Shown: positions 1-64,000 of the stretch, in pieces | Layout of the letters: each line of letters begins with the position of its first letter | How positions within the stretch are numbered: the stretch's first letter is position 1 | Virus record (IMG/VR): IMGVR_UViG_3300027418_000370 | Source: a virus | Length of the DNA stretch: 64,000 nucleotides | Reading direction: 5' to 3' (one strand) | Notes under the pieces: model-generated | Databases searched by the model: none | What the model was told of the DNA's origin: nothing | The model's input: only the letters and a program-made list of their open reading frames with translations | Translations under genes and position numbers: made by a program

Positions 1-518
1 CACCTGAGACGGAATTTCCTGATGCAGGAGAGGTAGAAGGTGAAGAAGAAGCTCCTGATGCTACTGCAGATATCTTAGCTAAGTTTCCTACTCTTAAGAA
101 GACGTTAGTTCATTTAATGACTCCTGAATTTGAGGAGTTTGTTGAGAAGGTAGGTTGGATGTCTCCTAAACCATCTACATTTAAAGTAGAGTTTAAGAAT
201 GGACAAGACATACTACTAAAGTGGATGGGCAAAGGCTTTGAAGCTACAGTAGAAGGTAAAAGGTATTTCCTACAGAATCTAGCCGAATATCAGCAATGCC
301 TGGATAAGATTACAGACATGCTTGCTTCCGGCCCAATTCAAAGTGGAATGGATGCCGTTAGCGGTGAAGATATCTTCGGGGGAGTAGAAGGCGGTGGCGG
401 AGAGTTTCCTGGAGAAGAAGGAGGCGCCGCAGGAGCTGAAGCTGGAGCTGAAGCCGGTACTGAAGCAGGAGCTGAAGAAACACCAACAGGTGAAGAAGAT
501 GTATTTGCAGGAGTGTAA
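1..518 (+). CDS. Acidic hypothetical protein, 5'-truncated by the window edge
   Basis: The frame of ORF 117..518 is open back to position 3 (PETEFPDAGEVEGEEEAPDATADILAKFPTLKKTLVHLM...). E/G/A-rich tail. Stop overlaps the next ATG (TAATG). Confidence 0.75.
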   Translation, partial: PETEFPDAGEVEGEEEAPDATADILAKFPTLKKTLVHLMTPEFEEFVEKVGWMSPKPSTFKVEFKNGQDILLKWMGKGFEATVEGKRYFLQNLAEYQQCLDKITDMLASGPIQSGMDAVSGEDIFGGVEGGGGEFPGEEGGAAGAEAGAEAGTEAGAEETPTGEEDVFAGV

Positions 519-1579
519 TGAACTTGATAGATAAAATAATCACAGAATGGTCATGGAGAACCGCTAAAGGGTACCCTGACATTAATTCTTTAGAAGATAT
601 TCAAATACTTAGAGAATTTTTAGGAGAAGAGTTATACGAGGCAGCGTTTAAGCAACTGTCTTTCGGAGATTTAAAAAAATATGGCGGACCCCGTTTAAAA
701 GTTTTACACGATAAAATCGAAAAAGGAGAGTCTTTTCTTGGAATGAACGATAAAGAATACGTACTCTCTTTTGTTAACGACGAGTATGCTACTTTATTTG
801 CAAATCAAGATATTGATGGAATTGCTCAAATAGGAGCTCCAAGAATAAACAGTTTTCCTTTTTTTGAAGATGAAAACGGAAACTCTGTCACTATTGGGGA
901 CTTACTTAAAGCACCTGAATTTGGTGGAAAAGGGCAAGGATCAGGAACTACAAAAGAGGATTTAGCATTAGCAGGTATTAATAGCGCCTTACAGGAGTTA
1001 GGAGCTATCGATCTAAAGTTATCTCCAAATGGAAATGTCTATAAAGGTATTGTTAAAGCTTCAACAGTACCCGGAACTCCTAAGGCTGATTTTACATTAG
1101 ATACGGAAAAAGGACCTGTGATCTTTATCTCACATAAAGACGGTTCTAAGCCAACTGACTTTCAACAGTACGGAGGATTTACCGGATTAATGGAAGAACC
1201 TGAAATTAAAGCTTTTATTGAAGATGTTAGTAAACTTACTAACGGATCATTAGAACCTAAACAGAGTTTTAAAAGAGCATTAAAAGGAGAAGAGATTAAA
1301 TTAAAAGCTATTTACGGGCTAGAACAGAGCACGGAAAATTTTAATATTAATAACTGCCAGGTAGTATACCAAGGAAACGTTAAATTTGTTAAACAACCCG
1401 ACAACAGTTATTTAGTAGAAAGTAACCACACATTATTAAACCCAGAACTCCCAACAGGAGGCTACGAACCTATCTTGTATGTAAGCTACAGAAAAGGAAG
1501 AAATTCAGCTGGGTTATTAAACTGTAGGTTTGGAATTTACCCAACTGCTAAAGCAGCATCAACGGTTACAGAAATTTAA
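518..1579 (+). CDS. Hypothetical protein with a PD-(D/E)xK-like nuclease domain; possible head-internal protein
   Basis: 353 aa. Motifs E...GTPKADF...FISHKDG resemble the PD-(D/E)xK catalytic layout. The N-terminal leader ends in L-Y-E|A. Confidence 0.5.
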   Translation: MNLIDKIITEWSWRTAKGYPDINSLEDIQILREFLGEELYEAAFKQLSFGDLKKYGGPRLKVLHDKIEKGESFLGMNDKEYVLSFVNDEYATLFANQDIDGIAQIGAPRINSFPFFEDENGNSVTIGDLLKAPEFGGKGQGSGTTKEDLALAGINSALQELGAIDLKLSPNGNVYKGIVKASTVPGTPKADFTLDTEKGPVIFISHKDGSKPTDFQQYGGFTGLMEEPEIKAFIEDVSKLTNGSLEPKQSFKRALKGEEIKLKAIYGLEQSTENFNINNCQVVYQGNVKFVKQPDNSYLVESNHTLLNPELPTGGYEPILYVSYRKGRNSAGLLNCRFGIYPTAKAASTVTEI

Positions 1580-1587
1580 ACATTATA

Positions 1588-1595
1588 TATTTATA
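1588..1595 (+). promoter_or_regulatory. TATTTATA putative late promoter motif
   Basis: One of 16 intergenic copies; lies 8 nt before ATG 1604. Confidence 0.6.
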
Positions 1596-1603
1596 TAAAA
1601 GTT

Positions 1604-1945
1604 ATGAATAAACTACCGTACTTAATCGCCCTCATTGCAATCGTAATTGCAGCAATGTATGCTACGGGACTACACAACCCGTATAAGGCAGCTTACCTAC
1701 AGGAATTAAAAGACCAGAAAGAAGCTAGCCAGGCTAGAGAACTACAATTAGTAAAACGTATTGACTCATTAGCTTTTGCAGCCGGCTTACTACAAGCACA
1801 GGCTGACTCTATTGAGAACGCTTTAGATATCGAGGAAGCAAAACGTAAAAGAGAAAGAGATGCATACAATAAAAAAATTGCTGAGCTTAGCAGGCTTTCT
1901 GTTGATAGCCTTCCCGGCTACTTCGCAAAGCGTTACAATCGTTAA
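1604..1945 (+). CDS. Membrane-anchored coiled-coil protein, i-spanin (Rz)-like
   Basis: N-terminal hydrophobic helix LPYLIALIAIVIAAMYA followed by a coiled coil. The 3' end overlaps the next ORF in another frame. Confidence 0.55.
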   Translation: MNKLPYLIALIAIVIAAMYATGLHNPYKAAYLQELKDQKEASQARELQLVKRIDSLAFAAGLLQAQADSIENALDIEEAKRKRERDAYNKKIAELSRLSVDSLPGYFAKRYNR

Positions 1946-2279
1946 CGGAGACACTTTAGTTTGTTTTCCTGATCATATGGTTAGGCAGATTATTGCCGAC
2001 CTAGAAGCTGGTGACTTCTGTAAAGAAGAAAAGATTAGCTTAGAAAAGAGCATTGAAGACTATAAGAAGCTTGTAGAGACTAATAAAGCTCAAATTGCTA
2101 ACCTACAGCAGAGACTAGTCACTTATGACGATATCTTTATTGAAAAAGAAAGTCAGATTGCCATTAGAGATAAAGAAATAACAGTACTGGGTAAAGAAAA
2201 GAAAGCTAAATTCTGGACCGGACTTACCTTCGGTGCATCTGGAGGAGCTCTAGCAACGGTACTTCTTCTACTATTATGA
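1860..2279 (+). CDS. Secreted coiled-coil protein with C-terminal TM helix; spanin partner candidate
   Basis: Signal peptide KKLLSLAGFLLIAFPATS|Q, coiled coil, and C-terminal hydrophobic FWTGLTFGASGGALATVLLLLL. Overlaps the upstream ORF by 86 nt. Confidence 0.5.
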   Translation: MHTIKKLLSLAGFLLIAFPATSQSVTIVNGDTLVCFPDHMVRQIIADLEAGDFCKEEKISLEKSIEDYKKLVETNKAQIANLQQRLVTYDDIFIEKESQIAIRDKEITVLGKEKKAKFWTGLTFGASGGALATVLLLLL

Positions 2280-3850
2280 GTGAACAGCAGAATGTTAAGC
2301 AGATAGTAATACAAGAATACGCTAAATGTGCCAAAGACCCGGCATATTTTATGCGTAAGTACTGTTATATTCAGCACCCTCAAAGAGGACGTATACTATT
2401 CAACCTTTACCCATTCCAGGACAAAGTACTTTACTTATTCAGAGATCATCAGTACCTTATTACTCTTAAATCAAGACAGTTAGGTATCTCAACTTTAGCA
2501 GCAGGCTATTCACTATGGCTGATGCTCTTTCATAAAGACAAAAACGTACTAGCTCTTGCAACCACACAATCTACTGCACGTAACCTTGTAACTAAGGTAC
2601 AGTTTATGTACGATCAGCTTCCTAGCTGGTTAAAATTAAAAGCAGTAGAGAAGAATAAACTCTCACTAAGACTTACTAACGGTTCTAGAATAGCAGCTAA
2701 ATCATCTAACTCAGATGCTGCTCGTTCAGAAGCTGTATCTCTACTCTTAATTGATGAGGCTGCGTTCATTGATAATATTGATGAAACGTTTGCAGCCGCT
2801 CAACAGACCCTTGCAACCGGTGGTCAATGTATGGCTCTATCAACTCCTAACGGGATTGGTAACTGGTTCCACCAGACTTGGGAAAAAGCAGAAACAGGTG
2901 AAAACTCCTTTGTACCTATTAAGTTACCTTGGACCGTACACCCTGAAAGAAGTCAATCCTGGAGAGATCAACAAGACAATGACCTAGGACCTAGAATGGC
3001 AGCACAGGAATGTGACTGTGACTTCTTATCATCAGGTGATACAGTATTTGAACCAGAAGATCTAATCTTCTATGAAACTACAGCACAGCAAGACCCTTTA
3101 GAGAAAAGAGGAGTATCGGGCGATTACTGGATATGGGAATACCCAGACTATATGAAATCATATATGGTTGTAGCTGACGTTGCCAGAGGGGACGGACAAG
3201 ACTATTCTACCTTTCACATATTTGATGTTGAAGCAGCCACTCAAGTAGCAGAATTTAAAAGCAAAGTACCTCCTAAGGAATTTGGTAACATGTTAGTAGG
3301 AGTAGCAACTGAGTATAACAATGCAATGCTAGTAGTAGAAAATGCTAACATCGGATGGTCTACGATTGAACAGATTATTGAAAGAGAGTACGCTAACCTC
3401 TACTACTCATCAAGATCAGAACAGGATACTGTAGAGACTTATATGAATAAGATGGAACGAGGAAACTTAGTTCCTGGCTTTACAATGTCTATGCGCACTC
3501 GTCCTTTAGTTATTGCTAAGATGATGGACTACGTAAGAGAAAGATCTGTAACCATTAAATCTCAGAGACTCTTAAAAGAGATGAGAGTATTTGTATGGAA
3601 GAACGGTAAAGCACAAGCACAGACTAGCTATAATGATGACTTAGTAATGGCCTTTGCTACCGGACTATACGTCAGAGATACAGCATTAAGATTAAGACAG
3701 CAAGGAATAGATCTATCAAGAGCATCCTTATCTGCCATGGGAAACCTAAATCAAAGACAAGGAGCCGCGTATTCAGTTGGAAATATGCAAAATAATCCGT
3801 ATACTATAGATACTCCACATGGCCAAGAGGATATATCTTGGTTACTGTAG
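2276..3850 (+). CDS. terL: Terminase large subunit (T4 gp17-like)
   Basis: Adenine-binding LYPFQ, Walker A KSRQLGIST, Walker B LLLIDEAAF, STPNG coupling motif, nuclease motifs VVADVARG and NDDLVMA. Confidence 0.96.
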   Translation: MSEQQNVKQIVIQEYAKCAKDPAYFMRKYCYIQHPQRGRILFNLYPFQDKVLYLFRDHQYLITLKSRQLGISTLAAGYSLWLMLFHKDKNVLALATTQSTARNLVTKVQFMYDQLPSWLKLKAVEKNKLSLRLTNGSRIAAKSSNSDAARSEAVSLLLIDEAAFIDNIDETFAAAQQTLATGGQCMALSTPNGIGNWFHQTWEKAETGENSFVPIKLPWTVHPERSQSWRDQQDNDLGPRMAAQECDCDFLSSGDTVFEPEDLIFYETTAQQDPLEKRGVSGDYWIWEYPDYMKSYMVVADVARGDGQDYSTFHIFDVEAATQVAEFKSKVPPKEFGNMLVGVATEYNNAMLVVENANIGWSTIEQIIEREYANLYYSSRSEQDTVETYMNKMERGNLVPGFTMSMRTRPLVIAKMMDYVRERSVTIKSQRLLKEMRVFVWKNGKAQAQTSYNDDLVMAFATGLYVRDTALRLRQQGIDLSRASLSAMGNLNQRQGAAYSVGNMQNNPYTIDTPHGQEDISWLL

Positions 3851-3856
3851 TAGTAC

Positions 3857-3864
3857 TATTTATA
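3857..3864 (+). promoter_or_regulatory. TATTTATA putative late promoter motif
   Basis: Intergenic, upstream of the portal ATG at 3881. Confidence 0.6.
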
Positions 3865-3880
3865 ATTAAACTCTCCTTAA

Positions 3881-5764
3881 ATGGCTGATACTTCTTTATT
3901 TGGTAGATTACAGAGACTTTTCTCTACCGACGTAGTAATTCGTAACGTGGGCGGCAATCAGCTGAAAATCGCCGATGTTAACCATATTCAGAGCACCGGT
4001 CGCTATGAGACAAACTCATTGGTAGATCGCTTCTCTCGTTTATACATCTACAATAATAAGAATATCTTCAATCCGAACCTTAACTATCAGACGTTAAGAA
4101 TTCAATTATATTCGGATTATGAAGCAATGGATACAGATCCAATTATCGCTTCTGCATTAGATATTCTAGCCGACGAAGCATGTCTTAAAAACGATGTAGG
4201 AGATATTCTTACCATTAAGACATCAGATGAGAATATTAAAAAGATTCTAACTAACTTATTTTACGACGTCCTTAACATCGAGTTTAACCTCTGGTCTTGG
4301 ACTCGTAATATGGTTAAGTACGGTGACTTCTTTTTGAAGCTAGAGATTGCTGAGAAGTTCGGTGTATACAACGTACTACCTTATACTGTGTACAGTATGG
4401 TACGTCATGAAAGCCAGGATCCAGACAATCCTGCTAAAGTACAATTTACTATTGACCCAGACGGAATTGCCTCCTCTACCGATCCAAACTATATCCCTAG
4501 ACATAAGGACAAAGTAATACTATTGGATAACTACGAGGTAGCGCATTTCCGTTTATTATCAGATACTAACTACCTACCTTACGGACGTTCTTATATTGAG
4601 CCTGCTAGAAAGATCTTCAAGCAGTTAACTCTGATGGAAGATGCGATGTTAATTCACCGTATCATGAGAGCTCCTGAGAAGAGAGTATTCTATGTTAACG
4701 TAGGTCAGATCCCACCAGCCGAAGTTGAGCAGTTCATGCAAAAGACTATCAACGGTATGAAAAAGACTCCTTACGTTGATCCTCAAACAGGTCAATACAA
4801 TCTGCGTTTTAATATGCAGAACATGATGGAGGATTTCTACATCCCTGTTAGAGGTGGAGATGCTACTACTCGTATCGATACTACAAAAGGTCTAGAGTAC
4901 GACGGTACAAATGACGTGGAATACCTTAGAGACAAAATGTTTGCCGCACTTAAAGTACCTAAAGCATACTTCGGGTATGAAGGAGATTTGCAAGGTAAAG
5001 CGACATTGGCTGCGGAAGACATTCGTTTTGCTAGAACAGTAGAACGCATCCAACGCATACTTGAATCAGAGTTAACTAAGATCGCTTTAGTACACCTTTA
5101 TACTCAAGGCTATAAGAATGAAAGTTTAACTAATTTTGAGCTTAAACTAACTACTCCTTCTATCATTTATGAGCAAGAGAAAATTGCTCTTATGAAAGAA
5201 AAGATTGATCTAGCCTCTCAGATGGTAGAAAGCAAGATGTTCTCTACAGACTATATCTACGAAAGTATCTTTAACTTATCAGAAGATCAGTACAACGAAC
5301 AGAGAGATCTAATTAGAGAAGATAGTAAGAGAGCCTTTAGAGTTGCTCAGATTGAAAACGAAGGTAATGACCCAGCTAAATCTGGAGTTACTTACGGTAC
5401 ACCTCACGACCTTGCTTCTATGTACGGTAGAAGAGGAATGGATACTCCTAAGATGCCTGTAGGATATGATGAAGGGAATCCCGAAGGAAGACCTCAAATC
5501 CATGCTTCTACTTATGGAACTCAAAATAGCCCATTTGGTAGAGATGCTCTAGGTCAACATGATATGCATGGTGGCTACGATAATGAGGAAGATTCTACTA
5601 TTAATGTAACTGAAGACACACAAGCTAGCAGTGTTATAACTAAATCAGTGTTCTACCAAAACCAAGATATCTTCAAACCTAAGAAGAGCTTAATCTTTGA
5701 GAAAAAAGAAGAACCGCAATCAAGTTTGCTTGATGAAAGCAATATTAAAGATTTAGGGCAGTAA
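3881..5764 (+). CDS. gp20: Portal protein (T4 gp20-like)
   Basis: Motifs QLTLMEDAMLIHRIMRAPEKRVFYVNVG, MMEDFYIPVRGG, DVEYLRDKMFAALKVPK and EDIRFARTVERIQ. Directly follows terL. Confidence 0.95.
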   Translation: MADTSLFGRLQRLFSTDVVIRNVGGNQLKIADVNHIQSTGRYETNSLVDRFSRLYIYNNKNIFNPNLNYQTLRIQLYSDYEAMDTDPIIASALDILADEACLKNDVGDILTIKTSDENIKKILTNLFYDVLNIEFNLWSWTRNMVKYGDFFLKLEIAEKFGVYNVLPYTVYSMVRHESQDPDNPAKVQFTIDPDGIASSTDPNYIPRHKDKVILLDNYEVAHFRLLSDTNYLPYGRSYIEPARKIFKQLTLMEDAMLIHRIMRAPEKRVFYVNVGQIPPAEVEQFMQKTINGMKKTPYVDPQTGQYNLRFNMQNMMEDFYIPVRGGDATTRIDTTKGLEYDGTNDVEYLRDKMFAALKVPKAYFGYEGDLQGKATLAAEDIRFARTVERIQRILESELTKIALVHLYTQGYKNESLTNFELKLTTPSIIYEQEKIALMKEKIDLASQMVESKMFSTDYIYESIFNLSEDQYNEQRDLIREDSKRAFRVAQIENEGNDPAKSGVTYGTPHDLASMYGRRGMDTPKMPVGYDEGNPEGRPQIHASTYGTQNSPFGRDALGQHDMHGGYDNEEDSTINVTEDTQASSVITKSVFYQNQDIFKPKKSLIFEKKEEPQSSLLDESNIKDLGQ

Positions 5765-5768
5765 CATA

Positions 5769-5776
5769 TATTTATA
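5769..5776 (+). promoter_or_regulatory. TATTTATA putative late promoter motif
   Basis: Intergenic, upstream of ATG 5796. Confidence 0.6.
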
Positions 5777-5795
5777 TTAGTAGAATAGCATACTC

Positions 5796-6647
5796 ATGAA
5801 AATAAAGCATTCGAAGTACAAAAACACTGGATTGATCTTTGAGCTGCTGGTAAAGCAGATCGCTGCCGATACTCTGTCCCGTAAAGACTCGCCGGCCGTT
5901 AAGATCATGAAGAAGTTTTACACCGGTAAGACTTCCTTAGTCCGTGAATTTAAATTGTACGAATACATCCTTAAGAATAAAGGAGTAAGTCAATCCAAAG
6001 GAGAGACTATCGTTTCCACTATTATCGAAATTTCTCGTAAGTTAGAAAGAGAGACAATCAAGAAGCAGAAGTACGATCTTATCGCTGAGATTAAAAACAG
6101 CTACGACCTCGATGAGTTCTTCTCAATGAAGGTAAGAGACTATAAAGCTCTAGCTGCCCTATATTGCTTAATGGAAGCACAGAATGCTGACTTAGCCGAT
6201 CCACAGACTTTAGTGGATAATAAAATGACTGTATTAGAGCATTTAACTGAATCTAAGCAAAACGAAGAGGACGTTAAAGATGCTTTAGTTGAAGAATATG
6301 CAAAGTATGATAAGGATCTTAGAATGCTTACATACAAGATTTTACTTGAGAAGTTTAACGGTGAATATGCCAACCTACTTCCAGAACAGAAAGCTATCTT
6401 AAGAGAGTTTATTACTGCTTCCGAATCTCAAGTAAAACTTAGAACAATGATTAACGAGGAGCTTGAAAAAATTGGCCTTGCTGTCGAGAAGATGAAGACT
6501 AAGGTTAGTAACGATATCGCTAGAATTAAACTAGACGAGGTTGCTAAGACTATCAAGCCCCTTTCAAAACAAACTCGTATTAACGATACCCACATCGTAA
6601 ACCTACTACAGTATTACGACTTAGTTAACGAGCTTAATACCTTATGA
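5796..6647 (+). CDS. Alpha-helical hypothetical protein of the head module
   Basis: 283 aa ORF between portal and protease; has its own upstream motif. Confidence 0.75.
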   Translation: MKIKHSKYKNTGLIFELLVKQIAADTLSRKDSPAVKIMKKFYTGKTSLVREFKLYEYILKNKGVSQSKGETIVSTIIEISRKLERETIKKQKYDLIAEIKNSYDLDEFFSMKVRDYKALAALYCLMEAQNADLADPQTLVDNKMTVLEHLTESKQNEEDVKDALVEEYAKYDKDLRMLTYKILLEKFNGEYANLLPEQKAILREFITASESQVKLRTMINEELEKIGLAVEKMKTKVSNDIARIKLDEVAKTIKPLSKQTRINDTHIVNLLQYYDLVNELNTL

Positions 6648-6865
6648 AAAGAAGTGAAGTAGCAGAACTATTAAGAGAGTATGTTAGAGAACAACTCTCA
6701 GAAATGAACACTACTGGTGCAGTAGGAGCATATCAAACTCCTAATGCTTTTTCAAAAGACGATCGCGATAACTTAGCCACTAAGTTTATGGCTAAAATGG
6801 GTTTCAAGAAGACACAACGACCAAACAGACCTTCTAGCACTAAAATGGTAGACTACAGACAATGA
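6644..6865 (+). CDS. Small putative prohead core/internal protein
   Basis: 73 aa; ATGA overlaps at both ends. L-x-E sites (LLRE, QLSE) precede a basic C-terminal half. Confidence 0.6.
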   Translation: MKRSEVAELLREYVREQLSEMNTTGAVGAYQTPNAFSKDDRDNLATKFMAKMGFKKTQRPNRPSSTKMVDYRQ

Positions 6866-7854
6866 AAACATTACAAGAGAAATACAACGCTGTCGCCGAA
6901 GGTAGCTTCGCGAAATCCCAATTTGTTAGAGATGCTAGTATGCAACTACCTAACCTTATCTCTAAGGTTAATAGCTACGATGATACTGTAAATATTCTCA
7001 AGAATAGAGGTATGATTGCTGAAGCTAAGATGCAAGAACCTAAGTACTCTACAGCTAAGCCTGAGGATGCAATTGCTCCTGATGTATTAGATACAGGTAT
7101 CAAATTTGAGCTTGATAACAAATACGGTACTTTAGACGTTACTCCAGAGCAATATGAGAAATGTAAAGCAATGGCTGTTAGTAACCTAGCTAAAGACGTA
7201 CTCTACTACGTTAAGCAAGATAGCATTCAGCTAGAGACTCCAGGAGAGAAAATGGAGAAGGTAGTAGTTAAGGAAGAAGTTAGCGAGATGGGTAATGAGC
7301 CTGTAATACTAAACAAAGCTTTAATTACCGGCTTACTTAAAGACTTTTTAGCTGATGCTGATCCTAGAGACGAAGTTGCTAAAGCTTATGTAGCTTCCGT
7401 AATGAGAGACTTTAAATCAGGAGATCCTTCTAGAACAACTCAGTATGCTACTTGGCAGTCAATGGACGATCTAGAGGACGACTTCAATGATTATATGGGT
7501 CAAAGAATGGATGAGAAGAAAGACGGCCCTGTATACCCTGAAGATAAGCATACATTAACTCCTGACGAGCTTGGATATGATGTAGACGAAGGAACTACAC
7601 TTGAGCTTTCTGACGAAGAGATGGAAAAACTTCATAAAGACGGTAAAGTAACATTAGCCAACGGAAGCGTACTACACTATGTAGGTAAAGTAGCCGAATA
7701 CGAAGCACCTAAATACTCAGAAGAGGAACTAGCTCAGATCTCTAAAGATCAAGAAGAGCACGATGAGGAAACTTTACGTCGTGAACGTGGTCTAGAAGAA
7801 CAACAGCTTAAAGAGTTATTCAAGAAGATCATTACTAAAGTAATTACAGAGTAA
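6862..7854 (+). CDS. Acidic putative prohead core/internal protein
   Basis: 330 aa, E-rich, many (I/L/V)-x-E sites. N-terminus MKTLQEKYNAVAE. Directly upstream of the protease. Confidence 0.6.
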   Translation: MKTLQEKYNAVAEGSFAKSQFVRDASMQLPNLISKVNSYDDTVNILKNRGMIAEAKMQEPKYSTAKPEDAIAPDVLDTGIKFELDNKYGTLDVTPEQYEKCKAMAVSNLAKDVLYYVKQDSIQLETPGEKMEKVVVKEEVSEMGNEPVILNKALITGLLKDFLADADPRDEVAKAYVASVMRDFKSGDPSRTTQYATWQSMDDLEDDFNDYMGQRMDEKKDGPVYPEDKHTLTPDELGYDVDEGTTLELSDEEMEKLHKDGKVTLANGSVLHYVGKVAEYEAPKYSEEELAQISKDQEEHDEETLRRERGLEEQQLKELFKKIITKVITE

Positions 7855-7856
7855 CC

Positions 7857-8435
7857 ATGGCAAACGTATTAGTAGAATATACCCCATTTAAATCTGTTCT
7901 TAGAGAATCTAAGGAAAGACCGGGCGTTTTTGAAGTCGAAGGCGTAATGCAAAGAGCAGGAGCTCAAAACCAAAACGGCAGAGTATACGATAAGAAAGTT
8001 CTACTTAGAGAAGTTAACAACTACCTAGAAAACTTTGTTAAAGTAGGTAATGCCTATGGTGAATTAGATCACCCAGAGTCTCCAATTGTATCTCTAAAGA
8101 ACGCCTCTCACGTAGTTAAAGATCTATGGTGGGACGGCGACGATTTATGCGGTAGAGTAGAGTTACTTAATACTCCAGCCGGGAATATTGTAAAAGAAAT
8201 TATTAAAGGTGGACACACCATCGGTATCTCTTCTAGAGGTACTGGATCTGTTAAACCTACAAACGAAGGATATTTAGAAGTTCAAGATGACTTCGAGCTA
8301 GTGTGTTGGGACTTTGTTTCCAATCCATCTACTCACGGAGCATTTATGAACCCTATTTCATTGAACGAAGGAGCTGTAAAGCAAGATAAGTATGGTAAAT
8401 TAGATTCCATTCTTAACGACATCTTAAGAGCTTAA
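7857..8435 (+). CDS. gp21: Prohead core protein protease (T4 gp21-like)
   Basis: NQNGRVY, GELDHPE (catalytic His), NTPAG, GISSRGTGS (catalytic Ser), DFVSNPST. Confidence 0.95.
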   Translation: MANVLVEYTPFKSVLRESKERPGVFEVEGVMQRAGAQNQNGRVYDKKVLLREVNNYLENFVKVGNAYGELDHPESPIVSLKNASHVVKDLWWDGDDLCGRVELLNTPAGNIVKEIIKGGHTIGISSRGTGSVKPTNEGYLEVQDDFELVCWDFVSNPSTHGAFMNPISLNEGAVKQDKYGKLDSILNDILRA

Positions 8436-8453
8436 TTTTTAAATTTATTTGTT

Positions 8454-8624
8454 ATGACATCACAAGAACTATTTGACAGGATTGCTGAACATTTCACAAC
8501 CCTAGAAGCCGAACACGGAAAACCAACTAAAGCTGCTCACTCTAGAGCTAGAAAGGCAGCCGGAGAGATTAAAAAGCTTATTACAGAGTATAGAAAAGCT
8601 TCAACAGCTGAAGATAAAGCCTAA
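8454..8624 (+). CDS. Histone H1-like Hc1-family small DNA-binding protein (not in ORF track)
   Basis: Hand translation, 56 aa: MTSQELFDRIAEHFTTLEAEHGKPTKAAHSRARKAAGEIKKLITEYRKASTAEDKA. Carries the KAAxxRARKAxxEIxKxxxEyRKAS signature. Confidence 0.75.
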   Translation: MTSQELFDRIAEHFTTLEAEHGKPTKAAHSRARKAAGEIKKLITEYRKASTAEDKA

Positions 8625-8626
8625 TC

Positions 8627-8743
8627 ATGGGTAAGTATCAGAAAGAGAATCAAAAGCCTCTTAGCAGAGCTTCTAAGATGAAGAGAAGCAAGAGAATGCA
8701 AGCCAATCATCAAGTGATGAAAAAATTGGAACAAAGCATTTAA
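8627..8743 (+). CDS. Small basic peptide (not in ORF track)
   Basis: Hand translation, 38 aa: MGKYQKENQKPLSRASKMKRSKRMQANHQVMKKLEQSI. Fills the gap before a terminator. Confidence 0.5.
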   Translation: MGKYQKENQKPLSRASKMKRSKRMQANHQVMKKLEQSI

Positions 8744-8762
8744 GAAGCCTGCTACCTTAGGC

Positions 8763-8789
8763 GCCCCGCTCCGGCGGGGTTTTTTTTTT
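8763..8789 (+). terminator. Rho-independent terminator
   Basis: GCCCCGC-TCCG-GCGGGGT followed by a T run. Confidence 0.85.
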
Positions 8790-8808
8790 GTTTTTTAGTT
8801 TCCGGATG

Positions 8809-8816
8809 TATTTATA
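8809..8816 (+). promoter_or_regulatory. TATTTATA putative late promoter for the scaffold/capsid unit
   Basis: Follows the terminator; about 100 nt upstream of the scaffold ATG. Confidence 0.6.
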
Positions 8817-8913
8817 TATGAATATATCGTCCGATACGATATCTATATTATAAAAATTTTATTACGTTTGACCGCTCGGTCACAATTAAACGTAGAAATC
8901 ACAAGTTAACATT

Positions 8914-10095
8914 ATGGCTAACAAAGATTTATTCAAGCAGGCTATTGCTGATGCTAAATCTATTCGTGAAGCTGCTATCACTAACGCAAAACTTGCTTTA
9001 GAGGAGTCGTTAACTCCACAGTTAAAAGAGCTTTTAGCTCAACGTTTAGCTGAGATGGAAGAAGAAGCAGAGAACCAAGAGGTTCTTGCTGAAGCTGAAG
9101 TTGAAGAGACTGAAACTATGGAAGAAGGCGACTACAAAGAAGAAGTAGCGGAGGCTGAAGAAGCTGAAGAAAAAGAGGAAGAAGAAGGTGAAGAAGCTGG
9201 TGAAGAAGAAGCTGAGGGTGACTCTGAAGAATCAGAGGACGAAGCTGAAGAAGATCTAGAGGTTGAAGACATGACTGTCGATGACCTTAAAGACCTAATC
9301 CGTGATATCCTTTCTCAGGAAATGGGTGACATGGAAGCGCCTGAAGGTGAAGAAGGTGATGAGGAAGCTGAAGATATGGTAGGCATGGATATGACTGCTG
9401 AACCTGAGGCTGAAGCCGGAGAGGAAGAAATTAACCTCGACGAACTCATGGCTGAACTCGCTGAAATGGCTAAAGACGAAGATACTGTTGAAGAGACTAT
9501 CAACGATCCAGAGACTGAAACTGCTCACGGTAACGTCGCAGAAGAAGAAGAGACTATGGAAGAAGGACCTATGGATAAGATCAAGCAATTAGTTGCTAAG
9601 ATGCAGCAAAACGCTAAAGAGGGTAAACCACTTATCGATGACGAATTCTTCAAGTTTGCTGAGAAAATGGATATCTTAGATCCAGGTACAGTTACAGCCG
9701 GTATGGCTAAGTCTGGTTCTGGTAAGACATCCTCTATCGGTGAAGAACTCGCTGAAGCTATGGAGACTATCGAAGCTCTTCGCAAAGATCTTAATGAAGT
9801 AAACTTACTAAATGCTAAGTTACTTTACGTTAATAAGGTATTCAAGGCTAACGCCCTTACTGAATCACAGAAAGCTACAGTTATTGCTGCTTTCGACAAA
9901 GCTGAGACAGTTAAAGAAGTTAAGCTTGTTTTTGAAACGGTTAGCGAAAACATTCCTTCTGGTAAAAAAGAAGTAGTTAAGGAAGCCAAGGGCTTTGCTT
10001 CAGCTGCTGTAGGAACATCTGACAAACCAGAAGTAATTGCTGAAGCTAATCAGGCTGTATTACGCATGCAAAAACTTGCAGGAATTATTAAATAA
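8914..10095 (+). CDS. Prohead scaffold/core protein (gp22-like role)
   Basis: 393 aa, extremely acidic, coiled-coil, many x-x-E cleavage-like sites, C-terminal RMQKLAGII. Lies immediately before the capsid gene. Confidence 0.8.
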   Translation: MANKDLFKQAIADAKSIREAAITNAKLALEESLTPQLKELLAQRLAEMEEEAENQEVLAEAEVEETETMEEGDYKEEVAEAEEAEEKEEEEGEEAGEEEAEGDSEESEDEAEEDLEVEDMTVDDLKDLIRDILSQEMGDMEAPEGEEGDEEAEDMVGMDMTAEPEAEAGEEEINLDELMAELAEMAKDEDTVEETINDPETETAHGNVAEEEETMEEGPMDKIKQLVAKMQQNAKEGKPLIDDEFFKFAEKMDILDPGTVTAGMAKSGSGKTSSIGEELAEAMETIEALRKDLNEVNLLNAKLLYVNKVFKANALTESQKATVIAAFDKAETVKEVKLVFETVSENIPSGKKEVVKEAKGFASAAVGTSDKPEVIAEANQAVLRMQKLAGIIK

Positions 10096-10115
10096 CTTTA
10101 AATCCAAAATTTATC

Positions 10116-11723
10116 ATGGAATTAAATTCTCTATTAAACGAGTCAGCTCAAGGCTTCAAGAGCTTACAAGCTGACGCAACTCGTTTAGCTGATAAGTGGT
10201 CTGCTACAGGCTTACTTGAGGGCTTAAACAACGAGATCGAGAAAAATAGCATGGCTATGATCCTCGAAAACCAAGCTAAGCAGCTTGTAAACGAAATGAA
10301 CTCTACTGGTGGCGGTGCTATCGGTACTGCTACAGCTAACGCTGAGCAATGGGCTGGTGTTGCTTTACCACTTGTGCGTAAAGTATTCGCTCAGATCTCT
10401 GCTAAAGATTTCGTTTCTGTTCAACCAATGAACCTTCCTTCTGGCCTAGTATTCTATCTTGACTTCAAGTATGGTAACGGTGTTAACGGTCGTACTCTAG
10501 GTGACAACCTTTACGGTAACGTTTCTACTGCTAACAGCAAAATGACTGTTGATCTAGAAGTTGCTGGTGGTCTTTACGGTGCTGGACAATTCGGTTACAC
10601 AATCAACCCAGTTGCTACTGCATCTCTAGCTATCACAGCTGGTACTGCTACTTCAGCTTCTGTTGGCTACCAAGATGGTGTTAACCCAAGCGACTATAAG
10701 ACTTACGCAATCACTTTTGCTCAAGCTATTGATACTAAAGGTGTTCGTGCTTTCCGTCTTTCTTCTGGCTCTGCCGCTTACGGTGCCGCTAGCGACATCA
10801 CAACTAACCCAGAATTCACTACTGTATCTGGTAACACAGTTACTTTCGTAGTTGCTGCTTCTGCGGTTACTGCTGCTAACTTAACTGACGCTGCTGCTGT
10901 ATTCCACCTTCAGCCATCTGACAACACTCGTGGTGATTTCGAATTCACTGACGGTGTAGGTGATACAACTCCAGTTATCCCTGAGATCAACGTATCTCTT
11001 GCTTCTGAAGCTATCGTTGCTAAGACTCGTAAGTTAAAAGCACAATGGTCTCCAGAATTCGCTCAAGATCTTAACGCTTACCACAGCATCGACGCTGAGG
11101 CTGAGTTAACTTCTCTTCTTTCTGAGTATATCTCTATGGAAATCGATCTCGAGATCCTTGATATGCTTATCCAAGATGCAGTTACTACTGAGAAGTGGTC
11201 TGCTGAGAACAACAAGATCTGGGCTAACGGTGCATGGCAGACTACTGCTGTAGCTGATTTCTACAACACTCAAGGTCAGTGGTTCCAAACTCTTGGTACT
11301 AAGATCCAGAAAGTGTCTAACAAGATCCACCAGAAGACTTTACGTGGCGGTGCAAACTTCCTAGTAGTTTCTCCTTCTGTTGCTACTATCCTTGAGTCAA
11401 TTCCTGGATATGCTGCCGAGACTAACGGTGACAAGATGGACTTCGCAATGGGTGTTCAGAAAGTAGGTTCACTTAACTCACGCTTCCGTGTTTATAAGAA
11501 CCCTTACATGACTGAGAACGTTATCCTTATGGGTTACAGAGGTAGCCAGTTCCTAGAGACAGGTGCTGTTTATGCTCCATATGTACCATTAATGATGACT
11601 CCATTAGTATACGATCCTAAGAACTTCACTCCAACGAAGGGTATTATGACTCGTTACGCTAAGAAGATGATCCGTCCTGAATTCTACGGTAAGATCTGGG
11701 TTTCTGACCTAGCTACTGTTTAA
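10116..11723 (+). CDS. gp23: Major capsid protein (T4 gp23-like)
   Basis: Motifs MILENQ, LPLVRKVF, VSVQPMNLPSGLVFYL, KTRKLKAQWSPEFAQDLNAYH, GAVYAPYVPL and GIMTRY. Confidence 0.96.
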   Translation: MELNSLLNESAQGFKSLQADATRLADKWSATGLLEGLNNEIEKNSMAMILENQAKQLVNEMNSTGGGAIGTATANAEQWAGVALPLVRKVFAQISAKDFVSVQPMNLPSGLVFYLDFKYGNGVNGRTLGDNLYGNVSTANSKMTVDLEVAGGLYGAGQFGYTINPVATASLAITAGTATSASVGYQDGVNPSDYKTYAITFAQAIDTKGVRAFRLSSGSAAYGAASDITTNPEFTTVSGNTVTFVVAASAVTAANLTDAAAVFHLQPSDNTRGDFEFTDGVGDTTPVIPEINVSLASEAIVAKTRKLKAQWSPEFAQDLNAYHSIDAEAELTSLLSEYISMEIDLEILDMLIQDAVTTEKWSAENNKIWANGAWQTTAVADFYNTQGQWFQTLGTKIQKVSNKIHQKTLRGGANFLVVSPSVATILESIPGYAAETNGDKMDFAMGVQKVGSLNSRFRVYKNPYMTENVILMGYRGSQFLETGAVYAPYVPLMMTPLVYDPKNFTPTKGIMTRYAKKMIRPEFYGKIWVSDLATV

Positions 11724-11746
11724 TTCATCCTTACATAGGAAAATTT

Positions 11747-11775
11747 GAGGGGGCCTTCGGGCCCCTTCTTTTTTT
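11747..11775 (+). terminator. Rho-independent terminator with cUUCGg tetraloop
   Basis: GAGGGGGCC-TTCG-GGCCCCTTC followed by T7. Confidence 0.9.
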
Positions 11776-11796
11776 ATCGTATATTAGTTATAAATC

Positions 11797-11804
11797 TATT
11801 TATA
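11797..11804 (+). promoter_or_regulatory. TATTTATA putative late promoter motif
   Basis: Between the terminator and phoH. Confidence 0.6.
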
Positions 11805-11829
11805 CAATATAAACCAACGTTACGAATAT

Positions 11830-12516
11830 ATGAGTTCGAATCACCACGAAGACGAGATCTTCAAAGCTAAGAGACGACCAAAGAACCCTATTAAGTTTAA
11901 TATTTCTCTCAACGATGAACAGAAAGCTGCGAAGGAAGTTATACTCACTAATCCCATCACCGTTCTACGTGGTATGGCTGGAAGTGGTAAGACTCTGGTG
12001 GCAGTTCAATGTGCGCTTGACCTCTTATTCACGAAACAGGTCAACAAGATTATCATCACGCGACCAACAGTGGCTAAAGAAGACATTGGCTTCCTCCCAG
12101 GAGACATCCGCGAAAAAATGGACCCCTGGCTTGCGCCGATTTATCACAACCTATACCTCTTATATTCAAAAGAAAAAATCGACAGGGAAGTAGAAGAAGG
12201 TAATATTGAAATCCTTCCATTCGCTTTTATGAGAGGACGTACTTTCGTTAACACATTTGTTATTGTTGATGAAGCACAAAACGTTACTCATACCCAGATG
12301 GAAATGGTCTTAGGTAGACTGGGTATGAATAGCTGGATGGCTATCTGTGGAGACATAGCTCAGATTGATTTACGAGATAAAAGACAGACTGGTTTTTCAT
12401 TCTTAAATCGCTTAGAGGAGAACGTTAAAGGCTTTAGGGTTGTAACGTTATTACAAAATCATAGACACCCTATCGTCGAACCTATACTTAATGTATACCA
12501 AACATTCAGGGATTAA
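11830..12516 (+). CDS. phoH: PhoH-family ATPase
   Basis: Walker A GMAGSGKT, TRP, GFLPG, FMRGRTF, Walker B IVDEAQN, GDIAQID and HRHP. Confidence 0.95.
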   Translation: MSSNHHEDEIFKAKRRPKNPIKFNISLNDEQKAAKEVILTNPITVLRGMAGSGKTLVAVQCALDLLFTKQVNKIIITRPTVAKEDIGFLPGDIREKMDPWLAPIYHNLYLLYSKEKIDREVEEGNIEILPFAFMRGRTFVNTFVIVDEAQNVTHTQMEMVLGRLGMNSWMAICGDIAQIDLRDKRQTGFSFLNRLEENVKGFRVVTLLQNHRHPIVEPILNVYQTFRD

Positions 12517-12528
12517 AAGCAGAGTTAC

Positions 12529-12536
12529 TATTTATA
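12529..12536 (+). promoter_or_regulatory. TATTTATA putative late promoter motif
   Basis: Intergenic, upstream of ATG 12551. Confidence 0.6.
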
Positions 12537-12550
12537 TATAAACTCGAACT

Positions 12551-13693
12551 ATGGCTGATATCGCAATCTGGGAAGGCTCATCTCAATTTCAAGCCGGACA
12601 GACTCCATTCGCATTCTATGACACAGATGCTGACTTTATAGCTGATGCTGATAAGGTAGCTAAGTTTTGTGCACAGAGATTGGGGTATCCATTGATGGAT
12701 GTAGAACTACAATCTGGTTCTATCTATGCTTGCTTTGAAGAAGCAGTAACCACTTACGGTAACGAAGTATTTCAGTACAAGATTAGAGAGAATTACCTAT
12801 CTATGGAGGGTGATTCATCAGCTACATCGTATAATAGTAAGTTAATAGAAGGATCTTTAGGGAGAGTTATTGAAATTGCTGAAAATTACGGTACAGAAGC
12901 AGAAGTAGGAGGTAATGTTACTAAATACTCAGGATCTATCACAGTAACTGCCGGCACTCAGAGTTACGATTTAGATGCCTGGGCTACTGCACAAGGAATC
13001 ACCGGAGGAATTGAGATTAGAAAGGTATTTTACGAGTCTCCACCGGCGATCTTACGTTATTTTGACCCATATGCAGGTACTGGTACAGGTATTCAGTCAT
13101 TAATGGACGCTTTTGACTTTGGATCATACAGTCCAGGTGTAAACTTCCTGTTAATGCCTGCTTCTTACGACATTTTAAAGGTTCAAGCCATCGAATTTAA
13201 CGATCAGATCAGAAGATCGGCATATTCCTTTGAAGTAGTCAATAATCAGCTTAAATTATTCCCTGTACCTAAGCAAGACGGTGCTATGTGGTTCGAATAC
13301 TACAAGAAAAGCGACAAAAAAGGTGCAGTTAAGGATAGTTCCTCTGGATTAATTACCAATGTAGGTGAGGTACCTTATGATAATGTTACTTATAGCACTG
13401 TAAACTCAGTAGGAAGACAGTGGATCTACCGTTATACGTTAGCTCTTACTAAAGAACTCCTAGGATACATTAGAGGTAAGTACCAACAGATACCTGTACC
13501 GGGTTCAAACACAGGATTAAACCAAGCAGACCTGCTTACAGATGCAAGATCTGAGAAGATATCCTTACTTACTGAGCTAAGAGAGATGTTAGACCAAACG
13601 TCTAAGAAGGCTCAACTAGAAAGAAAGGCTGACGAATCAGATAATCTTAAGAGAATCACTACTCAAGTACCAATGACAATCTTTATAGGATGA
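12551..13693 (+). CDS. Neck/head-tail adaptor protein (T4 gp13-like)
   Basis: RLGYPLMDVEL, WIYRYTLALTKELLGYIRGKY and C-terminal PMTIFIG are typical of gp13-like neck proteins. Confidence 0.8.
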   Translation: MADIAIWEGSSQFQAGQTPFAFYDTDADFIADADKVAKFCAQRLGYPLMDVELQSGSIYACFEEAVTTYGNEVFQYKIRENYLSMEGDSSATSYNSKLIEGSLGRVIEIAENYGTEAEVGGNVTKYSGSITVTAGTQSYDLDAWATAQGITGGIEIRKVFYESPPAILRYFDPYAGTGTGIQSLMDAFDFGSYSPGVNFLLMPASYDILKVQAIEFNDQIRRSAYSFEVVNNQLKLFPVPKQDGAMWFEYYKKSDKKGAVKDSSSGLITNVGEVPYDNVTYSTVNSVGRQWIYRYTLALTKELLGYIRGKYQQIPVPGSNTGLNQADLLTDARSEKISLLTELREMLDQTSKKAQLERKADESDNLKRITTQVPMTIFIG

Positions 13694-14007
13694 TGAAGCT
13701 AGGTAACATACTACTTGAAGAGACGTATAAGATGTTTAGAACTTATATGTACCTTGAATTTGACGATACCGATATGGATGTATCGACACTAGCTAATATT
13801 GTACGCGGTCTACCACAGGTAGCTGTAGTAAATAACAAATCAGATAAAGAAGATCCTAGGCCTAGAGCTTTATTCCAAGTAAAAATTGCAACTACCAAAC
13901 CACCTACTGAAGCATTTCAGATACTACAGAAGGATGTGATGACTAGAGTTTCAGAAGTAAAGAAATGTCAAATTTCAGAACGCCACGTAGAGGAGGTTAA
14001 CTTATGA
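13690..14007 (+). CDS. Hypothetical protein
   Basis: 105 aa, overlaps both neighbours. N-terminus MMKLGNILLEE. Confidence 0.65.
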   Translation: MMKLGNILLEETYKMFRTYMYLEFDDTDMDVSTLANIVRGLPQVAVVNNKSDKEDPRPRALFQVKIATTKPPTEAFQILQKDVMTRVSEVKKCQISERHVEEVNL

Positions 14008-14492
14008 GTATATTCGGTAGTCAAAGAGATTTCGGTTTAATTAAAAAGATGAACCGTGCTCTGCTCAGAGATATTATCGAGCAGGAGATTGGCTATTATA
14101 AAATCTCACTTAACGAGACTCAAGCTAACATCTACGGAGAGTCTAGCGAAAAGATGTACTACAGCCCTGTATTAATGCAGTGTTTGATTACTAGAGGAGA
14201 TCAAGTATATACTGTAGATGATTTTGGACCTGATCTTACTCGTACTTTATCATTTGCATTTTTAAGAGATGATTTAGTTGATCAGAACTTAGTACCTGAA
14301 GTAGGAGACATTATCATGCTAAATGAAAACTACTACGAAGTAGACATAGTAAGAGAGAATCAATTCTTCTTCGGTAAAGATAATAATTACAACTACGGAA
14401 GAACAGGTGAACACGGAGCTAGTATTTCAATTGTCTGTGATGCTCACTTAACGAGAACAGACAAACTAAACATTACACAAGTTAGACCGTAA
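14004..14492 (+). CDS. Neck/head-closure protein (gp14-like)
   Basis: NIYGES..K.Y, PEVGDII...YYEV motifs; position between gp13-like and gp15-like genes. Confidence 0.65.
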   Translation: MSIFGSQRDFGLIKKMNRALLRDIIEQEIGYYKISLNETQANIYGESSEKMYYSPVLMQCLITRGDQVYTVDDFGPDLTRTLSFAFLRDDLVDQNLVPEVGDIIMLNENYYEVDIVRENQFFFGKDNNYNYGRTGEHGASISIVCDAHLTRTDKLNITQVRP

Positions 14493-15727
14493 TGGCGCAG
14501 TATAAAAGAAAAAAACCGACACCGAAAACTCAATCGGAGTTAGCACGTGAGCAAATACAAGCTTATGATGCTACCAGAGGTACTGTGCCTGCTTCTACAA
14601 AACTAAACAGAGAGAATCAGCTTTCACTTAAAGACGATACGGTAAAACTTCCTGTTGTAAGTTTAAAAGACATCGATGAAGCAATCGTATACTACTTTAA
14701 GAATATAATTAAACCATCAGTTGTACAGAATGGCAGTAAGCTTGACGTACCAATTCTCTACGGATCACCAGAAAGATGGGCAGCTGTACAAAAGGACGGC
14801 TTCTATAGAGACAAAGACGGTAAGCTTCAAGTGCCGTTAATCATGTTCCGTAAAAGTAACATTGAGAAGAATAGATCATTAGGTAATAAGCTAGACGGTA
14901 ACGAAGTTAGTAACTTTGTTATTTACGAAAAGAAGTATTCCAAGAGAAACATCTACGATAGATTTTCCTTAATTTCTAATCGTCAACCATCCAAAGAACT
15001 CTACGGAGTTGTAATACCAGATTACGTTACAGTAACCTACCAATGTATTATCTATACCGATTATGTAGAGCAATGTGACAAGCTAATTGAAGCATTAAAC
15101 TTTGCTTCTGATTCATACTGGGGGGATAAAGAACGCTACCGCTTTAGAGCTAGAATTGATTCCTATACTCCTACCATTGAGATGGCTCAAGGAAGTGATA
15201 GAGCAGTAAAGGCTACATTTAGCTTAGTGCTCCACGGGTATATTATCACAGATACTTACAACCGCGATAAAGCTAACCTTAAGAAATTCTACTCTAAGGC
15301 TCAGGTTAACTTTGGATTCGAGACTGTAGGAGATTTAGAAACGTTAACAGCAGCATCTAGAACACCTCAAGAAGCAGCTCCGGCTAGATTCTTTGACAGT
15401 CAGATTGGTGCATTCCAACCACCACCAGGAACAGGAGGTATGACAGGAGCAGAGATTACATTTATTAGCTTGAACACAACAGCTATAGCGGATACAGTCA
15501 TCAGTAATAAAGCTACGTTTAACAACCGTACTATTGCCACAGCACCTTCAGGCTTTACTATCGATGAATCAAGCTTCCAGGTATACGTTAACGGTATCTT
15601 AATCCCATCTACTCAGAGAACAACATCTCAAGTAGGAGCTAATATTGAAGTACTCTTTGATACCAACGCAATTCAGTACGAAATGCTACCGGACTTTGAA
15701 GTTATATTAGCAGGTAAGTTTACATAA
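14492..15727 (+). CDS. Tail terminator/sheath stabiliser (gp15-like) with C-terminal extension
   Basis: VPILYGSPERW, PLIMFRK, PDYVTVTYQCIIYT...QCDKLIE and FSLVLHGYI follow the gp15-like pattern; about 130 aa extra at the C-terminus. Confidence 0.65.
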   Translation: MAQYKRKKPTPKTQSELAREQIQAYDATRGTVPASTKLNRENQLSLKDDTVKLPVVSLKDIDEAIVYYFKNIIKPSVVQNGSKLDVPILYGSPERWAAVQKDGFYRDKDGKLQVPLIMFRKSNIEKNRSLGNKLDGNEVSNFVIYEKKYSKRNIYDRFSLISNRQPSKELYGVVIPDYVTVTYQCIIYTDYVEQCDKLIEALNFASDSYWGDKERYRFRARIDSYTPTIEMAQGSDRAVKATFSLVLHGYIITDTYNRDKANLKKFYSKAQVNFGFETVGDLETLTAASRTPQEAAPARFFDSQIGAFQPPPGTGGMTGAEITFISLNTTAIADTVISNKATFNNRTIATAPSGFTIDESSFQVYVNGILIPSTQRTTSQVGANIEVLFDTNAIQYEMLPDFEVILAGKFT

Positions 15728-15728
15728 T

Positions 15729-15986
15729 ATGGCACGAGTTCACCTATCACAACTAAACCCTTCTGGTTCGCTAAATATCACAGGTAGCTTTAGCGTAGCT
15801 GGTCAATCTGTATTCTATCAGACCGATAGTACAATAGCAGCATTAATAGTATCAGGAGCCATGGAGATTGTTAAATCTACTCTAGCAGCACAAGCTGTTT
15901 CTGGTTCACTTTCGATTCAAGGCCTCGGCACTCTTGCAGATACTGGATCAAGAGAGACCATCGATCTCGGTACAGATGACTTTTAA
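15729..15986 (+). CDS. Small virion protein, SGS/TGS-rich
   Basis: 85 aa with PSGSL, ITGSF and VSGSL; followed by a terminator. Confidence 0.6.
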   Translation: MARVHLSQLNPSGSLNITGSFSVAGQSVFYQTDSTIAALIVSGAMEIVKSTLAAQAVSGSLSIQGLGTLADTGSRETIDLGTDDF

Positions 15987-16006
15987 TTAAAATACATATA
16001 AGGTTA

Positions 16007-16036
16007 GGAGCCGGCTTATCGCCGGCTTTCCTATTT
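16007..16036 (+). terminator. Probable Rho-independent terminator
   Basis: GGAGCCGGC-TTATC-GCCGGCTTT with an interrupted T tail. Confidence 0.65.
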
Positions 16037-16039
16037 ATT
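16032..16039 (+). promoter_or_regulatory. TATTTATT variant of the putative late motif
   Basis: Upstream of the first fibre gene (ATG 16092). Confidence 0.5.
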
Positions 16040-16091
16040 ATAGTCCTATATAGGGCAACCCGGTATATACCTTCAAAACGTTACCATACAT

Positions 16092-17924
16092 ATGGCTCAA
16101 ACATTAAGACTGAAGCGATCCTCCGTTCCAGGAAGAGTGCCAACCACGGCCACTCTGCAGACTGGTGAGATCGCGATAAATACAGCCGACGGCTTAGTGT
16201 ACATCCGTAAGGATGACGACACTATTATTCCGTTATTGGGAGCCAATACAACCATCACCGGATCAATCACTTTACTAGGTAGCGTAGAAGCAACATCATT
16301 TACTGGATCCTTCTCAGGATCAGCTGAAGGGCTTAGAGGAGTAGTATTAGATTACTCTGCATCTGCTGGTGACGGTATGCTAGCCTTTACGTACAACGGG
16401 TCTGCCGATGCTATTATTAGCTTAGATACAGGATCGAATCATTTTGTTAACGCTGTAGTCGACTTAATCGGTACTACCCCACCGAATATTATAGCTCAAG
16501 ATACAACTGGAGCAGGAGGTATAGATTTATCTTATAACTCAACCACAGGAGTACTTAGCGGTTCACTTCTCTACTCAGACATACAGCTGGGTTCTACCTC
16601 TATACAACTTGGTAACTCTGCTGCTTCAGTAACAAACTTTAATCTCGAGAATACAAAATCTACCGGATCCTTCTCAGGATCATTTGTAGGAGACCTTACC
16701 GGTACCTTATCAACCTCTGCTTCAGCAGGACCGGGTATACTGCCGTTTACTTTTGATGGTACGTCCAACGCAACTGTTGGAATCGATTCAGCTTCGTATG
16801 AATTTAGGAAAGCAGTACACGATTCAATTATAATCGTGGATACTTATACCTCATCAGGTATTAATTTAGAGTTTAATGAGATAGGTCAGAGCTTCTACTT
16901 ATCTGCACACCTACAGAGTCCGTTTATGACCGTAGGTAGCTCGTACTTACAACTATCAGGTATTTACGAAAGCCTTAGCGATTTAACCTTAATTAACACT
17001 ACCGCATCAGGATCATTTACAGGATCGTTCACCGGTAATTTAGAAGGTACTTCTAGCTGGGCAGAAAATGCAGCAACAGCTTCTTCAGCTGACGATTTTC
17101 TAGTAAGAGGAGATCTAAATGTAAATGGTACTGTAACAGCGAGAGAATTTCATACAACGTTTGTTTCTGCTTCAATAGTATACTCTTCCGGTTCAACAAA
17201 ATTCGGTGATACAGCAGATGATATACATCAATTTACAGGTTCTGTAACTGTTGACGGAAACACCAAATCAGATGACGTTACAATTAACGACTGGGGATCA
17301 ATATCTGCTTCTCTCTCTAGTATCTCTACTAGTGCATCCGGTCAAACGTTACAGCAGGTAACTACTAATGGAAACTCTACTACTTTAGTAATTAGTGCTT
17401 CTAATTTAAACATTACAGACTTTCCAGATGTATCTGCTTCTTTAGCTAGTTTAGGAAACTACAACCTGCAGAACATCACAGATAAAGGAAACTCTACTAC
17501 TTTAGTAATTAGTGCTTCTAATTTAAATATTACAGGATTTCCTGATGTATCTGCTTCTCTAGCAGACCTATACGGTACTTCAGCGAGCTTTGCAAGCGAG
17601 TTAACTCTCGTATCTGCAACAGCTTCAGCAGCATATAATTTTACATTACAGGATATCACAGATAATGGAAACAGTACTACCTTAGTAGTATCAGCTTCCA
17701 ACTTAAATATCACAGGCTTCCCAGACGTTTCTGCTTCTTTAGCAGCAATAAGCGGCAGTACCGTAACTGCAAATGCACTAACGTTACAGGAAGTAACTGA
17801 CAATGGAAACCAGACAACAAATCACGTATCAATCAGCAGTAGCTTAAACGTACAAGATTCTATATACTCTAAAGGAGAGGAAGTATTAGATTTTGCAGTA
17901 GCTATGGCAATAGCATTAGGATAA
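16092..17924 (+). CDS. Fibre protein (610 aa)
   Basis: N-terminus LKRSSVPGRVP...LQTGEIAINTADG resembles fibre anchor domains. GSFSGSF repeats; C-terminal FAVAMAIALG. Confidence 0.7.
   Translation: MAQTLRLKRSSVPGRVPTTATLQTGEIAINTADGLVYIRKDDDTIIPLLGANTTITGSITLLGSVEATSFTGSFSGSAEGLRGVVLDYSASAGDGMLAFTYNGSADAIISLDTGSNHFVNAVVDLIGTTPPNIIAQDTTGAGGIDLSYNSTTGVLSGSLLYSDIQLGSTSIQLGNSAASVTNFNLENTKSTGSFSGSFVGDLTGTLSTSASAGPGILPFTFDGTSNATVGIDSASYEFRKAVHDSIIIVDTYTSSGINLEFNEIGQSFYLSAHLQSPFMTVGSSYLQLSGIYESLSDLTLINTTASGSFTGSFTGNLEGTSSWAENAATASSADDFLVRGDLNVNGTVTAREFHTTFVSASIVYSSGSTKFGDTADDIHQFTGSVTVDGNTKSDDVTINDWGSISASLSSISTSASGQTLQQVTTNGNSTTLVISASNLNITDFPDVSASLASLGNYNLQNITDKGNSTTLVISASNLNITGFPDVSASLADLYGTSASFASELTLVSATASAAYNFTLQDITDNGNSTTLVVSASNLNITGFPDVSASLAAISGSTVTANALTLQEVTDNGNQTTNHVSISSSLNVQDSIYSKGEEVLDFAVAMAIALG
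17349..17820 (+). repeat. Three full plus one partial intragenic repeats (LQxxTxxGNSTTLVxSASNLNITxFPDVSASL)
   Basis: About 40 nt are identical between the copies near 17370 and 17487; a diverged third copy starts near 17667. Confidence 0.85.
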
Positions 17925-17925
17925 G

Positions 17926-18255
17926 ATGGCAAACACATTCAAAAACAAAGTAATAGCAGCAATAGGTCCAGTAGCCGAAGGTTATACTGTTCCTGCTTCT
18001 ACAACTACAACTGTAATCGGTATGGCAATTGCTAACCGTACTGCAGCTACTATCACAGTAGATGCTGAGGTAGTAGATACTTCTGCAGGTGTTACCGCAT
18101 ACTTACTTAAAGACGGTATTATTGCAGCAGGAGGAAGTTTAGTTGTTGTAGGAGGAGATCAAAAAGTAGTACTAGAAACTACAGATGTTTTACAAGTGGC
18201 TTCTAACGTATCTTCTTCAGCAGATGTAGTTATATCAATGATGGAAACAACCTAA
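17926..18255 (+). CDS. Small beta-rich virion protein (MANTFKN type), probable fibre-associated subunit
   Basis: 109 aa directly after the AMAIALG-ending fibre, a pairing I recognise from aquatic phages. Confidence 0.65.
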   Translation: MANTFKNKVIAAIGPVAEGYTVPASTTTTVIGMAIANRTAATITVDAEVVDTSAGVTAYLLKDGIIAAGGSLVVVGGDQKVVLETTDVLQVASNVSSSADVVISMMETT

Positions 18256-18260
18256 GATAG

Positions 18261-21200
18261 ATGAGCAATAAAACGTACATAGGTTTACATCCTAACAACC
18301 TTAACCGTACAGAGTACGGGCAAGTCGTTCTCTACGTTGAAGGAGAACCGGTTGCCTTTTTCTCCGGATCTCAGGATGTTATAATTAGCGGAAGCCTTGC
18401 TATTGAAGGTATTACAAACGTATCTGCTTCTATTGCAGCAGCATTAAGTCTGGATACCGGTAGCTTTATGATCACAGGCTCTGTAAACAACGATACTATT
18501 ACGTTTACTCAAGGAGACGGCACTACATTTGATATTATTATCACTAGTGTTACATCTTCTATAAGTGCATCATTTGCTCAAAATACATTAAGCGCATCTT
18601 ATGCTGCGACAGCATCGTCTGCTGATGCATTTTTAGTAAGACAGGACCTTACAGTACAAGGAATAGTAACAGCTAAGGAGTTTCATACAGAATTTGTAAG
18701 TGCATCAATTATTTATCAGTCTGGCTCTACTAAATTTGGCGATACTTCAGACGATACTCATGCATTCACAGGATCAGTAACTGTAACAGAAACCATATCA
18801 TCTTCAGACGCATACATTAACGACTGGGGATCGATATCAGCTTCTTTATCTACTATTCAAGATGCATCAAGCGGTATATCACTAGAACAAGCAGCTGCTA
18901 TTGGTAATACAATCACAGGTTCGAGCATCGGTATTGGAACAAGCTCTCCAACTAATACTCTACATGTAGCAGCTAACAGTGATTACCCTGTTAAGATACA
19001 GTCTTTAAATCTTACAGGAGATCCCTACCTAGAAGTAGGCGGTCAATCATTAAGAATTATCGACCCAGACGGAGGTATTTTCAGTATATGGTTTGACAGT
19101 AACTCAGGAGCATCCCCAACTAGAATAATAACTTTTGGAGAAAATTCCTTTAACGTTACAGGCAGTGTTTCTGTAGGTCAAGATCTTAGCATTGGAACAA
19201 TTACAAACGCTACAGTAGACACAGATAAATTCTTAGTATCTAACGGAGGTACTGTTGAATATAGAACAGGAGCACAGTTAGCTTCTGATATTGGAGCACA
19301 GATCGCAGTTCCTACTCTAGCACAGGTACTATCCTCAGGTAACACCTCTGCGCTAGGTATGTCCGTAGGACCTATCACAGGTTCAACACTTTCAATACAA
19401 GGACAGGGGCTAGTAAGTAGTAACTTTTTTGTAGGAAGTAGACTAAGCATTAACGTTGTAGATAACTACGGTACCGATCCTGACAAGTTTTTAGTAATAG
19501 ATACTACAGGTAGTGTAAAGTATAGAACAGGAGCTCAAGTACGCTCGGATATCGGTGCAATTGGCTCTGGAGATCCTACACTAGATTCTGTAACAGATAA
19601 CGGCAGTATCACCACTAACAGTATACAGGTAGGAACCATCAGTGGATCTGACTTAAGACTGAGTAACGTACTGCAGAGCGGACTTGATACAGATAAATTT
19701 CTAGTACACGGCAGTACAGGTGATGTACTTTACAGAACAGGAGCTCAAGTACTATCAGATATTGGTGCAGCCAGCTCTACATTAAACTTACAGCAAGTTA
19801 CTGTAAACGGAAACTCTACAAGCACAGCTATTACAGCTTCTGCTCTACGTATCAACGGTTCGGGAGAGTTTACCGGTAACCTAACTGTAGGAGGAACTAT
19901 AACAGCGCAGGAATTTCATACAGAGTATGTAACCGCTGCAGTGATATACGAATCCGGTTCAACAAAATTCGGTGACACTGTTGATGATACACATACCTTC
20001 ACCGGGTCTCTTAATGTACTGGGTAACCTAGATTCAACAGATTCGTATATTGACGATTGGGGGTCTATTTCTGCTTCTTTAGCAAGCCTATCCTCTTCAG
20101 CAACACCTAGTACCTTTGACGGAGATAGGCCAATCACACAACCTTTACTTCCTACCTTAGTTAACTATAATCCAGGTACTACCACAGTCTCTCAATTCCT
20201 TGAGCAGGTATTCTACCCAGATCCAGGCTTTGGTATTGAGATCTTAACTAACGAACCTTTCTATATCTTAGAAAGTGAATTAAGCGGTTCTCATGTTAGA
20301 GGAGCTACTACAACTAATACTCCCGTAGGTAACTACTACAATGTATTTGAATCAGCATCATTTACAGCTAATACGTCAGTAACATGGTCCATACAGACTA
20401 ACTCAGTATTAGATATTGAACCTCTAACAGGTAAGCTCTTTATTAAGATTAATCTTAGCGGTAGTGCTACATACCAAGCACCTAAAGTTATTTCAGGTAC
20501 AGTAACAGCAAATGCTACTTCTGGAGGATATAAGACAAGAGACTTTACAGTAACCGTACTTGACAATACAGGTCCAACCATTAGTACATCAGATATAACT
20601 AACTATTCCCCAAAAGCAGCTAGCTTTGTTACTGCTTCTGGTGCTTATATTGGAGAAGTTTACATTAACGAACAAGCAGATCCTGCAGGACCTCCTACTA
20701 TTCATACATTTGGGGGAACTAATCCTTCTTTCTTCTCTTCTTCTCTGTATAATCAACTTGCAGGAGTAAGTTACTACAAGATCTATACTACTCAAGCTCT
20801 AAACAGTGGAAGCTACGTACTAAACTTTACCGGCAGTGACCTATACGGCAACGAAGCATCAGCCTCTTCTACATTAGTAATTGATGCTAACACAGCACCA
20901 GTCTTAACAGTGTTCTTACCATTTAGTGGGCAGATACAAAACTACTCATCAGGGTCTATCTACGGCAGTATTACTGTAACAGATAACGCTGGTGATGCTA
21001 TTGATACATTTACTCTGTCAGGACCTGATGCCAGTTACTTTGCAGTAAATAGAATATCTTCCAATATGGGAGGACTGAGTGCTAGAGGTCAAGGATCAGG
21101 AACAGGTAATGAGAAGTGGGCTGTTAACTTTAATACAACACCTCCATTTACAGGTACATACAATATTACAGCTTCTGCAACAGATAATTTTGCATTCACA

Positions 21201-24200
21201 GGATCTTTAGCAATTCCTAACACACTATCTGCTACTACTCCTTCACTGCCTTCTCCTAACGGTACATTCTATGTTATAGAAAGTGCATTAACTGGAGCTA
21301 GTGTAACTACAGCAACAAGCGGAATTGCAGGAACAGTAGCCACAATGACTACTAACCAGCCCGTTAGCTGGTCCTTATCAGATGACTTAAGTGGAAAGCT
21401 AGCAATCTCAGGTAGTGCAGTTGGGTACATTACTCTAAAAGATAATCTAAGTGGCTCAGCCTACCAAAATGGTAGCGTACTCTCAGGAGTAGTAAGAGCT
21501 ACTAACACCTACGGTCTCTATAAAGAGAATAATATAAGTGTAACTATAACAGATAACGTTGGAGCATCGATCTCTCCGAATTTAAGCTTCCTTAACAACT
21601 ACTACACTAAAGATGGAGCAGCAGGCTTTGGAAACATCTTAGTTTTTGATCCTCAATCAATTGAAAACGTACAACTTGTAGGTATTGGCGGCCCCGATGG
21701 GGATAAATTTATATTCGTAAGCCAGTCAGCAGGACAGAGTGTACTGTATCCATTCTCTTCTTCTCAAGCTTTAAATAGCGGAAGCTATATAGTAGGAGTT
21801 ACAGCTAGCGACTCTTACGGACAATTTACCTCTCAAAGCTTTACAGTATCGGTCTTTGCTAATAATCCTCCAGTCATTGGACTATATAGTGGATCCTCCA
21901 CAGTTACATCCTATCAACCGGACATTGCTCAAGCAGTTTCTGGATCTACGTTAGGTTACGTACAAGTTAACGATGGAGATAGCGGAATAGACGGCATCGC
22001 ATCCTTCAACTTTACCGGTACTGATGCTGCTAAATTTGATGCTGTACCTAACGGACAGGTTGGAAACGAGTACGTATATCTTATCAAGACTGCAGAAAGC
22101 CTAACATCAGGTACATATAATCTAACAGGATCAGCTGTAGATGGATTTGGATTCACAACAATTAAACCTATCCCGGTAACAGCTACAGTACAGGCTCCTT
22201 CTATTCCTGACTCAAACGATCCATTTTACATCATCGAAAGTGCTGTAAGTGGCGCTTTTGTATACAATAGTACCACCGGATTCTCAGGCACACAAGCACA
22301 GTTTACAACAAACCAAGCTGTAACATGGAGCTTAACAAATGGAACATATTTAGCTATTGATTCTAACGGTAAGTTATCAGCTAAAGTACACATCAGCGGC
22401 TCTGCCAAGCAGGCTGGTAATACAATTACCGATGAAGTAGTAGCAACTAACACCTTTGGTGCTTCTAGATCTCTTCCCTTTAGTGTGGCAGTAGTAGATG
22501 ATTTAGATCCTGTTATTACGAATACTTTAGCAGGTAAAAATAATAATAAAACTACTACAGCTACAGGCTTTGGAACCATCACAATTTCTGATCCGCAATC
22601 TCTGGGCAACGTTTCGTTAACAGACTTTAACGGACCAGACGTAGGTAGCTTTACATTCTCAGCAGGAACTGCAGGCTCTACCAGAGTGTATACAGTTTCC
22701 TCTTCTGCAGCATTAAACAGCGGAAGCTACTCATTTAGTGTTACCGGTAGTGATGCTTACAATCAAATTGCTAAAGCAGCATTTACTATTGCAGTAGCTG
22801 AAAACCTACCTCCTACAGTTAGCTTAACAGGTTTTACTAAGGATGTATCTGATGCTGAAAACAATGAAGTAATCGGATCTGCTTCAATCGCTGATCCTCA
22901 AGATGATAGCATTGTATCCTTCACATTATCCGGTACTGATGCTAGTAAGTTTTCTGCTTCACTAGCAAGCTCTACAGCCACCACAGCACTGTATGCAGTA
23001 CATACAACACAGAATCTAACATCAGGATCTTATAACCTAACAGGTTCTGCTACAGATTCATTCGGACTTACAACAGTTACTCCAATCCCAGTTAATATTA
23101 CTTTAGCAGCACCGGACGTACCTATTAAAAATGCCGTTAACTTCTATATTATTGAAAGTGCACTCAGCGCCTCTCAGGTGGTAGTTAATAGTGACGGATA
23201 TACCGGAGTACAAGCCGATATGAATACTAACCAAGATGTAACCTGGAGTATTAAATCACCTAGTACGTACTTAGCCATCGATAGTAATGGAGGATTATCA
23301 GTTAAAGCTAATATCAGCGGTTCTGCTAAGAACGCCTCAGGTGCTCCTTATAACTTAATTCAGGAGTACGTTGTAGCTACCAACGCTTACGGGGTATCTT
23401 CTGAAGTACTGGTACCAGTTCAAGTTACTGCTAATGCAGCTCCTACCTTATCTTACACAGGTTTATCAGTAGTATCAGGATCGGCAAACGTAGGAAATAC
23501 TGTAGGTACAGTAACAGCCACAGACCCACAATCTCTTGATTCAATCCTATCTATTACTATAACAGGAGGAGCTAACTCTGGCAGTTTTGCATTAGTACAG
23601 ACAGGAGCTACATCTTACACTAAGACCTATAATATTAATGTAGATGGAGCAGGATTAGGAGCTGGAAGCTATGAAGTAGAACTTACTGCTAGAGATAGTT
23701 TCAATAAAACAACAACAGAAACTAAAACAGTTACCGTGCAAAGTACAGGAACAACACCAGTCTACATCTATATTAATACAATTAATAGATCTAACCTCGA
23801 TAATACAGAGGCGCAAGCACTTGCAGCTATCGGAGCTCAATTCTACGAACAGTACGACTATGCGAACCCGGACTATCCGTTAGCTGAATGGATTGCTGGT
23901 AATATCGGAGATCCAATCACAGTATCGGGGCAAGGTACAGCAACACCGAAAACAGACGGTACTGTAGCAGACCTATTAGAAATTAAGACATTAGGAACTA
24001 TAACACAAGATGCAGCCGGTAGCCAACCTCTATTCCTATTCCCATCTTCTTCTGCACTCCCAAGCTTACCTAACACAATGTACTTAGGATCAGACTTCAG
24101 TACTATGCCTGCAGGACAGCATGCATTAATCACTTATGCAACCACACCACCTGCTGTAACAACAGCCGGAGTGTTATATTTTACTACAGATGTAGCAGTA

Positions 24201-24296
24201 GACGGACATACGGAATGGGGTGTTGTTTACGGTTTAACTGGAGCAACTGGTACTAATGAATGGACAATCGCAGCAAGCGGGGATACACTACCTTAA
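18261..24296 (+). CDS. Large fibre/adhesin with cadherin/Ig-like repeats (2011 aa)
   Basis: N-terminal fibre modules (EFH x2, DKFLV..YRTGAQ x3), then four super-repeats starting FY[IV][IL]ES with DNxxP/NxxP and xxTD/SD motifs. Confidence 0.75.
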   Translation: MSNKTYIGLHPNNLNRTEYGQVVLYVEGEPVAFFSGSQDVIISGSLAIEGITNVSASIAAALSLDTGSFMITGSVNNDTITFTQGDGTTFDIIITSVTSSISASFAQNTLSASYAATASSADAFLVRQDLTVQGIVTAKEFHTEFVSASIIYQSGSTKFGDTSDDTHAFTGSVTVTETISSSDAYINDWGSISASLSTIQDASSGISLEQAAAIGNTITGSSIGIGTSSPTNTLHVAANSDYPVKIQSLNLTGDPYLEVGGQSLRIIDPDGGIFSIWFDSNSGASPTRIITFGENSFNVTGSVSVGQDLSIGTITNATVDTDKFLVSNGGTVEYRTGAQLASDIGAQIAVPTLAQVLSSGNTSALGMSVGPITGSTLSIQGQGLVSSNFFVGSRLSINVVDNYGTDPDKFLVIDTTGSVKYRTGAQVRSDIGAIGSGDPTLDSVTDNGSITTNSIQVGTISGSDLRLSNVLQSGLDTDKFLVHGSTGDVLYRTGAQVLSDIGAASSTLNLQQVTVNGNSTSTAITASALRINGSGEFTGNLTVGGTITAQEFHTEYVTAAVIYESGSTKFGDTVDDTHTFTGSLNVLGNLDSTDSYIDDWGSISASLASLSSSATPSTFDGDRPITQPLLPTLVNYNPGTTTVSQFLEQVFYPDPGFGIEILTNEPFYILESELSGSHVRGATTTNTPVGNYYNVFESASFTANTSVTWSIQTNSVLDIEPLTGKLFIKINLSGSATYQAPKVISGTVTANATSGGYKTRDFTVTVLDNTGPTISTSDITNYSPKAASFVTASGAYIGEVYINEQADPAGPPTIHTFGGTNPSFFSSSLYNQLAGVSYYKIYTTQALNSGSYVLNFTGSDLYGNEASASSTLVIDANTAPVLTVFLPFSGQIQNYSSGSIYGSITVTDNAGDAIDTFTLSGPDASYFAVNRISSNMGGLSARGQGSGTGNEKWAVNFNTTPPFTGTYNITASATDNFAFTGSLAIPNTLSATTPSLPSPNGTFYVIESALTGASVTTATSGIAGTVATMTTNQPVSWSLSDDLSGKLAISGSAVGYITLKDNLSGSAYQNGSVLSGVVRATNTYGLYKENNISVTITDNVGASISPNLSFLNNYYTKDGAAGFGNILVFDPQSIENVQLVGIGGPDGDKFIFVSQSAGQSVLYPFSSSQALNSGSYIVGVTASDSYGQFTSQSFTVSVFANNPPVIGLYSGSSTVTSYQPDIAQAVSGSTLGYVQVNDGDSGIDGIASFNFTGTDAAKFDAVPNGQVGNEYVYLIKTAESLTSGTYNLTGSAVDGFGFTTIKPIPVTATVQAPSIPDSNDPFYIIESAVSGAFVYNSTTGFSGTQAQFTTNQAVTWSLTNGTYLAIDSNGKLSAKVHISGSAKQAGNTITDEVVATNTFGASRSLPFSVAVVDDLDPVITNTLAGKNNNKTTTATGFGTITISDPQSLGNVSLTDFNGPDVGSFTFSAGTAGSTRVYTVSSSAALNSGSYSFSVTGSDAYNQIAKAAFTIAVAENLPPTVSLTGFTKDVSDAENNEVIGSASIADPQDDSIVSFTLSGTDASKFSASLASSTATTALYAVHTTQNLTSGSYNLTGSATDSFGLTTVTPIPVNITLAAPDVPIKNAVNFYIIESALSASQVVVNSDGYTGVQADMNTNQDVTWSIKSPSTYLAIDSNGGLSVKANISGSAKNASGAPYNLIQEYVVATNAYGVSSEVLVPVQVTANAAPTLSYTGLSVVSGSANVGNTVGTVTATDPQSLDSILSITITGGANSGSFALVQTGATSYTKTYNINVDGAGLGAGSYEVELTARDSFNKTTTETKTVTVQSTGTTPVYIYINTINRSNLDNTEAQALAAIGAQFYEQYDYANPDYPLAEWIAGNIGDPITVSGQGTATPKTDGTVADLLEIKTLGTITQDAAGSQPLFLFPSSSALPSLPNTMYLGSDFSTMPAGQHALITYATTPPAVTTAGVLYFTTDVAVDGHTEWGVVYGLTGATGTNEWTIAASGDTLP
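20259..23750 (+). repeat. Four cadherin/Ig-like super-repeats of about 306-336 aa
   Basis: FYxxES starts at 20259, 21267, 22224 and 23142 (spacing 1008, 957, 918 nt). Confidence 0.75.
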
Positions 24297-24310
24297 ACAA
24301 TTTATAAGAT

Positions 24311-27300
24311 ATGGCAATTACAGTTAGTGACGTATATATTAGACCGGGGGATACTAATGATCCATTCGGGTATATAGAGCAGATTAGAGGTGGCTGGATT
24401 ACAGTTGCTGATTCTGCTTCTATGGCTGCTATTCCTTTTGAAAGAGCAAAAGATGGGCAGATTGCGTATCTACAAGATGAAAAACTGTTTTACATTGCCA
24501 CTAAGGTTGCTGCATCTCAAACATTTGACCCAGGTCCACCTCCTAGCGTAGTATCAACACCAGCTAGCCTTACATGGAAAGTACTTCCATTCTCTGGTTC
24601 ATTCAGTGGTTCATTCCAAGGTGATGGCTCAGGCTTAACAGGAGTAGGTGGAGTACCAGGCGGTGATATAACACAGCTTCAATTCTACAGCTCATCTACA
24701 GATGGAGCAGCTTTTGGAGGAGCAGAAGTATATTATATTAGCTCAAGTGGTAACTTAGGTATTGGTATAAGCAATCCAACTGCTAAATTACATGTAGACG
24801 GTGATGCAATTATTACCGGTACATTAACTGCACAGGAATTTCATACCGAGTTCGTTTCTGCTTCCATTATATACCAATCGGGATCTACAAAATTCGGTGA
24901 CTCTGCTGATGATAACCATGCATTCACAGGGTCTATCAACATATCAGGCTCCATAACAGCAACAAGTAAAATCACATCTCCTGAATTCTCAGGATCCTTC
25001 TCAGGCTCTTTCCAAGGTGATGGATCTAACTTAACTGGAATCGCTTCTACATTAGCTCTGTCAGGATCTACAGGTAACGATTTAGTTAACTTGAAAACTG
25101 ATGCCTTAAAGATAACAGGCTCGGTCAATAACGTAGATGTAGCTGTTACAAACAATCAAGCTGCTATTAGCGTATCACAGAATCTAACCTTATCTAATGT
25201 TAACTTAACAGGTTCATTCAAAGGAGACGGTTCTAACTTAACTGGAATTGCTTCTACATTAGCTTTATCAGGATCTACAGGTAACGATTTAGTTAACCTC
25301 AAAACTGATGCGTTAACTATCACAGGTTCAGCTAGGAACATAGACGTAGCAATTACCGATAATAAAGCTGCAATCACAGTAGCAGACAACCTACAGTTAG
25401 GTAACGTAGAACTAACAGGTTCATTTAAAGGTAACTTTAGTGGCTCCATTACTGCTGTAATTGAAAATGCCGTAACAGCATCTTATGTATTAAATGCAGT
25501 AAGTGCTTCTTATGCTTCAAGTGCTACTAGCTCTTCTTATGCCCTTACTGCTTCATATGTACCGGGTTATGTTAGAGATAGTGGAGGTCAGACAGATGAG
25601 ATAGCAATCTGGAGTTCTACAGATCAAATCTCAGGCTCTCAAGGATTCTTTGTAAGTAGGTCCTACGGAGGTAATGTCTCTACTATCCTAGACGGATACT
25701 ATTACGCAGAGAATAACGGAGGTTTCGTAGCCCACAGTGTTGCAGACGATTCAGGATCTAAATCTACCATTGGAATGTACGATCCAGGGACCGGTACTGC
25801 AATTATTTATGCAGGCTCAGGTTCAGGTCAGGTAGTAGGAGCAATTAAGTTTGCTGTTAACGCTTTAGACCAAGCATACGCTATTGGTGTTAACATCTCT
25901 CCTAACAAAGCTAATACTTTACGTATTGAACCTACAGTAGAGCTACTAGCCGGTATGTCTGGATCATTCAGTGGTTCGTTCTACGGTCAGTTTGTGGGAT
26001 TAATTGATAGCGCTTCTTATGCAGTCTATGCAGTTAATGCAACAACAGCATCTTACTCACTTACATCTACTTCAGCATCTTACGCTCTTACAGCTACTAG
26101 TGCTTCGCATGCAGTTAATGCATTGAGCGCTTCTTACGCTGCAACAAGCACCTCGGCTTCTCATGCACTCTTTGCTAATAGCGCTACTACTGCCTCATTT
26201 GCTGCCTCATCGTTAACTGCCTCCTACTTTACAGGCTCGCATATAGACTTTACACCTCGAGTAGCAGGATCAGAACCAGCTCATCGAGCAGGTAGAGTAT
26301 TTTACGATGCTACCGAAGGAGCATTAGCAGTCTATAACGATGTTGCTGATGTAACAATGCAAGTAGGTCAGGAGTTCTGGATTAGAGCAATTAATAAGTC
26401 AGGAAACCCTATCTTAAATGGAACACCGGTGCGTATCTCAGGCTCCACAGGAGACAGGCCTAATATCTGGCCAGCAGTAGCTGAAAACCACATAGTCTCA
26501 CAGTTTGGAAGGGAGAATCATATTATAGGTGTTGCTACAAACGATATTGCTGATAATGCTACAGGATACATAACCGCACAAGGTATTGTACGTAAATTAA
26601 ATACAACAGCATTTACTGCCGGAGATACTCTATACCTCCAGACAGGATCGGCAGGGTTTAGAAACACACCACCTCCTTTCCCTTATGATGTAGTAAGAGT
26701 AGGCTGGGTAACAAAGGTAAATGCCGGTAATGGTCTGATTTTTGTAGAACCTAAATCACCAGTACACCTTAGAGATATAGCCGTAATCTCAGGATCAGAA
26801 AACACAGTAACATATGACGTTCTAGTTAAGAATGCAAACGGAGGATTCGCACCACGTCATAATAATATGATTCTCTCAGGCTCTTTCTCAGGTAGCTTTG
26901 CTGGTACTATTGATAGAGCTGTTTCATCCTCTCATGCAATCCAGGCTGATAGTGCTAGCTTTGCAGTAACATCCTCTTATGCTTTGAAAGCTGAGAGCGT
27001 AGGACAGCTAAATCAAGACGTTGTTATTACTGGAGATTTAACAGTTTTCGGTTCTTCATCATTCTACCACGTTACTTCCTCGCAATTAGACGTTGATTCT
27101 GCTTTCATTAGCGTTAACGTATTTGAACCTATAGAGAGATTTGGAGGCTTAAGAGTATACGACTCAGGATCAAGTGATGCTACAGCATCTTTTGCTTGGG
27201 ATTCCCTACACGATCACTGGGTATATCAGAACGTTAGTGGATCTACATACTCAGGAGCTATGTTTATGTCTGGTCCTAGAAATACAGGATCATTAGGAGA

Positions 27301-29152
27301 AGAACCCACACTAACTAAGTGGTATGTAGCAAGATCAGACGGCGGAGACCATTTGGAGAACTCACAAATCTGGTCAAGCGGCTCAGATCATATCGTATAC
27401 GGAGATTTATTTACCACAGGAACTACTTCTGGTTCATTTGTAGGTGACGGTTCAGGATTATTTGGTGTAGCTGCCAACCCAGCCGGACTGGATAAATCAG
27501 TACAGTTTAAGAGCGGATCAGTAACAGGAGGAGCTAGTAACTTCTTCTACGACCACACAAGTGCAAAAGTAGGTATCGGTACTGCTTCACCAACTACTAC
27601 ATTAGAAGTTGCAGGAATAGTGACAACTAAAGGGCATACGCTTGTTGGCAACTACGCAAACTTTACTTCCTTACCAGGAGCCGGTATTTACTCCTCTAAT
27701 GTATCATTTGATTCAGGAATAGGAGCTTTACTTCTAGCATCTAGAACAGATGCCGAAAACGTAATTGCCTTTGGCACCAATAACGGTACGTCAATGGGTG
27801 AGAGAATGCGTATTACCGGGGTAGGCAGAGTAGGGATAGGCACAACCTCACCAGCTGCTCTACTAACAGTAAGTAATACTACAGATAACGGAGCAGCAGT
27901 AAGAGTACAGAGAACAAATGCACTGTCTGGTTCTTATACAGAACTAGGAACAGTAGGAGGATCTGGTAGAATTGAATCTTTCAACGGTAACTTAACCATT
28001 GGAGCTGATGCTTCTAATACAGATAGCAGTAGTGTTATTCAGTTTAAAGTTGATAACTCTGAAAAAGTACGCATCACTAGTACTGGCAATGTAGGTCTCG
28101 GCACCACTACTCCTACCTCAGGCAGTTTACAGATTTACAACACTACCGGTACAAACCATATAGTATTTGACGGAGGTGCCAGCACCGCAAATTCATATAT
28201 AGGAGCTTTCGCAGGCGGTATGTACTTGTCTACCAACTACTATTACGATAGCGGACATAGAAATGATATAGGATCTCTAAGAAGTATGGAGATTTTTATG
28301 GGTGACGACCTACTTCAAATCGCCACTATGCCATCAGGATCGCCCGGCACCCGAACTAGAGTGATGGTAATCTCAGGCTCTCAGGGATACGTAGGTGTAG
28401 GTACAACAGCTCCTTCAGCTCAATTACACGTCTACTCTACAGGTAACGGTGAGCTTGAAGTTCAAAGAGCATCCGGAGCATTATTTAATGTTCAAGCACA
28501 ATCTTCTTTAGCAGCTATTGGTACTGATTCTAATCATCCACTATACCTTAAGACTAACGCAGGTACTAGAGCACAGATATCAACAGGAGGTGCTTTAAGA
28601 CTTAATAACTACGGTTCAGGAACTCAGACAGGCACTGCTACCAAATCACTAGCCGTAGATTCATCCGGTAACGTAATTGAGATTGATGTATCATCAAACG
28701 GTACTGGTGTAGCCAATGAAGTAGCATTCTGGAAAGATACAGATACAGTATCAGGATCTCAGGCATTGACTTGGGACGGTACTACCCTATCCATCAACGG
28801 TATCTTAGAAGCAAATGAGAAATCATTTGTGATTGATCATCCTACTCAACCAGGTAAGAAACTTGTGTACGGAGTCTTAGAAGGACCAGAACACGCAGTG
28901 TACTGTAGAGGAAAGATTAACGGTAACGTAATCGAATTACCGGAAGAATGGACGGGATTAGTACATGAAGATAGCATCACTGTGCAATTAACTTCAATTG
29001 GTAAGCATCAAAACCTTTATGTAGTAGATGTTAGAGATAACAGAGTATTTATTAAAAACGGAGACCTACTAACTAGTAAGATCAATGCTTACTACTACAT
29101 ACAAGGCACCCGTAAAGACACTAAACCTTTACAAACCGTTAGAGATAAGTAA
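24311..29152 (+). CDS. Fibre protein (1613 aa) with C-terminal KSFxIDHP domain
   Basis: GSFSGSF and TASYA repeats, GxVGIGTxxP repeats, C-terminal KSFVIDHP...LEGPE...YCRG...IELPEEW. Confidence 0.75.
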   Translation: MAITVSDVYIRPGDTNDPFGYIEQIRGGWITVADSASMAAIPFERAKDGQIAYLQDEKLFYIATKVAASQTFDPGPPPSVVSTPASLTWKVLPFSGSFSGSFQGDGSGLTGVGGVPGGDITQLQFYSSSTDGAAFGGAEVYYISSSGNLGIGISNPTAKLHVDGDAIITGTLTAQEFHTEFVSASIIYQSGSTKFGDSADDNHAFTGSINISGSITATSKITSPEFSGSFSGSFQGDGSNLTGIASTLALSGSTGNDLVNLKTDALKITGSVNNVDVAVTNNQAAISVSQNLTLSNVNLTGSFKGDGSNLTGIASTLALSGSTGNDLVNLKTDALTITGSARNIDVAITDNKAAITVADNLQLGNVELTGSFKGNFSGSITAVIENAVTASYVLNAVSASYASSATSSSYALTASYVPGYVRDSGGQTDEIAIWSSTDQISGSQGFFVSRSYGGNVSTILDGYYYAENNGGFVAHSVADDSGSKSTIGMYDPGTGTAIIYAGSGSGQVVGAIKFAVNALDQAYAIGVNISPNKANTLRIEPTVELLAGMSGSFSGSFYGQFVGLIDSASYAVYAVNATTASYSLTSTSASYALTATSASHAVNALSASYAATSTSASHALFANSATTASFAASSLTASYFTGSHIDFTPRVAGSEPAHRAGRVFYDATEGALAVYNDVADVTMQVGQEFWIRAINKSGNPILNGTPVRISGSTGDRPNIWPAVAENHIVSQFGRENHIIGVATNDIADNATGYITAQGIVRKLNTTAFTAGDTLYLQTGSAGFRNTPPPFPYDVVRVGWVTKVNAGNGLIFVEPKSPVHLRDIAVISGSENTVTYDVLVKNANGGFAPRHNNMILSGSFSGSFAGTIDRAVSSSHAIQADSASFAVTSSYALKAESVGQLNQDVVITGDLTVFGSSSFYHVTSSQLDVDSAFISVNVFEPIERFGGLRVYDSGSSDATASFAWDSLHDHWVYQNVSGSTYSGAMFMSGPRNTGSLGEEPTLTKWYVARSDGGDHLENSQIWSSGSDHIVYGDLFTTGTTSGSFVGDGSGLFGVAANPAGLDKSVQFKSGSVTGGASNFFYDHTSAKVGIGTASPTTTLEVAGIVTTKGHTLVGNYANFTSLPGAGIYSSNVSFDSGIGALLLASRTDAENVIAFGTNNGTSMGERMRITGVGRVGIGTTSPAALLTVSNTTDNGAAVRVQRTNALSGSYTELGTVGGSGRIESFNGNLTIGADASNTDSSSVIQFKVDNSEKVRITSTGNVGLGTTTPTSGSLQIYNTTGTNHIVFDGGASTANSYIGAFAGGMYLSTNYYYDSGHRNDIGSLRSMEIFMGDDLLQIATMPSGSPGTRTRVMVISGSQGYVGVGTTAPSAQLHVYSTGNGELEVQRASGALFNVQAQSSLAAIGTDSNHPLYLKTNAGTRAQISTGGALRLNNYGSGTQTGTATKSLAVDSSGNVIEIDVSSNGTGVANEVAFWKDTDTVSGSQALTWDGTTLSINGILEANEKSFVIDHPTQPGKKLVYGVLEGPEHAVYCRGKINGNVIELPEEWTGLVHEDSITVQLTSIGKHQNLYVVDVRDNRVFIKNGDLLTSKINAYYYIQGTRKDTKPLQTVRDK
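25006..25440 (+). repeat. Tandem 207-nt (69 aa) duplication
   Basis: GDGSNLTGIASTLALSGSTGNDLVNLKTDAL occurs twice; nucleotide copies start near 25025 and 25232. Confidence 0.9.
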
Positions 29153-29155
29153 GTT

Positions 29156-30322
29156 ATGGCTCATCATCATTCACCAAAAGCAGTAGTAGATAACCTCGAG
29201 GTATTTTACGACGCAACTAATACATTCAGGTCGTATAAAGGAGAACCTACAACTAATATCGTCACTACCACTCCGTCTCAAGGAGGATGGGGTGGAACTT
29301 ACTCTACACTAAGTAGTGAAGAGAAAAGTTTTAGGTTTATTATTACTAGCTGGTCTGGAACTCCTGGTGCTGCCTGGAGAAGCTACCTATGGGATGTATC
29401 AGCCTATACCGGACAAAATGTAACTATTTCTGCTACTTTTGAATCTGCAAATGAAGCTACAGCAGATTTTAGCTGGATAATGGTTGGACAAACCACCGGC
29501 ACCCAGACATACCTAGGTTACTCAGCAGGGAGTCAGAGAAACATTAAATACGGTAATACTAGAGAACGTATTAGCTGGAGTGGCACAGTAGGGGATGGAC
29601 AGAAAGTAGGATTTACAGTCTGGGCAGATAACGGAACAGGAACATTCTCAGTGGATGTTTCTAATGTACAGATTGAGATTGGTAAATCACACCCTACTCC
29701 GTTTGTAAACGGTACTCGAGCTTCAACAGCAGCACTACTGGATATGACCGGTAACCGTACTCTTGAACTTTCAGGTGTTAGTTTTAATGCAAATGCAGAA
29801 CCAGAGTTTGACGGCAGTAATGATTTAATTACCTTTGGAGGTTCCGCTAATATTGTTAATAAGTCTTATACCATTGAAGCAGTATTTAATAGATACTCTA
29901 CAAATAGAGTAGACGGTATCATAGGAGACGCACAGTACCACTGGTTTAGCTTCTACGTTAATTCTAGTAATCAATTATACCTATTTCATAGACGAAACTC
30001 ACCATATACAGATAACGGAGCAATTAGTGCAACAGGATTAGTAGGTACAGGGTACCATCATGCTATTGGAGTATTTGATATAAATGCCGGTATGAGAGTG
30101 TATTTAAATGGACAGCTCGTTGCAAGTAATACCAACACCACAGCATTTGATTTAGCAGGGAGAGGTCCACAGTATATTGGACAGCATCGAGGAGGAGCTC
30201 CTTCAAGCCCTTCTGTAATGTCAGGTCAAATTCCGTTACTAAAAATTCACCTAAATAAAGCATTTACTCCTATGGAAGTAGAGCAGAGTTATTTAGCAGT
30301 AAAATCAAGATTTGGAATATGA
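29156..30322 (+). CDS. LamG/concanavalin A-like lectin-domain protein, long type
   Basis: GEPTTN, TPFVNGTR, FDGSND, YTIEAVF, MRVYLNG; ends KSRFGI. Confidence 0.75.
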   Translation: MAHHHSPKAVVDNLEVFYDATNTFRSYKGEPTTNIVTTTPSQGGWGGTYSTLSSEEKSFRFIITSWSGTPGAAWRSYLWDVSAYTGQNVTISATFESANEATADFSWIMVGQTTGTQTYLGYSAGSQRNIKYGNTRERISWSGTVGDGQKVGFTVWADNGTGTFSVDVSNVQIEIGKSHPTPFVNGTRASTAALLDMTGNRTLELSGVSFNANAEPEFDGSNDLITFGGSANIVNKSYTIEAVFNRYSTNRVDGIIGDAQYHWFSFYVNSSNQLYLFHRRNSPYTDNGAISATGLVGTGYHHAIGVFDINAGMRVYLNGQLVASNTNTTAFDLAGRGPQYIGQHRGGAPSSPSVMSGQIPLLKIHLNKAFTPMEVEQSYLAVKSRFGI

Positions 30323-30534
30323 GAATAGAAGAAGAAATTATTGGTGGAGTTGTGTATAAGAAGTACATCATAGAAGAATCTGATTTAGCTACTCAAGAGC
30401 AGAGAGATACTTGGGAGGTTGTATGTCAGTCTTGCGAGCATGTACAGGAAGACGGAACATGTGGAGCCTGTGGATGTATAAGAGAAGCTTTAATGAACTT
30501 AGTAACTTCAACTTGCCCGGAAGGCAAATGGTAA
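30319..30534 (+). CDS. Small Cys-rich putative metal-binding protein
   Basis: CQSC...CGACGC...CPEGKW. Confidence 0.7.
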   Translation: MRIEEEIIGGVVYKKYIIEESDLATQEQRDTWEVVCQSCEHVQEDGTCGACGCIREALMNLVTSTCPEGKW

Positions 30535-30535
30535 G

Positions 30536-31099
30536 ATGGCAACAGGATACGGCATACGATCAACATTAGTAACATCAAACCAAGTCTGGTCAGTAGCTCT
30601 TGGTAGCTACGATAGTATTGTTACTGCTGAGACCGGTAATGTAGGTCCTAATGGAGGATATCAAATAAAGACCACATACACCGGTTACGGATGTTCTTCG
30701 TCCGGTATTTACATAGAGTTGAGTGACTCTATTCCGTGGACAAACATTACTTACGAATTAATATTAGAAGGTAATTCTGCTTGCTGGACATTTAACGAAA
30801 ATGCGTATGCTCCCGGGAGTGCACTAGGAAACCTCCTAACCTACGATGAGAGTGCCGGAGATAGAATCAGCCGTCCGCTTAATAGCTGGGAAATACCAGC
30901 ATTTCAATCTCATGCAAAAACTTCCGCTTGTGATAACAACTCCAATAACTTTTACCACGGAAGCTTCAATACCAATAACCCAAAAACTTTCTTCATACAA
31001 AGAAGAAGAAACGTTAACGGATCAAAAGCAGGACCTCAGATAGGTAGAGCATGTACAGGTACAGGTACAACAATCATACGTAATATAAGAATCTGGTAA
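30536..31099 (+). CDS. Hypothetical protein, probably virion-associated
   Basis: 187 aa, tightly packed between fibre-associated genes; 4 Cys. Confidence 0.65.
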   Translation: MATGYGIRSTLVTSNQVWSVALGSYDSIVTAETGNVGPNGGYQIKTTYTGYGCSSSGIYIELSDSIPWTNITYELILEGNSACWTFNENAYAPGSALGNLLTYDESAGDRISRPLNSWEIPAFQSHAKTSACDNNSNNFYHGSFNTNNPKTFFIQRRRNVNGSKAGPQIGRACTGTGTTIIRNIRIW

Positions 31100-31100
31100 C

Positions 31101-31748
31101 ATGGGAGCATACGGAGGACCAGACGTACCAACAGACGGATTAGTGATGCATGTAGATGCAGCTAATACAAAATCCTACCCCGGAGGTAGCACTTGGTACG
31201 ATCTATCAGGTAACGGACATAATATTTCCTTAGGAACTTCAGTAGCAGCATCCGCCTTTAACGATATACAGGTGCTGCACTTCCCTCAAGACGGAAACGG
31301 GTATGGAAGAAATAGCAGCATGAATTTAGCTTCAAGCAACTTTACAGTTATAAGCTGGGTACGAAAGCTTTCCACAGGAAACAGTGGGAGAACTATTACT
31401 GCCTGGAATAACAACTGGCTACTTGCCCACCACGATACAACTTACGGGGATTATTATGCAGAAGGATGGGTAAACGATGTAGGTTCACCATCATCCGATG
31501 CTACTTGGAGAATGTTTACCGGTCAAGGTCATATTTCTAACGATCAGTACAGCTTATATATCAACACTACCCTGACAGTTAGTAACAGCAACGCAGGATC
31601 TCAAGGTCCTAACGGATGGAATCTAAACAACCAGTATAGCCAGTATTCAAACTGTGAGATTGCAAATCTTATTTGCTACAACAGGGTATTAACAGACAGA
31701 GAAGTTACTCAAATTTATAATGCCCACCGTACAAGGTTTGGATTATAA
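31101..31748 (+). CDS. LamG-like lectin-domain protein, short type
   Basis: GLVMHVDAANTKSYPG..WYDLSGNG, FTVISWV, YNRVLT..E; ends RTRFGL. Confidence 0.8.
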   Translation: MGAYGGPDVPTDGLVMHVDAANTKSYPGGSTWYDLSGNGHNISLGTSVAASAFNDIQVLHFPQDGNGYGRNSSMNLASSNFTVISWVRKLSTGNSGRTITAWNNNWLLAHHDTTYGDYYAEGWVNDVGSPSSDATWRMFTGQGHISNDQYSLYINTTLTVSNSNAGSQGPNGWNLNNQYSQYSNCEIANLICYNRVLTDREVTQIYNAHRTRFGL

Positions 31749-31765
31749 CAATAGGTAGTAAGTTC

Positions 31766-31773
31766 TATTTATA
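31766..31773 (+). promoter_or_regulatory. TATTTATA putative late promoter motif
   Basis: Upstream of ATG 31788; part of a block duplicated at 42096. Confidence 0.6.
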
Positions 31774-31787
31774 CTTAAAGATAGTTC

Positions 31788-34700
31788 ATGGCCGACATCA
31801 GGATTATACCCGCCTTAGGGGCGATCAACGTTACAGGTAGTGCAGATTTCAAAGGAACCGGTAATTCCTCTGTTTTATTTGTATCAGGATCCGGTAATGT
31901 CGGAGTAGGAACAACTAATCCTACTTCTAAACTTCATGTAGCAGGTGCTATTAAAGCAACTTCGGTAACTGGCCATGTTTTAGGTACAAGTACCGATACT
32001 TCTAGGGCATTATCCATCTTAAATTCCGGTCTAGCTGATGCATCTACGTATGCTATCACGCTAGGATACGGAGCAAGCAATAACAACCAGGCAGAATTAG
32101 GATTTTACTTAGCAGGAACAGGATCTGCTAACAATAGATTAAGCTTAGGTCTGTATAACAGCTCAGATACTGTTAATATCTTAGGAAGCGGTAAGGTAGG
32201 TATAGGAATCACCAACCCTACCGGTAAAGTAGACATCAATGGATCTTCAGATTATAATCAACTCTGGATTAGAAGTACCGGAGGCAATGCAGCCATTACA
32301 TTTGATGTTGAAACAGGTGCTTCTACCTATTATAACTGGAGAATTGATGCCCAAGGTCAAGTAGCAAACGGTATGACCTTTGCTGCTTCTACAACAGCAG
32401 GCGGCACAACCTTTGGTACTCCGGTACTAACACTGCTTCAGACAGGTATAGTTAAAATTAACGACTACGGCTCAGGAACTAACACAGGTACACCCGCCTA
32501 CGGTCTTGCTGTAGATTCTAGCGGTAACGTTATTGAGACTACACTAGCTACCATCAACGGTTCAGGTACAGCTAACTACGTACCAAAATGGAGTGATAGT
32601 GATACGTTAACAGACTCTGTAATTTACCAGAACGGAACTAATGTAGGCATTAACACTACAGCACCATCAGGGTCATTACACATTAAGCAAAGCACTGCAA
32701 GTGATCAGGATAAAGGATACGAAGCATCAAACTTCCCAGATCTAAGCACTCAAACAGCCTCAGTGCTTACTTTAGACGGTAACTATACTACCGGAGCATA
32801 TAGATCTAGGTTCATAAAGGTAGATAGAGGAGGAAACCTTTCAGTTTACTATCAGGAAACGTCTGGTACCCCTCATGCTTATACAAGTAAGGTAAGATTT
32901 GGTGCAAACAGCCATCATCCGGCTGTAATGCAGGTATTTGGACCATTTGAAGCTACTAATCAGATAAGAATCTCTAATGGCTCCGGCGGTCAAAGGCTTA
33001 TTATGGGTAACCGCGATAGCTCTGGTACAGATAACCCGTCAATCATTGAGGCATCCAACGGTAATTTGTATTTTGGTGGTGGAGACACCTGGAACCCATC
33101 TGGTTCTATAGCAGGCGGTACTATGGACTACACCATGACCTTAACCGATAGCGGTAACGTAGGTGTTGGTACTACAGCCCCATCTTATAAACTACAGGTC
33201 TCTGAAACTGACTATGCAAGATTATCCCTCCATCAAACAACAACAGGAGGAATTTGGCAATGGGGTAACGACGGAAGTAATTTATATGCATATTACAGTA
33301 ATACAGGTGTAAGAGCATTAGATATCACAAATAGTGGCAGAGTAGGTATCGGAACTAATAACCCAAGTGCTAAATTAGACATTGGAGGTGCTATACAAAT
33401 CGGAGTAGGCTCAACAACACCAAACATCGCTTACGGCTTATTTGCATACACGAATGTAGGATTAGGTATATACTCAGCAGCTTCAGGCGCTGGGCAAGGT
33501 ATAGGATTTTGGTTAAGTAATGGATCTGCTTACGAAGCCGGTAGATGGCTCTCAGACGGTAATTTAGGTATCGGAACTACTAGTCCTAAATCAAAACTGC
33601 ATGTAGCAGGAGCAGGTAATTCAGCCGGAGGCAACATCATAATAGGTAACGTTAGTGATGGCGTAGGAAAATGGTCCTATATTACGAGTACTCATTATAG
33701 CTCCTCTGCCGAACCAGAAGGATTTGCATTAATTGGCGGTCTATCCTCAGCTACAGCTAATGCTGTGGTTATTGGAGGTAACATTTACGAAAGTAACCCT
33801 TCTACAGAAATACAATTCTGGACTCATACTGCTACTACTCATAATCTAGGCGGTAGTCAGAAGATGGGAATTAGTGGTAATGGAAGCATCAGATTCCATA
33901 GCTACGGTTCAGGTACATTCACAGGTACAGCTGCCTACAACCTTTCGGTAGATTCATCTGGTAATATCATCGAGACTGCTAACCCTTCTTTAACAGGAAC
34001 AGGAACGGCGAACTATGTTACTAAGTGGAGCGGCACTAACACCCTTACTAACTCCGTTATGTACGATGACGGAACTAATATCGGTGTAGGAGAAACATCA
34101 CCGTCTTATAAGTTACATATAGGAGGAACATTTAGAGCATCAAGCCTAGGTTCTTTTGGAGGTAGTGTAGGTATTGGTACTACTAGCCCAACATCAAAAC
34201 TTCAAGTAGAAGGAGGCGATATTTACCTAAACAAAGATAATGCAAGCGCTAATTATTACTTACATTTAAATAAAAAATCAAATCAAGACGGTGGTATTGT
34301 TTTTTATAACAATAATGTTGCCGATTTTCAATTAGTAAATATCTCCTCAGGAGATTTACAATTTTATGCTTACGGATTAGGAGGTCCTGCTCTTAATATA
34401 TTGCGAGCTACAGGTAACGTAGGTATTGGTTCTACAGCACCATCAGCCAGACTAGACGTTTATCAATCCGGCTCTACAGCCTTAAACATAGCTGGTAGCC
34501 AAGGTCAATTATTTAGCGTTACTGATTCACTATCCGGTTCATTAATGTCTGTTAATGATATCTCGGGTATTCCTATTCTAGAAGTGTTCTCTGACGACAG
34601 AGTCGTAGCAGGAACCTTTGGATCTAATGCTCTAGTGGTAAATGGAGCAAATGTGGGAGTAGGAACTTCTAGTCCGCAGGAAAAGCTTCATGTTAGGCAA

Positions 34701-37700
34701 ATTAATATAGCCGATAATACCGCTACAACTCTTCTACTACTTGACGGACAATTTAGCGACTCTAGCATTGAAGAAGCCGATATGGTTTCTATTGGATTTA
34801 GGGTAGAAAACTCTAGCGGAGGCTCTCAAACGACCCAGGCTATTTCGTTTGCATACAATAATTACCTCTCTTTAATGAAGGATGGCGGTAATGTTGGTGT
34901 AGGTTCAACAGCGCCTGCTTATAAACTAGACGTTGCAGGTACTGTACAAATTCAAGATTCCCTATACTTAGGCAAAGCTGATACAGCATCAGGTCATATT
35001 AACGCTTACGAGTTAATGACCTTCAATATCGATACCGATAACGATGATGCTGACACAAGGTATTTTGGATGGTTTAAAAACGGAGCAGCCGGATCAGGTA
35101 CTGCTTTAATGCGTTTAACTGAGACCGGTAATTTAGGTATCGGTACTACCTCACCAGCTACTAAACTACAGGTAGACGGACAGGTTACTATACTTTCAAA
35201 TGCTACAGCAGAATCACCTAAAATACCTAACGCTTTAATTATTGCTAACTCAGACGATGCTACTCAAGCTCTAAGATTAGGATACGATTCAGGATCAGAT
35301 ATAGGTGTAATTGCTGCATCTGATGCAGGTACTGGATGGAAAGGTATTGCTATAGCACCAACCGGAGGTTCAGTAGGGATTGGTTCTTTCTCTCCAGGAT
35401 ACAAACTAGATGTTAACGGTACGGCAGGATTTAGAAGCACAATCTACGCTGCCAATATTGGAACAGGAGAAGATAACTCTGTAGTAGTTTTAGATTCGGA
35501 CGGTACTTTAAGAACCGACGAGATTGATTCAAGAGTCTGGGGATCTACTTTAGTAGATGGATCGGGAGCTGCTAACAGAGTAGCTTACTGGTCGGATGCT
35601 GATACCTTAACCTCTGATGCTGATTTTACTTTTGATGGAACAAGTGTTGGTATTGGGACCACAGCTCCAGCTGACACACTAGATATAAACGGAAACCTCT
35701 ACTTCTCAAAAGGATCAGATCCTAAGATATACGCCGGTTCTGGAGTTGGATTAAATATTGACGGAGAAGCTTTATACTTAAATAGATACACTACCTCTAA
35801 TACTGTTATAGCACTAGGAGGCGGTAATGTAGGTATCGGAACAATCAGCCCTGGGTACAAACTAGACGTATCAGGATCTGTAAGATTAGGAGGTATAGAA
35901 GCCAATAACCTACCTATAAGAATGGGCCACGATAGTACCGCCATCTATATGGGCGGGCTAAATACCAACACCCTAAACGTAGCGTACGATTACAACGGTA
36001 CCTACAATATGCACATTAACTATAATGGCTATTTAGGAGCAGATACCCAGTATAGAAATTTAGTAATCAATGACGGAAGAAGAGGTTTAATTGCTCATTT
36101 TGATGGTGCTTCTAGGTACGTAGGTATTGGTACATACTCACCGGCTGCTACTTTACATGTTGCTGGGGATGCGTTATACGAAGGTAACATGACCGTAGAC
36201 GGTATTATTACCGCTAAAGAATTTCATACTACGTTTGTATCAGCATCTATTATATTCCAATCAGGATCTACACAGTTCGGTAATAGTATAGATGATGTAC
36301 ATACATTTACCGGCAAAACCGAGCTTGCTAGCTACGGAGTAGGAGCTACTGAAATATACACCTACCAGGTTATCACCAGTACATCAACTACCAGCAATGA
36401 GACCTTTGATCTATATTTAGGTAGATTTGGTAACGGATACCATAAGGTAGTACTATGGGCTAGCGGGTACGGTACTGATGTAGGTAACTACTTTGATATA
36501 ACCAGAAGTTGGGGTACATCTAGTGCTCCTAGGATAATTTCAAGTGGAGGATTCCGCGTAGGAGCAGCAACATACACTATTCACTGGTCCCAGGTTAGTA
36601 ATAGTGCTTACGACCTGTATATTAAATGGACTGCAGGTATGCCTAGCGGCTATACCAACACAATTAACTACTCTATACAGTCTAATACAGGAGGCAGCTA
36701 CGTTCAATTTGAATATCCGAGTGTAACTGTACCAACCCTTAACGCATCAAATCAGGTAGCTGTTGTCACTACAATGGACTACGGTAATGCTAAAGTGGGT
36801 ATCGGTATCACCAACCCAGCTTATGCAAACTTGACTGTATCAGCTGGTAGCCACCAAGGATTTGCTGTAACAAGAGCCGGAAACAATGTCCCTGCTTTAT
36901 TCTTAGGTAATGACGGCGGTAGTACAGCACGTATTGCTGCAAATAATGCAAATCTACAAATTGGTAGAGATTTAAGTGATACCTTTACTCCCTACGTAAC
37001 TGTAGAAAACGATAGCGGTAACGTAGGAATAGGTATAACAACCCCAGTAGTCAAACTTGATATTGTAGATAACTCTGCAAAAGCAAGCGGAGTCGACGAA
37101 GCCGTAATAAGAATCAAAAGTACAGATCAATACGGAGCTTCTATACACATGTCCGGTTCTTCAAACTGGAGACTTATATCTACTGGTGCTTCAAGCACAC
37201 CAGGCGGCGGTGATTTTGGATTCTACAACGACGCCGGCAGCAGCTATAGAATGGTAATCCAAGGAGCAGACGGTAACGTAGGTATTGGAGTAACAAACCC
37301 AGGCGATAAGCTTCAAGTAGTAGGTAATGGAGGATTTGCCTTAGGATTATCAACCACAGGTGAAAGCTACTCTTTAAGTTCTTCAGCTCGAGGTTCAGTA
37401 TACGAAGTAGCCGGAACTGTTGCTAGAATTGTATCTTCTCCAGACAGTGTAAATTCTGCAGCGTTAATAAACTTTAATGCTTACAATTCATCAAACGGTG
37501 CTACTGGAGCATTTTTAGGAGCACTAGCTGGTGATACAGGTAATGGTCCTGCAAGTTTAGTATTTGGAAGAAGAACCGGAACTACTGCCTGGGGAGAAAC
37601 GATGCGTATTGCTTCTAACGGTAACGTAGGTATCGGTACCTCATCTCCTTCTAACAAACTTGAGGTAGCTGGAGGAGTAACCGCGACATCGTTTACTGGG

Positions 37701-40397
37701 TCCCTACAGGGTAACATCACCGGAACAGCAGGTAGTGAAACTCTAGCAACAGTAACCGGAAGAGGTAATACAACCACTCAGAATATTGAGATAGTACATA
37801 GCACAGGTCAAGGATTCTACTCAGGTCCAGGTTCATTCCAATCTTTCGGTTCAGGTGTATCTACCATTCTACTGCAAGGAACTGCAACAAACGGTAGAGC
37901 AGGTGCTATATGGTTTAAAGGAGTAGCTGGTGATGATGTAGCATCACTATATGTAACTGACGATGTTCAAGACGATTACGGAACAACATTAGTAGCGTAT
38001 TCAGGAAGCATTAGATTTGCCACTGAGACATTAGCATCTGAGAAGATGACTATTACCCCAGCCGGTAACGTCGGTATAGGAAGTGACAGCCCAGCGTATA
38101 AGTTAGATGTAAACGGAGGATCAAATGCATCTGTTGCTAGATTCTATAATTCCTCAGCAACTACAACCGTACTCTACTACGGTGATACTGGAAATACTCA
38201 GTATACTGAAACACAGTACCTTGCCAATGGCGGAGGAGTAGGATCGATATTCAAAGCCGGTACCGGATATACAAACTACGGAGGAGCAAGAGCATTTAAC
38301 ATCTACAACAGCGATGGCGGTATTTCACTTCTTCCAGACAACGCTACATCACCTATCTTATTTGCAACAGGAAGTAATGTCGGTATTGGTACTACTACTC
38401 CAAACAAACAATTAACTTTTTCTCAAAGGACAGACGATGCCATTCAAATACGAAGATTAACAACAAGTGAGGGTAATCCATCAATAGGAACCGGTATATC
38501 TTGGACCTGGACCAGCGCTACAACAGACAATGAAACTTGGGCTGCTATTAGAGTCATAATGCCAGGTAACGGCAATAGTAATATGACATTTAGCACCACG
38601 CCAAGTTCAGGCGCATCTGGATTAACGGAAAGAATGCGAATTACTGATGCAGGTAACGTAGGTATTGGTAATACAAACGCAATCACTAAACTGCACGTAG
38701 CTACTGCCGGTCGTCCATTTACCTCTACTGCCGATAAGAGTAACGGAGATATGGTTGGTATAGTATTAACAGCTAATACCAACGAAAATACCATGAATGG
38801 TATCTGGTTCTCTTCAGGAACCGATCACTCAGGTACTCACTGGTCCGGTATTGCCGGTAGTAGAAGTGACTACGCTACCAACTGGTCAACACATCTAGCA
38901 TTCTTCACTCACGTTAATGCAACAACTAATATCACTCAGGCAACTGAGAAGATGAGAATTACCGGTGAAGGCAGCGTAGGTATTGGTACTACCAGTCCTG
39001 GAGCTAAGTTACAGGTTCATTCTCCTGCTCTTGGTACTACCGCAGGAGATCAGGTATATCAATCTATGTTCTATGGGAGTAATGGAAATGGTTCCTACTT
39101 AGAAATAAAAGATGTAAGAGATATCAACGGCACAGACTGGACAAGTGCCGGTAAACGTATTCAGCTGCGAATTGATAGTACCTATATGGGTTACATTCAA
39201 TTTAATGGATATAATAACAACTACGGAATATCGTTCGGTACCGGAGGTACAACATCTGCCCCAGGTGATGTCAGCCAGAGAATGGTAATTACTAGCGCCG
39301 GTCAAGTAACTATAAATAATAATGCTGCAGCTAGTACTGCTGCTACAAACTTTAGAGTCTACGGTTACGATAGTGATTCGTACTTTAGACTTGGAAATAA
39401 TACAAGTAACTCTCTTGACATTGAGCTTACACGCAGCGATGCTGCTACCATGTTTAGTGTTGATGGACATAGCGGTATTGCGTACTTTGCAGGTAGCGTA
39501 GGTATTGGAAATACTAGCCCAACAGCTAAACTGCAAGTGGGTGCTGAAGCTCACGGTAGTGCAACCGGTATTGAAGTGGCTGCCGGAACAAGCGGTGCAA
39601 ACCTACTTGCTATAGACGACACATACAACCACAACTGGTTCCCTTATACGGATGGAAACAACTACTACTCAGCAGGAGGACATACTTTCAGAGACCAGAC
39701 ACATTCAACAGTCTGGATGTTTATTAGCTCTAGCGGCTGTATAGGTATTGGAACAGTTACTCCAAGTTTTAAACTTGATGTAACAGGCGACTTAAGAGCT
39801 ACATCAAATATTATAGCAAACGGATATACCGTTACAGATGGTGTAATACACCACGCCAGTAATATTAATGTACTTAATAAGGCAAGTAGCGGGTGGCTAA
39901 CCTGGGCTACTAGAAATACATCAGGAGCAGAAGTAGTAGTTGATTTAGACTATATAGGAAGTGTAAGTACATCCGGGAATATAACAGCAGGAGGTACAGT
40001 AAGTACCTCTAGAGTTAGCGTTGATAGTACAATAGTATTCGATACTAAGACTATGACTATGACTGATTCATTCTCTGATGCATTAACCGTTACTATGAAT
40101 AATCATACCGGATGTTATGTTAAGATAACAGCATTTGGTGACTGGGGCAGCCACTCCTCTATTTCCTACCTCGGAGAATTCTTCCTACAGAATGGAGCAG
40201 GAAGCTACAACGAACCAGGTAGAATCATAAGACAGGTGGACAACACGTATACCGATCACATTGAAGCTCAGATTGTAGATCCAGGCGGTACATCAGGAGC
40301 TAGGGACTTTGTAATACAGTTAAAAGCTACGGCAGCAGCATCATTTACTGCGTACCTGCAGTATGAAGTAAGAGGTATGTTTAACTCCGTTTCATAA
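31788..40397 (+). CDS. Giant fibre protein (2869 aa)
   Basis: About 20 or more GxVGIGxxxPxxKLxV repeats (counted by eye) separated by variable segments; no S74 domain at the C-terminus. Confidence 0.8.
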   Translation: MADIRIIPALGAINVTGSADFKGTGNSSVLFVSGSGNVGVGTTNPTSKLHVAGAIKATSVTGHVLGTSTDTSRALSILNSGLADASTYAITLGYGASNNNQAELGFYLAGTGSANNRLSLGLYNSSDTVNILGSGKVGIGITNPTGKVDINGSSDYNQLWIRSTGGNAAITFDVETGASTYYNWRIDAQGQVANGMTFAASTTAGGTTFGTPVLTLLQTGIVKINDYGSGTNTGTPAYGLAVDSSGNVIETTLATINGSGTANYVPKWSDSDTLTDSVIYQNGTNVGINTTAPSGSLHIKQSTASDQDKGYEASNFPDLSTQTASVLTLDGNYTTGAYRSRFIKVDRGGNLSVYYQETSGTPHAYTSKVRFGANSHHPAVMQVFGPFEATNQIRISNGSGGQRLIMGNRDSSGTDNPSIIEASNGNLYFGGGDTWNPSGSIAGGTMDYTMTLTDSGNVGVGTTAPSYKLQVSETDYARLSLHQTTTGGIWQWGNDGSNLYAYYSNTGVRALDITNSGRVGIGTNNPSAKLDIGGAIQIGVGSTTPNIAYGLFAYTNVGLGIYSAASGAGQGIGFWLSNGSAYEAGRWLSDGNLGIGTTSPKSKLHVAGAGNSAGGNIIIGNVSDGVGKWSYITSTHYSSSAEPEGFALIGGLSSATANAVVIGGNIYESNPSTEIQFWTHTATTHNLGGSQKMGISGNGSIRFHSYGSGTFTGTAAYNLSVDSSGNIIETANPSLTGTGTANYVTKWSGTNTLTNSVMYDDGTNIGVGETSPSYKLHIGGTFRASSLGSFGGSVGIGTTSPTSKLQVEGGDIYLNKDNASANYYLHLNKKSNQDGGIVFYNNNVADFQLVNISSGDLQFYAYGLGGPALNILRATGNVGIGSTAPSARLDVYQSGSTALNIAGSQGQLFSVTDSLSGSLMSVNDISGIPILEVFSDDRVVAGTFGSNALVVNGANVGVGTSSPQEKLHVRQINIADNTATTLLLLDGQFSDSSIEEADMVSIGFRVENSSGGSQTTQAISFAYNNYLSLMKDGGNVGVGSTAPAYKLDVAGTVQIQDSLYLGKADTASGHINAYELMTFNIDTDNDDADTRYFGWFKNGAAGSGTALMRLTETGNLGIGTTSPATKLQVDGQVTILSNATAESPKIPNALIIANSDDATQALRLGYDSGSDIGVIAASDAGTGWKGIAIAPTGGSVGIGSFSPGYKLDVNGTAGFRSTIYAANIGTGEDNSVVVLDSDGTLRTDEIDSRVWGSTLVDGSGAANRVAYWSDADTLTSDADFTFDGTSVGIGTTAPADTLDINGNLYFSKGSDPKIYAGSGVGLNIDGEALYLNRYTTSNTVIALGGGNVGIGTISPGYKLDVSGSVRLGGIEANNLPIRMGHDSTAIYMGGLNTNTLNVAYDYNGTYNMHINYNGYLGADTQYRNLVINDGRRGLIAHFDGASRYVGIGTYSPAATLHVAGDALYEGNMTVDGIITAKEFHTTFVSASIIFQSGSTQFGNSIDDVHTFTGKTELASYGVGATEIYTYQVITSTSTTSNETFDLYLGRFGNGYHKVVLWASGYGTDVGNYFDITRSWGTSSAPRIISSGGFRVGAATYTIHWSQVSNSAYDLYIKWTAGMPSGYTNTINYSIQSNTGGSYVQFEYPSVTVPTLNASNQVAVVTTMDYGNAKVGIGITNPAYANLTVSAGSHQGFAVTRAGNNVPALFLGNDGGSTARIAANNANLQIGRDLSDTFTPYVTVENDSGNVGIGITTPVVKLDIVDNSAKASGVDEAVIRIKSTDQYGASIHMSGSSNWRLISTGASSTPGGGDFGFYNDAGSSYRMVIQGADGNVGIGVTNPGDKLQVVGNGGFALGLSTTGESYSLSSSARGSVYEVAGTVARIVSSPDSVNSAALINFNAYNSSNGATGAFLGALAGDTGNGPASLVFGRRTGTTAWGETMRIASNGNVGIGTSSPSNKLEVAGGVTATSFTGSLQGNITGTAGSETLATVTGRGNTTTQNIEIVHSTGQGFYSGPGSFQSFGSGVSTILLQGTATNGRAGAIWFKGVAGDDVASLYVTDDVQDDYGTTLVAYSGSIRFATETLASEKMTITPAGNVGIGSDSPAYKLDVNGGSNASVARFYNSSATTTVLYYGDTGNTQYTETQYLANGGGVGSIFKAGTGYTNYGGARAFNIYNSDGGISLLPDNATSPILFATGSNVGIGTTTPNKQLTFSQRTDDAIQIRRLTTSEGNPSIGTGISWTWTSATTDNETWAAIRVIMPGNGNSNMTFSTTPSSGASGLTERMRITDAGNVGIGNTNAITKLHVATAGRPFTSTADKSNGDMVGIVLTANTNENTMNGIWFSSGTDHSGTHWSGIAGSRSDYATNWSTHLAFFTHVNATTNITQATEKMRITGEGSVGIGTTSPGAKLQVHSPALGTTAGDQVYQSMFYGSNGNGSYLEIKDVRDINGTDWTSAGKRIQLRIDSTYMGYIQFNGYNNNYGISFGTGGTTSAPGDVSQRMVITSAGQVTINNNAAASTAATNFRVYGYDSDSYFRLGNNTSNSLDIELTRSDAATMFSVDGHSGIAYFAGSVGIGNTSPTAKLQVGAEAHGSATGIEVAAGTSGANLLAIDDTYNHNWFPYTDGNNYYSAGGHTFRDQTHSTVWMFISSSGCIGIGTVTPSFKLDVTGDLRATSNIIANGYTVTDGVIHHASNINVLNKASSGWLTWATRNTSGAEVVVDLDYIGSVSTSGNITAGGTVSTSRVSVDSTIVFDTKTMTMTDSFSDALTVTMNNHTGCYVKITAFGDWGSHSSISYLGEFFLQNGAGSYNEPGRIIRQVDNTYTDHIEAQIVDPGGTSGARDFVIQLKATAAASFTAYLQYEVRGMFNSVS

Positions 40398-40406
40398 TTA
40401 TAAGAT

Positions 40407-42092
40407 ATGGCTAATCAAACTATAGCAGGATTTCACGACAGGGACGGTAATATAGGCGTCGGTACAACAGCACCAGAAAACCGTCTACACCTAGGACCAA
40501 ACTCAGGTAATGTTAAGCTAGCACTTGAATGGAGTGATAGTCATTCAGCAACCTCAGGAGAAGCTTACTCAACAATCTACACCTCAGGCCAAGGAGGTAC
40601 TTATCCATTTAGCGGCAGAGGTAACCTAGTCTTACAACCAAGAAATACTGACGGCAATGGTTCAGGTGATTTAGTTGTAATGACAGGAGCAACAGCTACA
40701 CCAAAGTTAGTTGTTCAAGCAGGAGGTAACGTAGGTATTGGAACTGTTTCACCAACAGCCCAGCTTCATGTAACAGCTTCTAAATCTACTGCCTGGTTAG
40801 CAGTACTGGATAATAGCTCAGACAGCGGCCACGGACTATACATTAAAGCAGGCGGCACCTCAGGTACCCGTTACATAACCCAATGGAGAGATGCAGCAGG
40901 AACAGAAAGATTCCACATGCAAGATACCGGAGAGATGTATGCCCCTAGTATCGGAACAGGTACTGATAATTCTGTTGTTGTCTTAAATTCATCCGGTTAC
41001 TTTAAGACCGACGAGATTGACTCTAGAGTTTGGGGATCTACTTTAGTAGACGGATCAGGAACAGCTAACTATATTACTAAATGGTCTGATGCTGATACGC
41101 TTACTAATTCCGTTATGTATGATGACGGTACAAATATCGGTATTGGCATTACTACACCATCAGCAAAAGTAGACGTATATCAATCCGGTTCTACAGCCTT
41201 TAACGTAGCCGGTTCACAAGGACAGCTCTTTAGCGTTACTGATTCTCTATCAGGATCACTAATGTCTGTAAATGATATTTCGGGTATTCCAATCCTAGAG
41301 GTGTTCTCGGATGATAGAGTTGTGATGGGGCAGTACGGCACAAATGCTCTAGTAGTCAATGGAACGAGTGTAGGTGTAGGCACATCAGCACCTGTATTAC
41401 CATTACATGTTAGAGGTCAAGCTCAAATAGGAAGCAACGGTAACCAGCTTGCACACGCTGCACTACAGGTATCAGCCGGAGAAGGAGGTGCTACTCTTTA
41501 TAGAGACATTGATATTAAAGGGGCTTGGTCTTCAAACGAAGGTCACGCTATTACAGCAACCCATTCTTCTACCGCCAGTAACATTGTAGGGCAGATGGTG
41601 TTTGAATATAACAGCCCAGGATCTAGAATTAAGTGGGGTAGATTATATCATAGCGGTGACCAGTCTACCTATCCAATGCAGCTGGTGAGTAACGGTTCTA
41701 ATGCTAATTTAGGTATCGGTACCGGTTCACCTGCCTACCAATTAGACGTTACAGGTACCATCCGTGCTACTGGTGACGTTATTGCATACTCTGACCGTAG
41801 AGTCAAGCAAGATATTGTAACGTTAGAGAACTCAGTAGACTTAGTTAAGAAGTTAAGAGGTGTATCTTACAAGAAGATCGGTGAAGACGATCAGAAGATC
41901 GGGGTAATTGCACAAGAAATCTTAGAAGTACTACCGCAAGTAGTATCAAAAGATGAGAATGGTATGTATTCGGTAGCGTACGGCAACATGGCCGGCCTAT
42001 TTATAGAAGCGATCAAGGAGCAACAACAGCATATTGAGACCTTAGAAGAGCGCATACAAAAGCTTGAGCAGTTACTAACCCAAAAGCCTTAA
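40407..42092 (+). CDS. Fibre protein with C-terminal intramolecular chaperone (peptidase S74)
   Basis: GNVGIG repeats; AY|SDRRVKQDI...LRGVSY...IGVIAQE...VAYGN...EAIKEQQ followed by a coiled coil. Confidence 0.85.
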   Translation: MANQTIAGFHDRDGNIGVGTTAPENRLHLGPNSGNVKLALEWSDSHSATSGEAYSTIYTSGQGGTYPFSGRGNLVLQPRNTDGNGSGDLVVMTGATATPKLVVQAGGNVGIGTVSPTAQLHVTASKSTAWLAVLDNSSDSGHGLYIKAGGTSGTRYITQWRDAAGTERFHMQDTGEMYAPSIGTGTDNSVVVLNSSGYFKTDEIDSRVWGSTLVDGSGTANYITKWSDADTLTNSVMYDDGTNIGIGITTPSAKVDVYQSGSTAFNVAGSQGQLFSVTDSLSGSLMSVNDISGIPILEVFSDDRVVMGQYGTNALVVNGTSVGVGTSAPVLPLHVRGQAQIGSNGNQLAHAALQVSAGEGGATLYRDIDIKGAWSSNEGHAITATHSSTASNIVGQMVFEYNSPGSRIKWGRLYHSGDQSTYPMQLVSNGSNANLGIGTGSPAYQLDVTGTIRATGDVIAYSDRRVKQDIVTLENSVDLVKKLRGVSYKKIGEDDQKIGVIAQEILEVLPQVVSKDENGMYSVAYGNMAGLFIEAIKEQQQHIETLEERIQKLEQLLTQKP

Positions 42093-42096
42093 GAGC

Positions 42097-42104
42097 TATT
42101 TATA
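42097..42104 (+). promoter_or_regulatory. TATTTATA putative late promoter motif
   Basis: Upstream of ATG 42119. Confidence 0.6.
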
Positions 42105-42118
42105 CTTAAAGAGAGTTC

Positions 42119-45100
42119 ATGGCCGACATCCGTATTATACCCTCCATAGGGGCGATCAACGTTACAGGTAGTGCAGAATTTAGAGGGACGGCAGGTACGT
42201 CCTTGCTATACCTATCAGGATCCGGGCTAATCGGCGTAGGAACTACTGATCCACAGTCAGAATTACACGTTGTAAGCAGTGGAACACGTTTTGTTACACT
42301 AGATCGCAGTGGAACACGCAGTTATGACCTAGGAGTCAACAGTTCTGGTACGTTTTTACTGACAGACAACACAGAAGCCGCCGACAGAATAGCTATTTCC
42401 CTGTCTGGATCAGTGGGTATAGGTACAACACAGCCTGTAGAGCAGTTAAACGTTGTAGGTGACGTAAGATTTGGTAATAGCTCAGACTATGTAAGATTTA
42501 GCACAGAAAATAGCAATGCTAAGATTGAACTAGTAGATAATAACCAGTCAAATCCTCCTACGATCTACGGTAACGGTCCGTATATGGAGTTTCATAACGG
42601 AGGAGCTCAAAGAATAAGGTTAAATTCTAATGGAACGGTACAGTTTAATGCTTATGGATCTGGTACTAACACCGGATCGGCTGCTTACAGCTTAACAGTA
42701 GATTCATCTGGCAACATTATCGAGTCTACCTTAGCAACTGTTAACGGCTCAGGTACAGCCAACTACATCCCTAAATGGAGCGACAGCGACACGCTTACTA
42801 ATTCTGTAATTTACGAGACAGGTGGTGTTATCGGTATCGGAATAACCACTCCGGCCACAAGACTTGCACTAGGCTCTACTCAAGGCTCTGGTATTGATTT
42901 CTTATACGATACTACAAACAACTATAAGAACCAAATAAAGAACTACTGGAATTCTAGTACAGATACTAGAATGGACTTTAATATCGGCAGAAACTCAGGA
43001 GTAACTCCGGTAACAGTTATGTCGGTAGGCTACGGAGGTAACGTAGGCATCGGTTCTACAGCACCCGAAGGTAAGCTTAACGTAGTCGGATCCGCCGACG
43101 TATTGATAGTAGAAGGGTCCGGGTCAACAGCCAATACAACCATCATGGCTGTCGATGGAAATAACGGACGTCTATTTGAGGTCTCTGATGATCTATCTGA
43201 CTCTTTGTTCTCGGTTAATACTATAGCTGGTCTACCGGTTATGGAGGCGTTTGCCGATAATAGAGTAGTCTTAGGAGCTTACAATCAGTACGATTTATAT
43301 ATTACTGGCAGTAGAGTTGGCATTGGAACATCAGCTCCAGAAGCACCTTTACATATTTTAGGTAATTTTGATGCTAACAACCCTAAGCAGCTTGTTATCG
43401 CTAGCCGAGAAGATGCAGGATCAGTATACAGCGGTATTCAATTTGAAAGAGCAGGAGGAGGTACCTTCTTTGGGTTAGGAAACGATTCTAGAACTGATAG
43501 AGACGAAATCTTTGTTGGTGGAGGTTTTGGAAGCGTAACTAATGCTACAGCATTCAGAGTATTTACCGGAGCATACGGAAGCACAGTAGGCACAGAAAGA
43601 CTATCTATTCTCTCAAACGGATACGTAGGTATTGGTACTACTAGTCCTGGATTTAAACTAGATGTAAGAACCGGAAATCAAGGAGATATAGCAAGCTTTA
43701 GAGGAACAGGTTATCCTATTACTTTTGCTACCACAGGTAGTGCCGGTAACTACTACGGCACCCAGATGATGATGGCAGCTGACTCAGGATCAACTCAGGC
43801 AGCATTTAGATTAAATACCCGCTATAACTCAGCAGTAGGCTCAGGAGTAGCATTTACTATTGAATCTTCAACTAACGATCAGAGCTACGGACAAAATCCA
43901 TCAGCACTTACTTATTCTGAGAAATTTAGAATTACTCAAGATGGTAACGTAGGTATCGGCACAGCATCACCGGGATACAAACTACAAGTCAACGGCAACG
44001 CTAAATTTGACAGCGATGTTTACTTCTACAACACCGTACTAGATCCTGCATCTAACTTTGCCACTCAAAGAGGGGCAGGATTTAAAGCATCCACAGGTAA
44101 GTTCGAAGTAGCATCTTCAGAAACAGCCCTAGAACTAAGCAGATTTAGCACTACCGGACCTGTCTTATCCATCAGACATTCAGGCTCTCAGGTATCTCAT
44201 TTAGACACAGACGGTGGAGCAACATTTACCGGGGATGTATCAATAGGAGGAGACTTAACTGTAGACGGTATTATAACCGCTAAAGAATTTCACACAACGT
44301 TTGTCTCTGCTTCTATTATCTATCAATCAGGCTCTACTCAATTTGGTGATAGCTTTGATGATACTCACACCTTCAGAGGAGGAGTAGAGATTATAGAAAG
44401 TAATACTGTACCTACTCTAACCCTTACTAGAGACGTAAGCGGCACTACCTACACATACGGGCAATTTACAAACGCTGGATCTGATTTTTATGTTAACAGT
44501 CTAGCAGCAATTTTTATTAACGCTGATTCAAACTCAGATTCAACTTCTACCGATAGAATAATTAAATTCGGTAATAGAGGTTCTGAGCTCATGCAATTAG
44601 ATGCTAGCGGTAACTTAGGTATTGGTACTACTAGTCCAGCAGATTTACTGCACATTGACGAAGGTGATATTCGAATAAACGACGGTAATAACGGAACTGT
44701 AAGAGGTTTATATATAAGACATGCTGGTATAACCGGTAATGTTACATCATTAGTCCAAGATACATCAGGCTCTCCTAGAGCACATCTAAAATCTTCTGAA
44801 AGATCTTTATGGATCTCTGCACAGTCAGACGGAGGTGGTGTTTCTACTGAGACACTAAGACTCTATAACAACCAGAATCTAGGTCTCGCAGTAGATTATA
44901 GCGGTAGTGTCGGTATAGGTACCACAAACCCTAGTACCATACTTCATGTATATAGAGGAGGTACAGGTACAGTTTATGATTTAACTTTACAAAGCGGTGA
45001 TGATTCAACAGGAGCAAGACACGGTATCTTATTTAGAGGCGGTGCTGCTAACTATGAAGCATTAATCAGAACAGGTAACTACGGATCCTACAGAAGTAAT

Positions 45101-48100
45101 CTAGAGTTCTGGGTGAGTAATCAAACCTCAGGAGGTTCAACATTAGTGCAAGCTCTTTCTATATTAAGTGCCGGTGATGTAAGACTTAATGAATACGGCT
45201 CAGGTACTGTCACAGGCACAGCCGCCTACAACCTTTCGGTAGATTCTACAGGTAAGATTATCGAAACTGCCAATCCTTCCTTAACAGGAACAGGAACAGC
45301 AAACTATGTTACCAAATGGAGCGGTACTAACTCGCTCACTAACTCCGTTATATATGATACCGGAACTAACGTAGGTATTGGTAACACTTCTCCATATACT
45401 AAGTTTGAAGTAAGAGGAACTATACACTCAGAAGTTGGCGCTTCTACAATTCCTCAGATACTACTAGGATCCCCAGGTTTAAATTATGGTCAAATTCAGA
45501 ACGACGGTACCGGTATATGGTCATTAGGATATGGAGCTACAAATGCAGCTCTCGGTACACCAGTCTTAGCTTGGAACTCCTCAGGTAACGTAGGTATAGG
45601 TATTACTACTCCAGGAGCTAAACTACATGTCGTCGGTGACATCTCAGGATCTAGCGAAATTAGAGCACAAAGAGGATTCTTTAATCCTCAATATGACGAC
45701 ATCTACGGATTAAGAGTAGAGCCGCCTAACTCAGGTGATAAAGCTGTTATATATGTAAATAGAGGATATGGATCTCACAAAGGATCCGGTATATACATTG
45801 TAGGTGCAAACTATACAAACAACAATAATCAAGCATTTGTAGAACTTAACGCAGGTTCCTACTCAGGTATTGATACTAGGTATATACACGCTTACGATTC
45901 AGCAGGAACAGACTTTGTAGTATACGGAGACGGTACAGTAGTAGCAGGTAAGTATCAGCTTACAGATAATGCTGCTAAGCACCCTTCTTCATCTTTCCAA
46001 TCACCGCAAGAAATCATCGCAGCAGGACTAGATGAAGGCAACGGACTGTACTATATCAACCCAGGAGGAAAGCTAGCTGCTCCAATTCAGGTGTACGTAG
46101 ACTTTACTACTCCTGATGCTCAAGGAGAGACAGGATGGATGCTTGTAGCATCGTTTACTACCGACTACACATGGGGTCTTGATTCTACTTCTACAGCAGC
46201 CGTATTAGGATCTACTGCAGTAAATGCATTCTCTGCTAACTTCGGTAACTACGTAGTAAACGACTTTAGAGTTCATGCCGCTCCAAGTGTAGATTCAGGC
46301 GGTACAAACTCATCAGGAGACTGGTACTACCACAGAAAAGAAGGAGTAGAGTGGAAAAAATGGTGGTCTGAAGCTAACTCAGGTCTTTACCCTAGGAGTA
46401 CTGCTATTAACCCATCTGTTAGAGACGGTTTAATTGGATTTGATTATTCACATAACATCAAGTTTAATTACACCAATACCGCTCATAAATCGAACGGTTT
46501 AAGTGATGCACCAGGATCGGTAGCGTACTGGGATGTACTTACTACAGCCGGTAACACTATGTCCATTCAATCACTAGCATCAGACGGTACATTAGGATGG
46601 TCTCATAATTTAACAAACACCGGTCAAGATATAGTAAGTCAGCATTCTATTGTCGGTTACGATGATGGGAATATTGTAGCGCGTTACGGTGACGCATTTG
46701 ATACTGCTGACGTAGGTAACGGATCAGGAGGTACAAGCGAGACTACCAAACTCTGGCTTTGGGTAAAAGGAAAGACGGTACGCGGAGGCTGGACCGACGG
46801 TGATGGATATGTTTATACAGAAGATACAGGAAGCAATGTTGGTATTGGTACTAGAGCTCCTGCAGATAAGCTTCATGTACAAGCAACATCGGGCAATGGT
46901 TTAACCATCATTACAAACGATGTATCCACAATAAAAATGAAGTCGTCTACCGGCGGTACTAAGAGCTGGGGATTTGCGACTACAAATTTAGCTGCCAGTG
47001 ATTTTGGAATATACCAGAGTGATTCTAATGGCGGTGATCCAATCAGTGCAGGCACAGCAAAACTTTACTTCAAATCAGATGGTAATGTAGGTATTGGGAC
47101 AACTTCTCCTGACGCTACAATACACGTATATTCTACTGCCGACACCTCAGGAATGGTCGGTAACTTTAGAAGAGGTATAAACGGACTAAACGAATACACT
47201 TACATTAAAGTAGGAAACAGTGCTCCGGCTTACTTCGGTAACATGCTACTATCGGACGATGTAGCATATATCTCTAGAGCAGCAGATCCAACCGGAGGAA
47301 ACGGATTATTTGTACAAGGAAGCGGTAACGTAGGTATTGGTACTAAAAGCCCTTCTCAAAGACTTCATGTATACGGAGGCTACATTAAAGCTTCAGATGA
47401 CGGAACTACTACTGCATTTATGCAAGGTGGAGGATCAAATGGATACGCTTACTTTGGAGCATTAGGCAATGGGCCAGCAGCGTTTGGTAACTCTGAAAAC
47501 TGGACAACGCTTGTTGCTGATGGCGGTAATGTAGGTATTGGTTCTACAGCACCTAACAAGAAGTTTGTAGTAACAGGAGCTGCCAATGATGAATGGATAG
47601 CAACGTTTACAAACAGTGGAACTACTCCATACGGTGTTTACGTTGACACATCAGCAAATAGCGGCACAGCGTATTCATTTGCTGTCTACACAAACGCCGG
47701 TAATGGTTTATTTGTACGTAATAACGGTAACGTAGGTGTAGGAACTTCATCACCAGCTTCTGGAATTAAACTAGACGTAAGCGGATCAGTATCTGTAGCA
47801 GGAGATGAAGGCTTAAGATTAGGTTACGTAGGAGATCACGGAGCATACGACAACGTTAAAATAACATACTCAGGATACAATGGAGGATCACCAGAGGTAA
47901 TATTTACTCCTAGAACAACACCAGGATCCGGTGAACTCACTACATTCTTCCGATTTAAGAATAGTAACGGAACTGCTTCAAACAACAACCTAGCAAGCGT
48001 TAGTGTTGATAACGATTTAGAAGTAGGAGGAGATCTTACCGTAGATGGAATCATTACAGCTAAAGAATTCCATACTACGTTTGTATCAGCTTCTATTATA

Positions 48101-51100
48101 TACCAATCAGGCTCAACCAAGTTCGGTAATAGCTCAGACGATATACATTATTTTACAGGTAACATAGGAGTTAACGTTTCAGATCCTCAGGCACCTTTAG
48201 AAGTAAAAGGAGCAAGTAATACCCCAGCCGACGGTAATGAAGTTATTTCGGTAACAAATACAACCGGGAACACTAAACTTCTTTTAGGTGTAGCAGAAAA
48301 CAGCTACGGATGGATTCAAGCAGCTGAAGGCTCTTCAGACAGAAACATCTTATTAAATCCAAACGGAGGACATACAATAGTTGGAGCTACATCAAAGCTC
48401 TCTGCCTACGGTGCAGACTTTACTACTCTTTCTGTACAGACACAGACCGGAGACAATGCTGCCATCATAGAATTAGGAGGTAACAGAACAGCCAATCCTG
48501 GTAATCAGAACGGTATGATTCAGTTCTTCAATAAGACTGGAACAGCTACTGAGGTAAACAGAATATCTTCTATACAAGGATCTGATGTAACATCAGGAAG
48601 TATCTCCTTCCATACCAACTACGGAGGAACCTTTAGCGAGAAAGTACGCATAAGTGACAACGGTGACGTAGGTATTGGAACTGATTCACCAAAAACAAAA
48701 TTAGCAGTAGCAGATGATGCTCCAAACAGCACCCTAACAGCAGGTAATGCGGTATTAGATGTATACGGAACAGCTGCAACAGCTAGGACAGATAATAGTA
48801 GCTTAGATATCCTAAGACTACATAGAAATAATGATGCTACTCCATCAAAGGCATCTACCTTTGCAATAGGGTTATCTTTCCACGAAGATCCAGGAAACAA
48901 CTACCCAAGAACTAGAGCAGACTTTAAAACTACAGGTAGAACAACAGATGATTCTGATGTAGCCTTAACAGTAATGTCTGTAGTGGATACTGGTAGAATT
49001 GGTGTTGGTACAACTGATCCTACTAACAGAATAACTGCATATCAAGGCGGTGGTGTTAGAGTATCGGGAATTGCTAGTGGTGGTTATATTGAGATGAGTG
49101 GTGATCTACCAGGATACTCAGCAAACCAATACCCAGTAATTAAATCGGGAGGTACTATTCATTTTGCAAATAATAATAAGTATTCTGCATACATTGAAGG
49201 TGCTAACACATACTTTGGACTTCTAGATAGCACTACTACAACTAAGGTATTACTTAGAACAAGTGGTAACTCTTACCTGAATGGTGGTAACGTAGGGATC
49301 GGTATAGCAGCCCCAGGCTACAAACTAGAAGTAGCAGGAGATGCAAGAGTACAGAGTAATACCTTCCTAGCAACTGATGCAAACAGCTATGTTAATATCG
49401 GTGCATCATATGTAAGTACAACTACAGCCTCTGATACAAAACTTATCTTACAGGGTAAGAACGTAACAGATGCCGGTACAAACTACTACGGAGACTTTGG
49501 TCAGATTTTATTATGGTCAAACTCAAACTATTCTGCTAGCTCTAGAAGATTCTTAATCACCAACGCACATAAGATTAATCAATTTGCGATAATTAGATCT
49601 GATGACGCAACTACAACACCTACCATCGGACAAGGAGGACTTGTGTCAAACGGTACTGCTGATTTTATAATTGATTACTATAGCGGTGCTGTGGGTATCG
49701 GACAAACTAACCCGGCCTACAAACTTCACGTAGAAGGAGATACCGGTATTGGAGCTAACTATGCATTTAAAGCTAGATATACCACCAGTGATAATTACCA
49801 CGGTTCATTTAGATGGGCAGGGTTACAATTAGGTAATAACGGAACTAACAGAATCGTAGCCGGTAGAACAGGCGTAGGAGGATCTTTAGATTTCTGGGTA
49901 AACAACACAAACGATGCTTCTGACTACTCAGTAACACCAGACGGTACTAGAGTATTGACTTTATATTCTACCGGTACAGCAGGATTTACCGGAGGAGTAT
50001 CTGCTGCTTCATTTACTGGATCTTTACAGGGTAATATCACCGGCACAGCAGCCAGTGAAACTCTAGCAACCGTTGTTGCAAGAGGTAACTCTACGTCAAC
50101 TAATATACGTGTACAGAGACCTTCTAATAAAGTAGACAACAACGGAAACCCTACCGAATTTGGTAGCCGCGTAGAATTTAACAACGCGTTTGCTACCAAC
50201 GAATCCGGGTATATGATATTCAGATTCCCTACCTATAATAACTTCCTAATCTCAGGAGATTACGATGGTAATATAGGTGGTGCTATACCAAACATTCAGT
50301 TTGGTAGACAGTCAACTGTTTACATGCACATCAATAGTAGCGATGGTAACGTAGGTATTGGCACTACAGCACCAGATAGTACACTACACGTACATTCTTC
50401 TTCACCGATCATCACCGTATCGAACTCAGATACAAGTATTATAGACGGACAGGTGATAGGTCAGGTTGACTTCAAGTCTTTTGACGGTAGTACAAATATG
50501 ACAAACGTCTTCGGCTCTATTAGAACAGAAGCTCAAGGAACTCTTGACAACGGAGTTGACGATGGCGGTAAAATGGTGTTTAGCACCTTTAAGCAATCCA
50601 CTACTCTTGTTGACCAAATGGTTATTGATAGAGAAGGTAACGTAGGTATTGGTAATACTACTCCTACTAGTACTTTAGAAGTTGGTGGTCAAGTTTTAAT
50701 AAGTGCTACAGCTCCTCTTTTGGACTTTGTAGATACAAATAGCTTTACAGATACTAACGATAGATTTAGAGTAAGAGCTGGCGGTAATGAAGGATTGATT
50801 CAGTGGTATGATAATTCAGCAAGCAGTTTATTAAGTATAATGACATTCCAACCAAACGGGGATGTTATAGTACCTAATGGTAACGTAGGTATTGGAGTCA
50901 CAGATCCTGAGAGAAAATTAGAAGTTAAAAGTGATACTACCTACGACGGTATACTAATCGATACCTTATCGGCACCTGAGATCGTACTTAGAGATAGAGG
51001 AAACTCAGACACATTAATAGGAACAGGTAGGCACGGTCTTGACGATTTTCACATTGATACCTACGCAGGTAATGCTTTCTTTATTAAGGGTAGTAGCAGA

Positions 51101-53761
51101 AATGTAGGAGTTGGAACTATTTCTCCTCAAGCTAGATTCCATGTATCCGGCAGCATACTTGCCGGTGATATTACAGGAGCACAGACTTCAAACAATATCA
51201 CCATTTACCACGGCGGCGGTAACCTTACCGACGGAACAGTTCGTTCTTACTTTGAACTCACTAATCCTTCTGCTCCGTATACAAACACCGGCGATGCCTG
51301 GAACTGGAAACTAGCAACAGTTGCAAGACCGGGTAATAGCGGTAACTATAACAGCCAACTTGAAATTCTCAGATCTACTAGAGATACTGTTACTAACGAC
51401 CCTACAGTAGTATTTAATAGAAACGGTAATGTAGGTATTGGAACTACTGATCCTAAACGGATGTTACACGTAGAAAGCGGATCTATGCTCTTCTCTAGAG
51501 CACTAGGAGATGCAGACTACGATGCTATTAATATCGCTTACAGAGGATCTTGGAGTAGTTATACAAACAAGTTAGCTGGTATTAACGTTACCGATAGCAA
51601 TGCACTAAACCAGACAGTAGGTAGATTCGGTGTAACATACAACGGAAGCGTCGGAGTATTCACTGTTACGGACCTCTATAATGGAGGGTATGCAGCATCA
51701 GGAGACGTATTTAGAGCGGGAGGAAACGGAGTAATCAGCTTCCCTCAATACGGAGCAGGATATTTAAAAACAGATGCTAACGGAGCAATTTCAACAACAA
51801 CCCAGTTTACTGGATCTTTCCTAGGAAACGTAGACGGTAACGTAACCGGAACAGCCGGAAGTGAAACTCTAGCAACAGTAACCGGCAGAGGTAATATCAC
51901 TACCAGTAATATAGGCATCGGAGTAACTACTGCTCCGGTTAATCTCACTATTGGAAAGAATACAGCTGGTTCGACCGGATTCTTAGACTATATCAAAATT
52001 GGTTCGGATCTTCCTAGCTTTGGTGCTCAAGGAGGGTACCCGTCTTTACTAATCGGTACATTCGGTGTATATGATGCTTCAATAGCTACACAAGGTAATG
52101 ATTTAAGAATTCTAGCAGGTCGCGGTGTTAATACTGAAGACCATAACATACGATTCTATACTAGCTTTAACGGTACTGGAGGAGCCGCCGAAGACAATGA
52201 GCGGATGCGCATTACCCATACTGGTAACATAGGTATTGGAGTCACTAGCCCAGCTGCTAAGCTGGATGTAAGAGCAGGATCAGGCTTTATAAGACTTGGT
52301 TCCTACAATGATAATTATCATGTAAAAATCGAAGGAGGAGATCAGCTAAACTTCCGTAATGGAGCTTCCGCTGCTGTAGCGTATATTCAATACGCCGGTC
52401 CTGCAGATACCCTACTGGGACGTAACCTTTATGTAGAAGGAAATTCAAGCGGCGGTACAACAGGTGCTGTAAGAGTACAATCAGATGGTAACGTAGGTAT
52501 TGGTAATACTAGTCCGGGTTATAAATTAGATGTAAATGGAACAGGTAGGATTGTTAGTCAATTTATTCAAGGAGGTGGTACCGCTAGAGCTACAAGCGGA
52601 ACAACAATCGCATTTACACATAATACGGCTTATTCGGCAAATACAGACCTTCTTGATGCAGGTAGGTTCTTGTCAATAGTAAATGAATCAACTGTAACAA
52701 ACGCATATTCTGCTCTATCGTTTAGAGTTAACCCAAACAGCTCTGGCGGAGGAACCAATGCAATGCTTGATATGAAATTCGTGAATGCGAATAATGGTTC
52801 AAGCAACTTAATTTGGAGCTTCACATCAGGTGGTGGTTGGGCTGATAGAATGACTCTAACAAGTAATGGAAACTTAGGCATCGGTTCAACAGCTCCTGAA
52901 GGTAAACTCAACGTAGTTGGTGGAGCCGATGTTCTAATAGTAGAAGGATCAGGCTCTACAGCCAACACTACTATCATGGCCGTTGATGGAAATAACGGTA
53001 GATTATTTGAGGTAAGCGATGATCTAAGTGATTCCTTATTCAGTGTAAATACTATAGCCGGTCTACCGGTTATGGAAGCGTTTGCTGATAATACAGTAGT
53101 ATTAGGAGCTTATAATCAATGTGATTTAGTAATCTCAGGAAGTAAAGTAGGTATCGGTACTTGCAGTCCAGCAACTAAGCTTCATGTTCAAGGAGGTGCT
53201 GCAATGACCGGCGGATGGAATAAAAATATTACTCTAGCAGCTACATACCCTGTAGCTATATTTAACAGTAATAATAGCAAATACGCAGGTATAGGCTACG
53301 ATTACTCAGTAGACGGTATCCGCATCTGGACAAACGCTACAAGTAACGACGTTAACGGCACAGGATCTGAAAGATTATCAATAATAGCCGGTAATGTAGG
53401 TATCGGCTCAGGCACACCAGCCTACAAACTAGACGTAACCGGAACCATCCGTGCAACCGGTGATGTAATCGCCTATTCAGATGCTAGAGTAAAAGAAAAC
53501 GTAGTAACGCTAGAAAATTCTCTAGAAAAAGTACAGAATCTACGAGGAGTTTCGTATAATAAGATAGGAGAGTCTGAGAAGAAGATCGGTGTTATAGCAC
53601 AGGAAGTACTAGAAGTACTACCAGAAGTAGTATCTCAGGACTCTGAAGGAACTTATTCAGTTGCTTACGGTAACATTACAGCTATATTGATTGAAGCAAT
53701 CAAAGAACAGCAAAAGCAGATCGATGAATTGAAAGAAGAAATTAAAAAACTCAAAGGTTAA
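42119..53761 (+). CDS. Giant fibre protein (3880 aa) with fibrinogen-like insert and C-terminal S74 chaperone
   Basis: About 25 GNVGIG repeats by eye; N-terminus paralogous to the 31788 gene; AY|SDARVKENV...IGVIAQE at 53477 onward. Confidence 0.85.
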   Translation: MADIRIIPSIGAINVTGSAEFRGTAGTSLLYLSGSGLIGVGTTDPQSELHVVSSGTRFVTLDRSGTRSYDLGVNSSGTFLLTDNTEAADRIAISLSGSVGIGTTQPVEQLNVVGDVRFGNSSDYVRFSTENSNAKIELVDNNQSNPPTIYGNGPYMEFHNGGAQRIRLNSNGTVQFNAYGSGTNTGSAAYSLTVDSSGNIIESTLATVNGSGTANYIPKWSDSDTLTNSVIYETGGVIGIGITTPATRLALGSTQGSGIDFLYDTTNNYKNQIKNYWNSSTDTRMDFNIGRNSGVTPVTVMSVGYGGNVGIGSTAPEGKLNVVGSADVLIVEGSGSTANTTIMAVDGNNGRLFEVSDDLSDSLFSVNTIAGLPVMEAFADNRVVLGAYNQYDLYITGSRVGIGTSAPEAPLHILGNFDANNPKQLVIASREDAGSVYSGIQFERAGGGTFFGLGNDSRTDRDEIFVGGGFGSVTNATAFRVFTGAYGSTVGTERLSILSNGYVGIGTTSPGFKLDVRTGNQGDIASFRGTGYPITFATTGSAGNYYGTQMMMAADSGSTQAAFRLNTRYNSAVGSGVAFTIESSTNDQSYGQNPSALTYSEKFRITQDGNVGIGTASPGYKLQVNGNAKFDSDVYFYNTVLDPASNFATQRGAGFKASTGKFEVASSETALELSRFSTTGPVLSIRHSGSQVSHLDTDGGATFTGDVSIGGDLTVDGIITAKEFHTTFVSASIIYQSGSTQFGDSFDDTHTFRGGVEIIESNTVPTLTLTRDVSGTTYTYGQFTNAGSDFYVNSLAAIFINADSNSDSTSTDRIIKFGNRGSELMQLDASGNLGIGTTSPADLLHIDEGDIRINDGNNGTVRGLYIRHAGITGNVTSLVQDTSGSPRAHLKSSERSLWISAQSDGGGVSTETLRLYNNQNLGLAVDYSGSVGIGTTNPSTILHVYRGGTGTVYDLTLQSGDDSTGARHGILFRGGAANYEALIRTGNYGSYRSNLEFWVSNQTSGGSTLVQALSILSAGDVRLNEYGSGTVTGTAAYNLSVDSTGKIIETANPSLTGTGTANYVTKWSGTNSLTNSVIYDTGTNVGIGNTSPYTKFEVRGTIHSEVGASTIPQILLGSPGLNYGQIQNDGTGIWSLGYGATNAALGTPVLAWNSSGNVGIGITTPGAKLHVVGDISGSSEIRAQRGFFNPQYDDIYGLRVEPPNSGDKAVIYVNRGYGSHKGSGIYIVGANYTNNNNQAFVELNAGSYSGIDTRYIHAYDSAGTDFVVYGDGTVVAGKYQLTDNAAKHPSSSFQSPQEIIAAGLDEGNGLYYINPGGKLAAPIQVYVDFTTPDAQGETGWMLVASFTTDYTWGLDSTSTAAVLGSTAVNAFSANFGNYVVNDFRVHAAPSVDSGGTNSSGDWYYHRKEGVEWKKWWSEANSGLYPRSTAINPSVRDGLIGFDYSHNIKFNYTNTAHKSNGLSDAPGSVAYWDVLTTAGNTMSIQSLASDGTLGWSHNLTNTGQDIVSQHSIVGYDDGNIVARYGDAFDTADVGNGSGGTSETTKLWLWVKGKTVRGGWTDGDGYVYTEDTGSNVGIGTRAPADKLHVQATSGNGLTIITNDVSTIKMKSSTGGTKSWGFATTNLAASDFGIYQSDSNGGDPISAGTAKLYFKSDGNVGIGTTSPDATIHVYSTADTSGMVGNFRRGINGLNEYTYIKVGNSAPAYFGNMLLSDDVAYISRAADPTGGNGLFVQGSGNVGIGTKSPSQRLHVYGGYIKASDDGTTTAFMQGGGSNGYAYFGALGNGPAAFGNSENWTTLVADGGNVGIGSTAPNKKFVVTGAANDEWIATFTNSGTTPYGVYVDTSANSGTAYSFAVYTNAGNGLFVRNNGNVGVGTSSPASGIKLDVSGSVSVAGDEGLRLGYVGDHGAYDNVKITYSGYNGGSPEVIFTPRTTPGSGELTTFFRFKNSNGTASNNNLASVSVDNDLEVGGDLTVDGIITAKEFHTTFVSASIIYQSGSTKFGNSSDDIHYFTGNIGVNVSDPQAPLEVKGASNTPADGNEVISVTNTTGNTKLLLGVAENSYGWIQAAEGSSDRNILLNPNGGHTIVGATSKLSAYGADFTTLSVQTQTGDNAAIIELGGNRTANPGNQNGMIQFFNKTGTATEVNRISSIQGSDVTSGSISFHTNYGGTFSEKVRISDNGDVGIGTDSPKTKLAVADDAPNSTLTAGNAVLDVYGTAATARTDNSSLDILRLHRNNDATPSKASTFAIGLSFHEDPGNNYPRTRADFKTTGRTTDDSDVALTVMSVVDTGRIGVGTTDPTNRITAYQGGGVRVSGIASGGYIEMSGDLPGYSANQYPVIKSGGTIHFANNNKYSAYIEGANTYFGLLDSTTTTKVLLRTSGNSYLNGGNVGIGIAAPGYKLEVAGDARVQSNTFLATDANSYVNIGASYVSTTTASDTKLILQGKNVTDAGTNYYGDFGQILLWSNSNYSASSRRFLITNAHKINQFAIIRSDDATTTPTIGQGGLVSNGTADFIIDYYSGAVGIGQTNPAYKLHVEGDTGIGANYAFKARYTTSDNYHGSFRWAGLQLGNNGTNRIVAGRTGVGGSLDFWVNNTNDASDYSVTPDGTRVLTLYSTGTAGFTGGVSAASFTGSLQGNITGTAASETLATVVARGNSTSTNIRVQRPSNKVDNNGNPTEFGSRVEFNNAFATNESGYMIFRFPTYNNFLISGDYDGNIGGAIPNIQFGRQSTVYMHINSSDGNVGIGTTAPDSTLHVHSSSPIITVSNSDTSIIDGQVIGQVDFKSFDGSTNMTNVFGSIRTEAQGTLDNGVDDGGKMVFSTFKQSTTLVDQMVIDREGNVGIGNTTPTSTLEVGGQVLISATAPLLDFVDTNSFTDTNDRFRVRAGGNEGLIQWYDNSASSLLSIMTFQPNGDVIVPNGNVGIGVTDPERKLEVKSDTTYDGILIDTLSAPEIVLRDRGNSDTLIGTGRHGLDDFHIDTYAGNAFFIKGSSRNVGVGTISPQARFHVSGSILAGDITGAQTSNNITIYHGGGNLTDGTVRSYFELTNPSAPYTNTGDAWNWKLATVARPGNSGNYNSQLEILRSTRDTVTNDPTVVFNRNGNVGIGTTDPKRMLHVESGSMLFSRALGDADYDAINIAYRGSWSSYTNKLAGINVTDSNALNQTVGRFGVTYNGSVGVFTVTDLYNGGYAASGDVFRAGGNGVISFPQYGAGYLKTDANGAISTTTQFTGSFLGNVDGNVTGTAGSETLATVTGRGNITTSNIGIGVTTAPVNLTIGKNTAGSTGFLDYIKIGSDLPSFGAQGGYPSLLIGTFGVYDASIATQGNDLRILAGRGVNTEDHNIRFYTSFNGTGGAAEDNERMRITHTGNIGIGVTSPAAKLDVRAGSGFIRLGSYNDNYHVKIEGGDQLNFRNGASAAVAYIQYAGPADTLLGRNLYVEGNSSGGTTGAVRVQSDGNVGIGNTSPGYKLDVNGTGRIVSQFIQGGGTARATSGTTIAFTHNTAYSANTDLLDAGRFLSIVNESTVTNAYSALSFRVNPNSSGGGTNAMLDMKFVNANNGSSNLIWSFTSGGGWADRMTLTSNGNLGIGSTAPEGKLNVVGGADVLIVEGSGSTANTTIMAVDGNNGRLFEVSDDLSDSLFSVNTIAGLPVMEAFADNTVVLGAYNQCDLVISGSKVGIGTCSPATKLHVQGGAAMTGGWNKNITLAATYPVAIFNSNNSKYAGIGYDYSVDGIRIWTNATSNDVNGTGSERLSIIAGNVGIGSGTPAYKLDVTGTIRATGDVIAYSDARVKENVVTLENSLEKVQNLRGVSYNKIGESEKKIGVIAQEVLEVLPEVVSQDSEGTYSVAYGNITAILIEAIKEQQKQIDELKEEIKKLKG

Positions 53762-54420
53762 TGTCACTCCACCACAATCCTAGAATAGTAACAAGCGGAT
53801 TACAGCTAGCCTTAGATGCTGCTGATACTAATTCATACCCAGGTACAGGTACTACGTGGTATGACTTAACTGAGAATGGATATCAAGCTACGATGTCTAA
53901 TATGACAGCAGGTAACTGGGTGACTTATAACGGAGTTAAAGCTTTTGAAACTACCGATACAGGTAACCAGGGATTTAGAATAACAAGCTTTCCTTTCCCT
54001 CAGAATGGAAGAACATATGAGATATGGCTTAACTCTAAAAGCTTTGCTATAGGATGGCAGACATGGTTTGACGACGGAGGAGGAGAAAGAGTGTTATTTG
54101 GAACATATGCCAATGATATATTTGTATACCCGTCAGCTAACTTTACAGGAGGATTGGTCGCCGGAGAATGGTATCAGCTATCATATACAATGACAGGAGG
54201 TAACGGCTCTCTTATTACAGGATATAAAAACGGATCTTCTGTCGGTACAGGAACATACGGCGATACAATAGCAACATCCGGTACTTTATACCTTTTAGGA
54301 GACGCCGGTAGTGAGATTACCTCATGCTACTGTGCTATTGCTAGGGTATACAACAGAGTACTATCCGCAGATGAAATTGCTCAAAACTACGAAGCTACTA
54401 AAACACGATTTGGATTATGA
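53761..54420 (+). CDS. LamG-like lectin-domain protein, short type
   Basis: GLQLALDAADTNSYPGTGTTWYDL, TYEIW, YNRVLSADE; ends KTRFGL. Confidence 0.8.
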   Translation: MSLHHNPRIVTSGLQLALDAADTNSYPGTGTTWYDLTENGYQATMSNMTAGNWVTYNGVKAFETTDTGNQGFRITSFPFPQNGRTYEIWLNSKSFAIGWQTWFDDGGGERVLFGTYANDIFVYPSANFTGGLVAGEWYQLSYTMTGGNGSLITGYKNGSSVGTGTYGDTIATSGTLYLLGDAGSEITSCYCAIARVYNRVLSADEIAQNYEATKTRFGL

Positions 54421-54554
54421 GAACAGTAGTACATGAAACAGATAAGGATGGAAATGAATGCTGGACTATCTATTTAGATAATCATCAGTTAAGTATCTAC
54501 TATACTGAAGAAGAAGCACAGGCTAACATTAATAATGTTCAGTTAAAAGACTAG
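54417..54554 (+). CDS. Small hypothetical protein (not in ORF track)
   Basis: Hand translation, 45 aa: MRTVVHETDKDGNECWTIYLDNHQLSIYYTEEEAQANINNVQLKD. ATGA overlap; fills the gap. Confidence 0.55.
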   Translation: MRTVVHETDKDGNECWTIYLDNHQLSIYYTEEEAQANINNVQLKD

Positions 54555-54558
54555 TATC

Positions 54559-55764
54559 ATGCCAACAGCAGTAGGACCAAATACAAAAGGAGAAGAGAAT
54601 CTAGTCTTTGGCTATGATTTAGGAGATGCTAGGAATTCTTATAAAGGAGAGCCTACTACTAACTACATCACAACGATGGCAGCAAATTTAGGAGGTAATG
54701 TAAGTTTATCGTACCCCTTAAATGTCTATATCTGTACTGCACAAGAAACCAATGTAGCAGACCCAACTGCTCCTGGAGGACAGTACTCTAGATTTACAGG
54801 AAACACAGACAGCGACAATAACCAGCTCTTTACATCGTTTGTAGATGGTAGTGTAAACGCCCGCAACACAACTGTAGCATATAGCGTGTACCTTAAAGGA
54901 ACTGGCACATGTCACCTTACAGTCTATTCTGATATAGCTGGGTATAGCACCACACCTACAATCACTCTTACCAGTAAATGGACTAGATACTCTATCGTTC
55001 AAGCAGTAGGTAATTACACAACACATGCTTGGGTAGCTGTTAGAGGTATACTGACTAGCACAAATGTCTACGTGGCTGCCCAGCAAATAGAGTTTAACTC
55101 ACATATTACTCCTTTTGTAAACGGAACCCGATCAGCCACCCAAGGCTTAATAGATCTCACAGGCAATTCAACAATCGATCTAACAAACGTATCATTTGAC
55201 AGTAATGCACAAATGACTTTTGATGGTTCAAATGATATTATTAATTTAGGAAGTAGTTTAAATAGTTACAATACGCCTACTATTGAAGCAGTATTTAAAT
55301 CAAACTCTGCAAGCGGGACTGACTTTAAGGTAATTATAGGATGGGGAGCTTTCTCTTCAGGGAACTACTCAGGAATACATTTAGGAGCCGGCACTAGTGC
55401 ATATCCTGATGAATCCTTAACAGTTTGGATAAACGGGCAGACTCTACAAATGGCTGTAAGAAAAGGACATGGATATTATCACGATAATAAATACCATCAC
55501 GTGGTAGTTACACTTGCTCCCGGAGCTAACAAGATTTATATCGACGGGGTAGAAGAAACTGTTGATTTTGATTATGGATCGGTTAATACAAATAGTGGAG
55601 GATTTAGTCAAACAAACAACGTTACTTACATAGGAAGACGTTCATATAGTAGTGGTTACTTTTTCAATGGTCCAATACCTTTACTAAAAGTATATAACCG
55701 AGCACTCACAGCCTCAGAAGTCAAATCAAACTATAACGCCATCAAAGGCAGATTTAATATTTAG
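54559..55764 (+). CDS. LamG-like lectin-domain protein, long type
   Basis: GEPTTN, TPFVNGTRS, FDGSND, YHHVVVT, KIYIDG, YNRALT; ends KGRFNI. Confidence 0.8.
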   Translation: MPTAVGPNTKGEENLVFGYDLGDARNSYKGEPTTNYITTMAANLGGNVSLSYPLNVYICTAQETNVADPTAPGGQYSRFTGNTDSDNNQLFTSFVDGSVNARNTTVAYSVYLKGTGTCHLTVYSDIAGYSTTPTITLTSKWTRYSIVQAVGNYTTHAWVAVRGILTSTNVYVAAQQIEFNSHITPFVNGTRSATQGLIDLTGNSTIDLTNVSFDSNAQMTFDGSNDIINLGSSLNSYNTPTIEAVFKSNSASGTDFKVIIGWGAFSSGNYSGIHLGAGTSAYPDESLTVWINGQTLQMAVRKGHGYYHDNKYHHVVVTLAPGANKIYIDGVEETVDFDYGSVNTNSGGFSQTNNVTYIGRRSYSSGYFFNGPIPLLKVYNRALTASEVKSNYNAIKGRFNI

Positions 55765-55770
55765 TAAGTT

Positions 55771-56841
55771 ATGGCAGTAAGACACGGATACGGAAAGATA
55801 GCAGGTACTGATGCATTAGTATTTGCATACGATACTGGAGATACTAGAAATAGTTATAGGGGAGAGCCTACAACTAACCTGTATGGAAACTGGAATGCTT
55901 ATACCGGAGGAAGTTACGAAGTACTAGACAACAATACGAACTACATAAAGTTACTAGCTTCAGCCGGAACTCCATGGGCAGGTCAGTTTACAGCTGCAGT
56001 ATCTGCAGGAACTTACACAGTATCTTTCCAGCATAGAACTGATGATGGCGGAAGTAATAACTTTAATATTGACAATGACTCCCAGGATGATAACATCTGG
56101 AACGCCAATATAACCACAACAACTGAATGGCAAACCTACACCAGTACCAAAACCCATACTGGAAGTGGTAACCACCTATTATACTTCAGACGTAACGGTG
56201 GAGCTGGAAATATCTATATTAGAAATGTACAGATTGAATTAAAATCTCACGCTACGCCATTCATTAAGGGTACTCGCTCGGCAACACAAGGTTTATTGGA
56301 CCTGACAGGCAATTATCCTATTGATTTAGCAAACGTATCATTTGACAGTAATGCACAAATATACTTTGACGGCTCAAACGACTATATTGATATACTAAAT
56401 AGTACAACCCTACTCTCAGGTACTCAAGATCTAACAGTAGAAGCTGCTTATAATATGCAAGGACAAGGCGGAGGAGAGATCCTTGGAAATTATGGATCGG
56501 GCTATACTACAGACCATTTATGGTTTTCCGGTATGTACGGTATTTGGCTAAATGGCGGAGTTTATGCTCCAGGCTATCCGCTTGCCAACGGGAGATACCA
56601 TATGGTAGGTACTAGAGAGAGCGGAGTAATGAAACTGTACCTTAATGGAGTACTTGTAAACTCCGGAACTAGAGCAGCTTCTATTGCAACAGATATTGAT
56701 TATAGAATAGGAGCTGATGTTAATGGAGCAGCTGAAGATTTTACCGGAGAGATATACGTAGTAAAAGCTTATAGTAGAGCACTCTCAGCCGCTGAAGTAC
56801 TTAATAACTACAACTTCTATAAATCCCGCTTTAACCTCTAA
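55771..56841 (+). CDS. LamG-like lectin-domain protein, long type
   Basis: GEPTTN, TPFIKGTRS, FDGSND, YHMVGT, KLYLNG, YSRALS; ends KSRFNL. Confidence 0.8.
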   Translation: MAVRHGYGKIAGTDALVFAYDTGDTRNSYRGEPTTNLYGNWNAYTGGSYEVLDNNTNYIKLLASAGTPWAGQFTAAVSAGTYTVSFQHRTDDGGSNNFNIDNDSQDDNIWNANITTTTEWQTYTSTKTHTGSGNHLLYFRRNGGAGNIYIRNVQIELKSHATPFIKGTRSATQGLLDLTGNYPIDLANVSFDSNAQIYFDGSNDYIDILNSTTLLSGTQDLTVEAAYNMQGQGGGEILGNYGSGYTTDHLWFSGMYGIWLNGGVYAPGYPLANGRYHMVGTRESGVMKLYLNGVLVNSGTRAASIATDIDYRIGADVNGAAEDFTGEIYVVKAYSRALSAAEVLNNYNFYKSRFNL

Positions 56842-56843
56842 TC

Positions 56844-56851
56844 TATTTATA
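56844..56851 (+). promoter_or_regulatory. TATTTATA putative late promoter motif
   Basis: Upstream of ATG 56862. Confidence 0.6.
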
Positions 56852-56861
56852 TAAAAAAGCT

Positions 56862-57200
56862 ATGAGCAGATTTCCTAACAGACGCTGGTTAGTCATACCA
56901 GCTACCGAAGTAGAGAACGTAGACTTTAATCAGGTTCTAGAATCTTCAGCAGATACTTTAAGATATTCTGTAGACGGAAGTGAAACTTTCGTTAAATACG
57001 AAGTATCAGTATTAGAAGAGCCTTATTCATATACCTATACTGACCTTGAAACCGAAGAAGAAGTAACTACTACAGTAGAAGCCGGAGTGTACGGAAGACC
57101 TTCTATCTACTCAGAATCATTTACCGAGTATGATCATGAGGGTATCTTAGCATTGCTAGCAACCGAGGCTTGGACAGCACCAATTCAAGATCTAGTATAA
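56862..57200 (+). CDS. Hypothetical protein, possible fibre assembly factor
   Basis: 112 aa, acidic; VDFNQVLESSADTLRYSVDG..TFVKY. Confidence 0.65.
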   Translation: MSRFPNRRWLVIPATEVENVDFNQVLESSADTLRYSVDGSETFVKYEVSVLEEPYSYTYTDLETEEEVTTTVEAGVYGRPSIYSESFTEYDHEGILALLATEAWTAPIQDLV

Positions 57201-57204
57201 GATT

Positions 57205-58296
57205 ATGGCAGTACCGGGAACAGGAGAGATATCATTAGGTAAGATCAGACAGGAGTTACAGGCAGCTAATTATACTAGCGGCCCGTATACTGCTGCAGCT
57301 ACTGGATTAGATCCGGCCGAGAATGGTACGTACGCTACTATCAATACATGTTCTCCTTATTATCCGCTATCAGCCAATCCGGCTAAGATGTCTGAATGGT
57401 ACGGATACGATCATGATGCTCCGTGTCCGGCTTCTCTCTATGCACTAGATGATGGAGGAGATCCATCACAGCAGAATATGCTGTACGATGGAGGCGATTA
57501 TTATGATGCTAACGTAAGTACAGCAGCCCCTAATGCTCTAGGTACATGGAGTATTAACGTATGGGTGAAAGTATATTCTTCATCTGCTACTCAAGGGTAC
57601 TGGTTTGGATTAAGAGATACATTAAGCGGAGGCGATCAGTTAGTAATCTATCATACTGGAGATGTTGACTCTACTGGTAAACCAATGATCTTCTGTGCAA
57701 TACAAGACGGAGCTGGAAATCAGGCAGCAATTGACGTAGTACTTAACGATACCGCTAATACAAGCATTACAGGTATAGGTCCAAGTAAAGCATGGACAAA
57801 TACTACGTCTGGAAACCAAGGATATACTAATAGTAACGGCTATACTATGATTACTGTTGTATATGACTACAATGCATTTAATACCGATGACTTTATACAG
57901 ATGTATTGGAATGGAGATAGATTAAATGCACCCTTTACAACCTCCCCAGGTACACACACATCTCAGTGTTACGGTGACGTGTATACAGACAATAGATGGG
58001 GAAATACAGAATGTATGGTAGGCGGATTTGTACCATCAGAACTATCCTCGGGTTTATACATAGATGAACTATCTCTCTTTTACAGCAAAGCCCTATCTAG
58101 TACAGAGGTGTCTCAATTATGGAACACCGGCACAGTACTTACATACGGTGAAGTAACCGGATCAGGAGGAGCTAATACATCTAACCTGCTTCATTATGCT
58201 TTTGAAGAGGACGGAAATAAGGGTAAAGACTCAGGACCAAATAGTTATAACTTACAGGAATATAATACTCCAGCCCTAACAAGCGATCACGCCTAA
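57205..58296 (+). CDS. Adhesin-like protein with LamG-like domain
   Basis: N-terminal MAVPGTGEISLGKI...MSEWYGYDH segment, then WSINVWVK, MITVVYD, MYWNG and IDELSLFYSKALS..EV. Confidence 0.65.
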   Translation: MAVPGTGEISLGKIRQELQAANYTSGPYTAAATGLDPAENGTYATINTCSPYYPLSANPAKMSEWYGYDHDAPCPASLYALDDGGDPSQQNMLYDGGDYYDANVSTAAPNALGTWSINVWVKVYSSSATQGYWFGLRDTLSGGDQLVIYHTGDVDSTGKPMIFCAIQDGAGNQAAIDVVLNDTANTSITGIGPSKAWTNTTSGNQGYTNSNGYTMITVVYDYNAFNTDDFIQMYWNGDRLNAPFTTSPGTHTSQCYGDVYTDNRWGNTECMVGGFVPSELSSGLYIDELSLFYSKALSSTEVSQLWNTGTVLTYGEVTGSGGANTSNLLHYAFEEDGNKGKDSGPNSYNLQEYNTPALTSDHA

Positions 58297-58312
58297 TTAT
58301 AATAAAAGGACT

Positions 58313-58477
58313 ATGGAAGATAAGGGTTTAGGAGATACTATTGCTAGAGTCACTCATGCTACCGGCATAGATCGATTAGCACAAAAGATAGCAGAAGCAA
58401 GAGGAAAGTCTGACTGCGGATGCAAGAAAAGACAAGAATATATCAACCAATTGATTCCATATAAAAAGAAAGACTAA
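58313..58477 (+). CDS. Small GLGD...CGC protein (not in ORF track)
   Basis: Hand translation, 54 aa: MEDKGLGDTIARVTHATGIDRLAQKIAEARGKSDCGCKKRQEYINQLIPYKKKD. TAATG overlap with the next gene. Confidence 0.7.
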   Translation: MEDKGLGDTIARVTHATGIDRLAQKIAEARGKSDCGCKKRQEYINQLIPYKKKD

Positions 58478-58695
58478 TGGCAACAAAATACAGAGTTTAC
58501 AAACAGCTCATCCCTGTACCTTTAAACACAGACGATCCTACATGGGCAAAACGCCAGATCTGGGTACAGAAACTTAACTCAGAAGATACTATTGATGAGT
58601 TTGATACCTTAGCAGAAGCTGAAGCTAAAAGAGATGAATTAACAGCTGCTGACGAGACTGGAAGAATCTACAAAGTAGAAGAGATTACAGAATAA
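58477..58695 (+). CDS. Hypothetical protein
   Basis: 72 aa, translationally coupled to the previous gene. Confidence 0.65.
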   Translation: MATKYRVYKQLIPVPLNTDDPTWAKRQIWVQKLNSEDTIDEFDTLAEAEAKRDELTAADETGRIYKVEEITE

Positions 58696-58697
58696 CA

Positions 58698-58705
58698 TAT
58701 TTATA
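58698..58705 (+). promoter_or_regulatory. TATTTATA putative late promoter motif
   Basis: Upstream of ATG 58716. Confidence 0.6.
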
Positions 58706-58715
58706 CTAAAACACC

Positions 58716-59069
58716 ATGGCATTAGAGCAAGCTTACACTAGATTTGGCCACGAATTCGCCAACGCTTATCACAAAATTAACTCTCTTAGTTATAATATTA
58801 ACGAGAGGATGGAAACTACTTACAGCGAAGAAGTAGCAGAAGACGGTACTATTACTAGAACCCCTACTACAGCTATCAAACAAGATGTAAGAGCCAACGT
58901 AAACGTTACTATCTATCCTTCTGCTGCTGAAAGAGAGAAACTAGGAGAAGTTCTAGGAGGAACTAGCTACAACTTTGAAATCGACTTAGATTCTGAGTTA
59001 AACTGGATCGAGCAAGCCTACGAACATTTAAAAACTTTAGATAATTACGCTACAGCGTTGGATATTTAA
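58716..59069 (+). CDS. Hypothetical protein
   Basis: 117 aa, ends QAYEHLKTL...ALDI; has its own upstream motif. Confidence 0.65.
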   Translation: MALEQAYTRFGHEFANAYHKINSLSYNINERMETTYSEEVAEDGTITRTPTTAIKQDVRANVNVTIYPSAAEREKLGEVLGGTSYNFEIDLDSELNWIEQAYEHLKTLDNYATALDI

Positions 59070-59082
59070 GGAAAAATACATA

Positions 59083-59090
59083 TATTTATA
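59083..59090 (+). promoter_or_regulatory. TATTTATA putative late promoter motif
   Basis: Upstream of ATG 59124. Confidence 0.6.
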
Positions 59091-59123
59091 TATAACTAAC
59101 CGGTTAAATTAAAATAACGTTAC

Positions 59124-59411
59124 ATGGAAAACCAAAAGTTGACTCAAGAAGAGTTACAGCAGATCGCTGACCTTCAAAACAAAAATCGTGCTGTCGTAAG
59201 CGAGTTCGGCGAAATCGAGCTTATCAAGCTTAGTATCGAAGCACGTGTTGAAAATGCTAAGAAATTCTTAGCTGAACTTCGCGAAGCCGAGCAGACGTTC
59301 GGTAAAGAGCTTTCTGAAAAGTACGGTGATGGAACTGTAGACTTACAATCTGGTGAGTTTGTTCCTGCTCCTGCTCAAGAGGAAGCTACTGAAGAGCCAG
59401 CTGCAGAATAA
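59124..59411 (+). CDS. Small acidic coiled-coil protein, possible fibre chaperone
   Basis: 95 aa; KLTQEELQQI...LSEKYGDGTVDLQSGEF; bounded by the motif and a terminator. Confidence 0.65.
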   Translation: MENQKLTQEELQQIADLQNKNRAVVSEFGEIELIKLSIEARVENAKKFLAELREAEQTFGKELSEKYGDGTVDLQSGEFVPAPAQEEATEEPAAE

Positions 59412-59437
59412 GCGCACAACGCACTCCAGGGAAGATT

Positions 59438-59460
59438 AAGAGGGTTTCGGCCCTCTTTTT
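59438..59460 (+). terminator. Rho-independent terminator (UUCG loop)
   Basis: AAGAGGGT-TTCG-GCCCTCTT followed by Ts. Confidence 0.85.
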
Positions 59461-59461
59461 C

Positions 59462-59469
59462 TATTTATA
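59462..59469 (+). promoter_or_regulatory. TATTTATA putative late promoter motif
   Basis: Immediately after the terminator; upstream of ATG 59488. Confidence 0.6.
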
Positions 59470-59487
59470 TAAAAATCTCACATACAC

Positions 59488-60444
59488 ATGGCTTTAGAAG
59501 ATAAAAAATCGTTATTACAGCCTAGCTCTGTACAATCCCAGCAGTATAGATTACAATACTCTGGTCTACAGGATAGAGCTAACGAAGCTGTTAAGTATAC
59601 CGCTCCTGCTGCTAATACTCCTAGAGTATCTCAGTTTGTAGGCACAGTACCATCTGTAGCATTAGCAGCACCAACACCTCAACCTGTTGGATCCTCTACT
59701 ATAGCTAAGAACTATCGAGCATCAGCTGCAGTATTAGACGGAGATACGTATCTTACTGCTTCTATTGGAAGTGATGTAGATCTTAATACGGTAACCAGCG
59801 GTTCATTAAGCCTAGTGTTTATGATTAAGCCGGATACAGTACCTACAGCACAGAAGCAGTACCTATTCCATGCTTATACCGGATCATTTGCCAGCCACTC
59901 TTTAGAAGTAACATTAAGTGGTTATAATCTAGAGATTAGAGGCACAAACGACGGTAAGTACTCAAGATACTACGCAACTATCCCTGCAACAGCCTGGGGT
60001 ACTCAAGAAAACGGGTATACTATTATTGAGATCGGTAAAAATGCTCAAACAGCTGACAGACCATCAGTACCGTTAGGCTTTGCAAGATATTACGCTAAGG
60101 TAGGTAATACTTCTTATAGCTTAATCGCAAGAGGTAACGGAATAGTTACTTCTCATGACCTATCACTAATAGACCACCTAAGCATCGGCGGTACAGCTGC
60201 AGTTGCTAACTCTAACTTCTCAGGATCGATTGCATTTGCAATGATTAAAGGAGACACTCGCTTAACAGCCGACCAATACATTGATCTAAAAGACGGAAAG
60301 AAGTTAGTAGGTTCAATTATTCCACAAGTAAGAGCTTATACTTTCGATAGTAACGGAGCTGTAGAAGATCCAGGTACATTAGCTGATGTTAACGTAACTT
60401 TAGGAGTAACTGGAAGCTATTCCACAACTACAGGATACTATTAA
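59488..60444 (+). CDS. Virion protein with probable LamG-like beta-sandwich
   Basis: LDGDTYL, SLVFMIKP, LSIGG...NFSGSIA after a P/S/Q-rich N-terminus. Confidence 0.55.
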   Translation: MALEDKKSLLQPSSVQSQQYRLQYSGLQDRANEAVKYTAPAANTPRVSQFVGTVPSVALAAPTPQPVGSSTIAKNYRASAAVLDGDTYLTASIGSDVDLNTVTSGSLSLVFMIKPDTVPTAQKQYLFHAYTGSFASHSLEVTLSGYNLEIRGTNDGKYSRYYATIPATAWGTQENGYTIIEIGKNAQTADRPSVPLGFARYYAKVGNTSYSLIARGNGIVTSHDLSLIDHLSIGGTAAVANSNFSGSIAFAMIKGDTRLTADQYIDLKDGKKLVGSIIPQVRAYTFDSNGAVEDPGTLADVNVTLGVTGSYSTTTGYY

Positions 60445-60466
60445 TTGTTTTTGCACTTCATTAACA

Positions 60467-60474
60467 TATTTATA
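60467..60474 (+). promoter_or_regulatory. TATTTATA putative late promoter motif
   Basis: Upstream of the sheath ATG at 60502. Confidence 0.6.
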
Positions 60475-60501
60475 TAAAGAATAATATAACCCTTCATAAA
60501 G

Positions 60502-62235
60502 ATGGCAGAGAGAATTTTATCACCAGGTGTATTTTCAAGAGAAAATGACCTATCTTTCATCACCCCAGCTGCTGGCGAGATCTCTACGGCTTTAGTAGGA
60601 CCTACAACTAAAGGTCCTGTTAATATTCCTACTGTAGTTAGATCTTTAGGCGAGTACCTAAATGTATTTGGCGGCACTTTCAAATCAGGTAGTGACTACT
60701 ACAACCACTTTACTACAATCGCAGCTGAAAAGTACTTCGAACAAGGAGGTTCTTCTCTCTTAGTTACTAGAGTATCTGATGATACTTTCTCTAGTGCTAC
60801 TGCTACAGTATATAGTGCTTCTGCTGCATGGTTTACCTTAAAGACTCTAAGTCAAGGTGAGATCATGAACAACAGCGGTAGCGGTACATTAGCAGGAGCT
60901 GACAATGCTCTTGTTTCTGGTTCAGCCGACAACGTAAGATGGGAAATTACTAACGTAGATGCAGCACAGGGTACTGTTTCTCTTGTTATCAGAAGAGGTG
61001 ACGACAACGAAAAGAACAAAATCGTTCTAGAGTCTTATTCTAACCTTTCTTTAGATCCTAAATCTGCTAACTACATCGCCAAAGTAATCGGCGATCAATA
61101 TAAGACAGTTAGCGGTGTTGATGGAGCTGTAACAGTAAACGGTGAGTATGCAAACTCTTCTAAATTCGTTTATGTAGATGCAGTAACATTCAAAACCCCG
61201 GACTACTTCGACAACACTGGAGCTGCTAAAGGAGCTTACTCTGCTTCATTTGAAGCGTTTGTAATCGGTAGCGGATCTGCTCACGGTACATTCGGTTCAG
61301 CAGAAGGAGTTTTATTCCAAGCCGGAGTTGCTGCAACATTTAATCAGAATATTGCTAGCGCAACAGACTCACAAGGTATCGATCCTTCTACTGCTTACGC
61401 TACAGCATTACTATCTCTTGCTAACAAAGACGAATATAAATTCAACGTACTGGTAACACCAGGTCTTACAAAAGATCTTAACTCTTCAGTAGTATCAAGC
61501 TTTATCAGCTTAGTAGAAGGAAGAGGAGATGCAATCTACGTTGTAGATGCTTATAAGTACGGAGGTTCAGTAGCCAATGCAGTATCTAGTGCTGCTGGTA
61601 TGAATAGCTCTTATGCAGCTGCTTACTGGCCATGGGTTAAAGTATCTGACAACCAGTTAGGAAAGAATACATGGGCTCCAGCTTCTGCAGTAATCGGAGG
61701 TGTTTATGCCTTCACTGATAGAGTAGGTGCTGAATGGTTCGCTCCTGCAGGTCTATTAAGAGGCGGTATTCCAGGTGTAGTAACAGCTGAAAGAAAGCTT
61801 TCTCAATCAGACAGAGACACATTATACGGAGGTAAAGTTAACCCACTTGCTACCTTCCCAGGTTCAGGTGTTGTAGCTTACGGTCAGAAGACATTACAGA
61901 CTAAAGCTTCTGCATTAGACAGAGTAAATGTTCGTAGACTTCTTATCAACCTTAAGAACTTCATCGGTGATCAAGCTAACAACTTAGTATTCGAGCAGAA
62001 CACAATCGCTACTCGTAACAGATTCTTAGCCGCCACTAACCCATATCTTGAGACTGTAGTACAGCGTCAAGGACTTTACGCTTACAGAGTTGTAATGGAT
62101 GACACCAACAACACTGCTGACGTTATCGATAGAAACCAATTAGTAGGTCAGATCTTTATCCAACCAACTAAGACTGCGGAATTCATCGTACTCGACTTCG
62201 TTGTTCAGCCAACAGGTGCAACATTTGGAGCGTAA
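60502..62235 (+). CDS. gp18: Tail sheath protein (gp18-like)
   Basis: SPGVFSRENDLS, GPTTKGP, YWPWV, WFAPAG..RG, GQKTLQ, RVNVRRLL, FEQN and PTKTAEFI. Confidence 0.96.
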   Translation: MAERILSPGVFSRENDLSFITPAAGEISTALVGPTTKGPVNIPTVVRSLGEYLNVFGGTFKSGSDYYNHFTTIAAEKYFEQGGSSLLVTRVSDDTFSSATATVYSASAAWFTLKTLSQGEIMNNSGSGTLAGADNALVSGSADNVRWEITNVDAAQGTVSLVIRRGDDNEKNKIVLESYSNLSLDPKSANYIAKVIGDQYKTVSGVDGAVTVNGEYANSSKFVYVDAVTFKTPDYFDNTGAAKGAYSASFEAFVIGSGSAHGTFGSAEGVLFQAGVAATFNQNIASATDSQGIDPSTAYATALLSLANKDEYKFNVLVTPGLTKDLNSSVVSSFISLVEGRGDAIYVVDAYKYGGSVANAVSSAAGMNSSYAAAYWPWVKVSDNQLGKNTWAPASAVIGGVYAFTDRVGAEWFAPAGLLRGGIPGVVTAERKLSQSDRDTLYGGKVNPLATFPGSGVVAYGQKTLQTKASALDRVNVRRLLINLKNFIGDQANNLVFEQNTIATRNRFLAATNPYLETVVQRQGLYAYRVVMDDTNNTADVIDRNQLVGQIFIQPTKTAEFIVLDFVVQPTGATFGA

Positions 62236-62236
62236 C

Positions 62237-62244
62237 TATTTATA
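62237..62244 (+). promoter_or_regulatory. TATTTATA putative late promoter motif
   Basis: Between sheath and tube genes. Confidence 0.6.
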
Positions 62245-62264
62245 ATAAAGTAAACTAAAGTAAC

Positions 62265-62750
62265 ATGCCAGTACTAGATCCAAACGAAATCATGTTTACC
62301 GCCTTCGAACCGAAGGTATCAAACAGATTTATCATGTACATCGATGGAATTCCATCATATATGGTTAAGAGCGTAACTTCACCTTCTTTTACTGACGGTG
62401 TTATCAAGCTTGACCACATCAACACTTACAGAAAGATCCGCGGTAAGAGAGAATGGCAGAACATGACTCTCTCATTATACGATCCAATCACACCTTCTGG
62501 TGCACAGGCTGTAATGGAGTGGGCTCGTTTAGGATATGAATCAGTAACTGGTAGAGCTGGATACTCTGATTTCTATAAGAAAGACGTAACTTTAAATATG
62601 CTAGGTCCTGTTGGAGATATCGTAGGAGAATGGATCGTTAAAGGTGCATTCGTACAATCTTCTAACTTCGGTACTTACAACTGGTCTACAGATGAAGCCA
62701 TCTCAGTTGAACTAGTATTATCAATGGACTACTGTGTATTAAACTTCTAA
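62265..62750 (+). CDS. gp19: Tail tube protein (gp19-like)
   Basis: 161 aa after the sheath; EPKVSNRF, W..MTLSLYD, VMEW, YKKD..L..L...G..V.EW..KGAF. Confidence 0.9.
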   Translation: MPVLDPNEIMFTAFEPKVSNRFIMYIDGIPSYMVKSVTSPSFTDGVIKLDHINTYRKIRGKREWQNMTLSLYDPITPSGAQAVMEWARLGYESVTGRAGYSDFYKKDVTLNMLGPVGDIVGEWIVKGAFVQSSNFGTYNWSTDEAISVELVLSMDYCVLNF

Positions 62751-62775
62751 TACCCCGCCTTGTCAACAAAGGAAA

Positions 62776-62801
62776 GCCCGGTCTTTATGGCCGGGTTTTT
62801 T
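62776..62801 (+). terminator. Rho-independent terminator
   Basis: GCCCGGTC-TTTAT-GGCCGGGT followed by a T run. Confidence 0.85.
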
Positions 62802-62810
62802 ATTTTCATA

Positions 62811-62818
62811 TATTTATA
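62811..62818 (+). promoter_or_regulatory. TATTTATA putative late promoter motif
   Basis: Upstream of ATG 62838. Confidence 0.6.
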
Positions 62819-62837
62819 TATAAAGTAATACAGTTAT

Positions 62838-63578
62838 ATGGAATCAAAATTTAAGTTACCTACTGAAACGGTTGAGCTACCGTCAAAAGGCTTACTCTAC
62901 CCAGAAGGGCACCCTTTATCCGCCGGTACAATTGAGATGAAATACATGACCGCACGGGAAGAAGACATCTTAACCAATCAGAACTATATTAGACAAGGCA
63001 CTGTCATCGATAAGCTACTACAGTCTTTAATTGTAACGGAAGTACCTTATGACGAGATCTTGATTGGAGATAAGAATGCTATTATGGTAGCAGCTAGAAT
63101 CTTATCTTACGGTAAAGACTATGATTTTGATCTAGGAAACGGTAAGCAGACTATTGACCTTACAACCTTCAATAATAAAGAGATTCAAGAAGACTTATAT
63201 AAGAGAGGTCAAAATGAATTCGAGTTTACTCTACCTCATACAGACAATACTGTAACCTTTAAGCTTTTAACTCACGGTGATGAAACTAAGATCGAACAAG
63301 AGATTAAAGGCCTTCAGAAGATCAATAAAGATAATATTGCCGAAGCTACTACTCGATTAAAGTATATTATCACATCTATCAACGGATCAAGAGAGAAGAA
63401 GGATGTTAGAGAGTTTGTTGACTACGGACTATTAGCTCGTGATGCTAGAGCATTAAGAGAATACTACACTAAAGTATCTCCAGATCTAGATATGACTTAT
63501 AACTACACAGACTTAGACGGTGCAGAGAGGGAGGCTGCCCTTCCAATTACTGTTAGCTTTTTTTGGCCTGACGCCTGA
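62838..63578 (+). CDS. T4 gp26-like baseplate hub assembly protein / tail assembly chaperone
   Basis: VELPSKG, MTAREEDIL, GDKNAIMVAARILSYG; ends FFWP. Sits between the tube gene and the probable tape measure gene. Confidence 0.75.
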   Translation: MESKFKLPTETVELPSKGLLYPEGHPLSAGTIEMKYMTAREEDILTNQNYIRQGTVIDKLLQSLIVTEVPYDEILIGDKNAIMVAARILSYGKDYDFDLGNGKQTIDLTTFNNKEIQEDLYKRGQNEFEFTLPHTDNTVTFKLLTHGDETKIEQEIKGLQKINKDNIAEATTRLKYIITSINGSREKKDVREFVDYGLLARDARALREYYTKVSPDLDMTYNYTDLDGAEREAALPITVSFFWPDA

Positions 63579-63840
63579 GTATAGAACTCTACTGTATCAA
63601 CAGATACACGACATAGTCTTTCACGGTAAAGGAGGGTATGATTGGCAGACAGTCTACAATATGCCAATATGGCTACGTAGATTCACCTTTCAATCAATCA
63701 GAGACTTCTACGAGAAAGAAGCAGAAGCACAAAAAGAAGCTATGGATAAAGCAACCGGAGTACAGCAAGCAGCACCAAGCAATACTGTACAGATTCCGGA
63801 TGCAGTAAAAAAAGCAACATACACTACTAAAAAACAGTAG
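63520..63840 (+). CDS. gp51-like chaperone segment, probably expressed by frameshift from the upstream ORF
   Basis: LYQQIHDIVFHG..YDWQTVYNMPIWLRRF. Lies in the +1 frame and overlaps a T7 run at 63558..63564; the listed ATG start is doubtful. Confidence 0.65.
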   Translation: MQRGRLPFQLLLAFFGLTPEYRTLLYQQIHDIVFHGKGGYDWQTVYNMPIWLRRFTFQSIRDFYEKEAEAQKEAMDKATGVQQAAPSNTVQIPDAVKKATYTTKKQ

Positions 63841-63845
63841 TAATC

Positions 63846-63853
63846 TATTTATT
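63846..63853 (+). promoter_or_regulatory. TATTTATT variant of the putative late motif
   Basis: Upstream of ATG 63870. Confidence 0.5.
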
Positions 63854-63869
63854 AGTATAGCACTACTGT

Positions 63870-64000
63870 ATGGCAGAAGATAATTTAAACTTAGAAGGTA
63901 ATATTGAGAGAGCCGAGGAACTGAAAATGTCCTTTGGCTCTATTAATAATGCTGTTAATGAACTTAACAGAGCATTAAGACGTACCGGTGAAGATACTGC
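63870..64000 (+). CDS. Start of probable tape measure protein (truncated by window end)
   Basis: Open frame MAEDNLNLEGNIERAEELKMSFGSINNAVNELNRALRRTGEDT..., helical-looking. The call rests on position after tube and chaperone genes. Confidence 0.5.
   Translation, partial: MAEDNLNLEGNIERAEELKMSFGSINNAVNELNRALRRTGEDT

Follow-up and report, generated by a model that had tools for sequence, protein, structure and literature searches.

The capsid of chloroviruses is glycosylated by soluble virus-encoded glycosyltransferases together with methyltransferases, and the glycans are N-linked at atypical Asn sites. Autotransporter heptosyltransferases such as TibC, acting on TibA, and Aah, acting on AIDA-I, modify Ser in the cytoplasm, at strand-turn-strand positions of a repetitive beta-helical surface protein. 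The tandem GT-B pair GtfA/GtfB places O-GlcNAc on serine-rich-repeat adhesins. Mycobacteriophages glycosylate their virions with glycosyltransferases of their own (Freeman et al. 2023, cited in PMC12619734); the glycans are located at the C-terminal ends of the capsid and tail-tube subunits (PMC12619734).

We analysed a window of 64,000 nucleotides from an uncultured Flavobacterium-type T4-like phage (IMG/VR record IMGVR_UViG_3300027418_000370). A preliminary description of this DNA had proposed that the tripeptide [ST][GA]S recurs virion-wide in non-homologous surface proteins as a candidate O-glycosylation sequon. The excess of the motif is real but narrower than claimed.

Extent and specificity of the motif excess

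Occurrences of [ST][GA]S were counted in each protein and compared with 1000 composition-preserving shuffles. In three fibres (610, 2011 and 1613 aa) and two small neighbours the motif was about 5-7 times more frequent than composition predicts. The proteins bearing the excess are listed with observed against expected counts; the flanked form is phi-[ST]-[GA]-S-phi, with a hydrophobic residue on either side.

15729..15986, + strand: 85-aa protein just upstream of the first fibre, with PSGSL, ITGSF, VSGSL and DTGSR (4 vs 0.7, p 0.006; flanked form 2 vs 0.07)
16092..17924, + strand: 610-aa fibre (28 vs 4.8, z 11; flanked form 11 vs 0.43)
18261..24296, + strand: 2011-aa fibre with Ig-like repeats, Pfam Big_3_3 and Cadherin (49 vs 12.8, z 10)
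24311..29152, + strand: 1613-aa fibre (52 vs 9.6, z 14; flanked form 21 vs 0.82)
59488..60444, + strand: 318-aa LamG/LNS jellyroll protein, 4 of its 5 sites hydrophobically flanked (5 vs 1.3, p 0.011; flanked form 4 vs 0.12, p 8e-6)

The three fibres together hold 129 sites, for an expected total of 27. This excess persisted when residues were shuffled inside blocks of 10-40 aa (p 0.001), which rules out local composition as its cause, and DNA-level repeats are ruled out by the 83 distinct 9-mers in which the sites lie and by the use of both Ser codon families. Repeats or a shared fibre module hold 59 of the 129 sites; homologous repeats alone are insufficient, since the 70 sites outside recognised repeats exceed the expectation for all three fibres. 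The excess is not a general property of T4-type virions, as T4 fibres and the T4 virion lack it, nor of beta-rich proteins, as a TonB-dependent receptor (a beta-barrel) of the same phage has 0 sites against 1.6 expected. It was absent from the non-virion proteins of this phage. A search of the literature for descriptions of the motif found none.

The motif is directional and Ser-specific at its third position. At the middle position of the fibre sites, Gly was enriched 5.7-fold and Ala 3.8-fold, Ser only 1.1-fold, and every other residue at most about 1.5-fold except Trp (4 seen vs 0.8 expected). SGS was enriched 7.1-fold as compared with 0.9-fold for SGT, and neither the mirror nor the Thr versions of the motif were enriched, so the tripeptide had been accurately defined. 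The flanks are hydrophobic: position -1 is I, F, V or L in 80 of 129 sites, the commonest residues at +3 are F, Y or L, and the flanked form occurs 45 times against 2.4 expected in the three fibres combined. Short spacings between sites are even, with 4 and 6 common and 3 and 5 almost missing. Asp shows no preference for position -1 (8 of 129 sites, 1.1-fold), and the residue following the first Ser or Thr is restricted to Gly and Ala, which bears out the earlier distinction from the Bacteroidota sequon D-[ST]-[AILVMT].

Beyond these proteins the excess fades, as the remaining features show.

10116..11723, + strand: gp23-type major capsid protein, with 3 sites in its insertion at nt 10617-10772, residues 168-219 (3 vs 1.2, p 0.12, not significant)
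12551..13693, + strand: neck/adaptor protein (2 vs 0.8, p 0.18, not significant)
31788..40397, + strand: 2869-aa VGIGT-repeat fibre (18 vs 15.6, not significant; mild excess of the flanked form, 5 vs 1.28)
42119..53761, + strand: 3880-aa VGIGT-repeat fibre, many sites directly before a VGIGT unit (moderate excess, 31 vs 16.5, p 0.002; flanked form 8 vs 1.37)
60502..62235, + strand: tail sheath, Pfam sheath domains at residues 303-568 (6 vs 1.9, p 0.008; marginal in block shuffles, p 0.02)

The preliminary description was right on the individual sites: every peptide that it quoted was recovered in its place, its estimate of about 30 sites in the 610-aa fibre compares with 28 counted, TerL, portal, PhoH and the tube have 0 sites each, and all six sheath sites fall in the variable part (residues 62-259), none in residues 260-577. 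Its capsid cluster does lie in the insertion but is too small to be significant, and enrichment over shuffles, the check that it had proposed, held for the 85-aa and 318-aa proteins as well as the fibres, was marginal for the sheath, and failed for capsid and neck. The term virion-wide does not hold either, because 25 virion-module proteins pooled, leaving out the six fibres and the 85-aa and 318-aa proteins, have 18 sites against 13.9 expected (p 0.17). Its list lacks three sites: DTGSR (85-aa protein), LTASI (318-aa protein) and KSGSD (sheath residue 62).

Structural and evolutionary context of the sites

The fibres are not mutually unrelated, as had been supposed, because five of them have a conserved module of 55-100 aa in common, itself bearing SAS, SGS and TGS. 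One copy lies in the 610-aa fibre.

17097..17384, + strand: shared fibre module, EFHTxF..SAS..SGSTKFGD..DDxHxFTGS

BLASTP among the window proteins located further copies in the 2011-aa (two), 1613-aa, 2869-aa and 3880-aa (two) fibres. Across 34 homologues, the SGS and TGS columns of the module are either invariant or conserved to at least 90%, and its patterns are matched by at least 599 IMG/VR stretches; in tblastn with the module and with the 1613-aa fibre's N-terminal half, Mel-JY01 and CRP-6 were the only isolates matched. The excess spans the fibre family, with 2561 motifs against 494 expected (5.2-fold) in 120 database homologues of the 610-aa fibre. Repeats contribute further sites: 10 in the 2011-aa fibre belong to the motifs SGSY and T[GA]SD of its Ig-like repeats, and the 1613-aa fibre has F-SGS-F-SGS-F tandems and a SAS-[YH]-A array with a 9-aa period. 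In one relative (G001) the protein syntenic with the 85-aa protein, of 101 aa, has 6 sites against 0.5 expected, with a six-residue period of phi-[ST]GS-x-x.

The site-rich segments of the fibres have no PDB relative: the search with the 610-aa fibre gave no match and that with the 1613-aa fibre gave VGIGT-repeat matches only. AF2 modelling of the 610-aa fibre as a monomer gave a poor result (pLDDT 51), in which the site-rich stretches are unmodelled, low-pLDDT segments. The one confident model is that of the 318-aa protein, whose fold is LamG (ESM Atlas; Foldseek on the predicted model, E 6e-8) and in which the sites are placed at hairpin loops or strand starts. Among 17 representatives of this protein (27-66% identity), the Gly of both Y-[ST]GS-F and F-SGS-I is invariant, as is Ser133 in the former, and F-SGS-I falls on the canonical LamG strand F-x-G-x-[IL]. 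Conservation by position extends to the sheath, where five of the six sites are retained in 91-120 of 120 relatives. The three capsid sites all recur in the relative vB_FspM_immuto (hereafter immuto; 76% overall identity); the two neck sites are absent from it by alignment.

On this evidence we lean, tentatively, towards phi-[ST]-[GA]-S-phi being a small-residue turn or strand-junction motif that is kept for structural reasons and carries no covalent modification; the reason for the motif would be packing or turn geometry. It would be a building block of beta-structured shafts and repeat domains in a large superfamily of aquatic-phage fibres. One strand would close on a hydrophobic residue, the Ser/Thr, Gly/Ala and Ser would form a tight corner or crossing point, and a hydrophobic or aromatic residue would open the next strand. 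Module sharing and repeat amplification may have spread it among fibres, and structural constraint alone would then retain it. The hydrophobic flanks, the periodic arrays, the repeat-borne sites, the conserved module and sheath positions and the strand-end placement all argue for such a turn, and the even spacings fit a single face of a beta-strand. The same holds for the unenriched state of most non-fibre virion proteins in the window, and for a relative (G004) that bears the motif in seven proteins and in whose 235 kb no glycosyltransferase was detected.

Several observations fit a turn less well. By type II' turn statistics, Thr would be almost as acceptable as Ser in the third position, yet SGT is not enriched here, and Gly and Ala in the middle, which imply different backbone geometries, are both enriched. 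The non-repeat sites alone are far above expectation. Besides fibres, a monomeric LamG fold and insertions of the sheath carry the motif. Further LamG proteins encoded in the window have FNGPI and FTGEI at the place equivalent to F-SGS-I, and the fibres and virion of T4, likewise rich in beta-turns, show no excess.

A glycosyltransferase island and the rival readings

A doubtful but serious alternative is that [ST][GA]S is an O-glycosylation sequon and that the outer tail proteins are modified in the cytoplasm by soluble glycosyltransferases of the phage. The preliminary description had called for a search for such enzymes elsewhere in the genome. Exact-protein look-ups gave a series of loci whose overlaps are 100% identical and which join the window to a 12-kb island of soluble glycosyltransferases that starts at about window coordinate 119,551, 55.5 kb past the window end. 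Its order is GT4-GT4-GT2-GT2-GT10, plus methyltransferases and sugar-nucleotide enzymes; the genes are a 481-aa GT4 (GT481), a 420-aa GT4-like protein, two GT2, a GT10 and a weak GT11-like match, with a WbuC cupin, three methyltransferases, DegT and a gmd-type epimerase. No flippase or polymerase appears in the Pfam annotations of the island genes, which is consistent with the sequon.

The leading GT4 is limited to this phage clade: among 50,697 phage records, homologues of GT481 occur only in immuto, Mel-JY01, LR756508 and RM378, the closest relatives by capsid, and its ESM Atlas clusters are 96-100% viral. In the PDB, both GT4 proteins are closest to 3oy2, the chlorovirus B736L glycosyltransferase; the match is weak, with E 1e-3 for GT481 and 0.07 for the other. 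Against a role in protein modification, Pfam and NCBIfam gave no match between an island protein and a known family of protein O-glycosyltransferases. For GtfA/GtfB, the 481- and 420-aa proteins have no NCBIfam match and the E value of PDB 4pqg is no better than 0.074, and none of ten proteins (nine island proteins and one neighbour) has a Pfam or NCBIfam match to the BAHT family.

If the sequon is real, the GT4 pair would start a glycan on the third Ser, in an exposed turn between strands, and fucose-type, amino and methylated sugars would then be added by the products of the GT2, GT10, GT11-like, methyltransferase, GDP-mannose-dehydratase and aminotransferase genes. The Ser-specific, directional motif in several folds (fibres, the LamG jellyroll and, marginally, sheath insertions) argues for this, as does the close relative immuto, which shares both the motif excess and the GT pair. 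There, the flanked form is concentrated in baseplate proteins (15 vs 1.1) and fibres (28 vs 1.1), with 1 against 3.3 expected in the non-structural proteins (30.9 kaa). The DNA of immuto contains fdPreQ1 and otherwise canonical bases (PMC10516641), and therefore DNA is not the sugar acceptor there. On this doubtful but serious reading, a clade of large aquatic T4-like ('Far-T4') phages to which immuto belongs would decorate its fibres and further outer tail proteins through a phage-specific GT4 pair, on the last Ser of the flanked form; the glycan would be phage-made and would probably contain fucose and methyl sugars.

Co-occurrence of motif and glycosyltransferase across relatives, which had been suggested as a further check, is suggestive but imperfect. 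All three fibre-module relatives that are at least 95% complete have the glycosyltransferase, and T4 and LR756511 lack both it and the motif excess. Two relatives are discordant. LR756508 has the enzyme (31.5% identity), yet in 100 kb of its head-tail region (capsid, neck, two sheaths, tube) the motif stands at 38 against 31.7 expected, and G004 has the motif with no GT1, GT2 or island homologue in its 235 kb (87% complete). Mid-size IMG/VR contigs are 18-44% fragments, so absence of the enzyme from them is uninformative, and descent confounds the co-occurrence because the positive cases are close kin. Further points against the sequon are the unenriched capsid, tube, neck and most other virion proteins of the window, the many sites that are deeply conserved Gly-containing turn positions, and the hydrophobic flanks, which may mean that sites are partly buried in trimers. 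The sequon proposal is in part supported, by a directional, Ser-specific motif in more than one fold, by its absence from non-virion proteins and from the T4 virion, by a glycosyltransferase island in the same genome and by the DNA of immuto not being the acceptor; it is weakened by the capsid and neck counts, the kinship of the fibres and the discordant relatives.

That the motif is some other mark, either a site bound by a chaperone of fibre assembly or by the GroEL/GroES of the phage, or a site of phosphorylation or acylation, seems improbable. The phage does encode GroES, GroEL and HSP20, the motif could mark proteins in need of assisted trimer assembly, and the Ser specificity suggests a role of the hydroxyl group; but no kinase, acyltransferase or dedicated fibre chaperone is linked to the motif, and we know of no chaperone motifs so short and dense. 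Chance or compositional bias in proteins rich in Ser, Thr, Gly and Ala suffices for capsid and neck but is scarcely credible as a general cause, and for the fibres and the 85-aa and 318-aa proteins it is refuted by, among others, the whole-protein shuffles (z 10-14 in the three fibres), the block shuffles, the unenriched mirror and Thr versions and the 120 homologues.

Should the serines be glycosylated, this would be the first defined virion O-glycosylation sequon in phages of Gram-negative bacteria, and phages of Gram-negative aquatic bacteria would possess a protein-glycosylation system of their own with a readable sequon; this would be relevant to how hosts are recognised, to resistance against proteases and grazers, and to why large phages carry sugar islands for which no acceptor is known. 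Even if purely structural, the motif offers a useful signature by which to recognise a very large group of fibre proteins that lack annotation, and it warns against taking short Ser motifs for sequons. The question is directly testable in immuto, a cultured relative (Flavobacterium sp. LMO8).

Comparison with known systems

The mycobacteriophage system resembles this one in its soluble phage-encoded glycosyltransferases and in the sugar coat proposed for virion proteins that are assembled in the cytoplasm. It differs in the acceptors: in this phage the tube is without sites, the three sites of the capsid are internal and non-significant, and it is the fibres that hold the signal. The host also differs, being a Gram-negative member of the Bacteroidota, and the glycosylation of this phage is putative. 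With chloroviruses this phage shares cytoplasmic virus-encoded glycosyltransferases, methyltransferases, fucose-related enzymes and the weak GT4 match to B736L, but the candidate acceptor is fibre Ser and that match is slight for both GT4 proteins.

GtfA/GtfB resemble the island's leading pair as tandem GT-B proteins with SAS-type serine repeats as acceptors, whereas in the phage the motif lies scattered among hydrophobic residues and not in long S-x dipeptide tracts, and there is no accessory Sec system. The acceptor geometry of the autotransporter heptosyltransferases is the one that phi-[ST]-G-S-phi would present, although their enzyme family is unmatched among the island proteins and both sugar and sequence context differ.

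Trimeric fibres of phages and of Bdellovibrio, for example the mosaic adhesive trimer proteins with their VGIGT unit (PDB 8oml, 8ond), are alike in that short, strongly over-represented peptides mark structural repeats. The 1613-aa fibre aligns weakly to both, and one of them reads ITGSGLVGIGT at the same place. Unlike VGIGT-type signatures, [ST][GA]S is spread over many distinct 9-mers and a LamG fold and does not define one repeat family. Although 70 of 129 sites fall outside recognised repeats, the motif displays the periodicity and the positional conservation that characterise the repeats of trimeric fibres.

Excess of the tripeptide in the fibres

The window covers a T4-like myophage's late module: a capsid protein of gp23 type (Pfam E 1e-80), sheath, portal, TerL, several LamG proteins and six fibre proteins, the largest of 3880 aa. 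By capsid, the closest isolate is Flavobacterium phage vB_FspM_immuto (immuto; 76% identity), followed by Mel-JY01, two uncultured megaphages and Rhodothermus phage RM378. The preliminary description had proposed [ST]-[GA]-S, recurring across unrelated surface proteins, as a candidate O-glycosylation sequon. All the peptides it quoted were located. Against 1000 composition-preserving shuffles per protein the excess stands in three fibres (z 10-14), and it is unchanged when shuffling is confined to 10-40-residue blocks. The described near-absence from TerL, portal, PhoH and tube is borne out, with zero sites in each.

Observed versus expected [ST][GA]S, and the flanked form with a hydrophobic residue on each side
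610-aa fibre (16092..17924): 28 vs 4.8, z 11
2011-aa fibre (18261..24296): 49 vs 12.8, z 10
1613-aa fibre (24311..29152): 52 vs 9.6, z 14
3880-aa fibre: 31 vs 16.5, p 0.002
85-aa protein: 4 vs 0.7, p 0.006; flanked 2 vs 0.07
318-aa protein: 5 vs 1.3, p 0.011; flanked 4 vs 0.12, p 8e-6
Sheath: 6 vs 1.9, p 0.008; flanked 1 vs 0.19
Capsid: 3 vs 1.2, p 0.12; flanked 0
Neck: 2 vs 0.8, p 0.18
The first three fibres together: flanked 45 vs 2.4
Three VGIGT fibres: flanked 14 vs 2.8

No other tripeptide in the three fibres is as over-represented as SGS (54 vs 7.6 expected). In the middle of [ST]-x-S, G is enriched 5.7-fold and A 3.8-fold, S 1.1-fold and the remaining residues at most about 1.5-fold, except W on four occurrences. 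With T in third place nothing is enriched (SGT 0.9-fold vs SGS 7.1-fold). I, F, V or L precedes 62% of the sites, and F, Y or L is commonest at position +3. The 129 sites of the three fibres comprise 83 distinct 9-mers and use both Ser codon families, and therefore reflect selection at the protein level, not DNA repeats. The excess is real and specific, and the literature searched offers no explanation for it.

The excess is not virion-wide, as had been claimed. The other 25 virion-module proteins of the window, pooled without the six fibres and the 85-aa and 318-aa proteins, give 18 vs 13.9 (p 0.17), the Thr version being if anything above the Ser version. This phage's proteins from outside the virion, collected along the genome walk described below, give 23 vs 20.5, and the phage-encoded TonB-dependent beta barrel 0 vs 1.6. 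Beyond the window, L013:3467-4981 encodes a 504-aa protein that belongs to no recognised family, with the T9SS-tail gene on one side and the lysis genes on the other. It has 12 sites vs 4.4 expected, but no site has hydrophobic flanks; it may itself be exposed at a surface or part of the virion.

Among relatives, the motif totals 2561 vs 494 over 120 database homologues of the 610-aa fibre, and the Thr version 342 vs 418; the motif is 3.6-fold enriched in IMG/VR fibre ORFs (n=78). The flanked form in immuto reaches 28 vs 1.1 in gp101 and gp102, 15 vs 1.1 in baseplate proteins and 4-6-fold in the rest of the virion, as against 1 vs 3.3 in non-structural proteins (30.9 kaa). In T4 the virion proteins, gp34-37, gp12 and gp18 among them, have 12 vs 20.3 (flanked 0 vs 1.9).

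Kinship and conservation of the motif-bearing proteins

The bearers had been described as non-homologous, which is true only in part. The 318-aa protein is a separate fold, a LamG/LNS jellyroll, whereas five fibres share a module of 55-100 aa (EFHTxF..SAS..SGSTKFGD..DDxHxFTGS) in seven copies.

Fibre module
17097-17384: one copy; six further copies lie in the fibres

Among 34 homologues, conservation at the SGS and TGS columns of the module is complete or at least 90%. No Pfam or PDB entry matches the module, and at least 599 IMG/VR stretches contain it; the His and Asp residues conserved in it suggest a metal-binding or trimer-knot junction domain. The module and recognisable repeats (F-SGS-F-SGS-F tandems, a 9-aa SAS-[YH]-A array, Ig-like SGSY and T[GA]SD, a 39-aa repeat) account for 59 of the 129 sites; the other 70 alone exceed the 27 expected.

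In the 318-aa protein the sites fall at hairpin loops or strand starts. Across 17 representatives (27-66% identity) few positions are conserved, Y-[ST]GS-F and F-SGS-I among them; Gly is invariant in both, as is Ser133 in the former. F-SGS-I occupies the canonical LamG F-x-G-x-[IL] strand, which reads FNGPI and FTGEI in two other LamG proteins of the window. In the sheath, five sites out of six each persist in 91-120 of 120 relatives (64-100% identity), and the three SGS sites of the variable region rank within that region's top 5-13% of conserved 3-mers.

The giant fibre genes at 31788-40397 (2869 aa) and 42119-53761 (3880 aa) consist of NVGIGT-type units, and the product of the latter has a Peptidase_S74 chaperone domain. 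Through such units the 1613-aa fibre, the one of these three that was compared with the PDB, is weakly linked to the mosaic adhesive trimer fibres of Bdellovibrio (PDB 8oml, 8ond).

A glycosyltransferase island beyond the window

In the window itself the preliminary description had found no modifying enzyme. Seven exact-protein look-ups from its end, with 100% identical DNA overlaps, led to a glycosyltransferase (GT) island beginning at about window coordinate 119,551. Between lie gp32, RecA, DnaB, RNR, queuosine and 7-deazaguanine genes, PolA, GroES/EL, a TonB-dependent receptor, a T9SS-tail protein and holin. The island, syntenic with immuto gp181-gp169, encodes a GT4 (481 aa), a GT4-like protein (420 aa), two GT2, a GT10 fucosyltransferase and a weak GT11-like match, together with a WbuC cupin, three methyltransferases, DegT and a GDP-mannose-dehydratase-type enzyme. 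A search of 50,697 phage records for the 481-aa GT gave homologues in immuto (68%), Mel-JY01 (41%), LR756508 (31.5%) and RM378 (26%), and in no others. Its ESM Atlas clusters are viral almost throughout, and the closest solved structure is chlorovirus B736L (E 1e-3).

The phage also encodes HSP20, GroES and GroEL (L010:17200-19924). About 34-40 kb past the window end, L011:15441-17978 and L011:19402-21324 encode an 845-aa TonB-dependent receptor (Plug and beta barrel) and a protein of 640 aa whose sorting domain is of the T9SS Por_Secre_tail type, both host-type outer-membrane or secreted proteins and unusual cargo for a lytic T4-like phage. In Mel-JY01 (PP395634.1), a 1226-aa protein annotated as FkbM methyltransferase, with a GT1 domain as well (L015:4750-8430), directly follows a motif-rich 508-aa structural protein.

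Motif and GT occur together in the window's phage, immuto, Mel-JY01 (508-aa protein, 14 vs 3.2) and three IMG/VR genomes at least 95% complete (G001-G003, each with enriched fibres). RM378 has the GT with a weak excess, including a 100-aa protein with 5 vs 0.5; T4 and LR756511 lack both. This concordance is confounded by descent, since the positives are close kin, and it fails in two genomes. In G004, a clade member (235 kb, 87% complete), seven proteins are enriched, including two giant sheaths, yet GT1, GT2 and island homologues were not found. LR756508 has the GT, yet only 38 vs 31.7 in the 100 kb holding capsid, neck, two sheaths and tube. The G004 sheaths, of 1155 and 1060 aa, are adjacent paralogues of roughly double the normal length (L107:9302-15994; G004 189302-195994), with 8 vs 2.7 and 10 vs 2.2; the two LR756508 sheath paralogues, of 824 aa, lack the motif.

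Structural turn or glycosylation sequon

DNA is an unlikely acceptor of the island's sugars, because immuto DNA carries fdPreQ1 in place of G and is otherwise canonical (PMC10516641). The window's phage probably has the same modification; L007:13215-20219 and L010:10001-14166 hold the full 7-deazaguanine set (FolE, QueD, QueE, QueC, QueF-like) and a PF00551 formyltransferase, as in immuto.

We lean, tentatively, towards the motif as a structural turn element, which fits the hydrophobic flanks and even spacings, the tandem arrays and deep positional conservation, the restriction to fibres and two small proteins in the window, and G004. That the motif is a sequon for protein glycosylation seems to us somewhat less probable. 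The Ser-not-Thr rule, equal acceptance of Gly and Ala, placement at pre-existing turns of unrelated folds, lack of excess in non-virion proteins and T4, and the presence of soluble glycosyltransferases that lack a known acceptor, in an island specific to the clade, all speak for it; G004, LR756508 and the narrow distribution within the virion speak against it. The two readings remain close, and they are compatible because a structural turn could double as a presented acceptor. In autotransporter heptosylation the acceptor is presented on a structural turn, and by analogy the phage motif could do likewise.
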